Shown here: positions 1-64,000 of the stretch, one piece after another
Position numbering within the stretch: the first letter of the stretch is position 1
Layout: each line of letters opens with the position of its first letter
From: Chiloscyllium plagiosum
Taxonomy: Eukaryota
Length of the DNA: 64,000 nucleotides
Assembly: GCF_004010195.1 (NCBI RefSeq)
Contig: NC_057722.1
Location: 65,727,932-65,791,931 of the forward strand
Direction: 5' to 3'
Position numbers and translations under genes: made by a program
Notes under the pieces: generated by a model
What the model was told of the DNA's origin: nothing
Seen by the model: the letters and a program-made list of their open reading frames with translations, nothing else
Database searches by the model: none

Positions 1-544
1 CAGGATGACTAGATAATATCTATGTGAGTTATTTATCCCCTCAACTAATGATCTTAAATTGGTCAAGATTGATCAGCAATTGCTGCCTAAAAAGCAAATC
101 ACAGCTTACGCTGGTCATTGGGCACTGGCATTCAAAGATGATATATATTGCATCCAGTCGGCATGTCGGGCCTGCAGGCTGAACCCTGTGAGCGAAACAT
201 ACAATTCACAAAGCCACTGCACAGTAGCAGCATTAAACAACTTGCTTAACCTGCCGTGCAGGTAGTTGAGATCTTTTGCGCTTCTAAGTAATTTGAAATA
301 AGGCGGGCACTTTTGAAAAAATGATGGGCTTTGGCAGATTTAGGAATTTGTGTAATGAATGAACAATGATTTGACCCAATTTAACATTGTCTCGCGGAAT
401 ACGAGGACAGCTAAATGGAGATAATTCTGGAAGCCAGCAAATACAAGTGCTCGATCTGTAGTTTTGCGGTCCTGAATCACACTGGAAAATCCACTTCACG
501 TTTTCTACTGGAAGACCACTTCAGAGTACTGAGCATCCGTAGAT

Positions 545-686
545 CTGTACACCTTTGGACTGTGGGTGTAAACCCACGCAGACACGGGAAGAATGCGTTC
601 AAAAAGTTGCCCAAAGTTGGAATCCAACCTTAGTCCTCTGTCGGTATGAAATAGCAGTGCTAACCACTGTGCCACAGCGGCGCCCC
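545..686 (-). mobile_element. HE1-like tRNA SINE, 5' part, decayed
   Basis: Reverse complement begins GGGGCGCCGCTGTGGCACAGTGGTTAGCACTGCT and matches the 57835-58150 copy. Confidence 0.75.
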
Positions 687-865
687 ATTTGGATTGAAGG
701 TGCGCAGGTGACTACATTTTCAATTATTTGATTTATGGTTCTCGTGCTGAGGAAAGTGATGGTGTATTTTCTTAAGGGACTAGCCAAGTAATTTGTTGAT
801 GTTCAACAGAGATTGAAATCAATTGCGCACCCATTAAGGAGTTTTTCATGGAAAAAGCTAGAGCT

Positions 866-872
866 TATAAAA
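866..872 (+). promoter_or_regulatory. TATA box, gene 1
   Basis: TATAAAA 53 nt before the ATG; equivalent position in the paralogs. Confidence 0.7.
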
Positions 873-918
873 CAGTCACCCTACTGTAAGCCAAGGGCAA
901 TTTCTTGCACTGTCAAAG

Positions 919-1133
919 ATGGATTATTGGTTCCTTTTAGTGGTGAATTCGGCTGTTGCCCTGGTATTGTCGAGTAAAGAGCGAGATTGCAAACATTGGG
1001 GTAGGTTTGATTTATTGGGCTTGTCGAAGGATGGAGATATCACGTTTGGTGGAATTTTTGACGTGCATTCTTACCAAGTTGAACATCAGCGCCTCTCATT
1101 CAGCCAACACCCGGAGACAGCAAAATGTCTCAG
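919..1133 (+). CDS. V2R gene 1 exon 1 (signal peptide, start of Venus flytrap domain)
   Basis: [21 protein letters not shown]; donor AG|GTTAGT. Confidence 0.92.
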
Positions 1134-4100
1134 GTTAGTGGGTGCCATTAGACCTTTCATTTTGTTTAGTAAAATGGAAATCGTCTGCCCTCATGCTGCT
1201 TCACATTCTGAATTAATTTGCGAATTTAAGACTTTTTAAAAAATCGTTAACTTTGTTGTTGTGGTCCATCTCAGAGTGCTTTATAACCAATCAGGTACGT
1301 TTGCAATTCAGTCAATGCTGTAAGATTGATAAAATTGCAATCAGTGCATGCACCGCAATCTGGCACAATCAGTCTTGTCGTCAAAAAAAATCTGTTTAGC
1401 ATTTTGGAATGTGGGATATTTATCGATGAAAGCATTGTGAAAGTTCTCCCGTTCTTTTTTGAAATGCGTCTATTGGATCTGAGAAGGAAGATTGGAGGTT
1501 CTCTTAACATTGTATTTGAAATTGGGCACAATCTTTGATTAACGTCAGCTCAGATTTTGTGCTCAATGTCTGCTTTGGAACATATGTCCAACAACTTCCA
1601 ATTTAGAGACAGTGGTGTTACTACTGAATTATAGCTAATCATAACTTTGTAATGGTTACCTGTTATCGTTGTTTTCTGTGTTTTTTAAAATCTTGTTTCT
1701 TTCCCTTCTGCAGCTTTCAATTCAGACCTTTCCGTTGGGCACTGGCGATGATTTTTGCAATCGAGGAAATAAATAACGATACAGCTCTACTTCCCGGTGT
1801 CACACTGGGATACCGCTTGTACGATTCTTGTAAGTTGACGCAATTATCGCTAAAAGCAGCTATGGCGTTTCTGAACAAACCCGAGGCAAACGAACCTTCT
1901 GTTAAGTGCAAAAACTCCTCCACTGTTTCTGCGATTGTTGCTGATTCTGGATCCACGAGGTCTTTAGCAATTGCACCTTCCATCGGTACCTTCAGAATCC
2001 CTATGGTAAGATCTGGTGTTGAAGAACTCGGTTATGCAGTGTGAATAAACTTGGGTCAATTGTATATGATATGATGCTCTCTGTGTCATTTAATCCATCT
2101 AATACGCAATTTAGAACATTCGTTGTCAATCTAAGAGAGACCAAAATCCTCAATTACATCGCATTTAGAATGTTCATTTGGGATGAGACGGTTCAGTACA
2201 ATTATTGTAGATTGTTTTTTTTTGGCTCGGCAAAGCCAGGGCTTTATAACGAGGCTGTTATTCTTCTTCTAAGGTACTGCTTCGAAAGTGTCATTTCAGA
2301 AATCTGATGATGAAGAAAACTGAACTATGAGAAAGAAAATGTTCAAAAATCGTTACAAAAATGGCAATTTTAGTTCATTTTTATTCTTTCTGTGTTGGCA
2401 AAATCAATACTTGTTTTCAGTCCCAAGTTATCCTTGAACTGAATGTCTTCCTAGATCATCTGTGAGCTGGTTTAGAGGGAATCAGTCTGATTGATTCTGG
2501 CTCTAACTTGCAGCATCCACAGTTCTTTCGGTTTTTATTTGAGGGAATTATATATGGTACCAAACCAGAAATTGCTGGAAGATCTCAGCAGATATGGTAG
2601 AATCTGTGGAGAAAAATCAGCGTTAAGGTTTCACGTCTATTGACCTTTCTTCAGAACATTAGATAGTATCACATGTAGGGTCGATATCAGTGAACAAGAA
2701 GGCATTGTTTTACTACAATCATGTCTTGATGGTCAGCGTTACTGCAGCTACCTTTATATTCAAAGACCATTCCTTGTATTTAATCGCCACTGGTTGCCAT
2801 GGTGACGGGCTGATGACACATGTACACTGGACCTTTACACTTTGTCCGTATGAAGAGATCCTAAATAATTAAACTAACTACTTTATCAGAGTTTTGCTTT
2901 TTTTTTAATGAAACTGTCTAATGATGCTATGGCATCCCATGCTCATGATGAGATGGCATTTGGTCCACAGGTCAGGATGCGAACACTGCACCACAAGAGA
3001 CCGACAGCACTTTTCTTTCGTGCATCTGTCAATATTTTGAACCATGTTGACTTAATTTTCCACTGATCAATCAGCCATTACGAATCTTCCTTCAGGGTAA
3101 ATTGCTCGCTTTTCAAAACTTAATGTGCTGCCACTTTGTCCGTCTCCTGCTTTAACGGAGATCTTAACTCACTTACTGGAAACAACTTATTGCAGAAATG
3201 AACCCCGTGGTCAAGGATTTTTATTTAATCACGTCCTATCGAATTTGAAGTGCAATTTAAAACAAAAGCAGGTAATGTTCAAGATACTGGCTGGTCAAGC
3301 ACATCTGTGAAGAGAGAAACCATAGCTTCAAAAATGAGGCCATGTTTTATTGAATTCAGCACTGCGATGCTCGACTACATATGACAACGTTTCGTCCAGT
3401 ACGACCAGAAAAATACTGTGCAAGAGGCAAAAGCTGACAAAAAAACTTACCCAAAATACTACAGTATTCCTTGAATTTTTGAAATTAACTATTTATAGAA
3501 TTGAAAGAGAAGCTACATAGTAAATGAGTGTAATGTCTACAAAGCCTACCCAGCAGTAAACTACACGATAAATAGACTGCAACGCAAACATTGTTAGCAG
3601 ATGAAATAATTCTAAATTAAACTAAATGTTTCGGTATCGGCGGATGTCTGTAATCAAGCCTGAGAGACAATGCGCTTAATTTTGCTGCCAGAAGCTGGAT
3701 GAAATTCTTCAATGTTCTACCTCGCATTCTTGATTTTTTTTTAAAAGGATAATGTTAAAAATGTTGCAAAAGATATAAGGGTTTGGTTGAAGAGTAAATT
3801 TCGGCAATGGTGTAAGGCAGGTCATGTAGAATTAGTTACATATCTGACACCTTGCTTTTCTGTTCACTCTATTAACTTCAGTGTGAAGGGACAAAAGACG
3901 AGATCAACAGTTGACTCTCGATGCATTATTAGACACAGCTAGACTTCTCCCCAACGAACCTGCAGAGACAGTGGGGAAGAGAATGTTTGAAGAAGTTCTT
4001 CAAGTTAAATTGTGGATTGGCGTGTGTGTGTTTGTAGCAAGGGCAAGGCGAATTATGAATGATCAGTGCTCGGAATGAATCTTGGGAGTGTTTTGAAATT

Positions 4101-7100
4101 ATTAAATAAGTAGTTTATTCTGCGTTTAAGCAGGGCTACTCTTGTTAGCAGGACGTGAGATGGCATATTTGCTCATCTCAACCGATATCTATGTGTTGAT
4201 ATCATGAACAACCACAAACTATAATTGAAACACAAATGTTTTTGCTTTATTTGTGACAGGTTAGTTACTTTGCAACCTGTGCGTGCCTGAGCAATAGAAA
4301 GGAATATCCATCATTTTTTCGAACAATACCAAGTGATTACTATCAGGCTAAAGCATTAGCTCAGCTGGTGAAACATTTTGGATGGACCTGGATCGGGACA
4401 GTTAAGAGTGACGATGACTATGGAAACTTTGGAATGCTAGCATTTGAAGAGGCAGTTCAACAGTTAGGCGTTTGTATAGCCTTTTCCGCGTCATTTCATA
4501 TAACACATGCTCAAGAGAAGTTAATGAAAACCATCGACACCATAAAAACCTCTTCTACAAAAGTTGTCGTTGCCTTTGTGGGAGAATCAAACATGCGTAC
4601 TCTACTAAAAGAAATGATTAGACAAAATGTCAGCGGCATACAATGGATTGGAACTGAATCATGGGTTTCCTCTTTGCTTCTTCCTCCGGAGGAAAGTAAA
4701 AAGATTGCTACCGGGACAATTGGAATTGCAATTCGTAAATTCGGTATACCAGGGTTGAGGGAGTTCCTAATGAAAGTTCATCCAACCTCGTATCCAGAGA
4801 ACCTCTTGGTAAAAAAGTTTTGGGAAAGTTGTTTCGGCTGCACTTTAAGTGGTGGAAACAAAACATATTCTCGAAAAACTGAATCAGATATTAAGGAATG
4901 CACAGGAAGAGAAAATTTACAGAATGTCCAAAATGATTTTACTGATGTGTGGCAGTACAGAGTGACATACAATGTGTACAAAGCAACTTATGCGATAGCT
5001 CATGCACTTCACAATATGGTGTCATGTAAAACTGGGGAAGGACCTTTCTCCGATGGGAGTTGTGCAAACATTTCAAACTTTCAACCATGGCAGGTGAGGA
5101 GCATTTAACGTAGTATGATGACTGCATTTATATATATATCCAAAGTGGCCGAATGCACGGTTGAATATTTTCAATTAATGTAAACGATTTCCCATTTTGT
5201 TTTTATTTAAAGTTGCTATATTACATGAGAACAGTGAATTTCATAACCAAGATTGGCGAAAAGGTTTATTTTGACGAAAATGGAGACCCTGTCGCAACAT
5301 ATGACATTGTAAACTGGCAACCAAATGCCCTCGATGACATTGACATTGTAAATGTTGGGCACTATGATGGATCAGCTAGTTCTGGAAAAGAATTTTCGAT
5401 AACAGAAGGGGTAATTGTTTGGAGTGGCGGTCAGAAGTCGGTAAGATCTGTGCAGAACAATCCTTTTTTTAAAAAAAAATTGTCAGCTTTTTAATATCAA
5501 TTTCCATTCATGGAAATTGAAAGTGAACAGATGGTTGTTGTATCCCTACCCGCTACTGAACATTTCCACATATTAAATAAAATTGCAACTTGTCAAGCAT
5601 TTTAATCAGAAAGAACCTGTTCAATAATTTGCAAGTCGCTTTGTTTGATCAATTAAGAATGTAAGACCAGAGACATTTTATTTGCATCCACTTCCACAGC
5701 AGAACATTATTTCTCGTAACTGATGCAATTAAAATTGACAGAAATGTGAGAATGCAGCTGAAGAACAAATTATAAATTTAACTATAATCTTAAAAGACAC
5801 TGCATGAACAAATGAATGTATGAACAGCGAATTAAGATCTAAACATTTTGTGAAGTTTTTGCACGGTTTGAATTTTTTTAAAAAAATGGGAGCAATGGAT
5901 CTTTTATTTAGACGTCACATGGTTCTTGTTCATCTCGATCTCAAACACATTTGTGCCATACAAATGCCAAGCAATGGCTATCTCCAACAAGATAGGATGT
6001 AATCATCTCCCCATGATATTCAATAGCATCAACATCACTGAATCCTACACTAGCAACATCCCAGGTGATATCTTTGATCAGAAACTGAACTGGACTAATC
6101 ATATAAGATCAGATGCTGTAGATCCACAAATGTTCACTTTCCCCACTACAGATGATCGGCAACAGCAGCTACAAGATACATGGCAGTGATTCAACAATGC
6201 TCATTAGGCAGTAACTTTCAAGCCCATGCCCACTTCCAGCTCGAAGAATACTGGCAACTAATGCATGGGGATGCTCCCACCTTCGAGTTCCCCTGTCAGC
6301 CACTCACCATTCCTGACTTGGAAACATGTGTCAGTTCTTCCTTTATGTCAATTTGGCCAATCTACAGCAAATAGATTTCACTAGTTCAGGTAGGCAGGTC
6401 AGAGGCAACTAGGGATGGGCAATAAGTGCTGGGCTGGCCAGCAAGGATCACATCACGTGCATAAATTAAGAAAAAAACATTTTTACTTCTGAATTTGCTT
6501 TTCATTTTAGCCATAAAATGGTATTACTACAAATTACATCCAATTTTATTTAGTTGCTTCCCTATATCCTTTTTCAATAATAAATGAAGTAACTCCAAAG
6601 GCACATCATCAATATTATTATGAGAATTTGAATTTAACAAAAATATGCTGGTTCTGCAACTTCACAACTATTCCAATCACTTTACAGTGGCTTTAAACTT
6701 GGGCATGATGATGTCACAAACTGCGATATTATTTCAAAAAAAGACAGTCCTAACAAAGGAAACAGAAGCTGGTTTTGTGCTGTACACCAGACATAATATT
6801 GTACATTTGCCATATGGACTTACTAATATGTCTCTTCCCTTGTATTCACATTATTAATGAGGTTCCTAAAGCTTTTTGCTCTGAAAGCTGCCAGCATGGA
6901 ACAAGGAAAGTAGGAAGAAAAGGGCAACCCATTTGCTGTTTTGATTGCGTACAATGTGCACAAGGTGAAATTAGTAACATGACTGGTAAGAAAACAACAT
7001 TGCAAAGTGCATTTCTGCTTAAGCTGGATTTCTGCGTTGCTCAGGCGTTAAGATTACGTGTATAATGACAAAGTCTTGTGTTTTGTTTTAGATTCCATTT

Positions 7101-7999
7101 CCTGCATAAAATGTCCATTGGAATTCAAATCTAATGAAAGGCGGGATGAGTGCATTCCAAGGGAAATCGAGTTTCTTTCCTTTTCTGAGACAATGGGAAT
7201 CATTCTGGTGACACTGGCGCTGTTTGGAGCCTGCACCACTGTTGGTGTGTTCGCAATATTCTACATCTACCGACACACTCCGATTGTGAAAGCTAATAAT
7301 TCTGAGTTAAGCTTCCTTCTTCTTTTTGCCCTGACACTTTGTTTTCTGTGTTCAATTACATTCATTGGGGAACCTTCAGTTTGGTCTTGTATGCTCTGCC
7401 ACGCAGCGTTTGGTATTAGTTTTGTTCTTTGTATTTCTTGTGTATTGAGTAAAACAATTGTTGTGGTGATGGCGTTCAAAGCAACATTTCCCAGCAATAA
7501 TATGATGAAGTGGTTTGGACCAAGACAACAACGGCTGATGGTTTACATCCTCACACTGGTACAATGTGCAATATGTACTACCTGGTTAATTGTATTTCCA
7601 CCTTATCCTTTGAAAAACACTAGTCACTCAAATGAAATAATTGTGTTTGAGTGTAATGTAGGATCTTTGTTAGCCTTCTACAGTGTACTCGGTTATATTG
7701 GATTTCTGTCCTGTGTGTGCTTTGTGGTGGCGTTTCTCGCTCGAAAACTTCCAGATAACTTCAATGAAGCTAAACACATAACGTTTAGCATGCTTATCTT
7801 TTGCACAGTTTGGATAACTTTCATTCCAGCGTACATAAGTTCGCCAGGGAAATATGCTGTGGCGGTTGAAGTATTTGCTATTTTGGCCTCCAGCTTTGGT
7901 CTGGTTATTTGCATTTTTGCTCCAAAATGCTATATTGTTCTTCTGAAGAAAGAAAACAATACAAAGAGGAACATGATGGGCTTCCAAAAAAAGCTTTGA
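919..7999 (+). CDS. V2R/OlfC-family class C GPCR, gene 1; join(919..1133,1714..2005,4260..5093,5213..5440,6862..6985,7092..7999), 2601 nt, 866 aa
   Basis: Signal peptide, then [47 protein letters not shown], a Cys-rich exon (CSESC..CCFDC..C) and a 7TM exon ([27 protein letters not shown]). All introns are GT-AG with phases 2,0,0,0,1 and the joined frame has no stop. Confidence 0.95.
1714..2005 (+). CDS. V2R gene 1 exon 2
   Basis: Acceptor cttctgcag|; [20 protein letters not shown]; donor |GTAAGA. Confidence 0.93.
2560..2657 (-). mobile_element. Penelope-associated short element arm with decayed hammerhead motif
   Basis: Reverse complement of 2622-2657 reads GTT-CTGAAGA-A-AGGTC-AATA-GACGT-GAAA-CCTT-AAC. 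Confidence 0.6.
4260..5093 (+). CDS. V2R gene 1 exon 3
   Basis: Acceptor gacag|; VSYFATC..FQPWQ; donor |GTGAGG; 834 nt. Confidence 0.94.
5213..5440 (+). CDS. V2R gene 1 exon 4
   Basis: Acceptor ttaaag|; [19 protein letters not shown]; donor |GTAAGA; 228 nt. Confidence 0.92.
5940..6478 (+). mobile_element. Old LINE 3' remnant (CR1/L2 group)
   Basis: [15 protein letters not shown] resembles the LINE RT C-terminal LG..D..L.W..HI motif; A-rich end; related pieces near 14150-14720, 48000-48330 and 63540-63980. Confidence 0.6.
6862..6985 (+). CDS. V2R gene 1 exon 5 (Cys-rich domain)
   Basis: [18 protein letters not shown]; 124 nt as in both paralogs; acceptor is GAG. Confidence 0.9.
7092..7999 (+). 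CDS. V2R gene 1 exon 6 (7TM domain)
   Basis: Acceptor ttttag|; seven hydrophobic segments; TGA stop. Confidence 0.95.
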
Positions 8000-8334
8000 A
8001 AATGTTCATAAATGAGGCCCGAATATTTTCGTAGTTAATTGTTTTGTTCTAATGAGAGTGAATGGCAATCCCATGTGAAGAGCCATAAAGCCGAATGTTT
8101 TACCAGCACTCATTTTACATAATTGAACAAAGCCACAATGACCTGCAGGAAGTGCAATTTTGTTGACATTGTTGATTATTTTGTAAATCTCTCCGAGTTT
8201 CTTTTAATCAGAATTGAAAACCATGTCTGACCTATTTTTATTTAAATATGGTTCAAAGTCATTTTTACTTTCCTCGTCTTGCCTTGAATTTCTTCATTGC
8301 TTGGAGTTTTGATTTGCGACTTGCTTCATCTATC

Positions 8335-8411
8335 AATAAATTCTGAAACTTGGCCTATTCAAGTGTCCAAAATGGGTGGCTCACATCGCTTTCGAAAAAC
8401 ACATTAATAAA
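8335..8411 (+). terminator. Candidate polyadenylation signals, gene 1
   Basis: AATAAA at 8335-8340 and 8406-8411, 340-410 nt after the stop. Confidence 0.45.
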
Positions 8412-9208
8412 AGTACCTTAACTGTGTTAAATTGAGATTGTGGGAGATCGGTTTTGGAAGGGTGGGGTGATTTTGGTCATGGGAAAAGGGATGGTTTTGG
8501 AATCCTTGAGTTCACCATTTTGGCGGTAATGTGGAAAACTGAATTTTCGGACTGTTTTAGAATTAGTTTTCCATTCATATTCCAAAGGAGCTCACAAATA
8601 ATTTGCTTCTCCTGTTCTTCTCCTGTTGCATATCACTGAACCGCTGTAATTCACTGATACATTGTAAATTGGGCATTTCAAATTTAGCAAGTCAGTTCTG
8701 GAATATTTGCTCTTCACTCAGACTATCACGTAGTAAATGCATAGATTTCTACCTTGACTATCAAGTACTGAATGCATAGTTTTCTACCTTGTTTGAAACC
8801 AATTCAGATTACATTTTGTTGATTTCAACACATTTATCCAATATTGGTGCACTTTATTTACAATACAATACAAATAAAGATGTCAGAAGTGTTGGCATTT
8901 ATTGTGGGTGATTAAACATAAGATGATTGAATATTTGATTCGGAATAAAATCTTTAATGGTGAATGGAGGTGCTTTATTTGGAAGTCTTACTTATCTAAC
9001 TTTGGAAGTTCCTTTGAATTCTGAGTGTGAGAGAAGTCAAAAACCTTAGATGAAGTGAAACCTGTAGACCTGTTTTTTCTCATGAAATTGGGGAAGGTGA
9101 ATGGTGCAGAAAGACAGTTGAATACTCCTTGAAGGATTGCAAATCCTTCGATGGAGGGATGTATCTTTGGGAACTTGACTATGGGATTATCATGTTGCTT
9201 CAGGGGAT

Positions 9209-11567
9209 GACAATAGACAATAGACAATAAACAATAGGTGCAAGAGTAGGCCATTCTGCCCTTCGAGCCTGCACCACCATTCAATATGATCATGGCTGAT
9301 CATCCTTAATCAGTATCCTGTTCCTGCCTTATCTCCATAACCCTTGATTCCACTATCCTTGAGAGCTCGATCCAACTCTTTCTTAAATGAATCCAGAGAC
9401 TGGGCCTCCACTGCCCTCTGGGGCAGAGGATTCCACACAGCCACCACTCTCTGGGTGAAGAAGTTTCTCCTCATCTCTGTCTAAATGGTCTACCCTGTAT
9501 TTTTAAGCTGTGTCCTCCGGTTTGGCACTCGCCCATCAACGGAAACATGTTTCCTACCTCGAGAGTGTCCAATCCTTTAATAATCTTATATGTCTCAATC
9601 AGATCCCCTCTCAGTCTTCTAAATTCAAAGGTATACAAGCCCAGTCACTCCAGTCTTTCAGCGTAAGGTAGTCCCGCCATTCCAGGAATTGACCTCGTGA
9701 ACCTATGCTGCACTCCCTCAATAGCCAGAATGTCTTTCTTCAAATTTGGAGACCAAAACTGCACACAATACTCCAGGTGTGGTCTCACCAGGGCCCTAAA
9801 CAGCTGCAGAAGAACCTCTTTGCTTCTATACTCAATCCCTCTTGTTATGAAGGCCAGCATGCTATTAGTCTTCTTCACTACCTGCTGTACCTTCATTGAC
9901 TGGTGTACAAGAACACCCAGATCTCTTTGTACTGCCCCTTTACCTAAATTAGTTCCATTTAAGTAGTAATCTGCCTTCCTGTTCTTGCCACCAAAGTGGA
10001 TAACCATACATTTATCCACATTAAACTGCATCTGCCATGCATCTGACCACTCACCTAACCTGTCCAGGTCACCCTGTAATCTCCTAACATCCTCATCACA
10101 TTTCACCCTGCCACCCAGCTTAGTATCATCAGCAAATTTGCTAATATTATTACTAATTCCATCTTCTATATCACTATATATATATTGTAAAATGCTGCGG
10201 TCCCAGCACTGATCCCTGCAGTGCCCCACTGGTCACTGCCTGCCATTCCAAAATTCCAGATTAGTACTTTGCCCCCAATACCATGCGCCCTAATTTTGCT
10301 CACTAACCACCTATGTGGGACTTTATCAAAAGCTTTCTGAAAGTCCAGGTACACTACATCTACTGGATCTCCCTCTTCCGTCTTCAGAGTTACATCCTCA
10401 AAAAATTCAAGAAGATTAGTCAAGCATGATTTCCCCTTCATAAATCCATGCTTACTCTGACCTATCCTGTTACTACTATCCAGATATGTCTTAATTTCAT
10501 CCTTTATAATAGACTCCAGCATCTTTTCCAGCACTGAAGTCAGACTAACTGGTCTATAATTTCCTGCTTTCTCTCTCTCACCTTTCTTAAAAAGTGGTAC
10601 AACATTAGGCACTCTCCAATCCGCAGGAACTGATCCCGAATCTATCGAACTCTGGAAAATAATCACCAACACATCCACGATTTCTCGAGCCACCTCCTTC
10701 AGTACCCTAGGATGTAGACCATCAGGCCCCGGGGACTTATCAACCTTCAGACCTAACAGTCTCTCCAACACCAATTCCTGGCAAATATAAATTCCCTTAT
10801 GTTCAGGTCCTTCAGCCACTGTTACCTTAGGGAGATTGCTTGTGTCTTCCCCAGTGAACACAGATCTGAAGTACCAATTCAATTATTCTGCCATTTCTTT
10901 GTTCCCCATAATATATTCCCCTGTTTCTGTCTTCAAGGGCCCAATTTTAGTCTTAACCAATTTTTAGCCTTTCACATATCTAAAAAAGCTTTTACTATCC
11001 TCCTTTATATTTTGGGCCAGTTTACCTTTGTACCTCACTTTTTCTCTGCGTATTTCCTTCTTAGTAATCCTCTGTTGTTCTTTAAAAGCTTCCCAGTCCT
11101 CTGTTTTCTCATTCATCTTTGCTATGTTATACTTTTTCTCTTTTAACTTTATATGTTTCTTAATTTCCCCCGTCAGCCACGGCCACCCATGCCTCCTCCT
11201 AGGATCTTTCTTCCTTTTTGGAATGAACTGATCCTGCATCTTCTGCATTATACACAGAAATATCTGCCATTGTTCCTCCACTGTCATCCCTGCTAAGGTA
11301 TTTCACCATTGAACTTTGGCCAGCTCCTCCCTCATAGCTCCATAGTTCCCTTTATTCAACAGAAATATTGTCACTTCCGATTGTACCCTCTCCCTCTCAA
11401 ATTGAAGATTGAAGCTTATTGTATTATGGTCACTACTTCCCAATGGCTCCTTCAATTCGAGGTCCCTGATCCATTCTGGTTCGTTGCACAATACCAGATC
11501 CAGAATTGCCTTCTCCCTGGTAGGCTCCAGCACCAGCTGTTCTAAGAATCCATATCGCAGGCACTCC
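9209..11567 (-). mobile_element. CR1 LINE, 5'-truncated, frameshifted ORF2
   Basis: PTREKAILDLVL..SDH (endonuclease), [46 protein letters not shown]; (TATTGTC)n 3' tail at 9209-9236. Confidence 0.95.
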
Positions 11568-11789
11568 TGAGTCTTATGGTTCATCAGCATAGAAATAAAT
11601 GTACCCCTTCTGCATAGCAATCATTGTGTCTCTTTAGCTGTCAGCTTTCTAGGCAGCAGAGGAAAGCCTGCCACCCATGGCTGGAGTTGGGAGGCAGATA
11701 AATTAAAGTGACTAAACGTAATTACAACATTTGAATTCCCATCAGCCACCCGGGAAGTTGGTTATCAGAGCTTTCCAACACCACATTTA

Positions 11790-12540
11790 TGAATGTTTGA
11801 TGAATTTATTCGATGTCTTTAAGAATAGAACAAGCAGGCTATAAAAAAGGCCGAAAAGTTGGTGTGGTGCATGTCAGTTTTCGAAAAGCATTTCATAGGA
11901 TATATAAATGATTACTGCACATGATATGAGCGCATTGTGGTTGGATTGATATATTAAAATGATTATAAGATTGGCTAACTAACAGGAGACATAATAGATA
12001 GTTCATCTCCAGATTAGAAAATTGTAACTATTAGATGCAGCAGTGATGGTACTACAGTTATTTAATATATATTAATAGTGTGTTTAATGGGATAGAATTT
12101 TTTGCTGATGTATTTGCTGATGATAGAACAACAGGAAAACATTTTTGAAATGTAAAATGTTTGATAATATACTTGGAAAGAGCTATAGGTAGGTTAGGTG
12201 AATGGATAAATACAGTTTTATGTGGAGTAGTTTAAACTGAATTCTTGTATTAGGGTAGACAGAAGAATAATACACATAATTTCAAACATAATATGGTTCC
12301 CACTTTAGGCAGAGACGAGGAAGAATTTCTTCTCCTAGGTGGTTGTTATCTTTGGAATTCTCTTTCCCAGAGAGCAGTAGAAGTTGAGTCAACAAATATA
12401 TTCAAGGGCAAGTTTGATTGTTTTTCAACAAACAAATGAGTCTATGGTTGTGAGACCAAAGGAAGGAAGTGCTATCGAGGCTACAGACAGATCATCCATT
12501 ATATTACTGCATCATTCAGTAGTATCAAGGTGGCCTAGTT
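11790..12540 (+). mobile_element. Highly decayed CR1 LINE
   Basis: Residual F.KAF and FADD (tttgctgatgat) codons and CR1 3' region (tggaattctcttcccagagagcagt-like). Confidence 0.65.
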
Positions 12541-13060
12541 GAGCGGATAATAACAATGCTATCAGCAGAGTTGAAGGAAATGCAGTCAGCAATGAGTGGC
12601 ATGGGACTTCCTGAAATGGAGGCTAAAGCTGAAGAGTCTGCAGATGGGTAATATACCGTCCACATATAGTTCAGTGTCTAGTTTACAGTTCATGGGAAAA
12701 CCATGCCACAGCAGTTGTTTTCAGATTGACCACACATAGCATCAACATTGAATATCATGTGGAATTTGACAGCGAGATTTGTGAAGGACATCCTTATTTT
12801 GTTGAGCAGAGGTGACTTCTCGAATGGTGTTCGCATGAAACTGATAAACAACCAACTGCTACTTAACAGCTTATAATGGCTCACTTCAATTTTTCATGGC
12901 TCTTCTTGCCATTTTTGGATCTAGCAAATTCTAATGTATCTTTGTGTTCTGTCTGGACTTGACACAAGCCCTCATTGTTACTTTATTCCAAAGATAACCC
13001 AAAAAAAAATCATATTCCAGAAATGAGTTACAAGTGCCACCCATTGAAGAAGGCAGCATT

Positions 13061-13916
13061 TAGAGTCATAGTGTATTAGAGATGTACAGCTTGGAAACAG
13101 ACCCTTCGGTCCAACCCATCCATGCCGACCAGATATCCCAACCCAATCTAGTCCCATCTGCTAAAACTGGCCCATATCCCTCTAAACCCTTCCTATTCAT
13201 ATGTCCAACCAAATGCCTCTTAAATGTTGCAATTGTACCAGCCTCCACCACTTCCTCTGGCAGCTCATTCCATACACGTACCACCCTCTGCATGAAGAAG
13301 TTGCCCCTTAGGTTTCTTTTATATCTTTCCCCTCTCACCCTAAACCTCTGCCCTCCCGTTCTGGACTACCCCACCCCAGGGAAAAGACTTTGCCTATTTA
13401 CCCTATCCATGCCCCTCATAATTTGGTAAACCTCTATAAACCTCCGAAGTTTCAGGGAAAACAGCCCCAGCCTGTTCAGCCTCTCCTTATAGCTCAAATC
13501 CTCCAACCCTGGCACCATCCTTGTCAATCTTTTCTGAACGCTTTCAAGTTTCACACACCTTTCCGATAGGAAGGAGACCAGAATTGCATGCAATATTCCA
13601 ACAGCGGCCTAACCAATGTCCTGTATAACTGCAACATGACCTCCCAACTCCTGTACTCAATACTCTGACCAATAAAGGAAAGCATACCAAACACCTTCTT
13701 CACTATCCGATCTACCTGTGACTCCACTTTCAAGGAGCTATGAACCTGCACCCCAAGGTCTCTTTGTTCAGCAATACTCCCTAGGACCTTACCATTAAGT
13801 GTATACGTCCTGCTAAGATTTGCTTTCCCAAAATGCAGCACCTCGCATTTATCTGAATTAAACTCCATCTGCCACTTAGCCCATTGGCCCATCTGGTCAA
13901 GATCCTGTTGTAATTT
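13061..13916 (-). mobile_element. CR1 LINE 3' fragment
   Basis: LQQDLDQ..WQMEFNSDKC, LVRPLLEYC, RVVRVWNELP; 3' tail shared with the HE1 SINE. Confidence 0.93.
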
Positions 13917-15499
13917 GATACAGGGCAGCCTTAAACTACCCTTAAGATTGAAACCATGCAAAGTATGTCCATTGGCTAAAGTTATACTTAACACAAACTT
14001 TTTGAATTCAAAACACATTGTCACCAGCTCCTCAGAGCACTGATTTCAGTCCAACAATCTTCACCCACTTTAACATTGAAAATTCTTCATCAGAAGGTCA
14101 GACATGGAATGATGGCAGTTCCATTTCCAACTATTCAGATGATGGAGCCAACCCATATGCAGACAACCCATGGATCGTTTTCAGCCTTGGCAGGGCTAAG
14201 TGGAAATTAACATGCAAGTGTCAAATAATGACCATCTTCAACAAAACAGAACTCAATTATCACCTGTTACCCTTAATTTATGTTACTAATGCTAAATTCT
14301 CTACTTCCTACATCCTGCATGATACCTTTGGCCTGGAAAAGCCATAGAAATATTTTGCTTTCAGGCGCTGGATATTCTGAATAGAAGGACTCACTTCCTG
14401 CTTTCCCCAAAGCTTTTCACCAGCTGTGGGATACAATTCAGAGGGTGATGTGTGTGCAACTGCAACAACACCTCAAGAACATTAAGGACCAAAGCAGCTT
14501 ACTTGATCAAAATGTAAACCACATTAAACTGGAACTTCAATTTGAATGGTGGGGAGTAGCAGCAGTGTGCACCATTCATCAGGTGCTTTTGAGCAATTTG
14601 CAAAGGTGTCTCCTTCCACACCCAGGACTTCTACCATCTAGAAGAATAATGACAGCAGATTCTTTGTGAAAACCAGTGTGTGAAATCTTCCCTCTAAGCT
14701 TCAAACCATCTTAACAGAGAATGTTTTCCACAAACATTCAGCCTACCAAAACTGTATCAGCCCATTACAAGAGCAAAGTAGCTTCCCTGTTTCCGCCTAA
14801 CCACACATATCTTAGAGTGCTTATCTAATTTCTTTCAGAAGCCATGAATGTATTTGCCACCATCTCTATTAATGACTGCATTCCATATTCTAACCACTCA
14901 CTGAGTAAGGCATATGCTTTCCTAATGCATCATTCAGTACTTTGGAAATATATTGTTGCTCCTTTACTGTTACTTCACAAACTTAGAGGTTTGTCTGACA
15001 GTGCAGGCTATCTGTTGCTGTACCATTAGGAGCACAGTACTTTGGGAGGATGATTTACCACCGACATCTCAAGTATAATGTGCCATGGTGAAATAATGAT
15101 GACCTTGCTATTAATGCCCACATGCCAGAAATTATTAAAAAATATATTCAACCATTGCATTAATCATATTACTAAATTTCCAATTAATCATACAATAACA
15201 CAATGCAGAGGAAGGTTATTTGGATGAATGCACCCCATCAGTCTTTTAAAGCCAATTTCCGTGCTCCTTTTTGGTAATTGTGAAAGTTTTCTCCACTTTG
15301 AGTACTTATGGAATTCTGTTCTGAATTTTATTATTGACACGGTTTCCACTACCACTTCAAATGTTTTAGAGAACTTCATAAATCATGTAGGAATCTGAAA
15401 GTCCCACTTTAGAAATAAAACTGATTCAACATTGGAACAGACTTTAAGTTCACACCTTTAATGCATTGTCTGAGCTAAGAAAACACCTATTGTTAGATA

Positions 15500-15775
15500 A
15501 ACTGAAGCCACTTTGAGAATATAACTTCAAAGGTCTTTTCAAATTTACAAACTAGAGAGCCTAAACCAGCATATCCCATCCTAAAAGATGCAAGACTTAA
15601 TCTAAGTTTGTTTAATATATTGTTACAACTCCGTGACACTGTGACCCTTTTGCTATACATTCTGTGTCTTCTGGTCCTGTTCCACAATCACCGGATGAAG
15701 AGGCACCGCCTCAGAAACTAATGATTCCAGATAAATCTGTTGGACTATAACCTGGTGTTATGTGATTGTTAACTT
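15500..15775 (+). mobile_element. Penelope-like element terminal fragment with decayed hammerhead
   Basis: Inverted homolog of 16185-16450; cac-CGGATGA-agaggc-acc-gcctc-agaaact. Confidence 0.65.
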
Positions 15776-16152
15776 AATCTCATGGTGGTGGTGAACTATT
15801 TGCATCAAACACCTGTCTATTCTGTGCTGTGTTGAAGCTGTTGCAGAATTTTGATTCAGTAACAGCGTAAGAGGTCATTGCAATGTGTATTGTTATCATA
15901 TATCAGGACTCTTCATGAATCCTGGTCAGCGTACATTCAGATAATTAACTGGGAATGTTAAACTTAGAATAGACAGTTTTGCACTCCCTTCCAAAACCAT
16001 CTCGAAAGCACATCTCAATGTTGGATACGTGGGCCTGCTGTATGATACTTACCTGAATACTTATCCTGGTATTGCCCCATTTTCAGTCTAGGCCAATGAC
16101 TAACTGTGGATCCCGTCCCATTGCACCCTCATGACTCTTAAAAACCCCATTC

Positions 16153-17720
16153 TTGGAAGTTCTGGTGTTGGACTGGGTGGACAAAGTTAAAAATCACACA
16201 ACACCAGGTTATAGTTATTTGGAAGCACTGGCTTTTGGAGTGCTGCTCCTTCATCAGTGGTTGTGGAGAATAAGATCATGTTCACAGAATTTATAGCCAA
16301 AGGAGTCCAGTGTCATGGAGATGTGTTGCAGTAAAACAATCTTAGATTAAAACTTTCATTTTTTTATAGTGGGATATGCTGGTTGTGTTCTTTGATATGT
16401 AAATCCCAGAGCTTCTTTAAAATTACATTCTCAAGACAGCTCAAGTTTTTAAACAATAGGTGTGAAGTCTGTCGGTGTCCCAATGCCATCTCAGATTGAC
16501 AAACCCTCTGTATAATTTTACAGAGTTTTACATGAATTCATGTAGGTTTTGAGCAAAATAAAATGTAATTCTGCTAAAACAAATTCACCCCATAAGCTTC
16601 TATGTGTGCACATATAGGAGCGACAGATTGAGTGTGCATTTGTGGGTGTGAATGCATGTGATAGAGAGAGAGTGTGTGTGTGTAAGCTTGCATAAGTGTG
16701 TGTATGAGTGTGATGGGGTATGTGTCTGTGAGAGGGTATATATGTCAGTGTAAGTGTGGGGAGGGTGTGCGTATGAGAGAGAATCTGCGTGGGTGTGTGA
16801 CTATATCGGAGTGTGTGTGCGTGTGTGGGGGGGGGGGGTTAACCTGTACTGTGACATGAACCCAAGGTCCCAGTTGAGGTCATTCCCATGGTTACCGAAC
16901 TTTGCTATCAGCTTCTGCTCAGCCACTATTGCTTGTCCCAAAGTCCGACTTGGAGGATGTTCATCCAAAGGTCTGTGGCTGAATGTCCCGGACCGCTGAA
17001 GTGTTCCCCAACCAGGAGCAAGCACTCCTGCTGTTGTGCAGTTCATCCATTGTCTTAGCGTCTGCTGGGTCTCGCCAATGTATCATGCCTCAGGGCATCC
17101 TGACTTGCAGTTTGTGAGATAGATAAGGTTGGCTGAGTCACATGAGTTCTTGCCGCATATGTGGTGGGAGATGTCCCCATGTGTAATGGTGTTAAAAGTG
17201 TTGATACTCTGACACCTCTTGTAGCAGCTGCTGTGGCAAAGTTGTACAGTGTTATACAAAGTCTGGGCAGTTTGCTGTGAATCATGGCATGTTTAAGGTT
17301 TGGTGGTTGTTTAAAAGTGAGAGATGGAGGCTCCAGGAAGGTCTTAGTGAAGTGTTCATCCTCATCGATAATGTGTTGAAGGCTGTGAAGAATAAGGTGT
17401 AGTCGTTCAGCTCCCGGGAAGTACTGGACAATAAAGGCTGGACAGAAGCTGATAGCAAAGCTCAGTACCCATGGGAATGGCCTCAGCCATGACCTTGGGT
17501 TCATGTCACACCACAGGTGAGCCCACTGCATGATATACATGCGCACACACGCAAGTCTACATATACATCCATGCAGGCCCCTTCTCTCTCTCATATGCAC
17601 ACCGACACACGCACCTCCTCATACATACCCCATCACACTCACACACACACACACATTTCACCAAGCTTGCACACACATATACACCCAACTGCCAAACACA
17701 CTTCCACGCAACTCCACCCC
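16153..17720 (-). mobile_element. Penelope-like retroelement (GIY-YIG end plus terminal repeat) with inverted partial duplication
   Basis: QYFPGAERL..LQHII..FKQPPNLK linker and EQKLIAKFG.H..LN.DLGFMS.Y GIY-YIG C-terminus; 17441-17720 is an inverted copy of about 16630-16920. Confidence 0.85.
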
Positions 17721-18699
17721 ATGATTTGACTATCTAACTCTGATGACCTAAAGTGCGAGTTATGAATATACACAGTAAAGGATGCAGCACACTTCCTTTC
17801 TCCCGCCAACAATCTTGTATGTATACTGTCACCAACCTCTTAATCCAGTTTTGTTATGTAATATGTTATCAAATGTCGGAAATACATGATGCATAATGTT
17901 TACCTCAGCGCCGTCCAAAACGTCATTTTCTGTTGCTAGCATTGATTATACACACACAAAATACCTCGCGAAGCGTCCTTTTCATCTCTTACAACAAAAC
18001 CATCCAAGCCAGTTGAGTTTTATTTAAAAATGCGAATTTCGTAATCAAATAACTGTGTTAAAATTATTTTTAATTAACCCATACTTGCTGTCATTTACTC
18101 AACCGGAATTGTTCCAAATAGCAACTAATTTTGAATTATTGTCTGTGAGTTCCCGGCAACACCGACTTTCAGGTGACTGGCCTGAAATTGTACGGTTTAT
18201 CCCCCCACTTGTTTTTATTTCAGCAGAAGTGTAACATGTGAAATGTTATAGTCGCGTATCAGTGCTCCTGTGTCATCCGGGATCGGAAAATTATGAGTTG
18301 GGCATTTACTATTCCATCTTTACTTTCCTTCGCAATATAGAAGAGCTGACAACTTCTACCATCCATTCCTTTCATCTATATTGAGCATTTCCGTTTCTGT
18401 ATTGTCTCTTCATTTGCAAGATCGAATCTAGGAACATATTTGTACCATCTTCTTACAAAGGCTCCTGGCTAAACTGCCTTCCGTTTCCACCCCCCCCCCC
18501 CCCCCCACTCCAAACTCTAAAACGATCGTATAGTGTCTGTGGCAACACCTGAAAACCACGCAGAGTTTTTAGTTGATTCTCCCATGATTATGTTGCTGGA
18601 GCGCTGTTCCCTTGTTTGAAGCTCTGTACAATTGCTATTGATGAGACAGGCCATTGAATTGCATAACAATTGTTATGAATGCGTCAAATTCAGCTGATA

Positions 18700-19345
18700 T
18701 AAAACAACATAAAGAATTGCGGATGCTGGAGATCTGAAATAAACAGAAACAGAAATTGCTACAGAGATTCAGAAGGTCAGGCAGCATCTATAGAGAGAGA
18801 AAACAGCATTAACGTTTCGACTCCAGTTCTTCAAAATTGGACTGACCGTTCTGAAGTAAGTTAAAAAATCACACACCAGTTTATAGTCCAACTGGTTTAT
18901 TTGGAAATACAAGCTTTCGGAGCGCTTTTCCTTCGACAGGCAGCTCGTGGGCAGGATCATGGGTCACATAGTTTATATATAGAACTGATGCGATGTATTG
19001 AACAGACCGAGATGGCTGTTAAGTCTTTAATCACTTCGAATGAATTGCAGGTTTCGTTTCATTAATATGTAAATCCCAGAACTTCTTCCATGTTGCATTC
19101 CCGAGATAACTTAAGGTTTTATACGTTAAAAAAATGATATCTCAGCTCAGACAATACATTAAGATGTGAGATTAGAGTCTGCCTGTGTTCCAACCTTGAC
19201 TGGTATTATTTCCAAAGTAGGACTTTATAAAATGTCACATGGACTGCATGTCTACAGATTGTGTGTCTTTTTAAAAAACAAAATAGAATGTATCTGCAAA
19301 TACAAATCTGCAAATGCAAATTCACCCCTTGGATGTATTAGTGCG
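18700..19345 (-). mobile_element. Two abutting Penelope-associated terminal fragments
   Basis: 18700-18855 belongs to the 2560/25005/39510 family; 18858-19345 is homologous to 16185-16600. Confidence 0.7.
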
Positions 19346-19805
19346 TGTGCGTTTTATAAGGACATTAACGACATAACCAGGTTCCAGAGCGCTTTATAGC
19401 CAATGAAGTTTTTTTTGACCTGCAGTCACTGTTACAATACACGAAAATATTTAATCTGTTAACTGCTAAATCCTAGGTAAAGTTCTCCCCGTTCTGTTCC
19501 GCATTAATGACAGAATGTTGCAGACAGAGAGGAATTAGTCGACGCTGCCTGAGACAGCCATTGGAAAATTCCATTCAAGTAGCTCCATATCCAAGCATCA
19601 GTCCACACACCATGATCACCTTAGTACACCACAAATTTCCTCTGAACAAGGTCCCAGTGATCTCAATGTTTCTCTGGAGCTTAGGACATGTCACCACTTG
19701 CCCGTGTGATAGTTCCTTTGTGGGTTTTGAGGCAGTTGTTAGACATTTCCTTCACGCGGAGTCAATTCTAACTGAAAGAAATGGAAAAGCGGTGAGATGA
19801 AACTG

Positions 19806-19813
19806 TATATAAA
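19806..19813 (+). promoter_or_regulatory. TATA box, gene 2
   Basis: TATATAAA followed by GGCAC, 53 nt before the ATG. Confidence 0.7.
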
Positions 19814-19858
19814 GGCACTTGCTGGGAATTTCCAATCACGGTGACTTGCTGATAAAGG

Positions 19859-20064
19859 ATGGTTTTGCTTTGGGCTTTGTTCACCCTGCTAACACCTGTA
19901 TGGGCAGGCTATCAGCCAGTCTGCAAACAGTGGGAGAAATTCGACTTACTCAGTTTATTCAAGGCTGGAGACATTGTTTTGGGCGGAATTTTTAGCCTGC
20001 ACTCCAACGTAGAATATCGGAAAGTATCATTTGCAAGGCAGCCCGAGGCAGTAGAATGTAAAAC
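19859..20064 (+). CDS. V2R gene 2 exon 1
   Basis: [23 protein letters not shown]; donor AC|GTTAGT. Confidence 0.92.
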
Positions 20065-23000
20065 GTTAGTTGCATTTTGCAATGAACAAAATTTCCTTAA
20101 ATAATTCTGTGATGTGATGTTTGTGTCTGGTGGGTGCATCATTGAGCCTGTTTGCATTTGGAATTATATCTCAAATTGTAGCGAAAAAGAATGTCCTTCA
20201 ATTGCGACGACCATTATGCAAGTATGGATTCGAGGAGTTGAAAGGGAAGTTTTTTTTTGTGCGCCCGCCGACAGTCTGTTTCTGTATTGATAAGTTTATT
20301 AAGAACTACTGTATTTAACAGTACAATTGCATGTCTCTAAATCACTTATTGGTCAAATGCTAATGTGATTTCTTTCCCGTTCTGCCAATATTGTATTTTT
20401 TTTGTAGGTTTGATTTCAGAGAATTTCGCTTTGTGCAGGCGATGTTGTTCGCAATTGAAGAAATAAACAGGAACCCTACTCTGCTCCCGAACCTTACACT
20501 GGGTTACCAGATTTATGATTCGTGTGGCATGCCGTCCTTGTCTATTAAGGCAGCCTTAGAGATTTTAGATGGGCGAAGGGACGCTGTTTCAGAGGATGAC
20601 TGTAGGAATGTAAATGCCATTGTTGCTGATTCAGGATCCTCACAGTCCGCTGCAGTTTCAAGGCTATTAAGCCCTTTCAGAATCCCCATGGTAAGTGAAC
20701 TACATCGAGTATTATAACAGCGCAACATTGAGAAGTTCCCATAGCATAGAAATAACCACCTGACGAAGGAGCAGCGCTCCCAAAGCTAGGCTTCTAAATG
20801 AACCTGTTGGACTGCGACCTGGTGTTGCGTTATCTTTAACTTCGTATACCACAGTCCAAAACCTGCATCTCCAAAACTAAAGCATAGGGTCATCAAGGTT
20901 TAACAGCAGAGAAAGATATCTTTCGGTTCTTCGAGTCCGCTTCCAATATCAATAATCCATCTATTCTAATAAAATTTTCCAACACTTGGCTTGTAGCCTT
21001 GTATGGCGTTTCAGATGTTCATCTAAGTAGTTCTTAAATGTCTCAAGCGGTCCTGTCTCTACCAGCCTTTTAGGCAGTGAGTTCCTAACACCAGAAAATG
21101 CAACCTTCAAATTCCCTTGAACTGTCCTGCTCCTCACATTAATACTGTAACCCCTCGCTCATGAGCCCTCCACTAAGGGGAAAAGTTTGTCCCTATCGTG
21201 TGAAACTATCATGGTATTCGAACAGATGAAAGACTCAACAGACAATCAAGGTATTTTTCAATGTATAACCTCAGTTACATCACACTGTAAAGTTTTGCCT
21301 TACAATTGTGTCCTCCACAACCACCTGATGAAGGAGCGGCGCCCCACACACCAGTGTATGGAAAACAATCCTATCCGATCTAATCTGTGTTTATTGATGT
21401 ATCACTCCTGCCCAGACATCATTCTGGTGAGTTTCTTATACACCCCTCTACTGTGCATCCTTGTCATTTTATAATGAGCAAAACTATATACAATACTTCA
21501 GCTGTTGTGTATTATTATGCACAGTTCTATCATTACTTCCCTTTTTCGTTTTCTATACTTTGATTAATAAACTGTAATGAGGTTGATTGAATCAACATAA
21601 ATTTAACCTAATTTGAAATTTACAATAAAATCTCCACAGGTAAACAGTGAAAATCTGTAATGAAAGGTGATTAGATTGAAGAGAAGAATGGAATTTAACA
21701 TTTCAATTTCATTCACTGATTTGCTATTGTTGTGGTATTTATAATGAAATGACCATATCCTTTAATCATTATTCGTTATTATTAACTATTGGCACTCGAC
21801 CAGGCATTTGAAATTGATGTGTTTTTGAATAAGAAAGACAGATTAAATTTTGCTGATCTAGAAGTATTGTTCAGAAGTCTCTTTGAGATTGGATCATAAA
21901 GTTTTGAAACCGCTCTTGTCTGTTCTCAGTTTCAAATATTCAACAATAATTTCTTCAAATTTTGTTTGCCCTTTTTTGTTCTCATGTCCATTTGATATTC
22001 AGAAGGGTCTCAATGTATATTTGCAGTTTATCATTTGTTGTTAATGGCTCGGTTACATTTCATCTTTCTCGCATATCTTCACTGCCAAAAAATTTTGTCT
22101 GAGATGCTGTGGACTTGCCTCAATTATGACATAGGTTCTTATGATTACTGCCCATGGTGACAGATCAATACCACACACGTGCCACCAAGCACCATATTTG
22201 ATGAGGTATGAAGTAAATGTATAACCTAGCTGATTGTTATTAAGATTAATTACCTTTCCAATGTCCTACTGTCTGAGTGTTAATTGTGTTGCAAATGGAC
22301 TGATATCTGGGATAGTAGGACTGACATGTGAAGGGAGACTGGATTGAATCCGAATATGGTCATTGGAGTTGCAAAGAATGATGGATATCTCATAGAAACC
22401 TGTCAATTTCTAACAGGACGAGACAAACAAAAGCAGGATGGATGTTTCCAATGATTGGAGATTCCAGATCATGGCTGAGACAGGGTAGGTCATTTAAGAC
22501 TGAGATGAGGAAAGATTTCTCCACCTACAGAGTGGTGACCCTGTGGAATTCTTTGCCACAGAAAGCAGTTGAAGGCAAAAAAAGGGAGAATATTTCCAAG
22601 GAAGAGCTAGATATAATTCTTCAGGCTAAAGTAATTAAAGGATAAGGGAAAACAGGGGACTGAGTTGAATGGTCAGCAGAATCATATTGAATGGCAGAGG
22701 AGGCTCAAGGGTTAAAAGGTCAATTCTTGCACCTTTTTTCCATGTTCTAACCTCTATGCATATTGTTATATTCAAATATAAAAATGTTCAAACTCTCAAC
22801 TATCTTTTAAGATCAGAGCAACTTTAAAGATTAGCCCATGTAGGAAGGACTAGTAATAACATTGGTGTGTGTCAACACCCTCAAGTGAACATTTTCAACC
22901 TTTGAACCTTGGCTGTGACTTTAATTCAGTCTTTTATGGTGACACAATGTCAGATTTATTAATACCTGTTCTCATCAACATTCAAATGCAGTCAATTTCC

Positions 23001-26000
23001 AGCATGGGTCCCTGAGTAATATTTATTGCCTAGATTCATTATCTTGGCTGTCATAACAGCTGAAATCAATGAAAGAAGCACTCAGTAATGAAGGTGGAGA
23101 CAGCTACCCCCTTCATTTGATACCTTAGATATCGTTAATAGACCAAAGGAGTTAATAACTGACTCATCAGGAGGCCTATCTTTTTGTTTTCTAATTATTG
23201 TTTTTACAATTCTGATTTCCAACAGGTCAGTTATTTTTCAACCTGTAGTTGTTTGAGCAACAAAAAAGAACATCCATCATTTTTCAGAACAATACCCAGT
23301 GATTACTTTCAGGCGAGGGCATTGGCTCAACTAGTGAAACATTTTGGATGGAATTGGATTGGAACAATCAAGAGTGACAATGACTATGGAAACTTTGGGA
23401 TGCAAGCGTTCACAGAAGCTGTCCAGCAGTTGGGAGTTTGTATTGCCTTTTCTGAGTCCTTTTGCAGAACATACCCTAGAGAAAAGTTACTCAGAACTAT
23501 TAATGTTGTGAAGGAAGCAAACACAAAAGTTATTGTGGCCTTTATTGCTAAAGGTGATATGGAAATTTTGCTAAAGGAGATTGCAAGACAAAACATCAAA
23601 GGCATTCAATGGATAGGAAGTGAAGCTTGGATTTCCACAACAATTCTTCCCTTGAAAGAAAGCCGAAGGTTTCTGACTGGAGCATTAGGAATTTCAATTC
23701 CTCAAGCAAACATCCGTGGTTTTAAGGCATTTCTGTACCAAGCACACCCTTCTGCAAACCCAGGAAATAGTTTACTCAAAGAATTTTGGGAAACAACCTT
23801 CAATTGTCATCTAAGCTTGGCAGGGAATCAGGCAAATGGAACAGAAGAAACTTCTGAATGTACAGGCCAAGAGAGTTTGCAAACCATTAAAAATATCTAT
23901 ACTGACACATCTCAGTTGAGAGTTACATATAATGTGTACAAGGCAACACATGCTATAGCTCATGCTCTGCACCACATGCTCAGATGTAACACTGTGGACA
24001 AGGCATCCTGGAATAATACATGTGACAATCTGTCCAATTTTCAATCACAACAGGTATTGAAACTATTTTACAGTTGAAACAAAATCTTACTGTGTTCCAA
24101 TTATATTCATGGTAGGACAGAAAATAAGGTTCAAATAGTTGTTTCTTTTTTGCAGTTCATGCTATTTCAATTGTTTTCTCTTAAAGCTTTTGCAATACTT
24201 GAAAATGGTCAATTTCACCACTATGACTGGAGAAACGGTGCACTTCAATGAAAATGGGGATCCCATTCCAAAGTATGACATTGTAAATTGGCAAAGCACT
24301 GGGGATGGCACTGATGTAGTAACAGTAGGATATTATGATGGATCTGCAACTCCAGGTGAAGAATTCTCTATTAATGAAGAATCAGTTGTTTGGAGTGATG
24401 GGCGAAGAAAGGTAATTTAAAATTTATTGTTTTGATATCTTTCTTTTTGATCTTTCAGGTCAGATAAACTAGTTCTCAATAAATAACCATTGATGAGGCA
24501 GGGAAGGCAATAAAAATACAGCTTCTTGTCCAATTAATCTTCATGTACACCCTCACATTTACAATGGCTATTCTGTGAGGGTGGCGCAAATGGAATAAGA
24601 CAATAGCAATTACTATGAGGAATCAGATTAAAATACTTTTGCTAGTAATGCAGAACCCTGAACTACTAATGTTATGGTGCATTTAAATAGCAATATGGCT
24701 GTTGGCAATTTTAAATTCAGTTAATTTAAAAAATCTGGCATGAAATTTCTATAAATTCTTATAACAAATCAAACTGGTTACCTATTATTCTGTAGGGAAG
24801 AAAATATGCTGTGTGGCCTGACTCCAGATCCACAGTAGTGTGTTTGAGTCATAACTATTCTGTGAAATAGCCTAGATAGCTATTCAGTTGCCACCAGTAA
24901 CTCTGCAAAGATTAATTTCCAATAATACCCACATCCTGTGAATAAATAAATACCAATGACTTATGTAATTCACAGAAGAATCTTCCTATCATAGCTCAAA
25001 CAAAAACAAAATACTTTGGATATTGGAAATCTGAAATAAACCCACAAAATACTGGAGAAGCTCAACAGATCTGGAAGCATCTATGGAGAGAGAACTTGAG
25101 TTGCTATGAATCTGCATTGGAAGAACGTAAATTATTGTTTCTATCTCCATAGAATCTGCCAGACCTCCTGGGTTTTTCCAGCATTTTCTGTGTTTGTTTC
25201 CAATATAGGTCATCTGGTAGCTCCCTTACATTTGTATATCATTTAACTGGATGTTCGCAGCCACCTTTTTGGTGGAGACACTACAAATCTAAATCAAGCT
25301 TTGATCTCAAGGACATTTGTGACTTTTGTGACATTAGTCTGTGCTTTTCATCTCTAGACCAAACTTTAGATCGTGCAAAGCTCTAAACATTTATTAATCT
25401 CATTTACATAAGGTACCACAGGCAATTTGCTCTGAAAGTTGTAAACCTGGAACAAGGAAAGCTGCCAGAAAAGGGCAGCCTATTTGCTGTTTTGATTGTG
25501 TAGAGTGTGCTGAAGGGGAGATCAGTAATATTACAGGTATATAAATACATAAACCCACATATGTACTTAACTATTCATGCATTTTAACTTATTTATATCA
25601 TTTTAATTTTTAGAAAAAACTTTATTTCATGTACTTGTGCTTATTTTAAATAGATTCAATAACGTGCCTAAAATGTCCTTGGGATTATTGGCCAAATGAA
25701 CAGCGAAACCAATGCATACCGAAGATGACTGAATTTCTCTCCTTTGAGGAGATCATGGGGATCGTTTTAGTGACACTGGCATTACTTGGAACTGGCTTCA
25801 CTGTGTCTGTAACCGTAATTTTCTGTGTTCATATCAACACTCCCATTGTTAAAGCCAACAATGCAGAATTAAGCTTTCTGCTTCTTTTTGCTTTAGTGCT
25901 GTGCTTTCTCTGCTCAATAACATTCATTGGAAAACCTTCAAACTGGTCTTGCATGTTACGCCACACCATGTTTGGTATTACTTTTGTTCTCTGCATTTCC

Positions 26001-26555
26001 TGTGTTTTGGGCAAAACCTTGGTTGTAATGATGGCCTTTAATACAACCCTTCCTAATAATAACATGATGAAGTGGTTTGGGCCAGTACAACAACGTCTGG
26101 CCATTTTCATCCTTACATTTATACAATGTCTAATATGCATGGTCTGGCTAATTACATCACCACCCTATCCACTGAAAAATGTGAATTATTTTAAAGATAT
26201 TATTATTTTAGAATGTGATGTTGGGTCTGTGACAGCCTTTTATTTGGTTCTTGGTTATGTAGGATTTTTGTCTTGTGTTTGTTTTGCGGTTGCCTTTTTA
26301 GTCCGTAGACTGCCAGATAATTTCAATGAAGCTCAATGTATTACTTTTAGCATGCTTATATTCTGTGCAGTTTGGATAACATTCATTCCTGCTTATCTAA
26401 GTTCTCCTGGCAAATACATGGTGGCTGTAGAAGTGTTTGCCATTCTGGCATCCAGTTTTGGTCTACTTGTCTGCATTTTTGTTCCTAAATGTTACATTAT
26501 CCTACTACAACCAGAGAAGAATACAAAGAAACATTTGATACACAAAGTCACTTGA
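19859..26555 (+). CDS. V2R/OlfC-family class C GPCR, gene 2; join(19859..20064,20408..20690,23226..24053,24187..24411,25413..25536,25654..26555), 2568 nt, 855 aa
   Basis: Same six-exon structure, intron phases and motifs as gene 1; joined frame is open. Confidence 0.95.
20408..20690 (+). CDS. V2R gene 2 exon 2
   Basis: Acceptor tttgtag|; [20 protein letters not shown]; donor |GTAAGT. Confidence 0.93.
20752..20877 (+). mobile_element. Penelope-like terminal fragment with hammerhead motif (GAAA changed to CAAA)
   Basis: cac-CTGACGA-a-ggagc-agc-gctcc-CAAAGCTAG followed by the family tail. Confidence 0.75.
20880..21560 (-). mobile_element. Decayed CR1 3' end interrupted by a Penelope fragment (about 21200-21345, + strand)
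   Basis: CR1 3' motifs on both sides of ccacCTGATGAaggagcggcgcccc. Confidence 0.55.
22290..22750 (+). mobile_element. CR1 LINE 3' fragment
   Basis: [27 protein letters not shown]. Confidence 0.8.
23226..24053 (+). CDS. V2R gene 2 exon 3
   Basis: Acceptor aacag|; VSYFSTC..FQSQQ; donor |GTATTG; 828 nt. Confidence 0.93.
24187..24411 (+). CDS. V2R gene 2 exon 4
   Basis: Acceptor ttaaag|; [18 protein letters not shown]; donor |GTAATT. Confidence 0.92.
24630..24950 (+). mobile_element. Old SINE, second family (also about 53390-53730 on the - strand)
   Basis: Inverted similarity to 53390-53730; 3' end cccacatcctgtgaataaataaa resembles the LINE tail at 6400-6478. Confidence 0.55.
25010..25205. 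repeat. Decayed palindromic Penelope-associated element
   Basis: Left arm aaaatactggagaagctcaacagatctggaagcatctatggagaga pairs with right arm tatctccatagaatctgccagacctcctgggtttttccagcatttt. Confidence 0.7.
25413..25536 (+). CDS. V2R gene 2 exon 5 (Cys-rich domain; absent from the ORF track)
   Basis: Read by eye as [41 protein letters not shown]; 124 nt. Confidence 0.93.
25654..26555 (+). CDS. V2R gene 2 exon 6 (7TM domain)
   Basis: Acceptor aaatag|; 7TM segments; TGA stop. Confidence 0.95.
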
Positions 26556-28164
26556 AATGAAAGAAACTCCTCATCTTTCCTCTTCTTTACAGCTGTGTAA
26601 CAGTTTCCTTGTTTTATCCAAGCAACAACAGAGTTAAAATGATTAAATTGTGGTATCTGGTTTCATGTAATTGGCTTACATCTCAATTTTACCAGAACAT
26701 TAACATAGAATTGCACAATTTAGGAGCAGGAGGAGGCCATTCAACCATTCTGGTCTGCTCCATTTGACTATCCTGGATTATCTATTTCTTGTTGTAACCC
26801 TGTTTTCCAGCCTGCATTTTCCCTCCCTTTATCCACCTCAAAAAGAATGATCCAACTGAAATATTTAAAATGACAAAAAGGAGGTGAATATATGCATAGT
26901 GGCAAACTAATTCTTCCAGTGGAAACATGGAGGCTCAGGCATAACTTTATAATTGGGGGCAAAGCTACTCAGGTATGAAAGCAGGAAGCATTTTTCCACA
27001 CAACAAGTGGGAGAAATCTGGAAATGCCTCATCAAAATGTCTTGAATCTGATATGTAAAAGCTGTGACTGATCAATTTTGTTAGGTTCTGAGAAAAAGGC
27101 AAATACTTGACTGAAGATACAGATGAGCAATAATCTAATTGAATGAGAAAGATTATGAATAGGGTGAATGACTTAGTCCTGTTCCTGTCTTTTTATGTGA
27201 ATTCTTTCAATATTAAACTTGTGATTGCATGAAATACTACATCACTTTCTTTGGTTTTCTTTGTAAGTTCTGCATGTGAATAATGTGCATTCAGTAAATT
27301 CCTACATTGGTAATATCCATTACCTGACTTGAAAAATGTGCACCAATGTTTTAGCATTGCATTAAAGCAGCTTTTCTGCGGCACCTTTGATAGTATACAA
27401 ACTAATATTCATAAGAATTGATCTGTAAAAAGTCAAATTCTAACCTATAGTTTTCCTGAAAATTATCTAGAGGATAATTATTTTACAAGTGTTTATTGTG
27501 GTTAAATCAAATGTCTTTATTCCTGTGACATTAGTCAGTTTGAAATTGGAATTACACTTTGACCTGCACAAATGCCTCATCTTCAACATGCCTGTGGAAA
27601 AGTGGGACTGGTTTGATAAATTGTAACATTCCTCTTGTTTGATTAACCAAATGCAACCCACACTCAAAATCATACAACTCTTTGATTTCAAAAAGTCAAT
27701 TTGCTCTTTTTTGAAATGATAATTTGAAGTCTCTTTCAGTGTCTATTTCTCTCATAGTTGTATATTGATGAGGAAAGATAAGTAAAATGTGAATGTCTGA
27801 TTATTATTGCAATTACTTTATGTTTAATGTGAACTGACAAAGATAGATAAAAAAAGTAACATTATTGGGAAAACAACATGAAACACACAAATAGTAAAAT
27901 AGCAATTTAGATCCACTGAAGAATATGGAATTTGAAATAGCAGTAGAAAATGTAATGTGTAGCTCTGGTTAACTGAGATGTTTCTATATATTTCTGAATA
28001 TGGCAATATATTTAATCAGTTAGATGATAAAATGAGCTGGAAATGAGGAACAATCCAACTGTAACATGAGATTTGACCACATGGATGACGCAACGATTAA
28101 GAAGTGATTGATTTATTCCACTGGTATCAGATCATCACAAATAGGAAGGGAAATTAAAGTGCTT

Positions 28165-28353
28165 CGGTTTCCTCCCACAGTCCAAAGATGCACAGGTCAG
28201 GTGAATTGGCCATGCTAAATTGCCCATAGTGTTAGATTAGGGGTATGGGTGGGTTTAGTCAGAGGGAAATGGGTCTGGGTGGGATACTCTTCGGAGGGTC
28301 GGTGTGGACTGGTTGGGCCAAAGAGCCTGTTTCCATACTATAGGGAATCTAAT
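28165..28353 (+). mobile_element. HE1-like SINE, 5'-truncated, inserted in the Gypsy LTR
   Basis: ggtttcctcccacagtccaaagatg..gcctgtttcc..aatctaatct; absent from the second LTR copy. Confidence 0.85.
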
Positions 28354-29075
28354 CTTATAAACAAAGAACCATTTGCAGTATGTACATGGAACAAAACATG
28401 TGAATTACATTGAGCTCAGGAACCCTTTGTCCATGTGCTCCATCTTTTCATCAACTCTCTTTCCACAAATAACATTTTCTTCTCAGCTGTCATCACTCAC
28501 TATCACCACATCTGGTGGAGGACCTGTTAACTGTTCAGCACCCTGGCTCAATTTCCTTTATCATGATTACCATTTGCTGCTGGAAATCCCATTATACACT
28601 TCCCTGCATGAAAATTGCCATCCTGCCAATTACACATGGCATGTAGTGACTGTGTTCTAAACTGTTGCATAATTAACAGGTTTAATTGAGCCATGATCGC
28701 AAGATTGTTCCAGTCCATATTAATAGCAGCATTTTCTTCTTATTATTGGACTGAGCAAATGATTCGTGTTGGGGTAATATCCAGCATTTGCTTGAGAAAA
28801 TGTTCTCAACCTCTTATCTGCACTGCTACATCCCATGGGATTCATTCGCTGTGGTGCACCATCCACGCAAGGGTCTAGGTCACTCAGTGCTCCAGGAGTC
28901 TTATGATCGGCTGCAGTTGTTCCTTTGGGATCTGCTTTCTGTAAGATCCTCCCTGTGCTATTTCCCAGAATGTGAGTAGGCCTCCAATGCATCCACTGGC
29001 TTCACAACTCACGGGTTAAGCCTAGACTTCATATCATTATCAAACCACTTCACTGCAGCAATCAAGCTTGACACG

Positions 29076-29571
29076 TGTGATGATTCTGTCACTTTAAGAG
29101 GTTATTTTCTCCTTTTGTTTTAAAGAGAAGTTGTAAGGCAGAGGTGACAAGCTGGCTACTGAAGACCACTTGAGTGAACAGTTTTAGAGGCCTTGTTTTT
29201 TTTAACAGCCTTTATGGGTGTGGCCAGCTATCACAGATTAAGATTTCTGGGTTTTGGTTTTTCAGTAGCATCAGAAGCTATTGGAGTCTCAACACAGTTG
29301 GAGGTTTCAGTAAATGTCTTCTGGTTGCTACTGTCTCTGAATTTTCTCTTCATGCTTCTTTTTACCTCCTGGGTTGGAGAACTGCATGTGAGAATCTGTG
29401 TCTGAAGTTTTCTTTTTACCAAGCGGTGTGTTTTGGAAGATTTAATTACAAACAGTTTGACTTGTTGGGCCGAAGGGCCTGTTTCCACACTGTAAGTAAT
29501 CTAATGTAATCATCTAATCTATGCTGTCCTCTTAAAATATTTTTCGAGGGTCTGGTCTGGTTCAGAATACA
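29076..29571. mobile_element. Possible solo LTR nested in the Gypsy element, with a SINE 3' tip at about 29460-29520
   Basis: TG..CA ends and distinct T-rich composition; no TSD found. Confidence 0.3.
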
Positions 29572-32500
29572 ATTCATGTTTCATAACATTGCTGAATGAG
29601 CTGCTTGCTTTGCACCATCCACCAGACTTCTGACTTCAAACAGCTCTCCTTCGTTTGTGAACCAAATCTGAGATTGATCTTCCTGGCTATTGATTCAATA
29701 ACATAGGTGTGGCAATTCATGTTTAGCTGCTTGCTAACTCTGTGGGATTCAGGGTTTTACACACCCTGTATCTGATGCTAACCCTTGAATTTGGAGAAGT
29801 AGTCTGCATCAATTAGAAGGTCAGTCCATTGGTCTTGTGATTGTTCGATGCCTTTGTTCACAGCCCTTCTCTCTCAGTGATCTTGGACATCTTCTTGAAT
29901 GCCGAGCTTAGCCTCATAGAATACTTGGCTATCCATTCATTGAACTGGCCATCCCCATCAAAAGGCATAGTGAATACAAAAAGATGACCACAGGAAAGAC
30001 TAGCTCTTATCTAAAGAAGAGATAGTATGGAGAATAGCACATGCATTAGTATGGGGTGCTAATATAAAAATAAACCAGTTCTGGTAGGTACTCAGAGCAG
30101 TTTTGTGTACACGCATGAGCCATGCATAATACAGATAAACCATTAACACTGTCTATTACAATATGGATGTTAAAAGGTGGTGCAGCCCTTGTCAATGCCA
30201 TATACCTGTACCTCGCAAGACTCCTGTAGGATCTTGTGTTCCAGCTCATTGAAATTCTGACATGGAACACCAAAGTAAACAAAACAATCACACTTTAATG
30301 TTCTGGCTACAGTTGAATTCTTTTGCTCATGAATGGGAATGGCTTGCGTTAACCTGAACATATCCATGGATATGAGAATGTCCTTGATGACCAGGGAGCT
30401 ATTGCTGGGATGATGCCATTTCCTTGCTTTGCCAAATTACACCTCTGACAATTCTACCACTATTTATCAATATCAGTAGCTATCCCAGGACTGTAACACT
30501 AGTCACTGATTAAAGTAGCCATTTTTTCTGTCACTTGGTGTCCAGCTTGATCAAGAACTGCCAATAACACTTGAAGCTGTTGGGAAGAATGAGTTATACC
30601 TGTTTGACGTCAACACCATGGGTACTTCTTACTTCACTGTTATAGTGATCAAATCATAATATACCCAAAACCCCAGCTATACAAAGTGTGACTGAAAATG
30701 GATATGGAGAGCCTGGTATAGCCATGCTACGGAATATCTAACTCCTTTGAAGCAGAGACCCAGGTGAAGGAAGAGACATCAATAATCCTGTGAATTTGAG
30801 GCAGATACACATGGAAAAACCTGGTAGTGGTTTGCATCTCTGCTTTTGTGTCAGTTAGGCATGGTGCTTCAACCTTGCCTAAATTTCATGTTCACTGTGG
30901 GGTGAGACCCAATTATTCTACATAAGACTAAGTATCTTCTTGAGAGCACCTTAATACCACCACACTTACCCCACACTCCCTACACACCCATCGTCAACTC
31001 CCTCCAATCTGGTTCTTGACGTTGGGCCAAACTAGTTTAATGTATGATGAGACCATTAAACTGGATGGGTTTTCTGTGCCTGATGGCTGTGTTGGCAATG
31101 GCTGTAAAGCACACTCTAGATTGGAGTGCCCAACCCTGGCACAATTCAGAAACCTCTTTAGAGACTATCTTGAGCAGGATTGGCCATGAGACTTACTGTG
31201 GAAATAAGAGAGCAAGGACTGGATCTGCACATGGAGTGTTGCCAGGTGTTCCACCTGTCTCTTTAGCCTGAAGTCTACATCCTGGTAGTCATCTCTCTGA
31301 TGGTACCTCTTTCCTGCCAAACTTTCCCCATCAACTGGATATATGATCCTGTGCTTCAAAGAAAGATAGTTGAGGTTTGTCACTGTCACACCTCCTGAAC
31401 TCCATTTGGACCTTGTCATCTCTGACTGATAGGTGACCCATTGGTATTCAGTCCTTGTCAATAAGAAGTAAAAATTAAGGAGGATGACTTGGTTGAACAA
31501 TTTCACCAGGGATATAGGAACTAGATATTCCTCTCAGCCTGCTTGTATTCACAAAACGTCTGCTGTAACTGCATCTATTTCTGTCTCCAAAAAACCCTTC
31601 TCAGGCACCTCAAAGACTCACTGCAGACATTTTGATGATTTGTACCACATCCTAGTATTGTTCAACAGAAGTTCCATCACAAAGTCACATGATCACTTGG
31701 ATTGAACCCTCTGAATGTTGTGGCCAGCTGTATGTCCTCAAACTAGTCTTCCATCATAGGATAATTAGTTATTTTCAGTCTTCTCCCAAATTCATCCATC
31801 TTCATATTCATTGGCAAGTAGAATATCTGACTAGAGGTACTGCTTCCCTCTTCCATAATGCAAAGGGAATAAACATGGGGAGCATCTATATCTGTTTGCC
31901 CTGTAGGTCTGATTCCCTACACCAGTCTCTGAGTTTTCAATGATCCTGCAGCAGATTCACCCTCCGTCTTGAAAATTGCCTTCTAACTCTTTCATCATAT
32001 GCTCCATTGTGGCCAGATGTCTTTCAACCTTACCCATTTTGAGTTGACACTGATTACTGGAACTCCACTGACCACACCAGAAATGTAACATGAGATTTAT
32101 AACATTGAAGATTCTCTACTCCACCAACATCAGATCATTACTAACAGAAAGTAAAATTAAGGATGAACAACAGACTATTGATTGTACACGTAAGTAGCAA
32201 AACCTATGGGTTACATTGGGATTGGAATCATTTGTCTGTATTTTTCCCCTGCTCATCCATCCTCTTCTCACCAAAGACACAATTTATTACAGCACAAATT
32301 CATTTGATTGCTTCAGCTGCTGTCCCTGACCATTGACATCTGCTAGTAGAGGACCTGCTCGACTGCTCAGTTCCTCAGTTAAATTGCAAGCAAGATTTTA
32401 CGTATTGCGTTCTTCCAATGCCAATCTATGAATACAAGTCTCCCATAATGGTAGAGGAGTCATCCAATCCTGTTCCCCACCTTAGTAGATTATGGTCTAC

Positions 32501-33403
32501 AGAATATAATCCATTTGAGAAAATCTTGTACTGCCTATGGAGGAACAAGGAGAGAATATTACAAATTTGGCAAGTTGGTCAGATTATCAGGAATAATGTT
32601 TATGCAAATTGACACCAAATACATGAGTATGTCCACCTCATATGAGCTAACAGCCATAAATTTGGTACAGCAGCAAAAGTAATGACTGACACAAAAGTAT
32701 TACAATGAACAATAATGCTACTGTGCTACCAGAACACAGTCAATCCCCAGTGTCACTCACAACGTAATGAATTTATAGTAATGGTCACAAGTTCACTGTA
32801 TGTATGCAGGATATGAGCTAATATGTGGTTTAAAAAATTTCAAACCAAATATATGGATTGTCTATGTCATGTTTATCCTAAAGATCAACAATGTTTGGAT
32901 CCCTAGAACTTAATTGCTTTCTGTAAACTGTTCTATTGCTCGTGGATTAAATTAATATTTTTGTGACTGTATTTTGCATATGGTCTTTCCCACTCTGGAA
33001 CAGTAGAAATAAAATAGCTTCATTGTATATTAAAATATCTTAAGAAAGAATTCTGATCAACTGTGAACCTGTCTTAATTCGCTGGGTTAAAACAAAACAT
33101 GCTGATGCATTTCAGATTGCCAGTTCTGCCACCATTCCTCTTAGGCATTCCTCTGTAGGGGTGGGGTGGAGCATCTTGATGAACAGTGTGTGTCTTGAAG
33201 CTGTAACAACTTCATGGCAAATTACAGTAATTTCTATTACTGCCAGAGGCAAATGAATGAGCAGTTAGATGGAAAAACATGATTAATCGGGAGAATGGGA
33301 TGTAACAGTTGGAACTGTACACATTACTACAGTACACCGAACATAAAAGAAAAGTTGAAATGTGAATTAAGCAACAAAATGTTTAAAAGTAATCATAATA
33401 CTG

Positions 33404-35208
33404 ACAAAGAACAAAGACTATTAAAGCACAGGACAGGCTTGCACTCTAAGCCTTAGCCAATCCAGATCCTTTATCTAAACCTGTCACCTATTTTCTAAGG
33501 ATCTGTATCCCTCTGCTGCTGGCCCATTCATGTGTCTGTCCAGATACATCTATCGTGTCCATCTCTATCACTTCCGTTGGCAATGCGGTCCAGGCACCCA
33601 CCACCCTCTGCATTAAAAAAAAACTTTCCATGCATATCTCCCTTAAACTTTTCCCCTCTCACCTTGAAGTTATGACCCCTAGTAATTAAGTCCCCCACTC
33701 TGGGAAAAAGCTTCTTGCTATCCACTCTGTCTATACCTCTTATGATTTTGTAGACCTCAAAAAGGTCCCCCATCAACCTCTGTCTTTCTAATGAAAATAA
33801 TCCTAATCTAGTCAACCTCTCTTCCTAGCTCACACCCTCCATGTTAGGCAACATCCTGGTGAACCTCCTCTGCACCATCTCCAAAGCATCCACATTCTTT
33901 TGGTAATGTGGTGACCAGAACTGTACTCAGTATTTAAGATGTGGCCAAACCAAAGTCCTACACAACTGTAAAATGACCTGCCAACTCTTGTACTCAATAC
34001 CCATCCAATGAAGGAAAGCATTCCATATGCTTTCTTGAACAATCTATTGACCTGCGTTGCAACCATCAGAGAAAAATGGACCTGAATAACCAGATCTCTC
34101 CGTATATCAATTTTCCCCAGAGCTTTTCCATTTACCATATAGTTTTGAATTGGATCTTCCAAAATGCATCACCTCGCATTTGCCCAGATTGAACTCCATC
34201 TACCATTTCTCCACCCAACTCTCCCACCTATCTATATTCTGCTCCATTCTCCGACAGTCCCCTTCATTATCTATTACTCCACCAATCTTAGTGTCATCTG
34301 CAAACTTGCTAATCAGACCACTTATACCTTCCTCCAGATCATATACGTATATTACAATCAACAGTGGTCCCAACACGGATCCCTGTGGAACACCACTGGT
34401 CACAGCTCTCCATTTTGAGAAGCTCCCTTCCATGACTACTCTCTGTCTCCTGCTACCAAGTCAGTTATTTATCCATCTAGCTAGTACACCAAGGACCCCA
34501 AGCCACTTTACTTTCTCCATCAGCCTACCATAGTGAACCTTATTAAATGTTTTACTGAAGTCCATGTATATGACATCTACAGCCCTCCCCTCCTCAATTA
34601 ACTTTGTCAGTTCCGCAAAGAATTCTATTAAGTTGGTAAGACATGACCTTCTCTGCACAAAACCATGTTACCTGTGACTGATAAGCCCATTTTCTTCAAA
34701 ATGTAAATAGATTCTATCCCTCAGTATCTTCTCCAGCAGCTTCCCTAGCACTGATGTCAGGCTCACTGGATTATCCCGGCTACCCTTCTTAAACAAGGGA
34801 CAACACTAGCAATTCTCCAGTCCTCCAGGATCTCACCCATGTTCAAGGATGTTGCAAAGATATCTGCTAAGACCCCAGTTATTTCCTGTCTTGCTTCCTT
34901 CAGTAACTGGGATAAATCCCATCCAGACCTGGGGACTTGTCCACCTAATGCCTTTGAGAATACTCAATACTTCCTCCCTCCTTATGCCGATGTGACCTAG
35001 AGTAATCAAACATGTATCCCTAACCTCAACATCTATTATGACCCTGTCCTCAGTGAATACTGACGTAAAGTACTCATTAAGAATCTCACCTATTTTCTCT
35101 GACTCCACGCATAACTTTCCTTCTTTGTCCTTCAGTGGGCCAACCCTTTCTCTAGTTGCCTTGTTCCTTTTATACGAATAAAAGGTTTTGGGATTTTCCT
35201 TAACCCTG
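33404..35208 (-). mobile_element. CR1 LINE, 5'-truncated, disrupted
   Basis: [43 protein letters not shown]. Confidence 0.95.
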
Positions 35209-36510
35209 CAAGTAGCAAAGAATATAAATAATTAGGCTAACGGTGAAGGAAAACATGCTGTAATATAAAAGAGGAAAGCTCCAATGAGCCATAGAATTGC
35301 ACAATCTAACACTAGAAGGAGGAAACTACTACAATGCAATGATAATGAAGTTGAAGGGATAGTAAGTAGCAGTTGTATGAACTGCCTTTTACAATATCAC
35401 CACCAAGCACTAGGTCTTGTAAATTCCAGTTATTGCATAATTTTCTGAAGTATCCTATACTAATATGGCACCTCCATTCATCTAAAAGAGTCATAGAATG
35501 GAACAATGCAAGCTGACCCATCATTCGTGTCTGTGCACCATTATTAGACCTGTTGCTTTTGTCTTTTCCTATTATCATTGTTTTCCTTCTTTCAAGTGTT
35601 CATCGAGTTGTCTTTTAAAAATTGCCATTGAATCTGCTTAAACCAAACTTTCAGGCAGCACCTTTCAGATCATAACAACTCACTGTATAAAAAAACCTTT
35701 CATCTCAGACTGAAGCATTCTCAAATTGTCTGATGTATGTGTTTTTAAGATGGGGTGCCATCTGCAAATGAAAGCAGCTTCTCCTTCTTTACTCTAAAAA
35801 CATCCTTCACAATTATGAACCTTTATTGAATTTCCTGTGAGCCTTCTCTGAACTTTGAAAAACAAACCAAACCATTGTAACCTTTCCATATTATTAAGTT
35901 CCTCTCTCTTACTGCCATTTTAGCAAACCTTCTATATGCCTGCACAATAACATCTCTGCATCAACACCAAGTCTTTTACTTTCCTATGAACAACAAATGA
36001 AACAGAATATGCCATTTGGTGTCACCAGATTTGCGTTATTTCTAAAGATGAATTTCATTTCAAGCATCTTGACCACCACAACAATCGCCATTTCTAGATT
36101 CAATTTATCATAAGTGTTTGCAGAGAAACTGAAAATTGTTTACCACTATCTGATGTAGAGGTCACAGTGCTACAGCTTAGTCAAAACAAATATGCATCAT
36201 TTAAAATCAGGAGAAAAGAGTTTCCTAAACAATTGACTAGATTTGCAGAACATTGTTGAAAATTAATTAGATTCAGTCCAAAATTATTTCTCAAAACTGA
36301 TTATTTGACAATATTAGATCTGCTTTAATTGGTTTTCTGCATGTGTATCCCAGGTGAGAACCTTGATTCAGACACCAGACTGTGGATGTTTGATACACCC
36401 TCACCTTTCAAGGATTGCTGTAAACTAAAAACATGTTTCTTTAGGGATTTCTAGAGATTTTTGCAGCATAATTAAATTGGGTGATCAACCTTGTAGACTT
36501 CATCAAACTT

Positions 36511-36517
36511 TATAAAA
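36511..36517 (+). promoter_or_regulatory. TATA box, gene 3
   Basis: TATAAAA followed by GGCAC, 39 nt before the first ATG. Confidence 0.7.
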
Positions 36518-36549
36518 GGCACATTAATCTCTTTTGCACACTGTAACAA

Positions 36550-36788
36550 ATGACCTCTGGTGCCTTGTTACACATTATAATGTATTACTCGTTTATCTGG
36601 GTGGTTTGTATTGTCATCCCTTTACTGGGAGCAGATGAATCAATGTGTAAGCGTTCCGGTGAGTTTTATTTGCCAGGTCTCTATGAAGGTGGAGACATCA
36701 TTATTGGAGGAGTATTTCCCATCTATAATAAAGAATTGAAAATAAGTAAGTCTTTTACAACTCATCCACCACCTTCAGAGTGTGCCAG
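36550..36788 (+). CDS. V2R gene 3 exon 1
   Basis: Hydrophobic leader, [12 protein letters not shown]; donor AG|GTGAGA; start is either 36550 or 36580. Confidence 0.88.
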
Positions 36789-39700
36789 GTGAGATTGTGT
36801 TTAAACTCTCTGGTTAATTTAGAAGTTCAGAATTGAGTTCATTAAAGCAGTTAATAAATGTCTTGTTAACTTTGAATATTAATCTTTGTGTTGTTTAACT
36901 GTAATATGTATTTGCAATCTGTTTCATTCATTTGTATTCTCAAATTCACTGGGAGTCACCAGACAGTAGAATCCAGATTATGATCCAGAAATTGTTAAAT
37001 TTTAGAAAGTTTTAACGTTATCAGGTTAATTTGTGCACATGTACTATACCAATGTGATTGTTTAGATATCATGTTCAACTTGAAGTATCTCAATGTTGAG
37101 AGTCATTTTAATCTTTTTGCTTTCCTTTTGGAAGTGTCAAAGTCTCCTTTGGTTTATAAAGTTGCATTACCTCGCTCTGTCATTTGTGTTCTACCATTTC
37201 CTTCAGTGTTACTACTGTCAATTCAAATTGTGTAAAGTTTAATGCAATAAAATTTATGGGCACATTTTATCACTGTTATCCTGCAGTTTTGATCTCAGAG
37301 CATTTCGCTGGACACTGGTCATGATTTTCGCAATAAAGGAGATTAATCAGGATTCAAAGATACTTCCAAATATCACACTAGGCTATCGAATTCATGATTC
37401 CTGTGCTTCACCATCTCAGGCTCTCAAAGCAGCCCTGACACTGGTAAATGGACAAGAAAAAAATATTCCAGAATTTAATTGCAAGGGAGGTTCTTCTATT
37501 GCAGCCATCGTTGGAGAGTCCGGATCATCACAGTCGATAACCATAGCAAGGGCAGTCGCATCGTTTGGTATTTCAATGGTAAGGCAATTCAATAAAAGCA
37601 GTTTTTGCAAACAGAACAGATTATTAATGGCCTTGGTTTCAGTCTTGACTAACAGAAATCCATCAATCTTGGTTTTAAATTTTTTGATTCCACTCCCCAC
37701 GCCCCCGAACCCCCTCTTCCCCTCCCCCCCCCCCCATCTTTTTGGTAAAGAATTCCAGAATCTCACTTGCAATTATCAAAAATGTGCATTCTGAGAATGT
37801 CATGAATTGTCTAAATCTCATTTTGAAATTTCCCACTATGCCTGTTAGTTTTCTCCCACCTCCCCAAACTCCTGCACCCTTCTTCTGGACTCTGGCACGA
37901 AAAGATCTAGTCAAACAAATCTGAATGGTTACGCAACTAATTTGCATTATGATCAAAAGTAGGTAATGAGAAACTGGCAAGGTGGCTGATTACCAACAGA
38001 AGCATATTTCAAGTAATTGACAAGAGGATGAGGTAGCAGGTGGGAGGTTTATATTTTTATGCAGAATTTTATGAGCTGGTATACATTGCTTGGAACATGG
38101 TGGTAGCAGCTGGAATGGTGAAAGGTTTGGGAACTAAATTCTAGAGCTTTAGCTGCATGCAAAGGGAATTGGGGATGTGCAAAAAGAGCATGAAGATTTG
38201 AAATGTTTTAGTCTGAATCTGGAAACAGAGAATAATAAGCACATTCAGAGATTTGAAAACAAAGCTGAGGGTGTTAAAAGTGAGGCACTAACAGATTACA
38301 AACGCGGGGCAATGGTGAAGAGTTCTGTGCAAGTTTGGAATTGGGCAGCAGAATATTGGATTTCAATCTGCAGGATGGAAGATCAGAGACCGTGAAAATT
38401 CAAAACTCAAGGTAACAATTGAAACAGCATCAGCAGCAGAGTAGCTGGGGCACGGAACACAGTTGTGTAATGACATAAAAGGGAAAAGTAGGTGATGTGG
38501 GTGGAATAATGGATATGTGTTCAGAACTTCACTCTGATGTCAAATATGATACATGTTGTCAGGTTGGGCTCAAAGAGTTGCTTGGGAAATGATGGAGTCA
38601 TTAGCTGGGTAAGAAATTTATAATGGTGGCCAAAGACAATGACTTCTGCCTTTCTGGTACTTGGTTGGTGGTAATTTCTACTTACCTTTAGTGGTTATTG
38701 GGTAATCAGCAGTAAATCATTGCAGGGATCAAGCAACATAATGACACATTAGGACAGACCAGAATATAAGTGGGACCTGATATGATTCTGGATGATATTG
38801 CTAAAGGGTGTGATGTAGATAATCATCAGTAGGAGACAAGGACTTCAGATGTAACATCTGAAACATAGATGTAGGTTTGCTCGCTGAGCTGGGAGCTTCA
38901 TTTTCAGATGTTTTGGCACCATACTAGGTAATATCTTCAGTGAGACTCCAGATGAAGCATCTGAAACATGTTTGAAACATCTGGAAAAGACATCATTGCA
39001 AATGATTCTCTGACTATCACCTGATGTATTAAAAAAATTGCATCAGGCTAGGATTGCTCCCACCAGATTGGATGATAGAAGAGACGTGATGGAGGAGGAT
39101 AATTTGAGTAGCTGTGTCAGAAGTTATAGATAGGTTGAGTAAAGTGAGGAGGGATGACTTATCAAAGTCACAATTACGTAGGTTGAAATTTCAAACTTTG
39201 ACAAGAATAATTCCACAAGTGGGGCAGGCGCTGAAACAGGTGCTTACACATACAATTTGGCTCAGTCTCAAACTTTGGACATTAAGAGCAACACGGGCGA
39301 TGGGGGAGAGCGAGGTGGGAAGATGGGGAGAGTGGGGTGTGGGGAGATAGGGAGAGCTGAGGGCTTACAGGGGAACAGCAGGAGAGTGAGGTGAGGGGAA
39401 GGTGGGGAGAGCAGGGGGACAGTGGTATATCAAAGGTAGATTTTTCATGGGGAGGGTGGCGTGGGTGTATATTACACTTTACAAACAGCACTCAAATCAA
39501 CGATAAAAATGGATGTTGCTGGAAAAACTTAGCAGGTTTGGCAGCATCTGTGAAGAGAAATCAGAATTAACATTTGATGGATTACTCGACCCAAAACATT
39601 ATTTATGATTTCTCTGCACAAATGTTGGCAGACCTGCTGAGCTTTTCCAATAAGCCCTGTTTTTGTTTCTGATTTGAAGTATCCATAGTTTTTGTTTTCA

Positions 39701-42700
39701 GGCCTGCTTCCACACTGTAGGGAATCTAATCTAATGATTTTGTTGGTAATCTATTTCGCATCTGAACATCATAAAGTAAGTACTGCTGTCCCTGGGCTTA
39801 TGACTTGTGGATGGGCTGGACACAGCAAAGACCGGAACAATGGGTGATGGAGTGCAAGCCCATAAGGGAGAAAGCTCCTAATTTCACATTGATTAGGCCA
39901 TCAATGGAAAAGCATAGCAGTTCAGGCAGCACCCGAACTGCTGTGCTCTTCCAGCACCACTAATCCAAAATCTGGTTTCCAGCATCTGCAGTCATTGTTT
40001 TTATCCATCAATGGAAAAGCCCTAGATTACCAACTTTACACATCAAATTGCATAGAATTCCCACTCCTTCACAAGGGGCCATTTCATTCTTTGTGGATGG
40101 AAAACGCCCAAACAAAACCAAAATAACCAGTGATAAATAATTAAAACATTGCCATGACTTCGGTTGTCAGAATGGTAACTTTGACTAGAGGTGGCATGGT
40201 GGTTAAATGGTTTGCAGTGGTGCCTCATAGTGCCAGGGATTCAGATCCAACTTTGTGCGACTGTCCATGTGGAGGTTGCATGTTCTCCTCATGTGTGTAG
40301 GGGGTTTCCTTCCACGTCTAAAGATGTGCATGTCAAGTGAATTGGTCATGCTAAATTTCCCCTGTAGTGTCCAGGTGTTGGTGAGTTTGTCAAGGTAAAA
40401 ATGGCATGTGGGGTTACTGGGAGGATGGATCTGGATTGGATGCTCTTTGGAGGGTCGATTACTTTTTGATGGGCCGAATGGTCTCTTGCTGCAGTGTAGG
40501 GATTATGACTCTTATTTAGGGAAGTACTTATCTCTTGATCTCAGTTCCATTCAGAAGCAGGTTGTGATTTCCCTTGAATCAAATGCATTTTGTTATTGGT
40601 ATCTGCAAACGTAACCTTATCCATCATATTTAACAAAATTGTTGGTCATTCGTCTCAACTATCAATATTTAGGCTTCACCCAAATTTCTTTCCCCCTTGC
40701 TTCATCTGGTCGATACAAACACCTGCTAGCCTTATGTACTGATCTAATTTCCCACTAAATAAATCAATGCTTTTCCCCTCAGCTACCTCACCTTGTAACA
40801 TGTTCCACCCTATCAGTCATATCACGAATAAGGCTATCTATCTTAATATGGAGAGTTTATTGTTATTTTTATTCAAATCATTGCAGGTCAGCTATTTCTC
40901 TACCTGTGCGTGTCTAAGCAACAAACAAGAATTCCCTACGTTTTTCAGGACTGTGCCAAGCGATTTGTTTCAGGCCAAGGCTTTAGCTCAGTTTGTGGAA
41001 CATTTCGGTTGGACCTGGATCGGGACCATTGGAGGGGACAATGAGTACGGTCGGTATGGAATCCAAGCGTTCAGCGAGCTCGTCCAGCGAGCTGGAGTCT
41101 GTATCGCTTTCTCAGAAACGATTCTCAGAACATATTCCAAAGAAAGAATACTCAAGATTGTAGGCACCATAAAAATGTCGACTGCAAAGGTTATCTTGGC
41201 TTTTGCTTCCGAAGGTGACCTTTACCCGTTGCTGAAAGAAGTTGTCCGTCAAAATATCACTGGCATTCAGTGGGTAGCCAGTGAAGCATGGATTACAGCG
41301 GCACGACCTTCAACAAAGGGTAATTTCAAGTCTCTCGGGGGAACAATTGGATTTGCAAATCGCAAAATGGCAATCCCAAAGTTTAAAGACTTTCTTCTGA
41401 GTCTACGCCCTTCAATACATTCCACCAACGATTTTGTGAATGTTTTCTGGGAAACGATATTTGGTTGCACGTTTAACAGAAACAGCTCCGTCTTCCGCAC
41501 CAAGAAATGCACTGGACGTGAAAAATTACAAAAGGTGAAGAACTCTTTCTTTGATGTAACTCATTTGAGAGTTTCCTATAATGTCTACAAAGCAGTTTAT
41601 GCCATAGCTCATGCACTCCACAGTTTGCTATTTTGTGAAGATGAACTACTGGGAGCCTATCTTTGCGCTAATGTTTCCAATATCGAACCATGGCAGGTAA
41701 GAGGAATGAATGTTATATCAAACACTGATTTGGAGATGCCGGTGTTAGACTGGGCTGTACAAAGTTAAAAATCACACAATACCAGGTTATAGTCCAATAG
41801 GTTTAATTGGAAGCACTAGCTTTCTGAGCGCTGCTCCTCCACTACCACCTGATGAAGGAGCAGCGCTCGGAAAGCTAGTGCTTCCAATTAAACCTGTTAG
41901 ACTATATCCTGGTGTTGTGTGATTTTTAACTTTGTATCAAACACTGTAATGTAATGTCTATCTTAAATATGCAGATCCATAAACCGTACAAGTTGACTTG
42001 CATCGTTAGAGTGATGCATTGCAAATTATAATTAAAAAATATTTTATCTCAACGTTTACAAATAAATAAGTTCATTTGTCAATGTCTGGGCACTATAAAA
42101 GAAAATGGATCCAAACTATTACCATTCTATTCCGTTAACTTTGGAGAGCTGAAACATTAATATCTGGCTAGTGCTGCTTTAAATGATCTGGCAGCTCGGT
42201 GCTAGCATTTTGTTGACAACTCAGAGATTATGAAGATGTAAGAATTGACCCTAATTTTCTATGCAGTGTACGGGGATAGGAATGAGCTCTGTTCAAATCT
42301 AAATTTTGGCAAAATGCTATGGATCATAGAGTCCCTACAGTGTGGAAACAGGCCCTTTGGACCAACATGTCCACATCGACGCTTCGATGAGTAACCCAGC
42401 CCCTACCCTAGTACTCTACATTTACAACCTTACCTACACATCCCTGAACACTATGGACAATCTACCTAACCTGACATCTTTGGATTGTGGGAGGAAACTG
42501 GATCACCTGGAAGAAACCCACGCAGACATGGGGAGAATATCCAAATTTCGCACAGACAGTTGCCCGAAGATGGAATCGAACAAAGGTCTCTGGTGCTGTG
42601 AGGCCCTCATGATACACCAGACTCAAACCGATGATTCTGCTTCTCTCTCCATGGGTGCTGCCAGACCTGCTGAGTTTCTCCAGCATTCGCTCTATTTGTT

Positions 42701-45700
42701 TCTGCTGGGATTGCATCTCTTTCAATTTTTTTTTAATGAAAGCACACAGACATATCCACTAGTGAATAGTTGATTAATCTACTGAAGAGTGAGCAACAAT
42801 ATGGTAAACAGAAACCTGCTCAAGTTAAAGCTTTTGGTTACCAGAGAAAATATAAATGACCCCAGGTGGGCAGGGGTGAAGGGCAATAAGATTCCAGTTG
42901 AAAATTTGCACTTACAGTGGCTTTCATCACAGAAATCTAGTTTTGATTCTGTGTTCAGACACCTAGGCAGGGAGAAACAATGCCTAAATTTGTGAAAAAA
43001 AAATGTTTCTAAGCTCTGCAGTTCTTTCCCTAAGTCTGTTTGTTTTTCTACCTCCATTTGCACATTTAAGACATCCCTGTAAACCAGACTGTTTTGGTCA
43101 GAAATCTATTAACTCCTTACATAATTGTGTTAAATTTTGGATGTAAGCAAAGCCTTCAACGAGGTTCTACATGATATACTGGTTAGTAAAGTTAGATCAC
43201 ATGGGATCCAGGGACAGCTTGCCAACTGGACACAAAATTGGCTGATGGTAGGAGACAGAGGGTTGTGGTGGAGGGTTGTTCTTCAGATTGGAGGCCTGTG
43301 ACCAGTGGTGTTCCGCAAGGATTTGTTCGAGGTACACTTTTATTTGTCATTTATATATTGGATGAGAATATAGCAATCATGATTAGAACATAAAACATAG
43401 AAAAGTACAGCACGGAACAGGCCCTTTGGCCCACTATGTTGTGCCAAGGGTTAATCCTAATGTAAAGTAAAATAATTTAATCTATGCACCCCTCAACTTA
43501 CTGCTACCCATTAGTAGGTTTGTGGATGACTCCAAAATTGGTTGTACATAGAACATAGAACAGTAGAACATAGCACAGGGCCTTCGGCCCACAATGTTGT
43601 GCCAAGCATTTATCTTAATCTAAGATCAACCTAACCTACATACCCCTTAATTTACTGCCGTTCATATGCTTGTCCAGCAGTTGCTTAAATGTCCCTAATG
43701 TCTCTGACTCTACGATCACTGCTGGAAGTGCATTCCATGTGCCCACCACTCTCTGCGTAAAGAACCTACCTCTGATACCTCCCATATACCTTCCTATCAA
43801 CTTAAAATTATGGCACAGTAGAAAGTGAAGAAGGTTTTTTGAGAGTACAACAGGATCTTGAACAGTTGGGCCGCTGGGCTGACAAGTGGCCGATGAAGTT
43901 TAATTTCGATAATGTGAGGTTTTGTGTTTTGATAAAACAGAAAAACCGAGGGATTCTCGTCCATTGTTCCTTGAAACTGGCATCACAGGTTGACACTGTG
44001 GTGAAAAAGGGTGCCTTTATTAGTCAAAGCATTGAATATAGGAGTTGGGACATCATGTTGAGGCTGTACAGGACATTGGTGAGACCACGTTTGGAGTTCT
44101 GCCTACAGTTTTGGTTGCCAAATTGGCAAGGATGCAGAAAAGATTTACGACAAAGTTAATGGGACTAGACAATTTGAGTTACACTGAAAGGCTGGATAGG
44201 CTAGGACTTTTATCCCTGGAGCATAGAAGGTTAAAGGGTGAACTTGGAGAGGGTTTTAAAATCAGGACAGAAATAGATAAGGTGAATAGTAAAAATCCTT
44301 TTCCTAGAGTAGGGGAGTTCAAAACCAGAGGGCATACATTTAAGGTGAGAGGGAAAGCTTCAAAAGGGATCTTAAAAGGCACAACCATTTGCACAAAGAA
44401 TGTTTCGTATGTGGAATGAACTGCCAGCTAAAGTGGTAGAGGCAGGTACAGAAACAACATTTAAAAGACTTTTGGAGATGTACATGAATAGGAAAGGTTT
44501 AGAGGCATGTGGGCCAAATACAGGCAAATGGGACTAGTTTAGTTTGGGAAACCTGGTTGGCACGGATGAGTTGGACCAATGGATATGTTTCCATGCTGTG
44601 TGACTCTATGACGGTATGAATTATTCTGTGAAGCATTTTGGGAAAGGTGCTATGTACATGCAAATTATTGTTGCCACTGTTATAGGCACTTTTTAAAGCT
44701 ACAAGTGGATTATGTTAGTTCAGTAGACTAATGAACACATTACCATGTCCATGAATTATTTTGAGTAACTAAACATTCCGTTCTAATTACTCCTCTAAGC
44801 TATTTCAGCATTTAAAAGAAGTAAGATTTACCAACCGCTTTGACGAACACATATATTTTGATTCAAATGGAGATCCCACTGCATCATATGATATTATAAA
44901 CTGGCAGATGAAGCAGAATGGTTTGGTTGAACATGTAACAGTTGGCTATTTTGATGCATCTGCAGCAACTGGAAATAAGTTTATGATAAATGAAGATAGT
45001 ATTATATGGCATGGGAACAAAACAAAGGTAAGATCAATGCTTCTTTGTTCAATGAATTGTTTTGTTATTAGTGGAAGGAGCTAGATCATTCACAGATGAT
45101 ATCATAAAACTATTTCTTCATATCAAAGGTAATGGAAATCAAAATAATTTACCCAAACAGGAAACCATTTGAGCCATTGTATTTGTGTTGTTTCTTTGAA
45201 AAGTTGCCCATTTAGTTCCCCTCCTCTGTTCATCTCTTCCACAGTATAATGACCTTCTTTCAAGTATGTGTCTAGCTCCTTTTTGAAAACTGTTGCTGAA
45301 TTTGCTTCCAAAGTCTAATATCTGAAATTGGCCATCCACAAGATGCTGTGGGCCATCAACAGCAGCAGCAGAATTGTGTTGATTCAAATCAATAACCTTA
45401 AAACAGTGCATGTTCCTCATGGTATCATTATGAACAAACTAAGGAATTAACCCTGATCCATTTAGTAGTGCAGGATAGCAAGCCAGGAATAGCAATGCTT
45501 GGCTATGAACCATGACAGGTGTCATATCTCAGTGGGAGAACATTTTGGTGATCGTGATCATAACTCCATGACCTTTACTATACTCATGGAGAGGCATAGA
45601 AGCAGATGGTATGGAAAAGTAAAGAATTGGGGGAGGGGGAATTACAATCCTATTGGGCAGGAACTGGGGCACTTAAATTGGGAACATATGTTCTCAGGAA

Positions 45701-48700
45701 AATGCACAAGAGAAATGTGGAGGTTATTCAGGAAGAACCTGCTGATAGTGTTGGACAAGTTTGTCCCACTGAGGTAAGAAAAGGATGGTAAGTTGAAAGA
45801 ACCTTGGGTGACAAGGGATGTGGAACATCTAGTCAAGAGGAAGAAGGAAGCTTATTTAAGGTTGAGGAGACAAGGATCAGAAAGGGCTTTACAGGGTTAC
45901 AAAGTGGCCAGGAAGGAACTGAAGAATGGACATAGGAGAGCTAGAAGGGGGCATGATAAAGCTTTAGTGGGTAGATTTAAGGAAAGCCCTAAGGTGTTCT
46001 ACACTTATGTGAGGAACAAGAAGATAGCCAGAGAGTATGGCCAGTCAGGGATAGTGGAGGGAACTTGCGCCTGGAGTCAGAAGAAGTAGGGCAGCTTCTT
46101 AATGAATACTCTGCTTCAGTATTCACAATTGAGAGGGACATTGACATTTCTGAGGACAGCATGAAACAGACTGATATACTAGAACAGATTGGTGTTAGGA
46201 AGGAGGATGCACTAAAAGTTGTGAAAAAGATAGGATAGATAAATCCGCTGGACCGGATGGGATATATCCTAGGTTTGGCAATGATGTTTGTATCCTTACT
46301 CTCCACTTGAGTAGTACCAGATGATTGGAGGTTGGCCAATGTTATTCCCTTGTTCAAGAAAGGAAGTAGGGATAATCCTGGGAATTACAGACCAGTCAGT
46401 CTTACATCAGTGGTAGGCAAAGTATTGGAGAGGATTCTGAGAGACAGGATTTATGTTTACTTGGAAAACCATAGTTTAATTCGAGATAGTCAGCATAGCT
46501 TTGTGAGGGGTTGGTCATGCCTCACAAATCTTATTGAATTCTTTGAGGATGTGACAAGGGTTGAGCAGTAGATGTGGTGTACATGGATATTAGCAAGGCA
46601 TTTGATGAGGTTCCCATGGTAGGCTCATTCAGAAAGTAAAGAGGCAAGGGATACAGGGAAACCTGTCTGTCTGGACACAGAATTGGCTGGCCCATGGAAG
46701 ACAGAGGGTTGTGGTAGATGAAAAGTATTCAGCCTAGAGTTCAGTGACCAGTGATGTTCCTCAGGGATCAGTTCTGGGACATCTGCTCTTTGTGATTTTT
46801 ATAAATGACTTGGATGAGGAAGTGGAAGGGTGGGTTAGTAAGTTTTCCAATGATGCAAAAGTTGGTGGAGTTGTGGATGGTGTAGAGGGCTGTTATAGGT
46901 TGCAATGAGACATTGATAGGGTGCAGAACTGGGCTGATAGGTGGCAGGTAGATTTCAACCTGGAAAAGTATGAAGTCATCCATTTTGGAAGGTCAAATTT
47001 AATTCAGAACACAGGCTTAAAGGCAGGATTCTTGGCAGTGTGGAGGAATAGAGGGATCCCTCAAAGCTGCCACCTAGGATTGTTAAGAAGGCGTACGTTG
47101 TGTTGGCTTTCATTAGCAGGGTAATCGAGTTTAAGAGCTGCGAAGTTATGCTGCAGCTCTATAGAATCCTGATCAGACCACACTTGGAATATTGTGTTCA
47201 GTTCTGGTTGCCTCTTTCTAGGAAAGATGTGGAAGCTTTAGAGAGGGTGCAGAGGAGATTTACCAGGTTGCTGCCTGGATTGAAGGGCATGTCATATGAA
47301 GAAAGGTTGAGGGAGCGAGGGATTTTCTCATTGGAGTGAAGAAAGATGAGAGGTGACTTGATTGAGATGTACAAGATGTTGAGGGGCATAAATTGATGGA
47401 TAGAAAGAGACTTTTTTCTCATGGCAGAAATGTCTATTAAGAGGGGACATAATTTTGAGATAGCTTGAGGAAGGTTTAGGGGAGAAGTCAGAGGTAGGTT
47501 CTTTACTCACAGAGTGGTGGATGTGTTGAATGCACTGCCAGCAGTGATAGTAGAGTCAGATACATTAGGGACATTCAAGTGACTGTTGGATAGGCACATG
47601 GAAGTTAGTACAATGTAGGGTATGTAGATTAGTCTGATCTTAGAATAGGATAAAAGGCTGGCAGAACATTGAGGGCTGAAGGGCCTGTACTATTCTATGT
47701 TCTTTATTCTAAATGAGATGCCAACCTTGTGAAACTGCAACACACAATTACTTTTGTGCCAAACAGCAGAAACAGTGAGTGATTGATAGGTCTTAGAAAT
47801 TCCCAAACCAATGGATCAGATCATTATTTGGCAATCCTGTCACATTGAAATAACAAAATGAGAAACCTCTACAAATGTTTGCAGTCAAAAATGATGGGGG
47901 TGTCTGACACATTAGTTGAAACTTTTGTAGTCATCTTCAGCCAGAAGTGCCAAATGGTTCATTCATCTCTGAGTCTTTCTGATTATGACAGTTGCCTGTC
48001 TTCAGAAAATTCGATTCACTCAGTATTAAATCAAGAAACAACTGAGGGCACTGAATATCTGTAGGCAACATTCTGATAGTGATAATGAAGACCCGTTCAC
48101 AAAGCAGCACAGTTGATAAGCACCCAATCTACCACCTTAAACAGATATACACTCCACTAGGGGTACAGACTGTGAACCATCACAAAAGTATACTACAGCA
48201 TGACCTAATGCTTTCTATAACAGCAACTTCGACATCTGTGACCTCTGCCATCTACAAGGACACTATAATAGATCCAGTCATACAAAAGCTTCTATCCAAG
48301 TCATGTGCCATCCTGACTTTGAAATAAAGAGATTAGGTCGCCATAGTCCCATTCCCTCATTAGAGAGACAATTGGTGGTGAGGGTCACCATGCCTCAGGA
48401 AAGGGACAAGGTTGAAAAGGTGGGAACTTCATGGGTGAGGACCTCAGCTGGTACGAGAATTGAGTCCATGCTGTTGGTGTCATCACAAACTGAGCTACCC
48501 AACCTTTAGTTTGAAATATATTAATTTTTCTCATTGTCACACTGTCAAAGTCCTGGAATACCCTTCCAACAGTTCTGTATATTTTCCTGCACGGTATGCA
48601 CAGTAGAAAATCAAGAGAAGTGCTCATTGTGCCTTTCTCAAGGTAAAGGTGAAAAATAAATACTTTGATGTTTATGGGAGCTTCCAAAAACCTTTTTCAT

Positions 48701-50823
48701 CATGGGCATCTGGAAATGCCACACCACAAAAATAAGTGTCATAAAAAGCCATCTCACTGCTGCCTGGGTCTGTGAACATGTCAATCCCTGCTTCAGAAAA
48801 AGGCTAAAATGACATTGATTGTAATCCAAGGCTATCTCTATATGTTACCCACAATCTATAAGTGCACTTCCTTTACAATGTGCTACCTTCATAATTTCAT
48901 GCCCTACCATTCAGTGAGCTTTCCATTGTGTTGGTACTCACCAATTACTTTAATGCAAGGTCTTGTGTTGATCGTGGTGCAAAGCCGCACATCCAATGCA
49001 TCTGGAAGTTAAAGAAGATTCCTTATTTATATTGTATAATATAAATACTACATCACCTTCCCCTTCCAATTACTTTTTATTTTAAAAATATTAATTTTAT
49101 TTTTGCTTTTGTATGAAGGTCCCACAGTCTGTATGCAGTGAAAGCTGCCCACCTGGTACAAGAAAAACTGTACAGCACAGACAACACACATGCTGCTTTG
49201 ACTGCATACCATGTTCTGAAGGTGAAATCACCAATGCAACAGGTCAGCAAATGTCATTTTACCATTTGATGAAAAGATATTTCATTTTTTAAAGAAGTGC
49301 CGCATTTTTTACAAGAGAAATGCAGGATAACTATATTAATGTGAAGGGATTAGATAAGGGGAAACTGTTTCCACTGTTAAGAGGGTTAGGACACAGATTA
49401 AGGCAATGGCTAAAGAAGTAAACAGAGGAGAGATTGAGAGAATGATCATTTTTACACAGGGAACAGTTTTGATCTGGAATGGACTGCCTGAATAGGCAGA
49501 TGGATGCAGATTCAACTTTCAAAAGATAGTTGGACGTATGTAATAGTAAAGAAAAATGACGAGAGAGCGGAGAGTGCAATTTACAAAGAGCCGGCACAGG
49601 GATAATGGGCTGAGCAGCCTACTTCTGTACTGCAAGGTTTTTTGATTCCAAGAATAACTTAAACTTAAACCTAACTTAAACAAGTTCGTTTAACTTTAAA
49701 CAACTTAAACAAGTCCAAAGATGTGCAGGTCAGGTGAATTGGCTGTTCTAAAATTACCCATAGTGTTAGGTGCATTAGTTAGAGGGGAATGATAATGGGT
49801 GGATTACTCTTTGGTGGGTTGGTGTGGACTTGTTGGGCCAAAGGACCTGTTTCCACGCTGTAGGGAATCTAATCTAATCAAGTATCTATCACTGATTACA
49901 TTCTCCTAGATTCACTAGAATGCACGAAATGCCCCCTGGAATACTGGTCAAGCAATGACAGCCAAAGATGTATACTGAAAGAAATTGAGTTTCTCTCCTT
50001 TGAAGATACCATGGGAATTATCCTGATGATGGTGGCATTATTTGGAGCATGCATCACTTTGATTATTGCTTCTGCATTTCTTTATTATAAAGATACCCCC
50101 ATCGTCAAAGCTAACAACTCTGAATTAAGCTTTCTGTTGCTATTTTCATTGGCACTTTGTTTTCTGTGCTCACTTACATTTATTGGTGAGCCCTCAGTTT
50201 GGTCTTGTGTACTGCGGCACACAGTGTTTGGCATTACGTTTGTCCTTTGCATGTCCTGCATACTAGGGAAAACTATTGTCGTGCTCATGGCATTTAAGGC
50301 AACTGTTCCTCAAATGAATATGATGAAATGGTTTGGGCCTGTGCAACAAAGGGCCATGGTGTGTGCATGCACTTTCATCCAAATTCTCATATGCATCATC
50401 TGGCTTGTTGTTGCTCCCCCTTTCCCAACAAAATATACAAAATATCATAATTCAAAGGTTATTTTGGAATGTAATGTTGGGTCTCCAATAGCCTTCTACT
50501 GTGTATTGGGATACATTGGTATTCTAGCATGTGTGTGTTTTATGCTAGCTTTTTTGGCAAGAAAGCTGCCAGGCAATTTCAATGAAGCAAAGTTCATAAC
50601 TTTTAGTATGCTCATCTTCTGTGCAGTGTGGTTAACATTCATTCCAGCCTATGTAAGCTCTCCTGGCAAATATACAGTTGCAGTTGAAATTTTTGCCATT
50701 TTGTCATCTAGCTTTGGTTTACTTTTCTGCATTTTTGGTCCAAAATGCTACATTATCTTATTCAAACCAGAGAAAAATACAAAACAGAATCTGATGAGGA
50801 AAATTCCTTCAAAAAGGCTTTAA
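36550..50823 (+). CDS. V2R/OlfC-family class C GPCR, gene 3; join(36550..36788,37287..37578,40887..41696,44800..45027,49119..49242,49910..50823), 2607 nt, 868 aa (alternative ATG at 36580)
   Basis: Same six-exon structure and phases; joined frame is open; introns enlarged by transposons. Confidence 0.94.
37287..37578 (+). CDS. V2R gene 3 exon 2
   Basis: Acceptor ctgcag|; [20 protein letters not shown]; donor |GTAAGG; 292 nt. Confidence 0.93.
38868..38960 (-). mobile_element. Short element with decayed hammerhead motif (third family)
   Basis: Reverse complement of 38905-38942 reads CA-CTGAAGA-T-ATTACC-TAGTAT-GGTGC-CAAAACATC-TG. Confidence 0.5.
39295..39467 (+). repeat. G-rich purine low-complexity tract
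   Basis: More than ten GGG-or-longer runs with short spacers. Confidence 0.8.
39510..39690. repeat. Decayed palindromic Penelope-associated element
   Basis: ggaaaaacttagcaggtttggcagcatctgtgaagagaaatca pairs with tgatttctctgcacaaatgttggcagacctgctgagcttttcc. Confidence 0.75.
39914..40004. mobile_element. Collapsed palindromic element flanked by a 16-bp direct repeat
   Basis: CCATCAATGGAAAAGC at 39898-39913 and 40005-40020; insert is similar to the 56572 family. Confidence 0.8.
40188..40512 (+). mobile_element. HE1-like SINE, full length, decayed
   Basis: tRNA-like head, central domain, gggccgaatgg tail. Confidence 0.8.
40887..41696 (+). CDS. V2R gene 3 exon 3
   Basis: Acceptor ttgcag|; VSYFSTC..IEPWQ; donor |GTAAGA; 810 nt. 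Confidence 0.94.
41728..41934. mobile_element. Palindromic Penelope-derived element with 12-bp TSD
   Basis: TSD TATCAAACACTG at 41716-41727 and 41935-41946; about 80-bp near-perfect inverted arms 41758-41838 and 41856-41936. Confidence 0.9.
41846..41880 (+). ncRNA. Minimal type-I hammerhead ribozyme motif
   Basis: CAC-CUGAUGA-A-GGAGC-AGC-GCUCG-GAA-AGCU-A/GUG: helix I CAC/GUG, helix II GAGC/GCUC, palindromic helix III AGCU, NUH = CUA. Confidence 0.7.
42324..42605 (-). mobile_element. HE1-like SINE
   Basis: Colinear with 57835-58150; followed by a Penelope-associated arm at about 42620-42725. Confidence 0.85.
43130..44610 (+). mobile_element. CR1 LINE fragment carrying two nested antisense CR1 3' pieces (43387-43509 and about 43548-43812)
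   Basis: VTSGVPQG codons, [32 protein letters not shown]; the inserts start with (AGAACAT)n tails. Confidence 0.88.
44800..45027 (+). CDS. V2R gene 3 exon 4 (absent from the ORF track)
   Basis: Read by eye as [45 protein letters not shown]; 228 nt; donor |GTAAGA. Confidence 0.9.
45500..47710 (+). mobile_element. CR1 LINE, 5'-truncated, disrupted (gene 3 intron 4)
   Basis: [46 protein letters not shown]; tattctatgttc tail. Confidence 0.95.
49119..49242 (+). CDS. V2R gene 3 exon 5 (Cys-rich domain; absent from the ORF track)
   Basis: [41 protein letters not shown]; 124 nt; donor |GTCAGC. Confidence 0.92.
49712..49879 (+). mobile_element. HE1-like SINE, 5'-truncated
   Basis: gtccaaagatgtgcaggtcagg..cctgtttccac..aatctaatctaatc. 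Confidence 0.85.
49910..50823 (+). CDS. V2R gene 3 exon 6 (7TM domain)
   Basis: Acceptor ctcctag|; 7TM segments; TAA stop. Confidence 0.95.
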
Positions 50824-53800
50824 GGAGTACATAATGAACAGTTCCACAGTGTCTAAAAGCCAAACAGATCCATTATCTTACCATACCCTGTACAACATTC
50901 CAAATTATCTGAATATCTTGCTTTATCTGAATATCAAATCACTAACCTTGCTGTGCTGACACATGCTCTACAACATGATGACAAGCCAAAGTTTAAAAAA
51001 GGCTTGAAGATTACTTATTGTGAGATTAAATCTGAAAAGAAGAGTGAATTGTGGAACTTAATTTAATAGGCAAAATGATAAAATAATATACCGGCATATC
51101 AATAGGAGAGGAAGGCTGGAAACGGAATAGGACATGAAGGGAAAGACAAAATAATATCACAAGTACTGGTGGAGAAATGGCAAAAATACTAAATAAGTAT
51201 GAACTTCAGTATTTGCCAGGAAGAGAGAACCAGGAATCATGATAAAGAATGATGTGATGAGCAGGAACAAAATTATCATCAAAGGCACAGGTATGTAAGA
51301 ATGTATTAACTGAGGAATCTGCCACATGGCTCTTTGAATGCATTTTTTTCATCACAAATTTAAAGCAAAATACCTATAATTGACCAAAGTGGGATGGAAA
51401 ACATAAAGTAATAATATTAGATTACCTTCTGTCTTACTGAGTTTTTGCAGAGCCTAGCACTGCCAAACATCCCTGAAATTTTCATACTTGATCAGCTGAC
51501 TGGTGAATTAGCTCTTTGCTGTTGGGAGAGCAACAATAATGCTATGATGGACCTTAGAATTTCTGGATCTGCAGGGGTAGATCACCAGGATTTCCCACTC
51601 CTGATTCCTATCCTTGGACTGTTCCTGAATGTCTTTTGAGGGTAAAGCCAACGTTGGGGTGATGCCCTTCCCAACAATCAAATAGATCCATTGAGTCAAG
51701 TGTTACTTGTGCCCATAAAAAAACATCATTTAATTAATACCTTCTGAAGAGAAACCTGTACAAAAGTATTGTTGAAAAAAATAAGAAAAGAAATCAAGAA
51801 CAGGAAGTAAGCAATAGGTCAAGATGAGGTCTCATAAAGCTACTGTAAATGTGAAGAGAGAGCTGTACATGTGGAACAGCTAACTCAATATCAGTGCAGT
51901 GGTGTTAACAGCTTTGTAAGCAGCTGAATCACTTGGAACTAACAGTACAATACTCAACTCAAGTGACTGAACCATGGCACATAAACACAATTGATTTCTG
52001 ATCAATAAGAGGAAGTTACTCACTACAGAAATGTGGTGGGCAATTGTTCCTGTCAGAAATGGGCATTGGGAATATCAGATTGGCAAACTGCTTCCAGTTC
52101 TTCAGAGTCACAAACCTGGAAGTAGTTTTCAGTGGTGACCAGTTATTTTTCATTGCAAGGGTGTCAATTTTACGAAAAGATTGACACCTTAGGGCACCTT
52201 TGCATCTCAAAGTGGTCAACTTCATTGTGCACAGAATTCATTTGCAGAGCTAAGGAAATCCCTAACCTGAAAGTCTTGACACCTTTATATTAAAGCACAT
52301 GAAATCAGTGGTATTAGGGGAAAAAAAGAAGTTTAATCTTGACCAAGGAACTAGTCAAAGACTTGAAACATGAAATAGATATAATTGCAACCAAGTAAAG
52401 CATTAAAAGCTCTTCCAAATAACTACAAGTTACCGGAACTGGAATGTGCCACATCACCAAACATTTCATGGCTTAGTTAGTTGAATTTTGATATCCCACT
52501 AAAATTAGTACTAATTCTCACGATACTTCATGCTGGTAACATTGATTATTATAAATAATATTGTATCATATGGTTTTTAATTGTCCTTTAAAATATTTAG
52601 TCAATAGATGAATTATAATGGTGGCATAACTAACAGAATTGTAATGGTATTGTTGAACATTAAAGCAAAACTAATATTTTCAACTGCTAATCAATAATTA
52701 CAAATAATGCCGTGAACACTGTTTGCATTAGATAATGTGGGGTTTTGTGGATATTCAATTCTTGGTGACAGAAATCATGTGCATTTTATTATATTATTAT
52801 AAAATAATAAACAAAATCCATTAATTGATATGTGTTGATTTATTTTTAACATATCAAAGAGCAGCATATGTAATTTGGAGTTGCTAACTATTTTGAATGT
52901 TGAAAACTTTTGGGTCCCTTGCTTGTCAAGTGATATTGAAATCTATTGTAGCAATCATATTGAGTTTATCCAATTCAGTACAGGTGACAGAATTGAAACT
53001 GCTAACAATGCCATCTATTTATATCTATAACTTTCTGCAAAGCAGGGAGAGTGTAAGAGTGTGTGGTAACACATAAGGAATCAGATAGGGCCAGTGATGA
53101 ACAGGCCTTGACAAATATAATGGTTGGACCTTAAAGAGTATTTTCTTCTTTAAAGTCCTGCCAGGCAGTTGACCGAATTGTCAGTGGATAGACAAAGCCA
53201 TGTGACTGACTAACCAGTAATTTGTAATTACCCATTAGTCTAAAAGTGGGGTTACAATCAATGATAAGTTTGTCTATTGTGTAACAAAAATTGTTATGCA
53301 TAAGAACAGCATTAGAATAAGCAATATGAACAAATGTAGGTCCTACAGCCTGTTCAGCCAGCTGTGGGAATCAATAAAATATTAATTTTGTTTATTATTC
53401 ATTCATGGGATGTGGATGTTGTTGGCCAGGCCAGAATTGATTGCCCATCCCTAATTCCCCACAAGGCAGTTAAGAGTCAACCACATTGCTGTGGTTCTGG
53501 AGTCACATATAGGCCAGACCAGGTAAGAATGACAGTTTCCTTCCCTAAAGGACATTTATGAACTAAATAGATTTTTCCTGAAAATTGACAACACTGTCAT
53601 GGTCATCATTGAATCATCAGATGTTGAAATCAAATTCCATGATCTACCATGGTGGGATTGAAAACCTGATCCCCAGAACATCACCAGGGTCTCTAGATGA
53701 ATAATTTAATGGTAATACCATAAGATCATCAATTTTCACTATAAAAACAAGTGTTTCCTTTATTTGTAAGGAGAGGAATGAGACCATAAAACAATCCTTT

Positions 53801-55789
53801 TCTACTGAATTGCAAAATAACTCTTGGTAAGCCAATGGAGTCAATTCAATATTTATGAAAAGTGCCCACTTTGTGGGGCATTATCTTCTAAGAAGGATTG
53901 TTGGATTAATATGGAAGTTAGCATTTCATAATTAACTTAGCTTAATTATAATGGCACAATCTAATTGGATTGATTGATTCAATATTTCTGTTTAATTCTG
54001 ATCAATGTAGATATTGATGCTATAATATCAGGTAACTGTGCTTAGCCTCCCTTGACAAACAAATGCAACATGGTATTGCAAAGAGTGAAAACAATTCAAT
54101 GATATTTTAGAATTATAGCTAAAAGGTCAAGAAATCCCGATTTAGCTTATTTCTATTTAATGATTTTGAAATCACCCAAACTTCCAAGGTTGAATAAGGT
54201 AGAGTTGGTATCCTCCTTATCTGGTTTGTAAGTCCTTATCAAAAAATTATAACCACAACTCTTCCCCTGGTGAGTTGTAGAGTACTGGTATTTTAAATTG
54301 TTTCAGAAGGGAAGTAATTATTGTAACTAAACTTATCATTTTTACCTGGTGTAACCTTTATATTAGTCATGATTTGGAGATGCCGGTGTTGGGTTGAGGT
54401 TAACTTTGTGAAGTTGTAAATCATTTTGACTTCCATCACTCAAGAGCACATGTTGAAGAATATTTCACTACTTCACTCTTTATGCAGTCTCATTGTTTTG
54501 ATTAATACTTTGTGATTTTTTTGGTCTTACACAGTTTTGAGGTTATGAGAAGCTTTTTGTACAATATCTTATTATAATAAAATGACAATCTCCAGCTACT
54601 CAGTAACAGAGTCAAAAAAATCACCAAACAAGTGACTTTATGAAAAAGAAATCAGTCATTAGTGTCTAATTTAACGTGAGATTTGCCAATTCAGATTGAG
54701 ACGGTGATCCCAGAAGTATCAATCGGTGGGTTTTGATTTTATATACCTCTCACTTTTCAAAAAAAAGGTTAAGAAAATTTCAAAATATGAAAACGTCATC
54801 AGGCAGCAATGAAGAGACTGCAATGAAGCAATAGGGCGTATAGATAAATAACAACTTAAGGAACAGTCAGGAAGTAATGGGAGGTGATATTAGTCAATAC
54901 CAATCACTGTAAGAACTGATTAGAGATTGATTATGCATTCCTTAAAACAACTGGCAATAAGCCTTGCCTCAGCTAGGCGGATCAGACTATGTAATTATTC
55001 ATGCTTTGGAAAGAATTAAAATGCAACAAACTTCAGAGATCAAAGTGCAAAAAAAGTTTGAAGTAAAGGCATCCTCCTGTCCAAATAGAAGCATAAGGCA
55101 CTTGGGTGTTGCAGAGAGACAAGAGACAATGTTTTTGAACCACGCTGAAATCAGAACTTGAAGGCAAAAGTCGTAGTACACCCACAAAGTTGCTGCCCTA
55201 CTTTGATTAGCATTGTTTATAACTTCCATTTCTGAGTTACTGCATTACTGTTGGTTATAGTATCAAATGAACATTGGGATTTGAGATTAAATTGTAATCT
55301 AAAACTTACAATTGTAGTTAAAAACTAAGTGGTGAATTTTCACAAAAAAATCTTTAACATTCTGATTCCAAATAAAACTTTTGCAATAGCTTTTCACAGC
55401 TGTTGGTAGCTCGTTAAAGAGACAGAGCACTATGACCTCACAATTTTTAAACCAATTTTGCATTTTTAAAACTTTATTTATTTTGTGGCGGTGAGCTGTC
55501 TTCTTGAACTGCTGCAGTCCACCTGTTGAAGGTTGACCCATAATGCCATTAGGTCGGGAATTCCAGGATTTTAACCAAACATTTCACCATAATTGACTTC
55601 ATTTATCTCGCAGATTAGTAATAACATGATAAGATCCCAGTGCTAATTGCTGTATCCAGATCAAAAAATTCACTTAATCTGTGGATCAAGTGAGAGGTGC
55701 TAAGTGTTTTCTTTTGTCATCAGATACACAAGTAGTTTGACTATACAGTCATAAAAAGAGTTCACCAATCTCATCACCATGCTCTTACA

Positions 55790-56090
55790 ATTGGAAAACT
55801 GCCAATGTGACACCCCTATGCAAAAGCGAAGGAAGCAAAAAAAAGGTAACTATAGGCAGATTGCTTAAAATCTAGCTTTGGGAAAAAAAATTGGAATCAA
55901 TTATTAATGAAGCAATCGCAGCACATTTGGAAAATCATGACATAATCAGGCAGAGTCACCATGGCTTCATGAAAGGCAAATTCTGTCTGACTAATTTCTG
56001 AGAATTTCTTGAGGATGCCTCAATCAGGGTAGACAGAGGAGGCTTGAGGGGCTAAACCCCCTACTCCTGTTCCTATACCTTATTGTCTTA
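55790..56090 (+). mobile_element. CR1 fragment with internal deletion
   Basis: W.TANVTP..K..NYR and HGFMKGKFCLTN codons joined directly to the 3' tail cctactcctgttcctat. Confidence 0.7.
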
Positions 56091-56571
56091 TCTTGACTCT
56101 GATTAATACCTGTTGTTGGCTCAATTTCTTTTTAATTCCAACATTTTAATTTATACAGGGTGATCTTCCTCTCTATGTGATTTGATTGAATATTTCTCTT
56201 AAAGCTTCTCTGGCATTCGATGTGATTCTGCTTTAATTGTTTTCTCAAGGTTTTAACCTCCCCCTGATTCTTTTTCACAACATAATCAGATTTCTGAGTA
56301 TGGTAGTATACTCCAAATACCAGAAGGCCCACTGCCATTTCAACTTTTAACTTCTTGTCCATCTGTCCCTGGACAAATACTTTCTCTAAGCATGCTGCGA
56401 GTAGTGTTTGAGCTCTTTTACTAGACAGATTGACCAGCCTCAATTAATAGAAAGAAAAGAAATTTCAACTGACAACTAAACAGTAATGTCCATGTCACTT
56501 ATGGATTTGTAAAGATTCTACAACCTTTAAGCTTCCCTTTCTCAATAGGACTGCTGGCCAGGCAGATTCAC

Positions 56572-56791
56572 TGATACAGGAGAAAGTGAGGACTGCAGAT
56601 GCTGGAGATTACAGTTGAGAGTGTGGTGCTGGAAAAGCACAGCAAGTTAGGCAGCATCTAGGAGCATGTGAATCGATGTTTCAGGCATAAGCCCTTTATC
56701 CTGATGAAGGGCTTATGCCTGAAACATCGATTCTCCTGCTCCTCGGATGCTGCCTGACCTACTGTGCTTTTCCAGCACCACGGTCTTGACT
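56572..56791. mobile_element. Palindromic short element with central hammerhead motif (second family)
   Basis: Inverted arms 56623-56696 and 56707-56781; possible TSD cagattcac/caaattcac. Confidence 0.85.
56698..56731 (+). ncRNA. Minimal type-I hammerhead ribozyme motif, slightly decayed
   Basis: AUC-CUGAUGA-A-GGGC-UUAU-GCCU-GAA-ACAU-C/GAU: helix I AUC/GAU, helix II GGGC/GCCU; helix III ACAU is one change from palindromic ACGU. Confidence 0.65.
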
Positions 56792-57834
56792 CAAATTCAC
56801 CAAGGTGTTTTGTTACACACCAGATATTCCCATTCAGTCTCAAATCACAGTGACTTAATCAATTCCATAAGTTTTAAAGAGCATAAACAAGGAAAATAAA
56901 AATAAACTGGTGGATGAACTTTAAAGGAAAAAGAAATATTACTTCCATGGTAATCTAAAGATCTTGTTACAGAATTCACTTCACTTTGCAATTTTCTGAA
57001 CTTTTATCTTGTCATGCAAGAGTATAATGTACTGAATTACATTTCTCATATATTAGAGTGAACAATCATCCCTCTCATTATTATTGCTGCTAATGGAAAT
57101 AAATAATGAGATAATGAGCTCAAAAGTATTGAAAATTGGGTCCTGACTGCATTTGCCTCTCTTTTCTAAAGCAAAGGAATAAAGAACATTTCAGGTATTT
57201 TCCAATCAATGTGTCATGAGGATTGCATTATTCCCAGGTCAAACCAAGATTACTTCTCCACTATTAGATCCTTCTGATATTCACTTGACTGAACCAAATT
57301 CATCTATTGAAAATGTTATGCACAACTTGATTTTAAATAATGCACTATAGAAAATAAACAATTCAAACTAAATTGTGATATGATTAAATAAGTATATAAC
57401 CCTTTTAGCAGCTGTTTGCCATGTACCATACCAATGGTGGACAGCATATGTGATGACTAATTGCTTAAGGCACTTTTTAGCTGTGGTTCAATAGTTGAAC
57501 TTTCTCAATTGGACCTTTAAACCAGTAAGTTTGTACATCAATGCATGGATTACATTGTGCAATACCAATGGTAAGGAAAATGTTGATATCATAAACCAAG
57601 AAATTAATGAATTATGATGGAACACAATATACAGAGAATTCAGAGAAATACAGAGAAAACTCATTCCAATGAGTTTTTATTTGCTTATATTCAATATTAT
57701 ATGTCAGACATTTCTTTTCCCAGAGTAATGAGCCTCTGGAATACATTGCATGAGAATGTGCTGGGTGCTGACTCTCTGCATTATCTTCAAGAATAATGTG
57801 GACTGATTCTTGACTGTGCAAAGGATCCCATCAT

Positions 57835-58150
57835 GATTAGATTAGATTAGATTACAGTGTGGAAACAGGCCCTTCGGCCCAACAAGTCCACACCGACCCG
57901 CCGAAGCGAAACCCACCCATACCCCTACATTTACCCCTTACCTAACACTACGGGCAATTTAGTATGGCCAATTCATCTGACCCTGCACATCTTTGGATGG
58001 TGGGAGGAAACCGGAGCACCCGGAGGAAACCCACTCAGACACGGGGAGAACGTGCAAACTCCACACAGTCAGTCGCCTGAGGCGGGAATTGAACCCGGGT
58101 CTCTGGCGCTGTGAGGCAGCAGTGCTAACCATTGTGCCACCGTGCTGCCC
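57835..58150 (-). mobile_element. HE1-like tRNA SINE, full length, young
   Basis: A box TGGCACAATGG, B box GTTCAATTCC, CpG-rich body, CR1-like 3' end GGGCCGAAGGGCCTGTTTCC, (AATCT)n tail. Confidence 0.92.
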
Positions 58151-58499
58151 ACTTTTCATTTTTGTTTTTCATATTGAAGTACCTTTCTTGATATTTTGTT
58201 GAGGGCATAACAAATAGAACTTTTCAGCCTTCTTCACTCCTGAGGAAGTGTGTTTGGATTTGAAATATTAATTCGGTTTCTCTCACCGTGCCAGTTGAAT
58301 GTCTCCAGCATTCTTTGTTTTTATTTGGGAGATTAAACAATCCAATTGACAGCTCATTTTGCTTGAAAAAGAATTGGCAGTGCCATATCAATATTTTGAA
58401 GCAATACCACTGCTGGAAGGAGGATAAACAAGAACAGTGGAGAATGAACGAGATACTGAGGATGAAGTACAAGGAAGGTTAGACTATTCTCATATCAAA

Positions 58500-59830
58500 C
58501 CAGTTAACTGTCCATTGAATTGTTAGGGGAATTAGTCAGCATGCTCACATCATTAAAAAACAGAAGTATAGAAAGACCCCACAGGGTCATTCATAGAGCT
58601 TTCAAAAGGCTATTGAGACAAACCAATGTGTACGATTATATTCATCATGATGTGAATTTAGGAGAATCCTCTCCTATAAAACAGCATCCTTATTGCTCAG
58701 GTCCAAAGACAAAAGCTCAGGTGAAACCAACAATCCAGTACATGTTGAAAAACTGCTAAATTGAACACTGTCAAAATAATTGGAGTTCTCCAATTAAGTT
58801 AGTGCCTTAGCCCAATGGTTCAACCAGATCCTGCATAGACTACAGAATGTCAACTGGCTAACAAAGGCAAACTCCCGCCTCATTCCTTGCGTGGAAGACT
58901 GTATTGATAGGGGTGTTTGTGCTAGTTTTCTTAGCAAAATGGATTTCTGAGAGGATACAGGTAACTTCATTAAAGGTTCAGAATTAAAGAAATATCAGCC
59001 TTTTTTAACACCAAACCATCTGAACGATGTCATTTGGGCAGGGAAATTGTTCTAGAAAATATCCAGGGATTGATAAACTAAGTAGTAACTAGTGTTCCGA
59101 ACTGCGTAGTTTTATCTTGATGATATACTTGCATACAGTGATACTTGGAAAGACCATTTTGAATAGTTTTTTCTTTTAGAAATTTATAGTTGGCTGATTT
59201 GGTGATAAATTTTGCCAGAAGTGAATTTGGAAAGCTGTGAGCGACCTACCATGGGCATATTGTAGGGCCAGGCCAAGTGCAGCCAAGAACAGCAAAAATA
59301 CAAGAATTACTTGAGTTCCCTGCCTCATACCTAAAAGGGAAGCCATGAGGTTTTTAAGGGTGTGTGGCTTCTGACACTGGTTTATGCCGAATTGCAGCGC
59401 TCTGGCTGCTCCACTGGTGAGTTTTCTTGAAAAGAAAGTCAAAGTGGCCTGGTCAAGGGAGTATCAGGCATCCTCTGAGATGTTGAAAGCAACGTTGATT
59501 AATGACCCTTTACTGGCTGGTCTAAATTTCACCAAATCCTTTAAGATAGAAAATCATGCTGGTTATTTTGGGGTAGGTGCAGTCCTTTTACATGGAAATA
59601 ATTTGAGGAGAAGGTATTACATAACTTTTCTGAGATAGTAAATTGATATCAAAAGAGGTTCTCCATCGATAAGAAAAAAACCTTGCGATTGCTACTGGCT
59701 CTTAAACATTTTGATGTTTGTATCCATCACTGCTACAGAAAGACTCTAGCAAAAGCTAATCATAATCCCCTAGACTTCATGGTATTTTTGTTTTAAACTG
59801 CCAAATTATTTCAATGGAGTTTGCAGTTAG
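58500..59830 (+). mobile_element. Decayed Gypsy pol (RT and RNase H)
   Basis: HDVNLGESSPIKQHPY, WSSP, CIDYR, YLDD (59113-59124), PNCSALAAPL..F.I...GVGAVL; many stops and frameshifts. Confidence 0.85.
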
Positions 59831-59847
59831 AACTTTCATACTTAAAG

Positions 59848-60160
59848 AATTAAAATCCCTACTGTGTGAAACAGGCCGTTCGGCCCAACAAGCCCACACC
59901 AACCCCCTGAAGTGTATCCCACCCAGACTTATTCCCCTACGTTTACCACTGACTCATACACCTAACCTATATATCCCTGAACACTTATGGGCAATATAGT
60001 ATAGTCAATTCACCTAATCTGCACACCTTTGGGTTATAGGAGGAAACTGCAGTACCCAGAGGAAACCCACACAGACACAGGGAGAATGTGCAAACTCCAC
60101 ACAGACAGTCACGTGAGGCTGGAATTGAACCTGGGTCCCTGGTGACACCGTGCCACCCCC
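59848..60160 (-). mobile_element. HE1-like SINE
   Basis: Colinear with 57835-58150. Confidence 0.87.
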
Positions 60161-61237
60161 ATGTTACTTACATTGTGGAAAGAAGAACTAATATAAATGT
60201 TAATGCATTGTTAAGAATGTAACTTTCTTTGAGTTATCCAAGTAATAATAATGTATTAGATACAACTGTACAGGCTACAAGAAAAAGACTGAATGTAAAT
60301 GAATATGTCATCACCTCTCAGTGTTATTATTTTAGTTATGTCCACACTTCATAATGAAAGTGTTTAAAAATATAGTTTCACTCTTTTCATGGGTAAGAGC
60401 TGTTACAAAATTGCTTCATATATAATTTGTTTGAGGACTTTAGTTTGAGGCTTTGCTACATTAAATGCACTACATAAATCAAAATTATTGTTTCTGCTGG
60501 CCAGTTGCCTACTTGAAATGGTCATACAGAACCAGCTGGCTGACTAACACATGGCAAAAGTTGGTGACTCAGATACCATCCTTCAGCACACTGCTTGATC
60601 TTGCAGGTAGGGTGGGAAGAAACCTCATACAAAAAGGTTTCTGCTTCAATTGGTCACACTGAGGAGAATGCATCACTTGCCTACATTGTCTGTTCTTCTC
60701 ACAGACCAGATTTCACTGAATATGGCAATTGCATTGGATATCACGCTCAGTTGGACATTCAAATACCATAATAGAATCATAATGACATTGTAAGAATCCA
60801 GTCTTCAAGCACAAATGACTTAGATGAGAGTCTCAGATTGCTAGGAGTAGGGATGGTGAGTAAAAAGAATGGGAATTGAGTGGTTTCTGGGGTGATTTTA
60901 TCAAGGTGACCAACCAATTTCTGCTCAGCAACAGTCAGAATTACCTAAGACTCATGTTGCCCAACGAGAAAAATAATCATCCAATTTCCATGAAAGAATC
61001 ACAGTGATGCATATTTAGACATTGTACACAATGCACATGCTCAGATTGCTTTCATTCCTTAAACACATGGGAAAATTATGAAGCTCAAGTTTATGATCTT
61101 GATAGAGGCTGAGGTCTTCCACTAAAATGTTAGTGAAGGCACTTAAAAACATGGATATTATTTTGAAGGGAGAATTTAACTAAATTATTAATAGTCAGTT
61201 GGTAGTTCAGAACCGAAGTGTTGTTGAAATCAAAGGG

Positions 61238-61443
61238 AACACTATGGGCAAGTTAGCATGGCCAATTGACCTAACCTGCACATCTTTCATCTTTGGGAAG
61301 AAACTGGAGCAACCAGAGGCAACCCATGCAGACACAGGGAGAAAGTACAAATTCCACACAGACATTTGCCCAAGGGTGGGATCAATCCCAGGTTCTTGGT
61401 GCTGTGAGGCAGCAGTGCTAACTACTGAGCCACTATGCCTCCC
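61238..61443 (-). mobile_element. HE1-like SINE, 5' two-thirds
   Basis: tRNA head and central domain. Confidence 0.82.
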
Positions 61444-62739
61444 TAAAATTGAGGGAGTTGAGCTGCTTTTTGAAAACTGCATGAGCCAACGTGATGTTAG
61501 GAAATAAAACCGTGGAAAAAGTGTTATCTAAAGGGAGAGATGGTACTAAATTTTGGCTATTAATAGAGGTGTAAGTGGCACTAGAACAGGAATTTTATTT
61601 TATTTCAATGTTCATGGGTCTTCTCAAAAAATTGCTTGCAAAACCAAAGTAATCAAGAATATAAATTATCCCATAACCTCTTAATAAAATCATTTACCTT
61701 CCACTTAATATAAATCATGCACTTGGTTAAGCAGGACTGGAAGGAAGACTTTGGAAACCAGAAAAGCATAAGCAATTTCTGAAATTCACGTTTGAAATAA
61801 TTTATGGCCCAGATGCCAATTTACTTGATTAATATTCTCCATTGATTCAGAACCTGACTGTTACTATTATTGGCACCTGAGGCTTTGTGGTTTTACCAAT
61901 GACGTCTCAACTTTTGTTGCAAGTTGCAAATGTTGATCAATTGTCAGTGGAATGTAAAGGAACATTTTCAGGTCTCTAGATACAATTAAACATGATAGAA
62001 TGGGCACAAAAGGTGATACTTTGAATAGTTATATATTATTTTTGTTTTAATTAATTGAAATTAAAGTCATCTTAATCTTATCTGTGAAAATACAAATGTA
62101 TGCGTTTTAACCATGTTTACTTTAATTACTTATTTTTCTGACTTTGTTATCTTATAGCATTTCTTTGCATAGTAATAACTGAAATTTGCTTGTGAAATTC
62201 TACCTTCTTCAGAATTGGAGTTGAAATATTACCTCTGTTTTCTCTCAAGAAATGCTGGCCCTTCTGGATTTCTCCAGCAATTTCAGTTTTGTTTCTGATT
62301 TCCAGCCTCCTCAGTTCTTTGTTTTATCTTTGCATAATATATTTGCTTTTGATTATGTTATTCACAAGCTTTCAACACAATTAAATGTTTGCACATTTAA
62401 TACTTTATTCACCAATAATTGCATATCAAATTACACAGATATAATGTCACCGCAAAATATTGAAAACGTTTTTCAGGGCATTAAAGTGCTATAGCCCTTC
62501 GATCCTCCAAGACCTCCGTGCTTCATCAATTCTGTCTCCTGTGCATGACCAAATTTTTGCACTTCTATTTTGGAATACTGATTGGCTAAAGCTGAAACTC
62601 TGAATGTCCTGCACCAAACCTTGCTGCTTCTTGCTCTCTCTCTCTCTCTCTCTTTCATTATCTTTGATTATCACACTGCGACACATCCATTTATTAGACC
62701 AAGTTGTTCAATACCTATCCTATTTTTGAGGTTTCATCC

Positions 62740-63050
62740 CAATTCACTCATAGGATGTGGGTATTGCAGGCTGGGCCAGCATGTATTGCCTATCCATAGT
62801 TGTTCTGGGGTAACTAGAACATTGTAGTAAGCTGCCTTCTTGAATCACTGCAGTGGGTAGATTTACAATGCCATAAGGGAGAGTGATCCAGGATTTGACC
62901 TAGTGACTCTGAAGGAATGGAGATATATTTCCAAGTCAGAATAGTGAGTGGCATATATGGGAACATGCATATGATAATGTTCCCATGTAGTTCCCGCCCT
63001 TGTCTTTCTAGATGATAGTGATCATGGGTTTGTGAGGCCCTGTCTAAGGA
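62740..63050 (-). mobile_element. Old LINE 3' end (same group as 5940-6478)
   Basis: cactcataggatgtgggtattgcaggctgggccagc start; similar to 55480-55580. Confidence 0.55.
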
Positions 63051-64000
63051 ATTATATGTGGCTCAGTGAGAGATTTTTGATTGGTTATTCCTCCCTGAAG
63101 CTTCTTAGTGTATTTTACTATGTTAAAGGTGCTGCATGTTTTGTTGTTAGTGTTGTGAATCCACTCCCAGTTTTATGAAGTTGGAAATTAAAATTGGGCA
63201 GCCGGTGGACGGGATAACATTACCTCCAATTTACATCCTTTTGCCTTGATGGTCAATGGATCAAATCTCTGGAACTCCATTTTTCACAGCTCAGAAATTA
63301 CTTCACTATACTAACTGCATATATTCAAACGGAAGGCCCACTATCATCTCATGAGTGAAGAGTGAATGATTCCTAAATTTGACTGTTGGAAGCAGGCAAC
63401 TAAAAATTATATTGACATTTACATGACCAAATCATCCGTCAGAATACAAACAAGCCATGAATTGAAATAAGAAATTGATGACAACATTTAAGACTAAACA
63501 ACCTGTTTGATTTGTATCAAATCATCTTTCACATTCACATTCTTCGTCATCAATATATAACAATGTGTACATTCTACCATGCTCCTTTAAATGCACCTAC
63601 TGAATCCATGACTTTTACCACCTGGAAAAATAAAGCACATTCATTCAGGAGTCAAGGATTGAGGAGGAATGTAAGCACACTAATAATCAGTAGCATTCAG
63701 ATATTCCAGAACACTAGCATAATTATAAGTTCATTTAGAATGATTGGGCATTTCCTTATGAACACACACCTACAAGACCCCTTCCAAGGCAGGCACCAAA
63801 GACTTACGATGTCTATCACTATTACTGGGTCAAAATATTGGAACTTTTTTGTTCATAGGACCTACCTCCAATGGAGCACAGTAATTCAAGAAAGCAGCTG
63901 GCCACCATCTTCTCAAGGGGAATTAGGGTTGCAAGTTAATGCTGGTATATCCAGTGACACCTACAACTCATGAACAAATAAACATTTTAACTGAAACTGC

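Follow-up and report, generated by a model that had tools for sequence, protein, structure and literature searches.

Are the short repeats scattered through a receptor-gene cluster of the shark Chiloscyllium plagiosum genuine hammerhead ribozymes, and if so, from which elements do they derive and do they still cut? We addressed this for 64,000 nucleotides of contig NC_057722.1 (assembly GCF_004010195.1, positions 65,727,932 to 65,791,931, forward strand), the whole of which is called the window here and numbered from its first letter. The class C GPCR genes that it contains are, we assume, V2R/OlfC-like. An earlier note, made from the sequence alone, had described at least four dissimilar repeat families (A to D) with a common minimal hammerhead architecture. 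In our analysis the minimal hammerhead motif of the repeats proves to be real, though decayed. The best explanation overall, and in our judgement a very probable one, is that they are decayed type I hammerheads, family A ending a Penelope-like remnant and B/D and C likely being truncated ends of two others.

Hammerhead-like cores are present at all nine places proposed, with C3 at 15692, 20760, 21325, 41849 and 56701 on the plus strand and at 2654, 16257, 18939 and 38940 on the minus strand, and the extra base after CUGANGA, ahead of helix II, that was claimed for all of them occurs in 9 of 9 scored copies. A strict descriptor, which demands an exact core, a helix I of 3 bp and a helix II of at least 4 bp with one mismatch, finds three sites in the window (41849, 56701 and 2654) but none in any of 200 local dinucleotide shuffles. 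Widened post hoc to take in family C, it finds four sites against a shuffle mean of 0.065 (maximum 1). Five descriptors were tried, all composed after the sites were known and one widened for family C, and the observed count was reached in 0 of 200 shuffles for any of them. That the motifs are chance matches within repeats might still be argued from the 49 CUGANGA words of the window, from the looser descriptors, which are at background (with helix I left out, 3 sites compared with 0-4 in 12 shuffles; with two core mismatches allowed, 4 sites compared with 0-2), from a covariance-model search of the window against Rfam, which returned eight matches with E up to 5 and no hammerhead family among them, and from one 21-base and one 19-base motif that matched phage ORFs by chance. 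The five descriptors argue against this, however, as does the improvement of pairing by family majorities at the predicted places; the chance reading is already refuted for families A and D, and altogether we regard it as hardly conceivable.

The window motifs fit the published consensus CUGANGAH G..C GAAAN palind NUH. The core CUGANGA..GAAA..UH is the majority in family A (by alignment) and in family D (by contigs), so that the expectation of intact family consensi is borne out for these two; the window copy of C has A at G12. The closing pair G10.1-C11.1 is present in the majorities of A, C and D, in which helices I and II are paired, and is G.U in the B copy. A palindromic helix III without a loop is found as AGCU in three of six family A copies and in a distant relative, L003, and as ACGU at 18.8 kb, and the B majority has G at 16.2. 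All core bases are kept in three of the nine scored copies, the core being exact also in L003, and an exact core combined with a fully paired helix II, a 3-bp helix I and a palindromic helix III in none of them. The earlier verdict that most copies are dead thus holds and is too mild, and the genomic copies in the window are predicted not to cut. The family D copy at 18.8 kb, where GAAACGUU is present as reported, was excluded from scoring, as it lacks the 5' strand of helix II. About 14 loci are counted in the window (Table 1), including stubs of D and B type whose core cannot be read, rather than the ten or so traces previously estimated.

Table 1. Receptor genes, Penelope-like remnants and hammerhead-bearing repeats of the window.
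Feature	Position	Strand	Remarks
Three six-exon class C GPCR genes	~871-7999, 19922-26555, 36580-50823	+	Pfam ANF_receptor, 7tm_3; exon map
Family D stub	2572..2657	-	Exact core, helix II 4/5 and helix III ACCU in hammerhead 2657-2622; tail follows
Family A subfamily copy, terminal-repeat sequence upstream	15398..15775	+	Hammerhead 15689-15723, 3 core mismatches
Penelope-like remnant, 3' terminal repeat with long tail end	16160..16842	-	Carries family A hammerhead (16260-16226) with 2 core mismatches
Penelope-like ORF, decayed 3' end	16843..17435	-	Stop codon and frameshifts; covers GIY-YIG region and RT-endonuclease linker (Cys motif)
ORF end, inverted copy	17429..17677	+	Head to head with remnant; 69% identical to 16931-16675
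Family D stub	18711..18835	-	Abuts end of 18939 tail; GAAACGUU intact; helix II 5' strand missing
Family A subfamily copy	18857..19226	-	Helix II 3/5 and 1 core mismatch in hammerhead 18942-18908
Family A stub with long tail end	20754..20875	+	G12 changed; sense, intron 2 of receptor gene 2
Family A fragment	21311..21356	+	4 core mismatches
Family D fold-back pair of tails	25010..25200	.	Core not readable
Family C stub	38867..38955	-	Hammerhead 38943-38904
Family D fold-back insert	39492..39690	.	Arms 74% complementary; core degraded
B-type tail fragment, no core	39935..40003	+	
Family A fold-back insert	41728..41931	.	84-bp arms, tail on left arm only; hammerhead 41846-41880 on +
Family D stub	42620..42702	+	Core not readable
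Family B fold-back insert	56572..56791	.	Outer limits approximate; hammerhead 56698-56731 on +
Family D piece	62205..62325	.	Inversion junction within hammerhead

Family A is the 3' end of a decayed RT/GIY-YIG Penelope-like element, and its Penelope-type origin is established because an ORF remnant, an inverted block, a tail, a target duplication and the relative L003 all belong to it. The remnant ends about 580 nt upstream of the hammerhead at 16257 on the same strand; what survives in the window is the last 590 nt of the ORF, the RT core having been lost from this copy. As the window ORF itself gave no Pfam GIY-YIG hit and two direct protein searches came back empty, it was identified via a relative, P0002, and the relatives of the latter, which carry RVT_1 (RT) and GIY-YIG domains; in tblastn onto the remnant P0021 scores E 3e-31 and P0017 E 5e-27. 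A CX4CX2C linker motif is present in these relatives and degenerate in the window, and a Cys-rich RT-endonuclease linker is common to Neptune and Nematis (excerpts of PMC8557442). In an exhaustive search with the window ORF three of four hits were rejected as unrelated repeats, and no relative of the ORF was found in viral contigs. In L003, with 51% amino acid identity, an intact hammerhead lies about 280 nt past the ORF stop; it has CAC/GUG as helix I, GGC/GCC as helix II, and AGCU, and its tail is that of family A. In P0031 a GIY-YIG end is followed by the family A tail frame, though the tail match is weak (E 0.003). L003 and a predicted protein of another shark show the same order of ORF, repeat, hammerhead and tail as family A of the window.

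Within family A the majority line of eight aligned rows is fully intact, and G12 is kept in three of seven window rows. The hammerhead at 41846-41880 has an exact core and G.G as closing pair of helix II, and its insert is flanked by a 15-nt target duplication with one mismatch (41713-41727, 41932-41946). Two alternative 3' ends lie about 30 nt apart, one short (41931, 15775) and one long (41728, 16160, 20875), and short stubs coexist with long remnants. The helix II GGAGC/GCUCC ascribed to the family does not apply to the 15692 copy, which reads GAGGC/GCCUC with two double changes. Across family A and L003 three of eight pairs show a double change, which 33 of 500 shuffles do as well (not significant).

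The proposal of four dissimilar families stands for A and C, which are distinct, but not for B and D. The B tail matches each of five D tails above all 1000 shuffles, and the A and C tails match neither; because B and D have this 3' tail in common they are, judged by sequence, one lineage, which makes three lineages in total. In B the helix I strand AUC (56698-56700) is part of the inverted arm 56660-56700, the mirror of 56703-56743, so that AUC/GAU, formerly offered as covariation, is the mirror image of the GAU in CUGAUGA and no independent evidence. The B hammerhead has an exact core, a helix II paired at 4/4 and ACAU as helix III in both arms, which suggests a source copy with a non-palindromic helix III. 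The B majority was read from a contig loose end at the related fragment 39935 rather than from the B insert itself; this loose end, ahead of 39935, starts GUC-GAU and gives the G at 16.2. A 9-nt candidate target duplication of the B insert is within chance, and a run search for RNA matching the insert listed none. For D, the loose-end consensus behind 39575 (1037, 942 and 949 contigs in three runs, agreement 0.57-0.60) reads on the other strand CUGAAGA, an extra A, GGGUC/GACCC, G12 and the helix I strand GUU, and the majorities at 39602-39603 give its partner AAC. Scans for the B/D core-plus-tail pattern found none in metagenome contigs and none in prokaryote genomes; the viral-contig hits L001, L002 and L004 were discarded as chance matches inside phage ORFs. 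Covariation between families, which the earlier note regarded as the strongest evidence, cannot serve as such, since one of its four examples is the mirror artefact and the helices are not alignable between families: a model built from family A (R1) scores D at E 0.61 and B at E 3.6, C is absent from its listing, and none is above background.

For family C, previously described with CA/UG and UUACC/GGUG, helix I of the window copy proves to be a 3-bp UCA/UGA and helix II is paired at 4/6. As for D, majorities were taken from public contigs of three coded runs. The majority at 38932 accounts for 74-90% of depth in the three contig sets and for 77 of 81 RNA reads, that at 38916 for 97-99% of depth and 87 of 92 RNA reads, and together they yield a 6-bp helix II, GUUACC/GGUGAC. 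The stub is flanked by a 14-nt direct repeat with one mismatch (38853-38866, 38956-38969), a target duplication. A steep depth drop upstream was rejected as the 5' boundary of the family because the window copy is a stub beyond which reads cannot align. In one single-cell poly(A) run, sampled to about 2%, RNA starts and ends do not pile up between 38780 and 40010, but these data cannot test cleavage.

The Penelope-type origin claimed for all families thus holds for A and, for B, C and D, is inferred from architecture: in B/D and C we likely see the 5'-truncated ends of two further Penelope-like lineages. No ORF for them was found in the window, where Neptune-type queries match 16.7-17.5 kb only. 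Fold-backs with an inverted second copy, head to head, occur in families A, B and D, with a one-sided tail at 41728; target duplications mark two inserts, one of A and one of C. Alternatively, B/D and C could be independent non-autonomous mini-elements of SINE- or retrozyme-like kind, each transcribed and copied in full as a unit of 90-130 nt, and not truncations. Every window copy of B, C and D is short, the unit 38868-38959 is spanned by many contigs, and hammerhead-bearing non-autonomous derivatives are known, a chondrichthyan one included (excerpts of PMC4209133 and of bioRxiv 10.64898/2026.07.22.740005). Yet the contig span is limited by the window copy itself, family A has stubs and long remnants together, and fold-backs with one-sided tails are typical of Penelope insertions in the sections consulted of PMC3846280 and PMC8557442. 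Moreover, tandem arrays, the defining trait of non-LTR retrozymes, are lacking at the sites (0 of 5 tandem-repeat rows in the window cover a hammerhead, so that there are no head-to-tail units). We therefore consider independent mini-elements very unlikely.

But how would truncated ends of Penelope-like elements come to carry so many decayed ribozymes? By analogy with the Anolis Poseidon element, as described in part of PMC11167929, an element protein would nick AT-rich DNA and reverse transcription would begin shortly downstream of the hammerhead, at either of two sites; as a rule it would break off early and leave stubs of 90-200 nt, often plus an inverted second copy. In active source elements the hammerhead would serve for cutting, either with the aid of protein or as a dimer, the ACGU or AGCU of two copies building helix III in the dimeric form. 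Selection would then act on source RNAs only, and the source helices would drift by compensatory change as genomic copies decay neutrally, CpG sites first. It is possible, if rather unlikely, that the fold is kept instead as a protein-binding or translation-start structure and that cutting is dispensable for spread. Anolis catalytic mutants show no reduced insertion in vitro and no Anolis RNA-seq reads end at the cut site (both from excerpts of PMC11167929), both B arms have the non-palindromic helix III, and the window copies contain sequence upstream of the cut site, which implies that their templates were uncut there. On the other hand, the Anolis motif cuts in the presence of protein, and every catalytic position read is conserved across L003 and the three lineages. 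The question here is one of function and not of origin, and either answer is compatible with Penelope-like ancestry.

That the host retains sense intronic copies to cut or regulate receptor pre-mRNA is scarcely credible. The copies at 20760, 21325 and 41849 do lie in sense within receptor-gene introns, the last with its core fully kept; the cores of the other two are broken, however, 41849 has the G.G closing pair and is locked into an 84-bp hairpin, and the changes resemble neutral decay. At 41728 the fold-back is more stable than the hammerhead fold by 50 kcal/mol, and at 56600 by 44 kcal/mol. A further idea, quite unlikely in our view, is that helix I and the four-base helix III form a family-specific pairing code and that the family A tail is a conserved RT start element of Neptune-type elements. 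Since helices I and III of a double hammerhead form between two copies, different families could not cut each other: CAC/GUG with AGCU, GUU/AAC with ACGU and UCA/UGA with ACGU would be mutually incompatible, and co-resident Penelope lineages might have diverged to keep RNA processing apart amid many dead copies. The tail, which L003 has as well despite 51% protein identity, can form a stem, with 37 of 40 cells paired and no significant covariation; a literature search on a Penelope-like/Neptune pLTR stem-loop found nothing.

The decayed type I hammerheads of the window are additions to a kind already described in many animals. In the parts of PMC4209133 consulted, Cervera and de la Pena (2014) describe the extra base, the palindromic helix III and covarying families per genome, with six families in Latimeria and eight in Xenopus (supplement legend S4); several covarying families per genome being the published norm, the 'radiation' of the earlier note is not unusual. 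The min-HHR of metazoan Penelope-like pseudo-LTRs given there agrees in its type I core, in the additional base that separates 9 from 10.1, in the G10.1-C11.1 pair and in the palindromic 15.2-16.2, likewise lacks a helix III loop and occurs mostly as solo copies. CAC..AGCUA..GUG of family A matches the Marsupenaeus japonicus row; by eye, family B resembles the Acropora Neptune row (GGGC/GCUC, ACGUC) and family C the Clonorchis and Petromyzon rows with their 6-bp helix II; unlike in that set, helix II is short (4-5 bp) in A, B and D. Endonuclease-bearing Neptune/Nematis-type elements, in the sections consulted of PMC8557442 (Craig et al. 2021) and PMC3846280 (Arkhipova et al. 2013), share the C-terminal GIY-YIG domain and Cys-rich linker, the 5' truncation with an inverted copy alongside, the target duplications, an optional tail of 30-40 nt and a hammerhead near the 3' end, whereas in the window only the end of one ORF is left and B, C and D are without one. 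In the Anolis element (Frangieh et al. 2024, excerpts of PMC11167929) two alternative 3' ends likewise lie beyond the hammerhead and delimit a tail; the clade and sequence of that element differ from those of family A. Animal non-LTR retrozymes, according to excerpts of the bioRxiv report, have the same type I hammerhead from Penelope terminal repeats, with one chondrichthyan example, but form tandem arrays whereas the window copies are solo or head to head. Penelope is present in the whale shark (excerpt of PMC8455134); the literature searched for Penelope-type hammerheads in sharks, Callorhinchus included, yielded no example, nor is there a shark among the rows examined of Figure S3 of PMC4209133 or by term search of its supplement file 2.

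Our work thus extends the known link between retroelements and ribozymes to sharks and supplies natural hammerhead variants, three or four of them in a single genome. Families that reside together but differ in their helices are material for tests of cross-family dimer and protein-assisted cleavage, and the tail stem common to family A and its distant relative is a candidate RT start signal of Neptune-type elements.

The hammerhead motif that an earlier note described in the window is real and of a known kind, although it was partly misdescribed. All sites named there are present in the window; we designate them by the position of core base C3. A strict descriptor (exact core, 3-bp helix I, 4 or more bp in helix II, one mismatch tolerated) matches at 41849, 56701 and 2654 and at no place in 200 local dinucleotide shuffles, so that by this measure the motif does not occur at background frequency. 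When relaxed post hoc to take in family C, it finds four matches in the window against a shuffle mean of 0.065; still looser descriptors give window counts no better than background, and an Rfam search of the window returned no hammerhead among the eight weak matches listed. Most copies were held to be mutationally dead, and indeed every core base is kept in only three of nine scored sites and a complete hammerhead in none, the family D copy at 18.8 kb being left unscored because one helix II strand is missing. At 41849 the closing pair of helix II is G.G, and at 56701 and 2654 ACAU and ACCU, respectively, stand where a palindromic helix III is expected.

The family A majority, taken over seven window rows and L003 (a metagenome contig with a distant relative of the element), reads CAC, CUGAUGA, A, GGAGC/GCUCC, GAAA, GC, UA, GUG. 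G12 is kept in only three of the seven window rows and is A in two, as CpG decay predicts, and CAC is regarded as native because it lies upstream in three other copies too. For families C, D and B, contigs from three sets and the reads of a single RNA run were aligned to 38780-40010. Among the rows listed, the family C majority at 38932 and 38916 raises helix II from four to six of six pairs (GUUACC/GGUGAC); G12 and 16.2 lie outside these rows. In family D each set has about a thousand contigs that run on beyond 39575 (consensus agreement 0.57-0.60), and on the opposite strand their consensus gives helix I GUU, CUGAAGA, A, GGGUC/GACCC and G, with the helix I partner AAC from the majorities at 39602-39603. 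The loose end ahead of the related fragment 39935 starts GUC-GAU and leads to ACGU of family B. Since the majorities of A, C, D and B restore hammerhead features, the proposed refutation by consensi that lack intact cores does not hold at the positions read, which for C do not include G12.

How many lineages are there? Each pair of tails, taken from the sequence 3' of the cut site, was judged against 1000 shuffles. The elements form three lineages, A, B/D and C, because the family B tail matches each of five family D tails better than all 1000 shuffles, whereas the tails of A and C show no such match to these or to one another (lowest: 45 and 82 of 1000 shuffles). Of the four dissimilar families proposed, A and C are thus distinct, but B and D share a common tail. 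A covariance model built on A reaches D at E 0.61 and B at E 3.6, and C is not among the 36 matches listed; therefore only the core is common across lineages. Covariation, proposed as the strongest evidence, has some instances: helix II of the 15692 copy (GAGGC/GCCUC) carries two double changes relative to the A majority, and the fourth pair of helix II is C-G in B and U-A in D. But double changes occur in only three of eight pairs within A and L003, which 33 of 500 shuffles reach, and helix I strand AUC of B has to be excluded because it is the end of an inverted arm (56660-56700) that mirrors core GAU. Both arms of this fold-back (56660-56743) share U at 11.1 and A at 16.2, departures from the family form that therefore stem from the source copy or from later arm conversion.

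The proposed Penelope-type nature of the elements is best borne out for family A. A decayed ORF end matches P0021 (E 3e-31) as well as P0017 and P0025, which are longer. These three relatives contain RVT_1, P0032 and P0040 contain GIY-YIG (Pfam), and their alignment displays RT, Cys-rich linker and endonuclease motifs; the window piece by itself has no Pfam match to RVT_1 or GIY-YIG and was identified via its relative P0002. The 16257 hammerhead follows about 580 nt downstream of the ORF remnant, then the tail. The order in L003 (51% protein identity) is identical: its ORF end is followed after about 280 nt by a complete hammerhead (CAC/GUG, GGC/GCC, AGCU) and the same tail. In P0031, a predicted Scyliorhinus isoform, the endonuclease end precedes a weak match to the A tail frame. 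This endonuclease end also occurs in many predicted shark proteins named as host genes (P0010, P0018, P0019, P0022, P0031, P0034-P0037, P0042, P0043), either as exonised remnants or through annotation errors. Between receptor genes 1 and 2 lies a cluster of three longer A copies, which belong to different subfamilies; two of these are arranged tail to tail.

Coordinates of elements and neighbouring features (window positions unless stated)
Feature	Position	Remark
Decayed ORF end	17435-16843 (-)	
Inverted copy of ORF end	17429-17677	adjoins ORF remnant
Longer A copies	15398-19330	
A 3' ends, short	41931, 15775	
A 3' ends, long	41728, 16160, 20875	
A tail stretches compared	41884-41931, 20795-20872, 18828-18900; L003:1015-1092	conserved between A and L003
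A fold-back	41728-41931	one arm alone has tail; 15-nt target duplication
Class C GPCR genes	871-50823 (+)	three, tandem, six exons
CR1-type RVT_1 (Pfam)	10169-10882	
SINE-like family copies	28159-28361, 42327-42604, 49712-49881, 57833-58140, 59849-60144, 61237-61433	dispersed

Neither protein queries in the window nor pattern scans of metagenome contigs and prokaryote genomes revealed an ORF for B, C or D; fold-backs, target duplication and motif type are the grounds on which we infer a Penelope origin for them. The family C stub has a 14-nt target duplication; the 9-nt candidate at the B insert is no better than chance. The flank and duplication of the C stub (38844-38990) look like the 3' hammerhead half of the element itself in reverse complement, by chance or through insertion into a self-like site. 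At 18711-18942 (-) the end of an A tail runs straight into a family D stub, which places AGCU-type and ACGU-type hammerheads on the same strand at a distance of about 110 nt. At 62205-62260 an inversion junction falls within a D hammerhead, its 5' half, on the minus strand, abutting the 3' half, which is on the plus strand. A variant helix II 3' strand is common to 18830 and 62212, perhaps a further subfamily.

Drawing on parts of PMC11167929, PMC3846280 and PMC8557442, we propose that the element protein would nick the target and that reverse transcription would start downstream of the hammerhead at either of two sites, which the two kinds of family A 3' end fit. Copying would mostly stop early, often with an inverted copy added. 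As the copies keep sequence upstream of the cut site, the templates were uncut there. The hammerhead, without helix III, would depend on a second copy or on assistance from protein, and selection would act on source RNAs while genomic copies decay. For transcripts over the two best inserts, long hairpins are predicted, 50 and 44 kcal/mol more stable than the hammerhead fold; therefore even these would not be expected to cut. The A tail is a candidate RT start element; with an optional extension it may form a 9-bp stem (37 of 40 cells paired, a value reached by 126 of 500 shuffles).

The host region holds receptor genes with long open exons (Pfam ANF_receptor and 7tm_3; exon map), which we take to be of V2R/OlfC type. 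Short repeats are numerous, and the window also has several CR1-type RT remnants and the SINE-like family. Named relatives of a retroelement protein akin to the window remnant are mostly from sharks (Mustelus, Scyliorhinus, Heptranchias, Chiloscyllium, Hemiscyllium), which makes a shark host very likely.

According to the parts consulted of Cervera and de la Pena 2014 (PMC4209133), with six hammerhead families in Latimeria and eight in Xenopus, the families of each genome are full of compensatory changes, a feature that emerged unasked, as did the base between 9 and 10.1, G10.1-C11.1 and the palindromic 15.2-16.2. Family A shares CAC..AGCUA..GUG with the Marsupenaeus row of that work; no shark is among its rows compared. 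Retrozymes, reported from one chondrichthyan in the available portion of a 2026 preprint (bioRxiv 10.64898/2026.07.22.740005), are tandem, whereas the window copies are not and are thereby ruled out as such. It is a bold and improbable idea that helices I and III would constitute a family-specific pairing code, with the conserved tail stem serving as the RT start signal.

Follow-up and report, generated by a model that had tools for sequence, protein, structure and literature searches.

Shortly behind the 5' splice site of a V2R/OlfC-type gene of the shark Chiloscyllium plagiosum lies a palindromic insert with a hammerhead motif, which raises the questions of how such a structure was assembled and whether it matters for the gene that harbors it. 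The whole stretch of DNA analyzed here (64 kb, hereafter the window) contains three tandem V2R/OlfC-type genes of six exons each on the plus strand (871-7999, 19919-26555 and 36580-50823). Exon 3 of gene 3 (40884..41696, plus strand) encodes the ligand-binding domain of a class C GPCR (Pfam ANF_receptor, E 1.8e-51) and matches a Chiloscyllium punctatum gene model at 96% and a zebra shark gene model at 91%; 2644 relatives passed the search, and the best 120 of these were mostly named CaSR-like or V2R-like. According to the exon map, exon 3 is followed by the 5' splice site CAG/GTAAGA (41694..41702, plus strand) of intron 3, which extends to about 44800. All six exons of gene 3 are free of in-exon stops, and an apparent stop in exon 1 was rejected, as its position lies past the exon end. 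With the donor GT at 41697, the insert is located within intron 3 in sense orientation, 31 nt downstream of the V2R donor, as the initial annotation had placed it.

The insert is bounded by an exact target-site duplication (TSD) of 12 bp, TATCAAACACTG, present at 41716-41727 and 41935-41946 on the plus strand and absent from the remainder of the 64-kb window on both strands. Between the two copies lie 207 bases, which confirms the extent originally proposed. The last 2 nt of the left TSD also fit the end of the element tail, and likewise at the right joint 2 bases fit both target and element. An inverted-repeat comparison yielded arms of 84 nt at 41758-41841 and 41853-41936 (93%), and alignment of the insert with six other copies of the repeat in the window defined the asymmetry between them. 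The truly homologous part of the arms comprises 41758-41838 and 41856-41936, in which 76 of 81 sites are alike and five differ. The earlier description of two inverted arms of roughly 80 bp holds for this part, but the insert is more than two arms, as 41728-41757 (minus strand) is a 30-nt Penelope 'tail' found on the left arm only. This tail was identified by alignment with the copies at 16153 and 20755, and in other family copies the loose ends behind 41935 run on into the same tail sequence. The left arm (41758..41838, minus strand) is a 5'-truncated pLTR copy that starts at helix II of the hammerhead and lacks the CUGAUGA box. The right arm (41837..41936, plus strand) is a 5'-truncated, tail-less pLTR copy in sense orientation that holds CUGAUGA, ends 30 nt short of the tail end and shares its last 2 nt with the right TSD; family alignments of read contigs on this arm also start at 41837. 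At the head-to-head junction (41837..41841), 2 nt fit both arms exactly and four of the five nt fit overall. With 19 nt (41837-41855) exclusive to the right and the 30-nt tail exclusive to the left, each arm contains sequence missing from the other, so neither is a plain copy of its partner. The insert has no ORF and is decayed by about 4%. Its predicted fold is a hairpin of -151.6 kcal/mol (z -19.15) with paired runs of 43, 7 and 29 bp, and none of 200 shuffled sequences was equally stable, in agreement with the hairpin inferred in the initial annotation.

The arms match the end of a GIY-YIG element elsewhere in the window (79-82% to 16153-16268), as had been noted before. This element is a decayed, 5'-truncated Penelope-like copy of the same repeat family (16153..17677, minus strand), consisting of a tail, a pLTR, the end of a GIY-YIG ORF and an inverted ORF-derived arm (17429-17677), and the repeat of the insert caps it at 16153-17440. 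In a HMMER search, its broken frame matched 60 proteins, including an 881-aa reverse transcriptase (RT) protein, and one relative contains RVT_1 together with GIY-YIG at 22.5 bits, compared with a cut-off of 22.6. Pfam searches of the window's own broken frames gave no match, none of 36 candidates was recovered when the broken GIY-YIG frame was used in a word-indexed protein search, and no RT sequence of the repeat family is present in the window. The Penelope-like origin suggested initially is nevertheless upheld, as the repeat end caps an element that in its relatives encodes RT plus a C-terminal GIY-YIG nuclease. Furthermore, a cysteine motif preceding the nuclease is clear in four of the five relatives aligned and degenerate in the window copy. 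A Zn-finger-like linker between RT and the endonuclease (EN) characterizes the Neptune and Nematis clades in the available text of PMC8557442, and by this source the cysteine linker of the ORF relatives may point to Neptune or Nematis.

The insert combines an RT/GIY-YIG element end, an inverted 5'-truncated copy, a tail at one end only and a short TSD, which are the features of EN+ Penelope-like insertions. Penelope-like elements often have a 5'-truncated copy in inverted orientation next to their 5' end, and a tail of 30-40 bp is frequently confined to one end (PMC8557442, accessible text). pLTRs in inverted orientation, one of them with a 31-bp tail, have been described with a 15-bp overlap and 9-10-bp TSDs, and self-priming was proposed for them (PMC3846280, excerpted text). 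The head-to-head inverted copy, one-arm tail, few-base junction overlap and short TSD of the shark insert resemble these complex insertions (PMC3846280, PMC8557442 and PMC2377424, as far as their accessible text goes). Unlike them, the shark insert has neither an ORF nor a direct pLTR between its arms, both of which are stumps of about 100 nt, and its TSD measures 12 bp rather than the 8-10 bp of the rotifer cases in the same texts. The insert consists of two 5'-truncated Penelope-like repeat ends joined head-to-head within the 12-bp TSD, and we consider it likely that the structure was built once, in a single old integration. It is an ordinary member of the described class of Penelope insertions, old and probably inert.

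The step by which inverted Penelope copies arise is described as still undefined (PMC8557442, accessible text). For the insert, we consider a two-primer scheme likely. The GIY-YIG nuclease would cleave the two strands of an AT-rich target at positions 12 nt from each other, and each 3' end would prime reverse transcription on uncut element RNA. One priming would occur at the tail start site and the other at a tail-less site 30 nt further in, each with a 2-nt match to the target. Both cDNAs would end at the hammerhead or immediately 5' of it and would then be joined via a microhomology of about 5 nt. The use of two primers is derived from in vitro experiments on the lizard Poseidon element, which belongs to a different clade. 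In these experiments, AT-rich sites were cleaved on both strands, uncut RNA served as template and reverse transcription began at two sites bounding the tail; the lizard element is modelled as a dimer (PMC11167929, available text). The shark family resembles Anolis Poseidon, as portrayed in that text, in its two clusters of 3' ends a tail-length apart and its AT-rich target, and also in a template uncut by its own hammerhead, as both insert arms reach 5' of the cut site. In contrast to Poseidon, the ORF relatives of the shark family carry the cysteine linker before the nuclease, and inverted products are not reported for Poseidon in the available part of PMC11167929.

Read contigs of the repeat family provided a further view of these ends. 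The stretch is contained in 20 of the 24 runs listed, from three organisms, and four runs were analyzed: X5 (organism A), X9 (organism B), X15 (organism C) and the single-cell poly(A) run X21, of which 2 in 100 reads were read. Contigs matching the stretch numbered 43,995 in organism A, 50,627 in B and 25,730 in C, nearly all on the insert, and flank depth was 10-21. The repeat family is very large; the requested genome-wide count is represented by these tallies of tens of thousands per shark run, which count contigs and not copies. Among the 24 of 1178 end entries listed, family ends occurred at 41726 in 500 (X5), 853 (X9) and 752 (X15) contigs, and at 41759-63 in 162 (X5), 338 plus 291 (X9) and 218 plus 250 plus 197 (X15). 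These two clusters, at the tail end and at the tail-less end, are those predicted by the two start sites of PMC11167929 (available text). Some family copies extend a few bases past the tail end at 41726 into a possible sense-strand ATG, perhaps an ORF start. A 22-nt arm motif was found at 0 loci in viral, genome and metagenome contigs.

A conceivable though clearly less probable origin is a one-off snap-back, in which cDNA started at the tail-less site folded back via 41837-41841 and copied itself, with a second priming adding the tail. The short unique spacer and the shorter folded-back arm, here as well as in a fold-back at 56.6 kb, fit such a course, and so does the reading of junction palindromes and head-to-head Penelope repeats as products of self-priming in the accessible text of PMC3846280. 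The ORF-derived inversion at 17429 in the GIY-YIG element likewise begins at a short internal match. Snap-back alone, however, does not account for the 30-nt tail, which requires a second priming in any case; the two together would produce the same sequence.

Four further fold-backs were identified in the window, at 56.6 kb, 39.5 kb and 25.1 kb and inside the GIY-YIG element. The one at 56563..56800 belongs to a second hammerhead family and repeats the anatomy of the insert, with a 9-nt TSD (one mismatch), a 36-nt left-only extension, arms that meet at the hammerhead core and a T at the helix II closing position. Within the GIY-YIG element, ORF sequence is inverted head-to-head (16675-16931 and 17429-17677), and this inversion fades in a CA-rich tract. 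The fold-backs at 39492-39677 and 25033-25200 are older, 68% alike to each other, and derive from a third repeat family with solo copies near 2550-2630, 18711-18830, 42634-42704 and 62211-62325. In addition, a bare tail at 54365-54410 continues into roughly 10 nt from the end of the opposite arm; it is possibly a minimal or collapsed fold-back, and no TSD was found for it.

The initial annotation regarded the insert as a non-autonomous fold-back Penelope derivative. Its derivation from Penelope stands, but mobility as a unit was not supported, as other copies turn elsewhere and the pattern is that of an ordinary Penelope integration product. It is improbable that the palindrome is itself a retrozyme- or MITE-like element, transcribed and re-inserted whole by Penelope protein. 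Turning points do cluster at the hammerhead, so that some of the copies may have been propagated as a unit; the insert center is crossed without a gap by one contig of organism B, the right end leads back into a tail in a few contigs, and pLTRs are able to mobilize other sequence in trans (PMC3846280, excerpted text). On the other hand, relative to 41869, summed depth at 41836 was 0.37% in X5, 0.34% in X9 and 0.27% in X15, an upper bound for center-crossing contigs. Of the 24 long pieces listed, eight cross the center, seven of them with gaps of 2-8 letters. Eleven of the 15 joints listed (of 510) lead from the left to the right arm, leaving it at nine different places over 41772-41813, and ten of these 11 land at 41844-51, a crowding partly due to the reference ending there; joints called at 85% likeness from short sides are prone to noise. 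The ends of the insert are asymmetric, unlike terminal inverted repeats. The insert resembles non-LTR retrozymes, as presented in the accessible text of bioRxiv 10.64898/2026.07.22.740005, in being non-coding, hammerhead-bearing and pLTR-derived. Retrozymes are head-to-tail tandems with a ribozyme per unit, whereas the shark insert is head-to-head with one broken core, and identity with non-LTR retrozymes was rejected on this basis.

The right arm contains a minimal type-I hammerhead motif (41846..41880, plus strand), composed of helix I (41846-48/41878-80), CUGAUGA (41849-55), an extra A (41856), helix II (41857-61/41865-69), GAAA (41870-73) and GCUA (41874-77), with a predicted cut after 41877. 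CUGANGA, GAAA and NUH boxes, an extra base after A9 and a palindrome at 15.2-16.2 are all present. The core recognized in the initial annotation therefore stands with regard to its boxes, minimal type-I architecture and cut site, with CUGAUGA confined to the right arm, but its helix II is defective: position 11.1 (41869) is G, so that helix II closes with G-G and the conserved G10.1-C11.1 pair is lost in the insert copy. Loss of this pair lowers hammerhead activity. In the family (depth in X5), C accounts for 65% and T for 34% at 41869, the rest being 1.3%. The two arms carry different transversions at this same family position (41825 and 41869), the C of a CpG at hammerhead 11.1, where the family varies mostly from C to T. 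Folded alone, the motif is predicted to keep only a 4-bp stem (-4.1 kcal/mol). The sequestration of the ribozyme in the hairpin, proposed at the outset, agrees with a predicted helix II probability below 2e-18 in the pre-mRNA context and a predicted cost of 50.3 kcal/mol for forcing helices I and II to form in place of the hairpin.

A minimal-hammerhead descriptor, composed after the motif had been seen, gave one match in the window if the closing pair was allowed to mismatch and none if pairing was required, compared with none in either setting on 100 shuffles of the 64 kb. With regard to the hammerhead search recommended in the initial annotation, Rfam gave nothing at gathering score in the window. 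Eight weak Rfam matches in 41700-41960 included no hammerhead and were set aside as generic hairpins, being mostly miRNA-type hairpin models far below threshold. A second same-strand hammerhead that could form a dimer was not found in the window: the left arm is antisense and without CUGAUGA, and the descriptor has no further match. Read ends did not accumulate at the cut site, which is not taken as evidence on cleavage, as short cut products would be lost. Metazoan Penelope-like elements carry comparable minimal type-I hammerheads, with CUGANGA and GAAA, an extra nucleotide between 9 and 10.1 and a palindrome at 15.2-16.2, and motif pairs on opposite strands 100-700 bp apart were described in the work that defined this class (PMC4209133, accessible text). 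The insert differs from the hammerheads in that text by its broken G10.1-C11.1, an opposite-strand copy without CUGAUGA and a helix I of 3 bp, and sharks are unnamed in the accessible part. There, G10.1-C11.1 is highly conserved, and minimal monomers are inactive while dimers show low activity; dimer cleavage (Lunse et al.) is also related in the review PMC6765202, and PMC544870 supports the weight of the pair indirectly, each in its accessible text. The hammerhead of the insert copy is predicted to be inactive. In X21, a subfamily with two extra bases right behind the cut site at 41877 made up 458 of 1819 reads and was rare in DNA depth; these bases would shift helix I.

The age of the insertion was assessed from junction contigs and sequence divergence. 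Both junctions are represented in organism B, one by a contig that leads from unique exon sequence to the tail and the other by a contig that connects the right arm with its flank. For organism C there is a left junction contig, its right flank being uncovered, and organism A (X5) has the right junction with 0 differences. The overlap of these contigs with the element is only 27 nt on the left and 23 nt on the right, short of a 31-letter threshold; they stop where the repeat begins to branch without running on into the far flank, and none spans the whole insert. An empty site was not seen among the contigs of the shark runs. Compared with the family majority, the insert copy differs at no fewer than nine (at least 9/207) sites (4.3%, CI 2.0-8.1%; among the 40 of 198 differences listed), and in the right flank 10 of 289 sites separate organism B from the window (3.5%, accumulated over two lineages; CI 1.7-6.3%). 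Against an old age, the TSD is still exact, which has a chance of about 0.34 at 4.3% decay. The junctions in two related species and the nine differences in 207 sites indicate that the insert is old, and the insertion likely predates the splits from these two species. The initial view of a young element was not supported, given the junctions in two other species and at least nine private changes; the insert copy is among the best-kept in the window, but it is not young. Absolute dating was rejected, as the pedigree mutation rate of 7e-10 per generation (PMC10587355, available text) gives 4-6e7 generations, too long for literal use.

The repeat also exhibits the anatomy of a poly(A) site (41887..41928, plus strand), with ATTAAA at 41887-92, tailing at 41904/41906 and a GU-rich tract at 41911-28. 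The hexamer has two main alleles in the family, AATAAA in 42-47% of depth and ATTAAA, the latter in the insert copy. X21 contained 2653 reads on the repeat, in which A-runs follow 41904 in 469 and 41906 in 509 reads (978 in total), at a distance of 12-14 nt from the hexamer. For reads whose first mate lies on minus, depth was 1272-1565 over 41836-41907 and 119 just after. These reads run through the hammerhead cut site uncut. None of the 2653 was at least 99% alike to the insert locus and none mapped to its flanks in the fraction of X21 read, so all of them derive from other family copies; three different upstream loose-end sequences suggest several loci. We read this pattern as a working canonical poly(A) site carried by the repeat family, although the A-tails may come from genomic A-tracts behind a few highly expressed copies. 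A report of Penelope with polyadenylation was not found in the literature searched, which excluded most subscription papers, and 'polyadenyl' is absent from the available text of PMC2377424 and PMC3846280. In the insert copy, the hexamer and GU tract are predicted to be fully paired in the hairpin.

In the V2R pre-mRNA, the insert would form an 81-bp stem that is removed with the intron, hiding both the ribozyme and the poly(A) signal of the repeat. That the hairpin bears on use of the adjacent donor, as the initial annotation contemplated, was not supported: no pairing between donor and insert was predicted in three folding windows, and the six exons are without stops. Retention of the hairpin for V2R regulation, whether through use of the donor, through editing or through a secreted ectodomain produced at a cryptic intronic poly(A) site, would be compatible with the origin proposed above and appears very improbable. 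An intact ATTAAA is present in the sense arm, which lies 140 nt beyond the donor, other family copies use the site, a read-through frame ends at a stop at 41766-68, and long paired runs together with the presence of the insert in related species would suit such a role. However, none of the five differences between the arms is compensatory on both sides, decay is like that of the flank, and such hairpins are common in the genome. Editing was suggested as a check; in X21, A>G changes occur at 21 places compared with 29 for C>T and 32 for G>A, all from other family copies and not from the insert locus. An assembly artefact is the least credible explanation: palindromes are a known form of fold-back chimera and no contig spans the insert, but its arms differ at 5/81 sites, a TSD bounds it, and junction contigs occur in independent runs (the right one in X5, both in X9).

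A reading that joins these observations, which we regard as a long shot, is that the poly(A) site works between the hammerhead and the two RT start sites and that head-to-head insertion always places an antisense arm upstream of it, on both strands, so that the hairpin muzzles the site during transcription. Introns in which a solo sense copy would cut the host transcript short would hence tolerate fold-backs, and opening of the hairpin, e.g., by editing, would give a secreted V2R ligand-binding isoform ending just inside intron 3. A solo sense copy with tail is located at 20755-20875, about 64 nt after the donor of exon 2 of V2R gene 2, and its poly(A) hexamer is mutated, a single case in line with the masking idea.

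As one of very many such scars, this locus by itself carries little weight. With a poly(A) site in the repeat, many 3' ends of shark transcripts would be repeat-derived and element RNA would be cut ahead of its start sites, a possible contribution to the excess of short stumps. The asymmetry of the insert, in which one arm has the tail and the other the additional 5' bases, with 2-nt target matches at both joints, cleanly records two priming events, and a shark assembly contains enough stumps for testing how Penelope elements make inverted copies.
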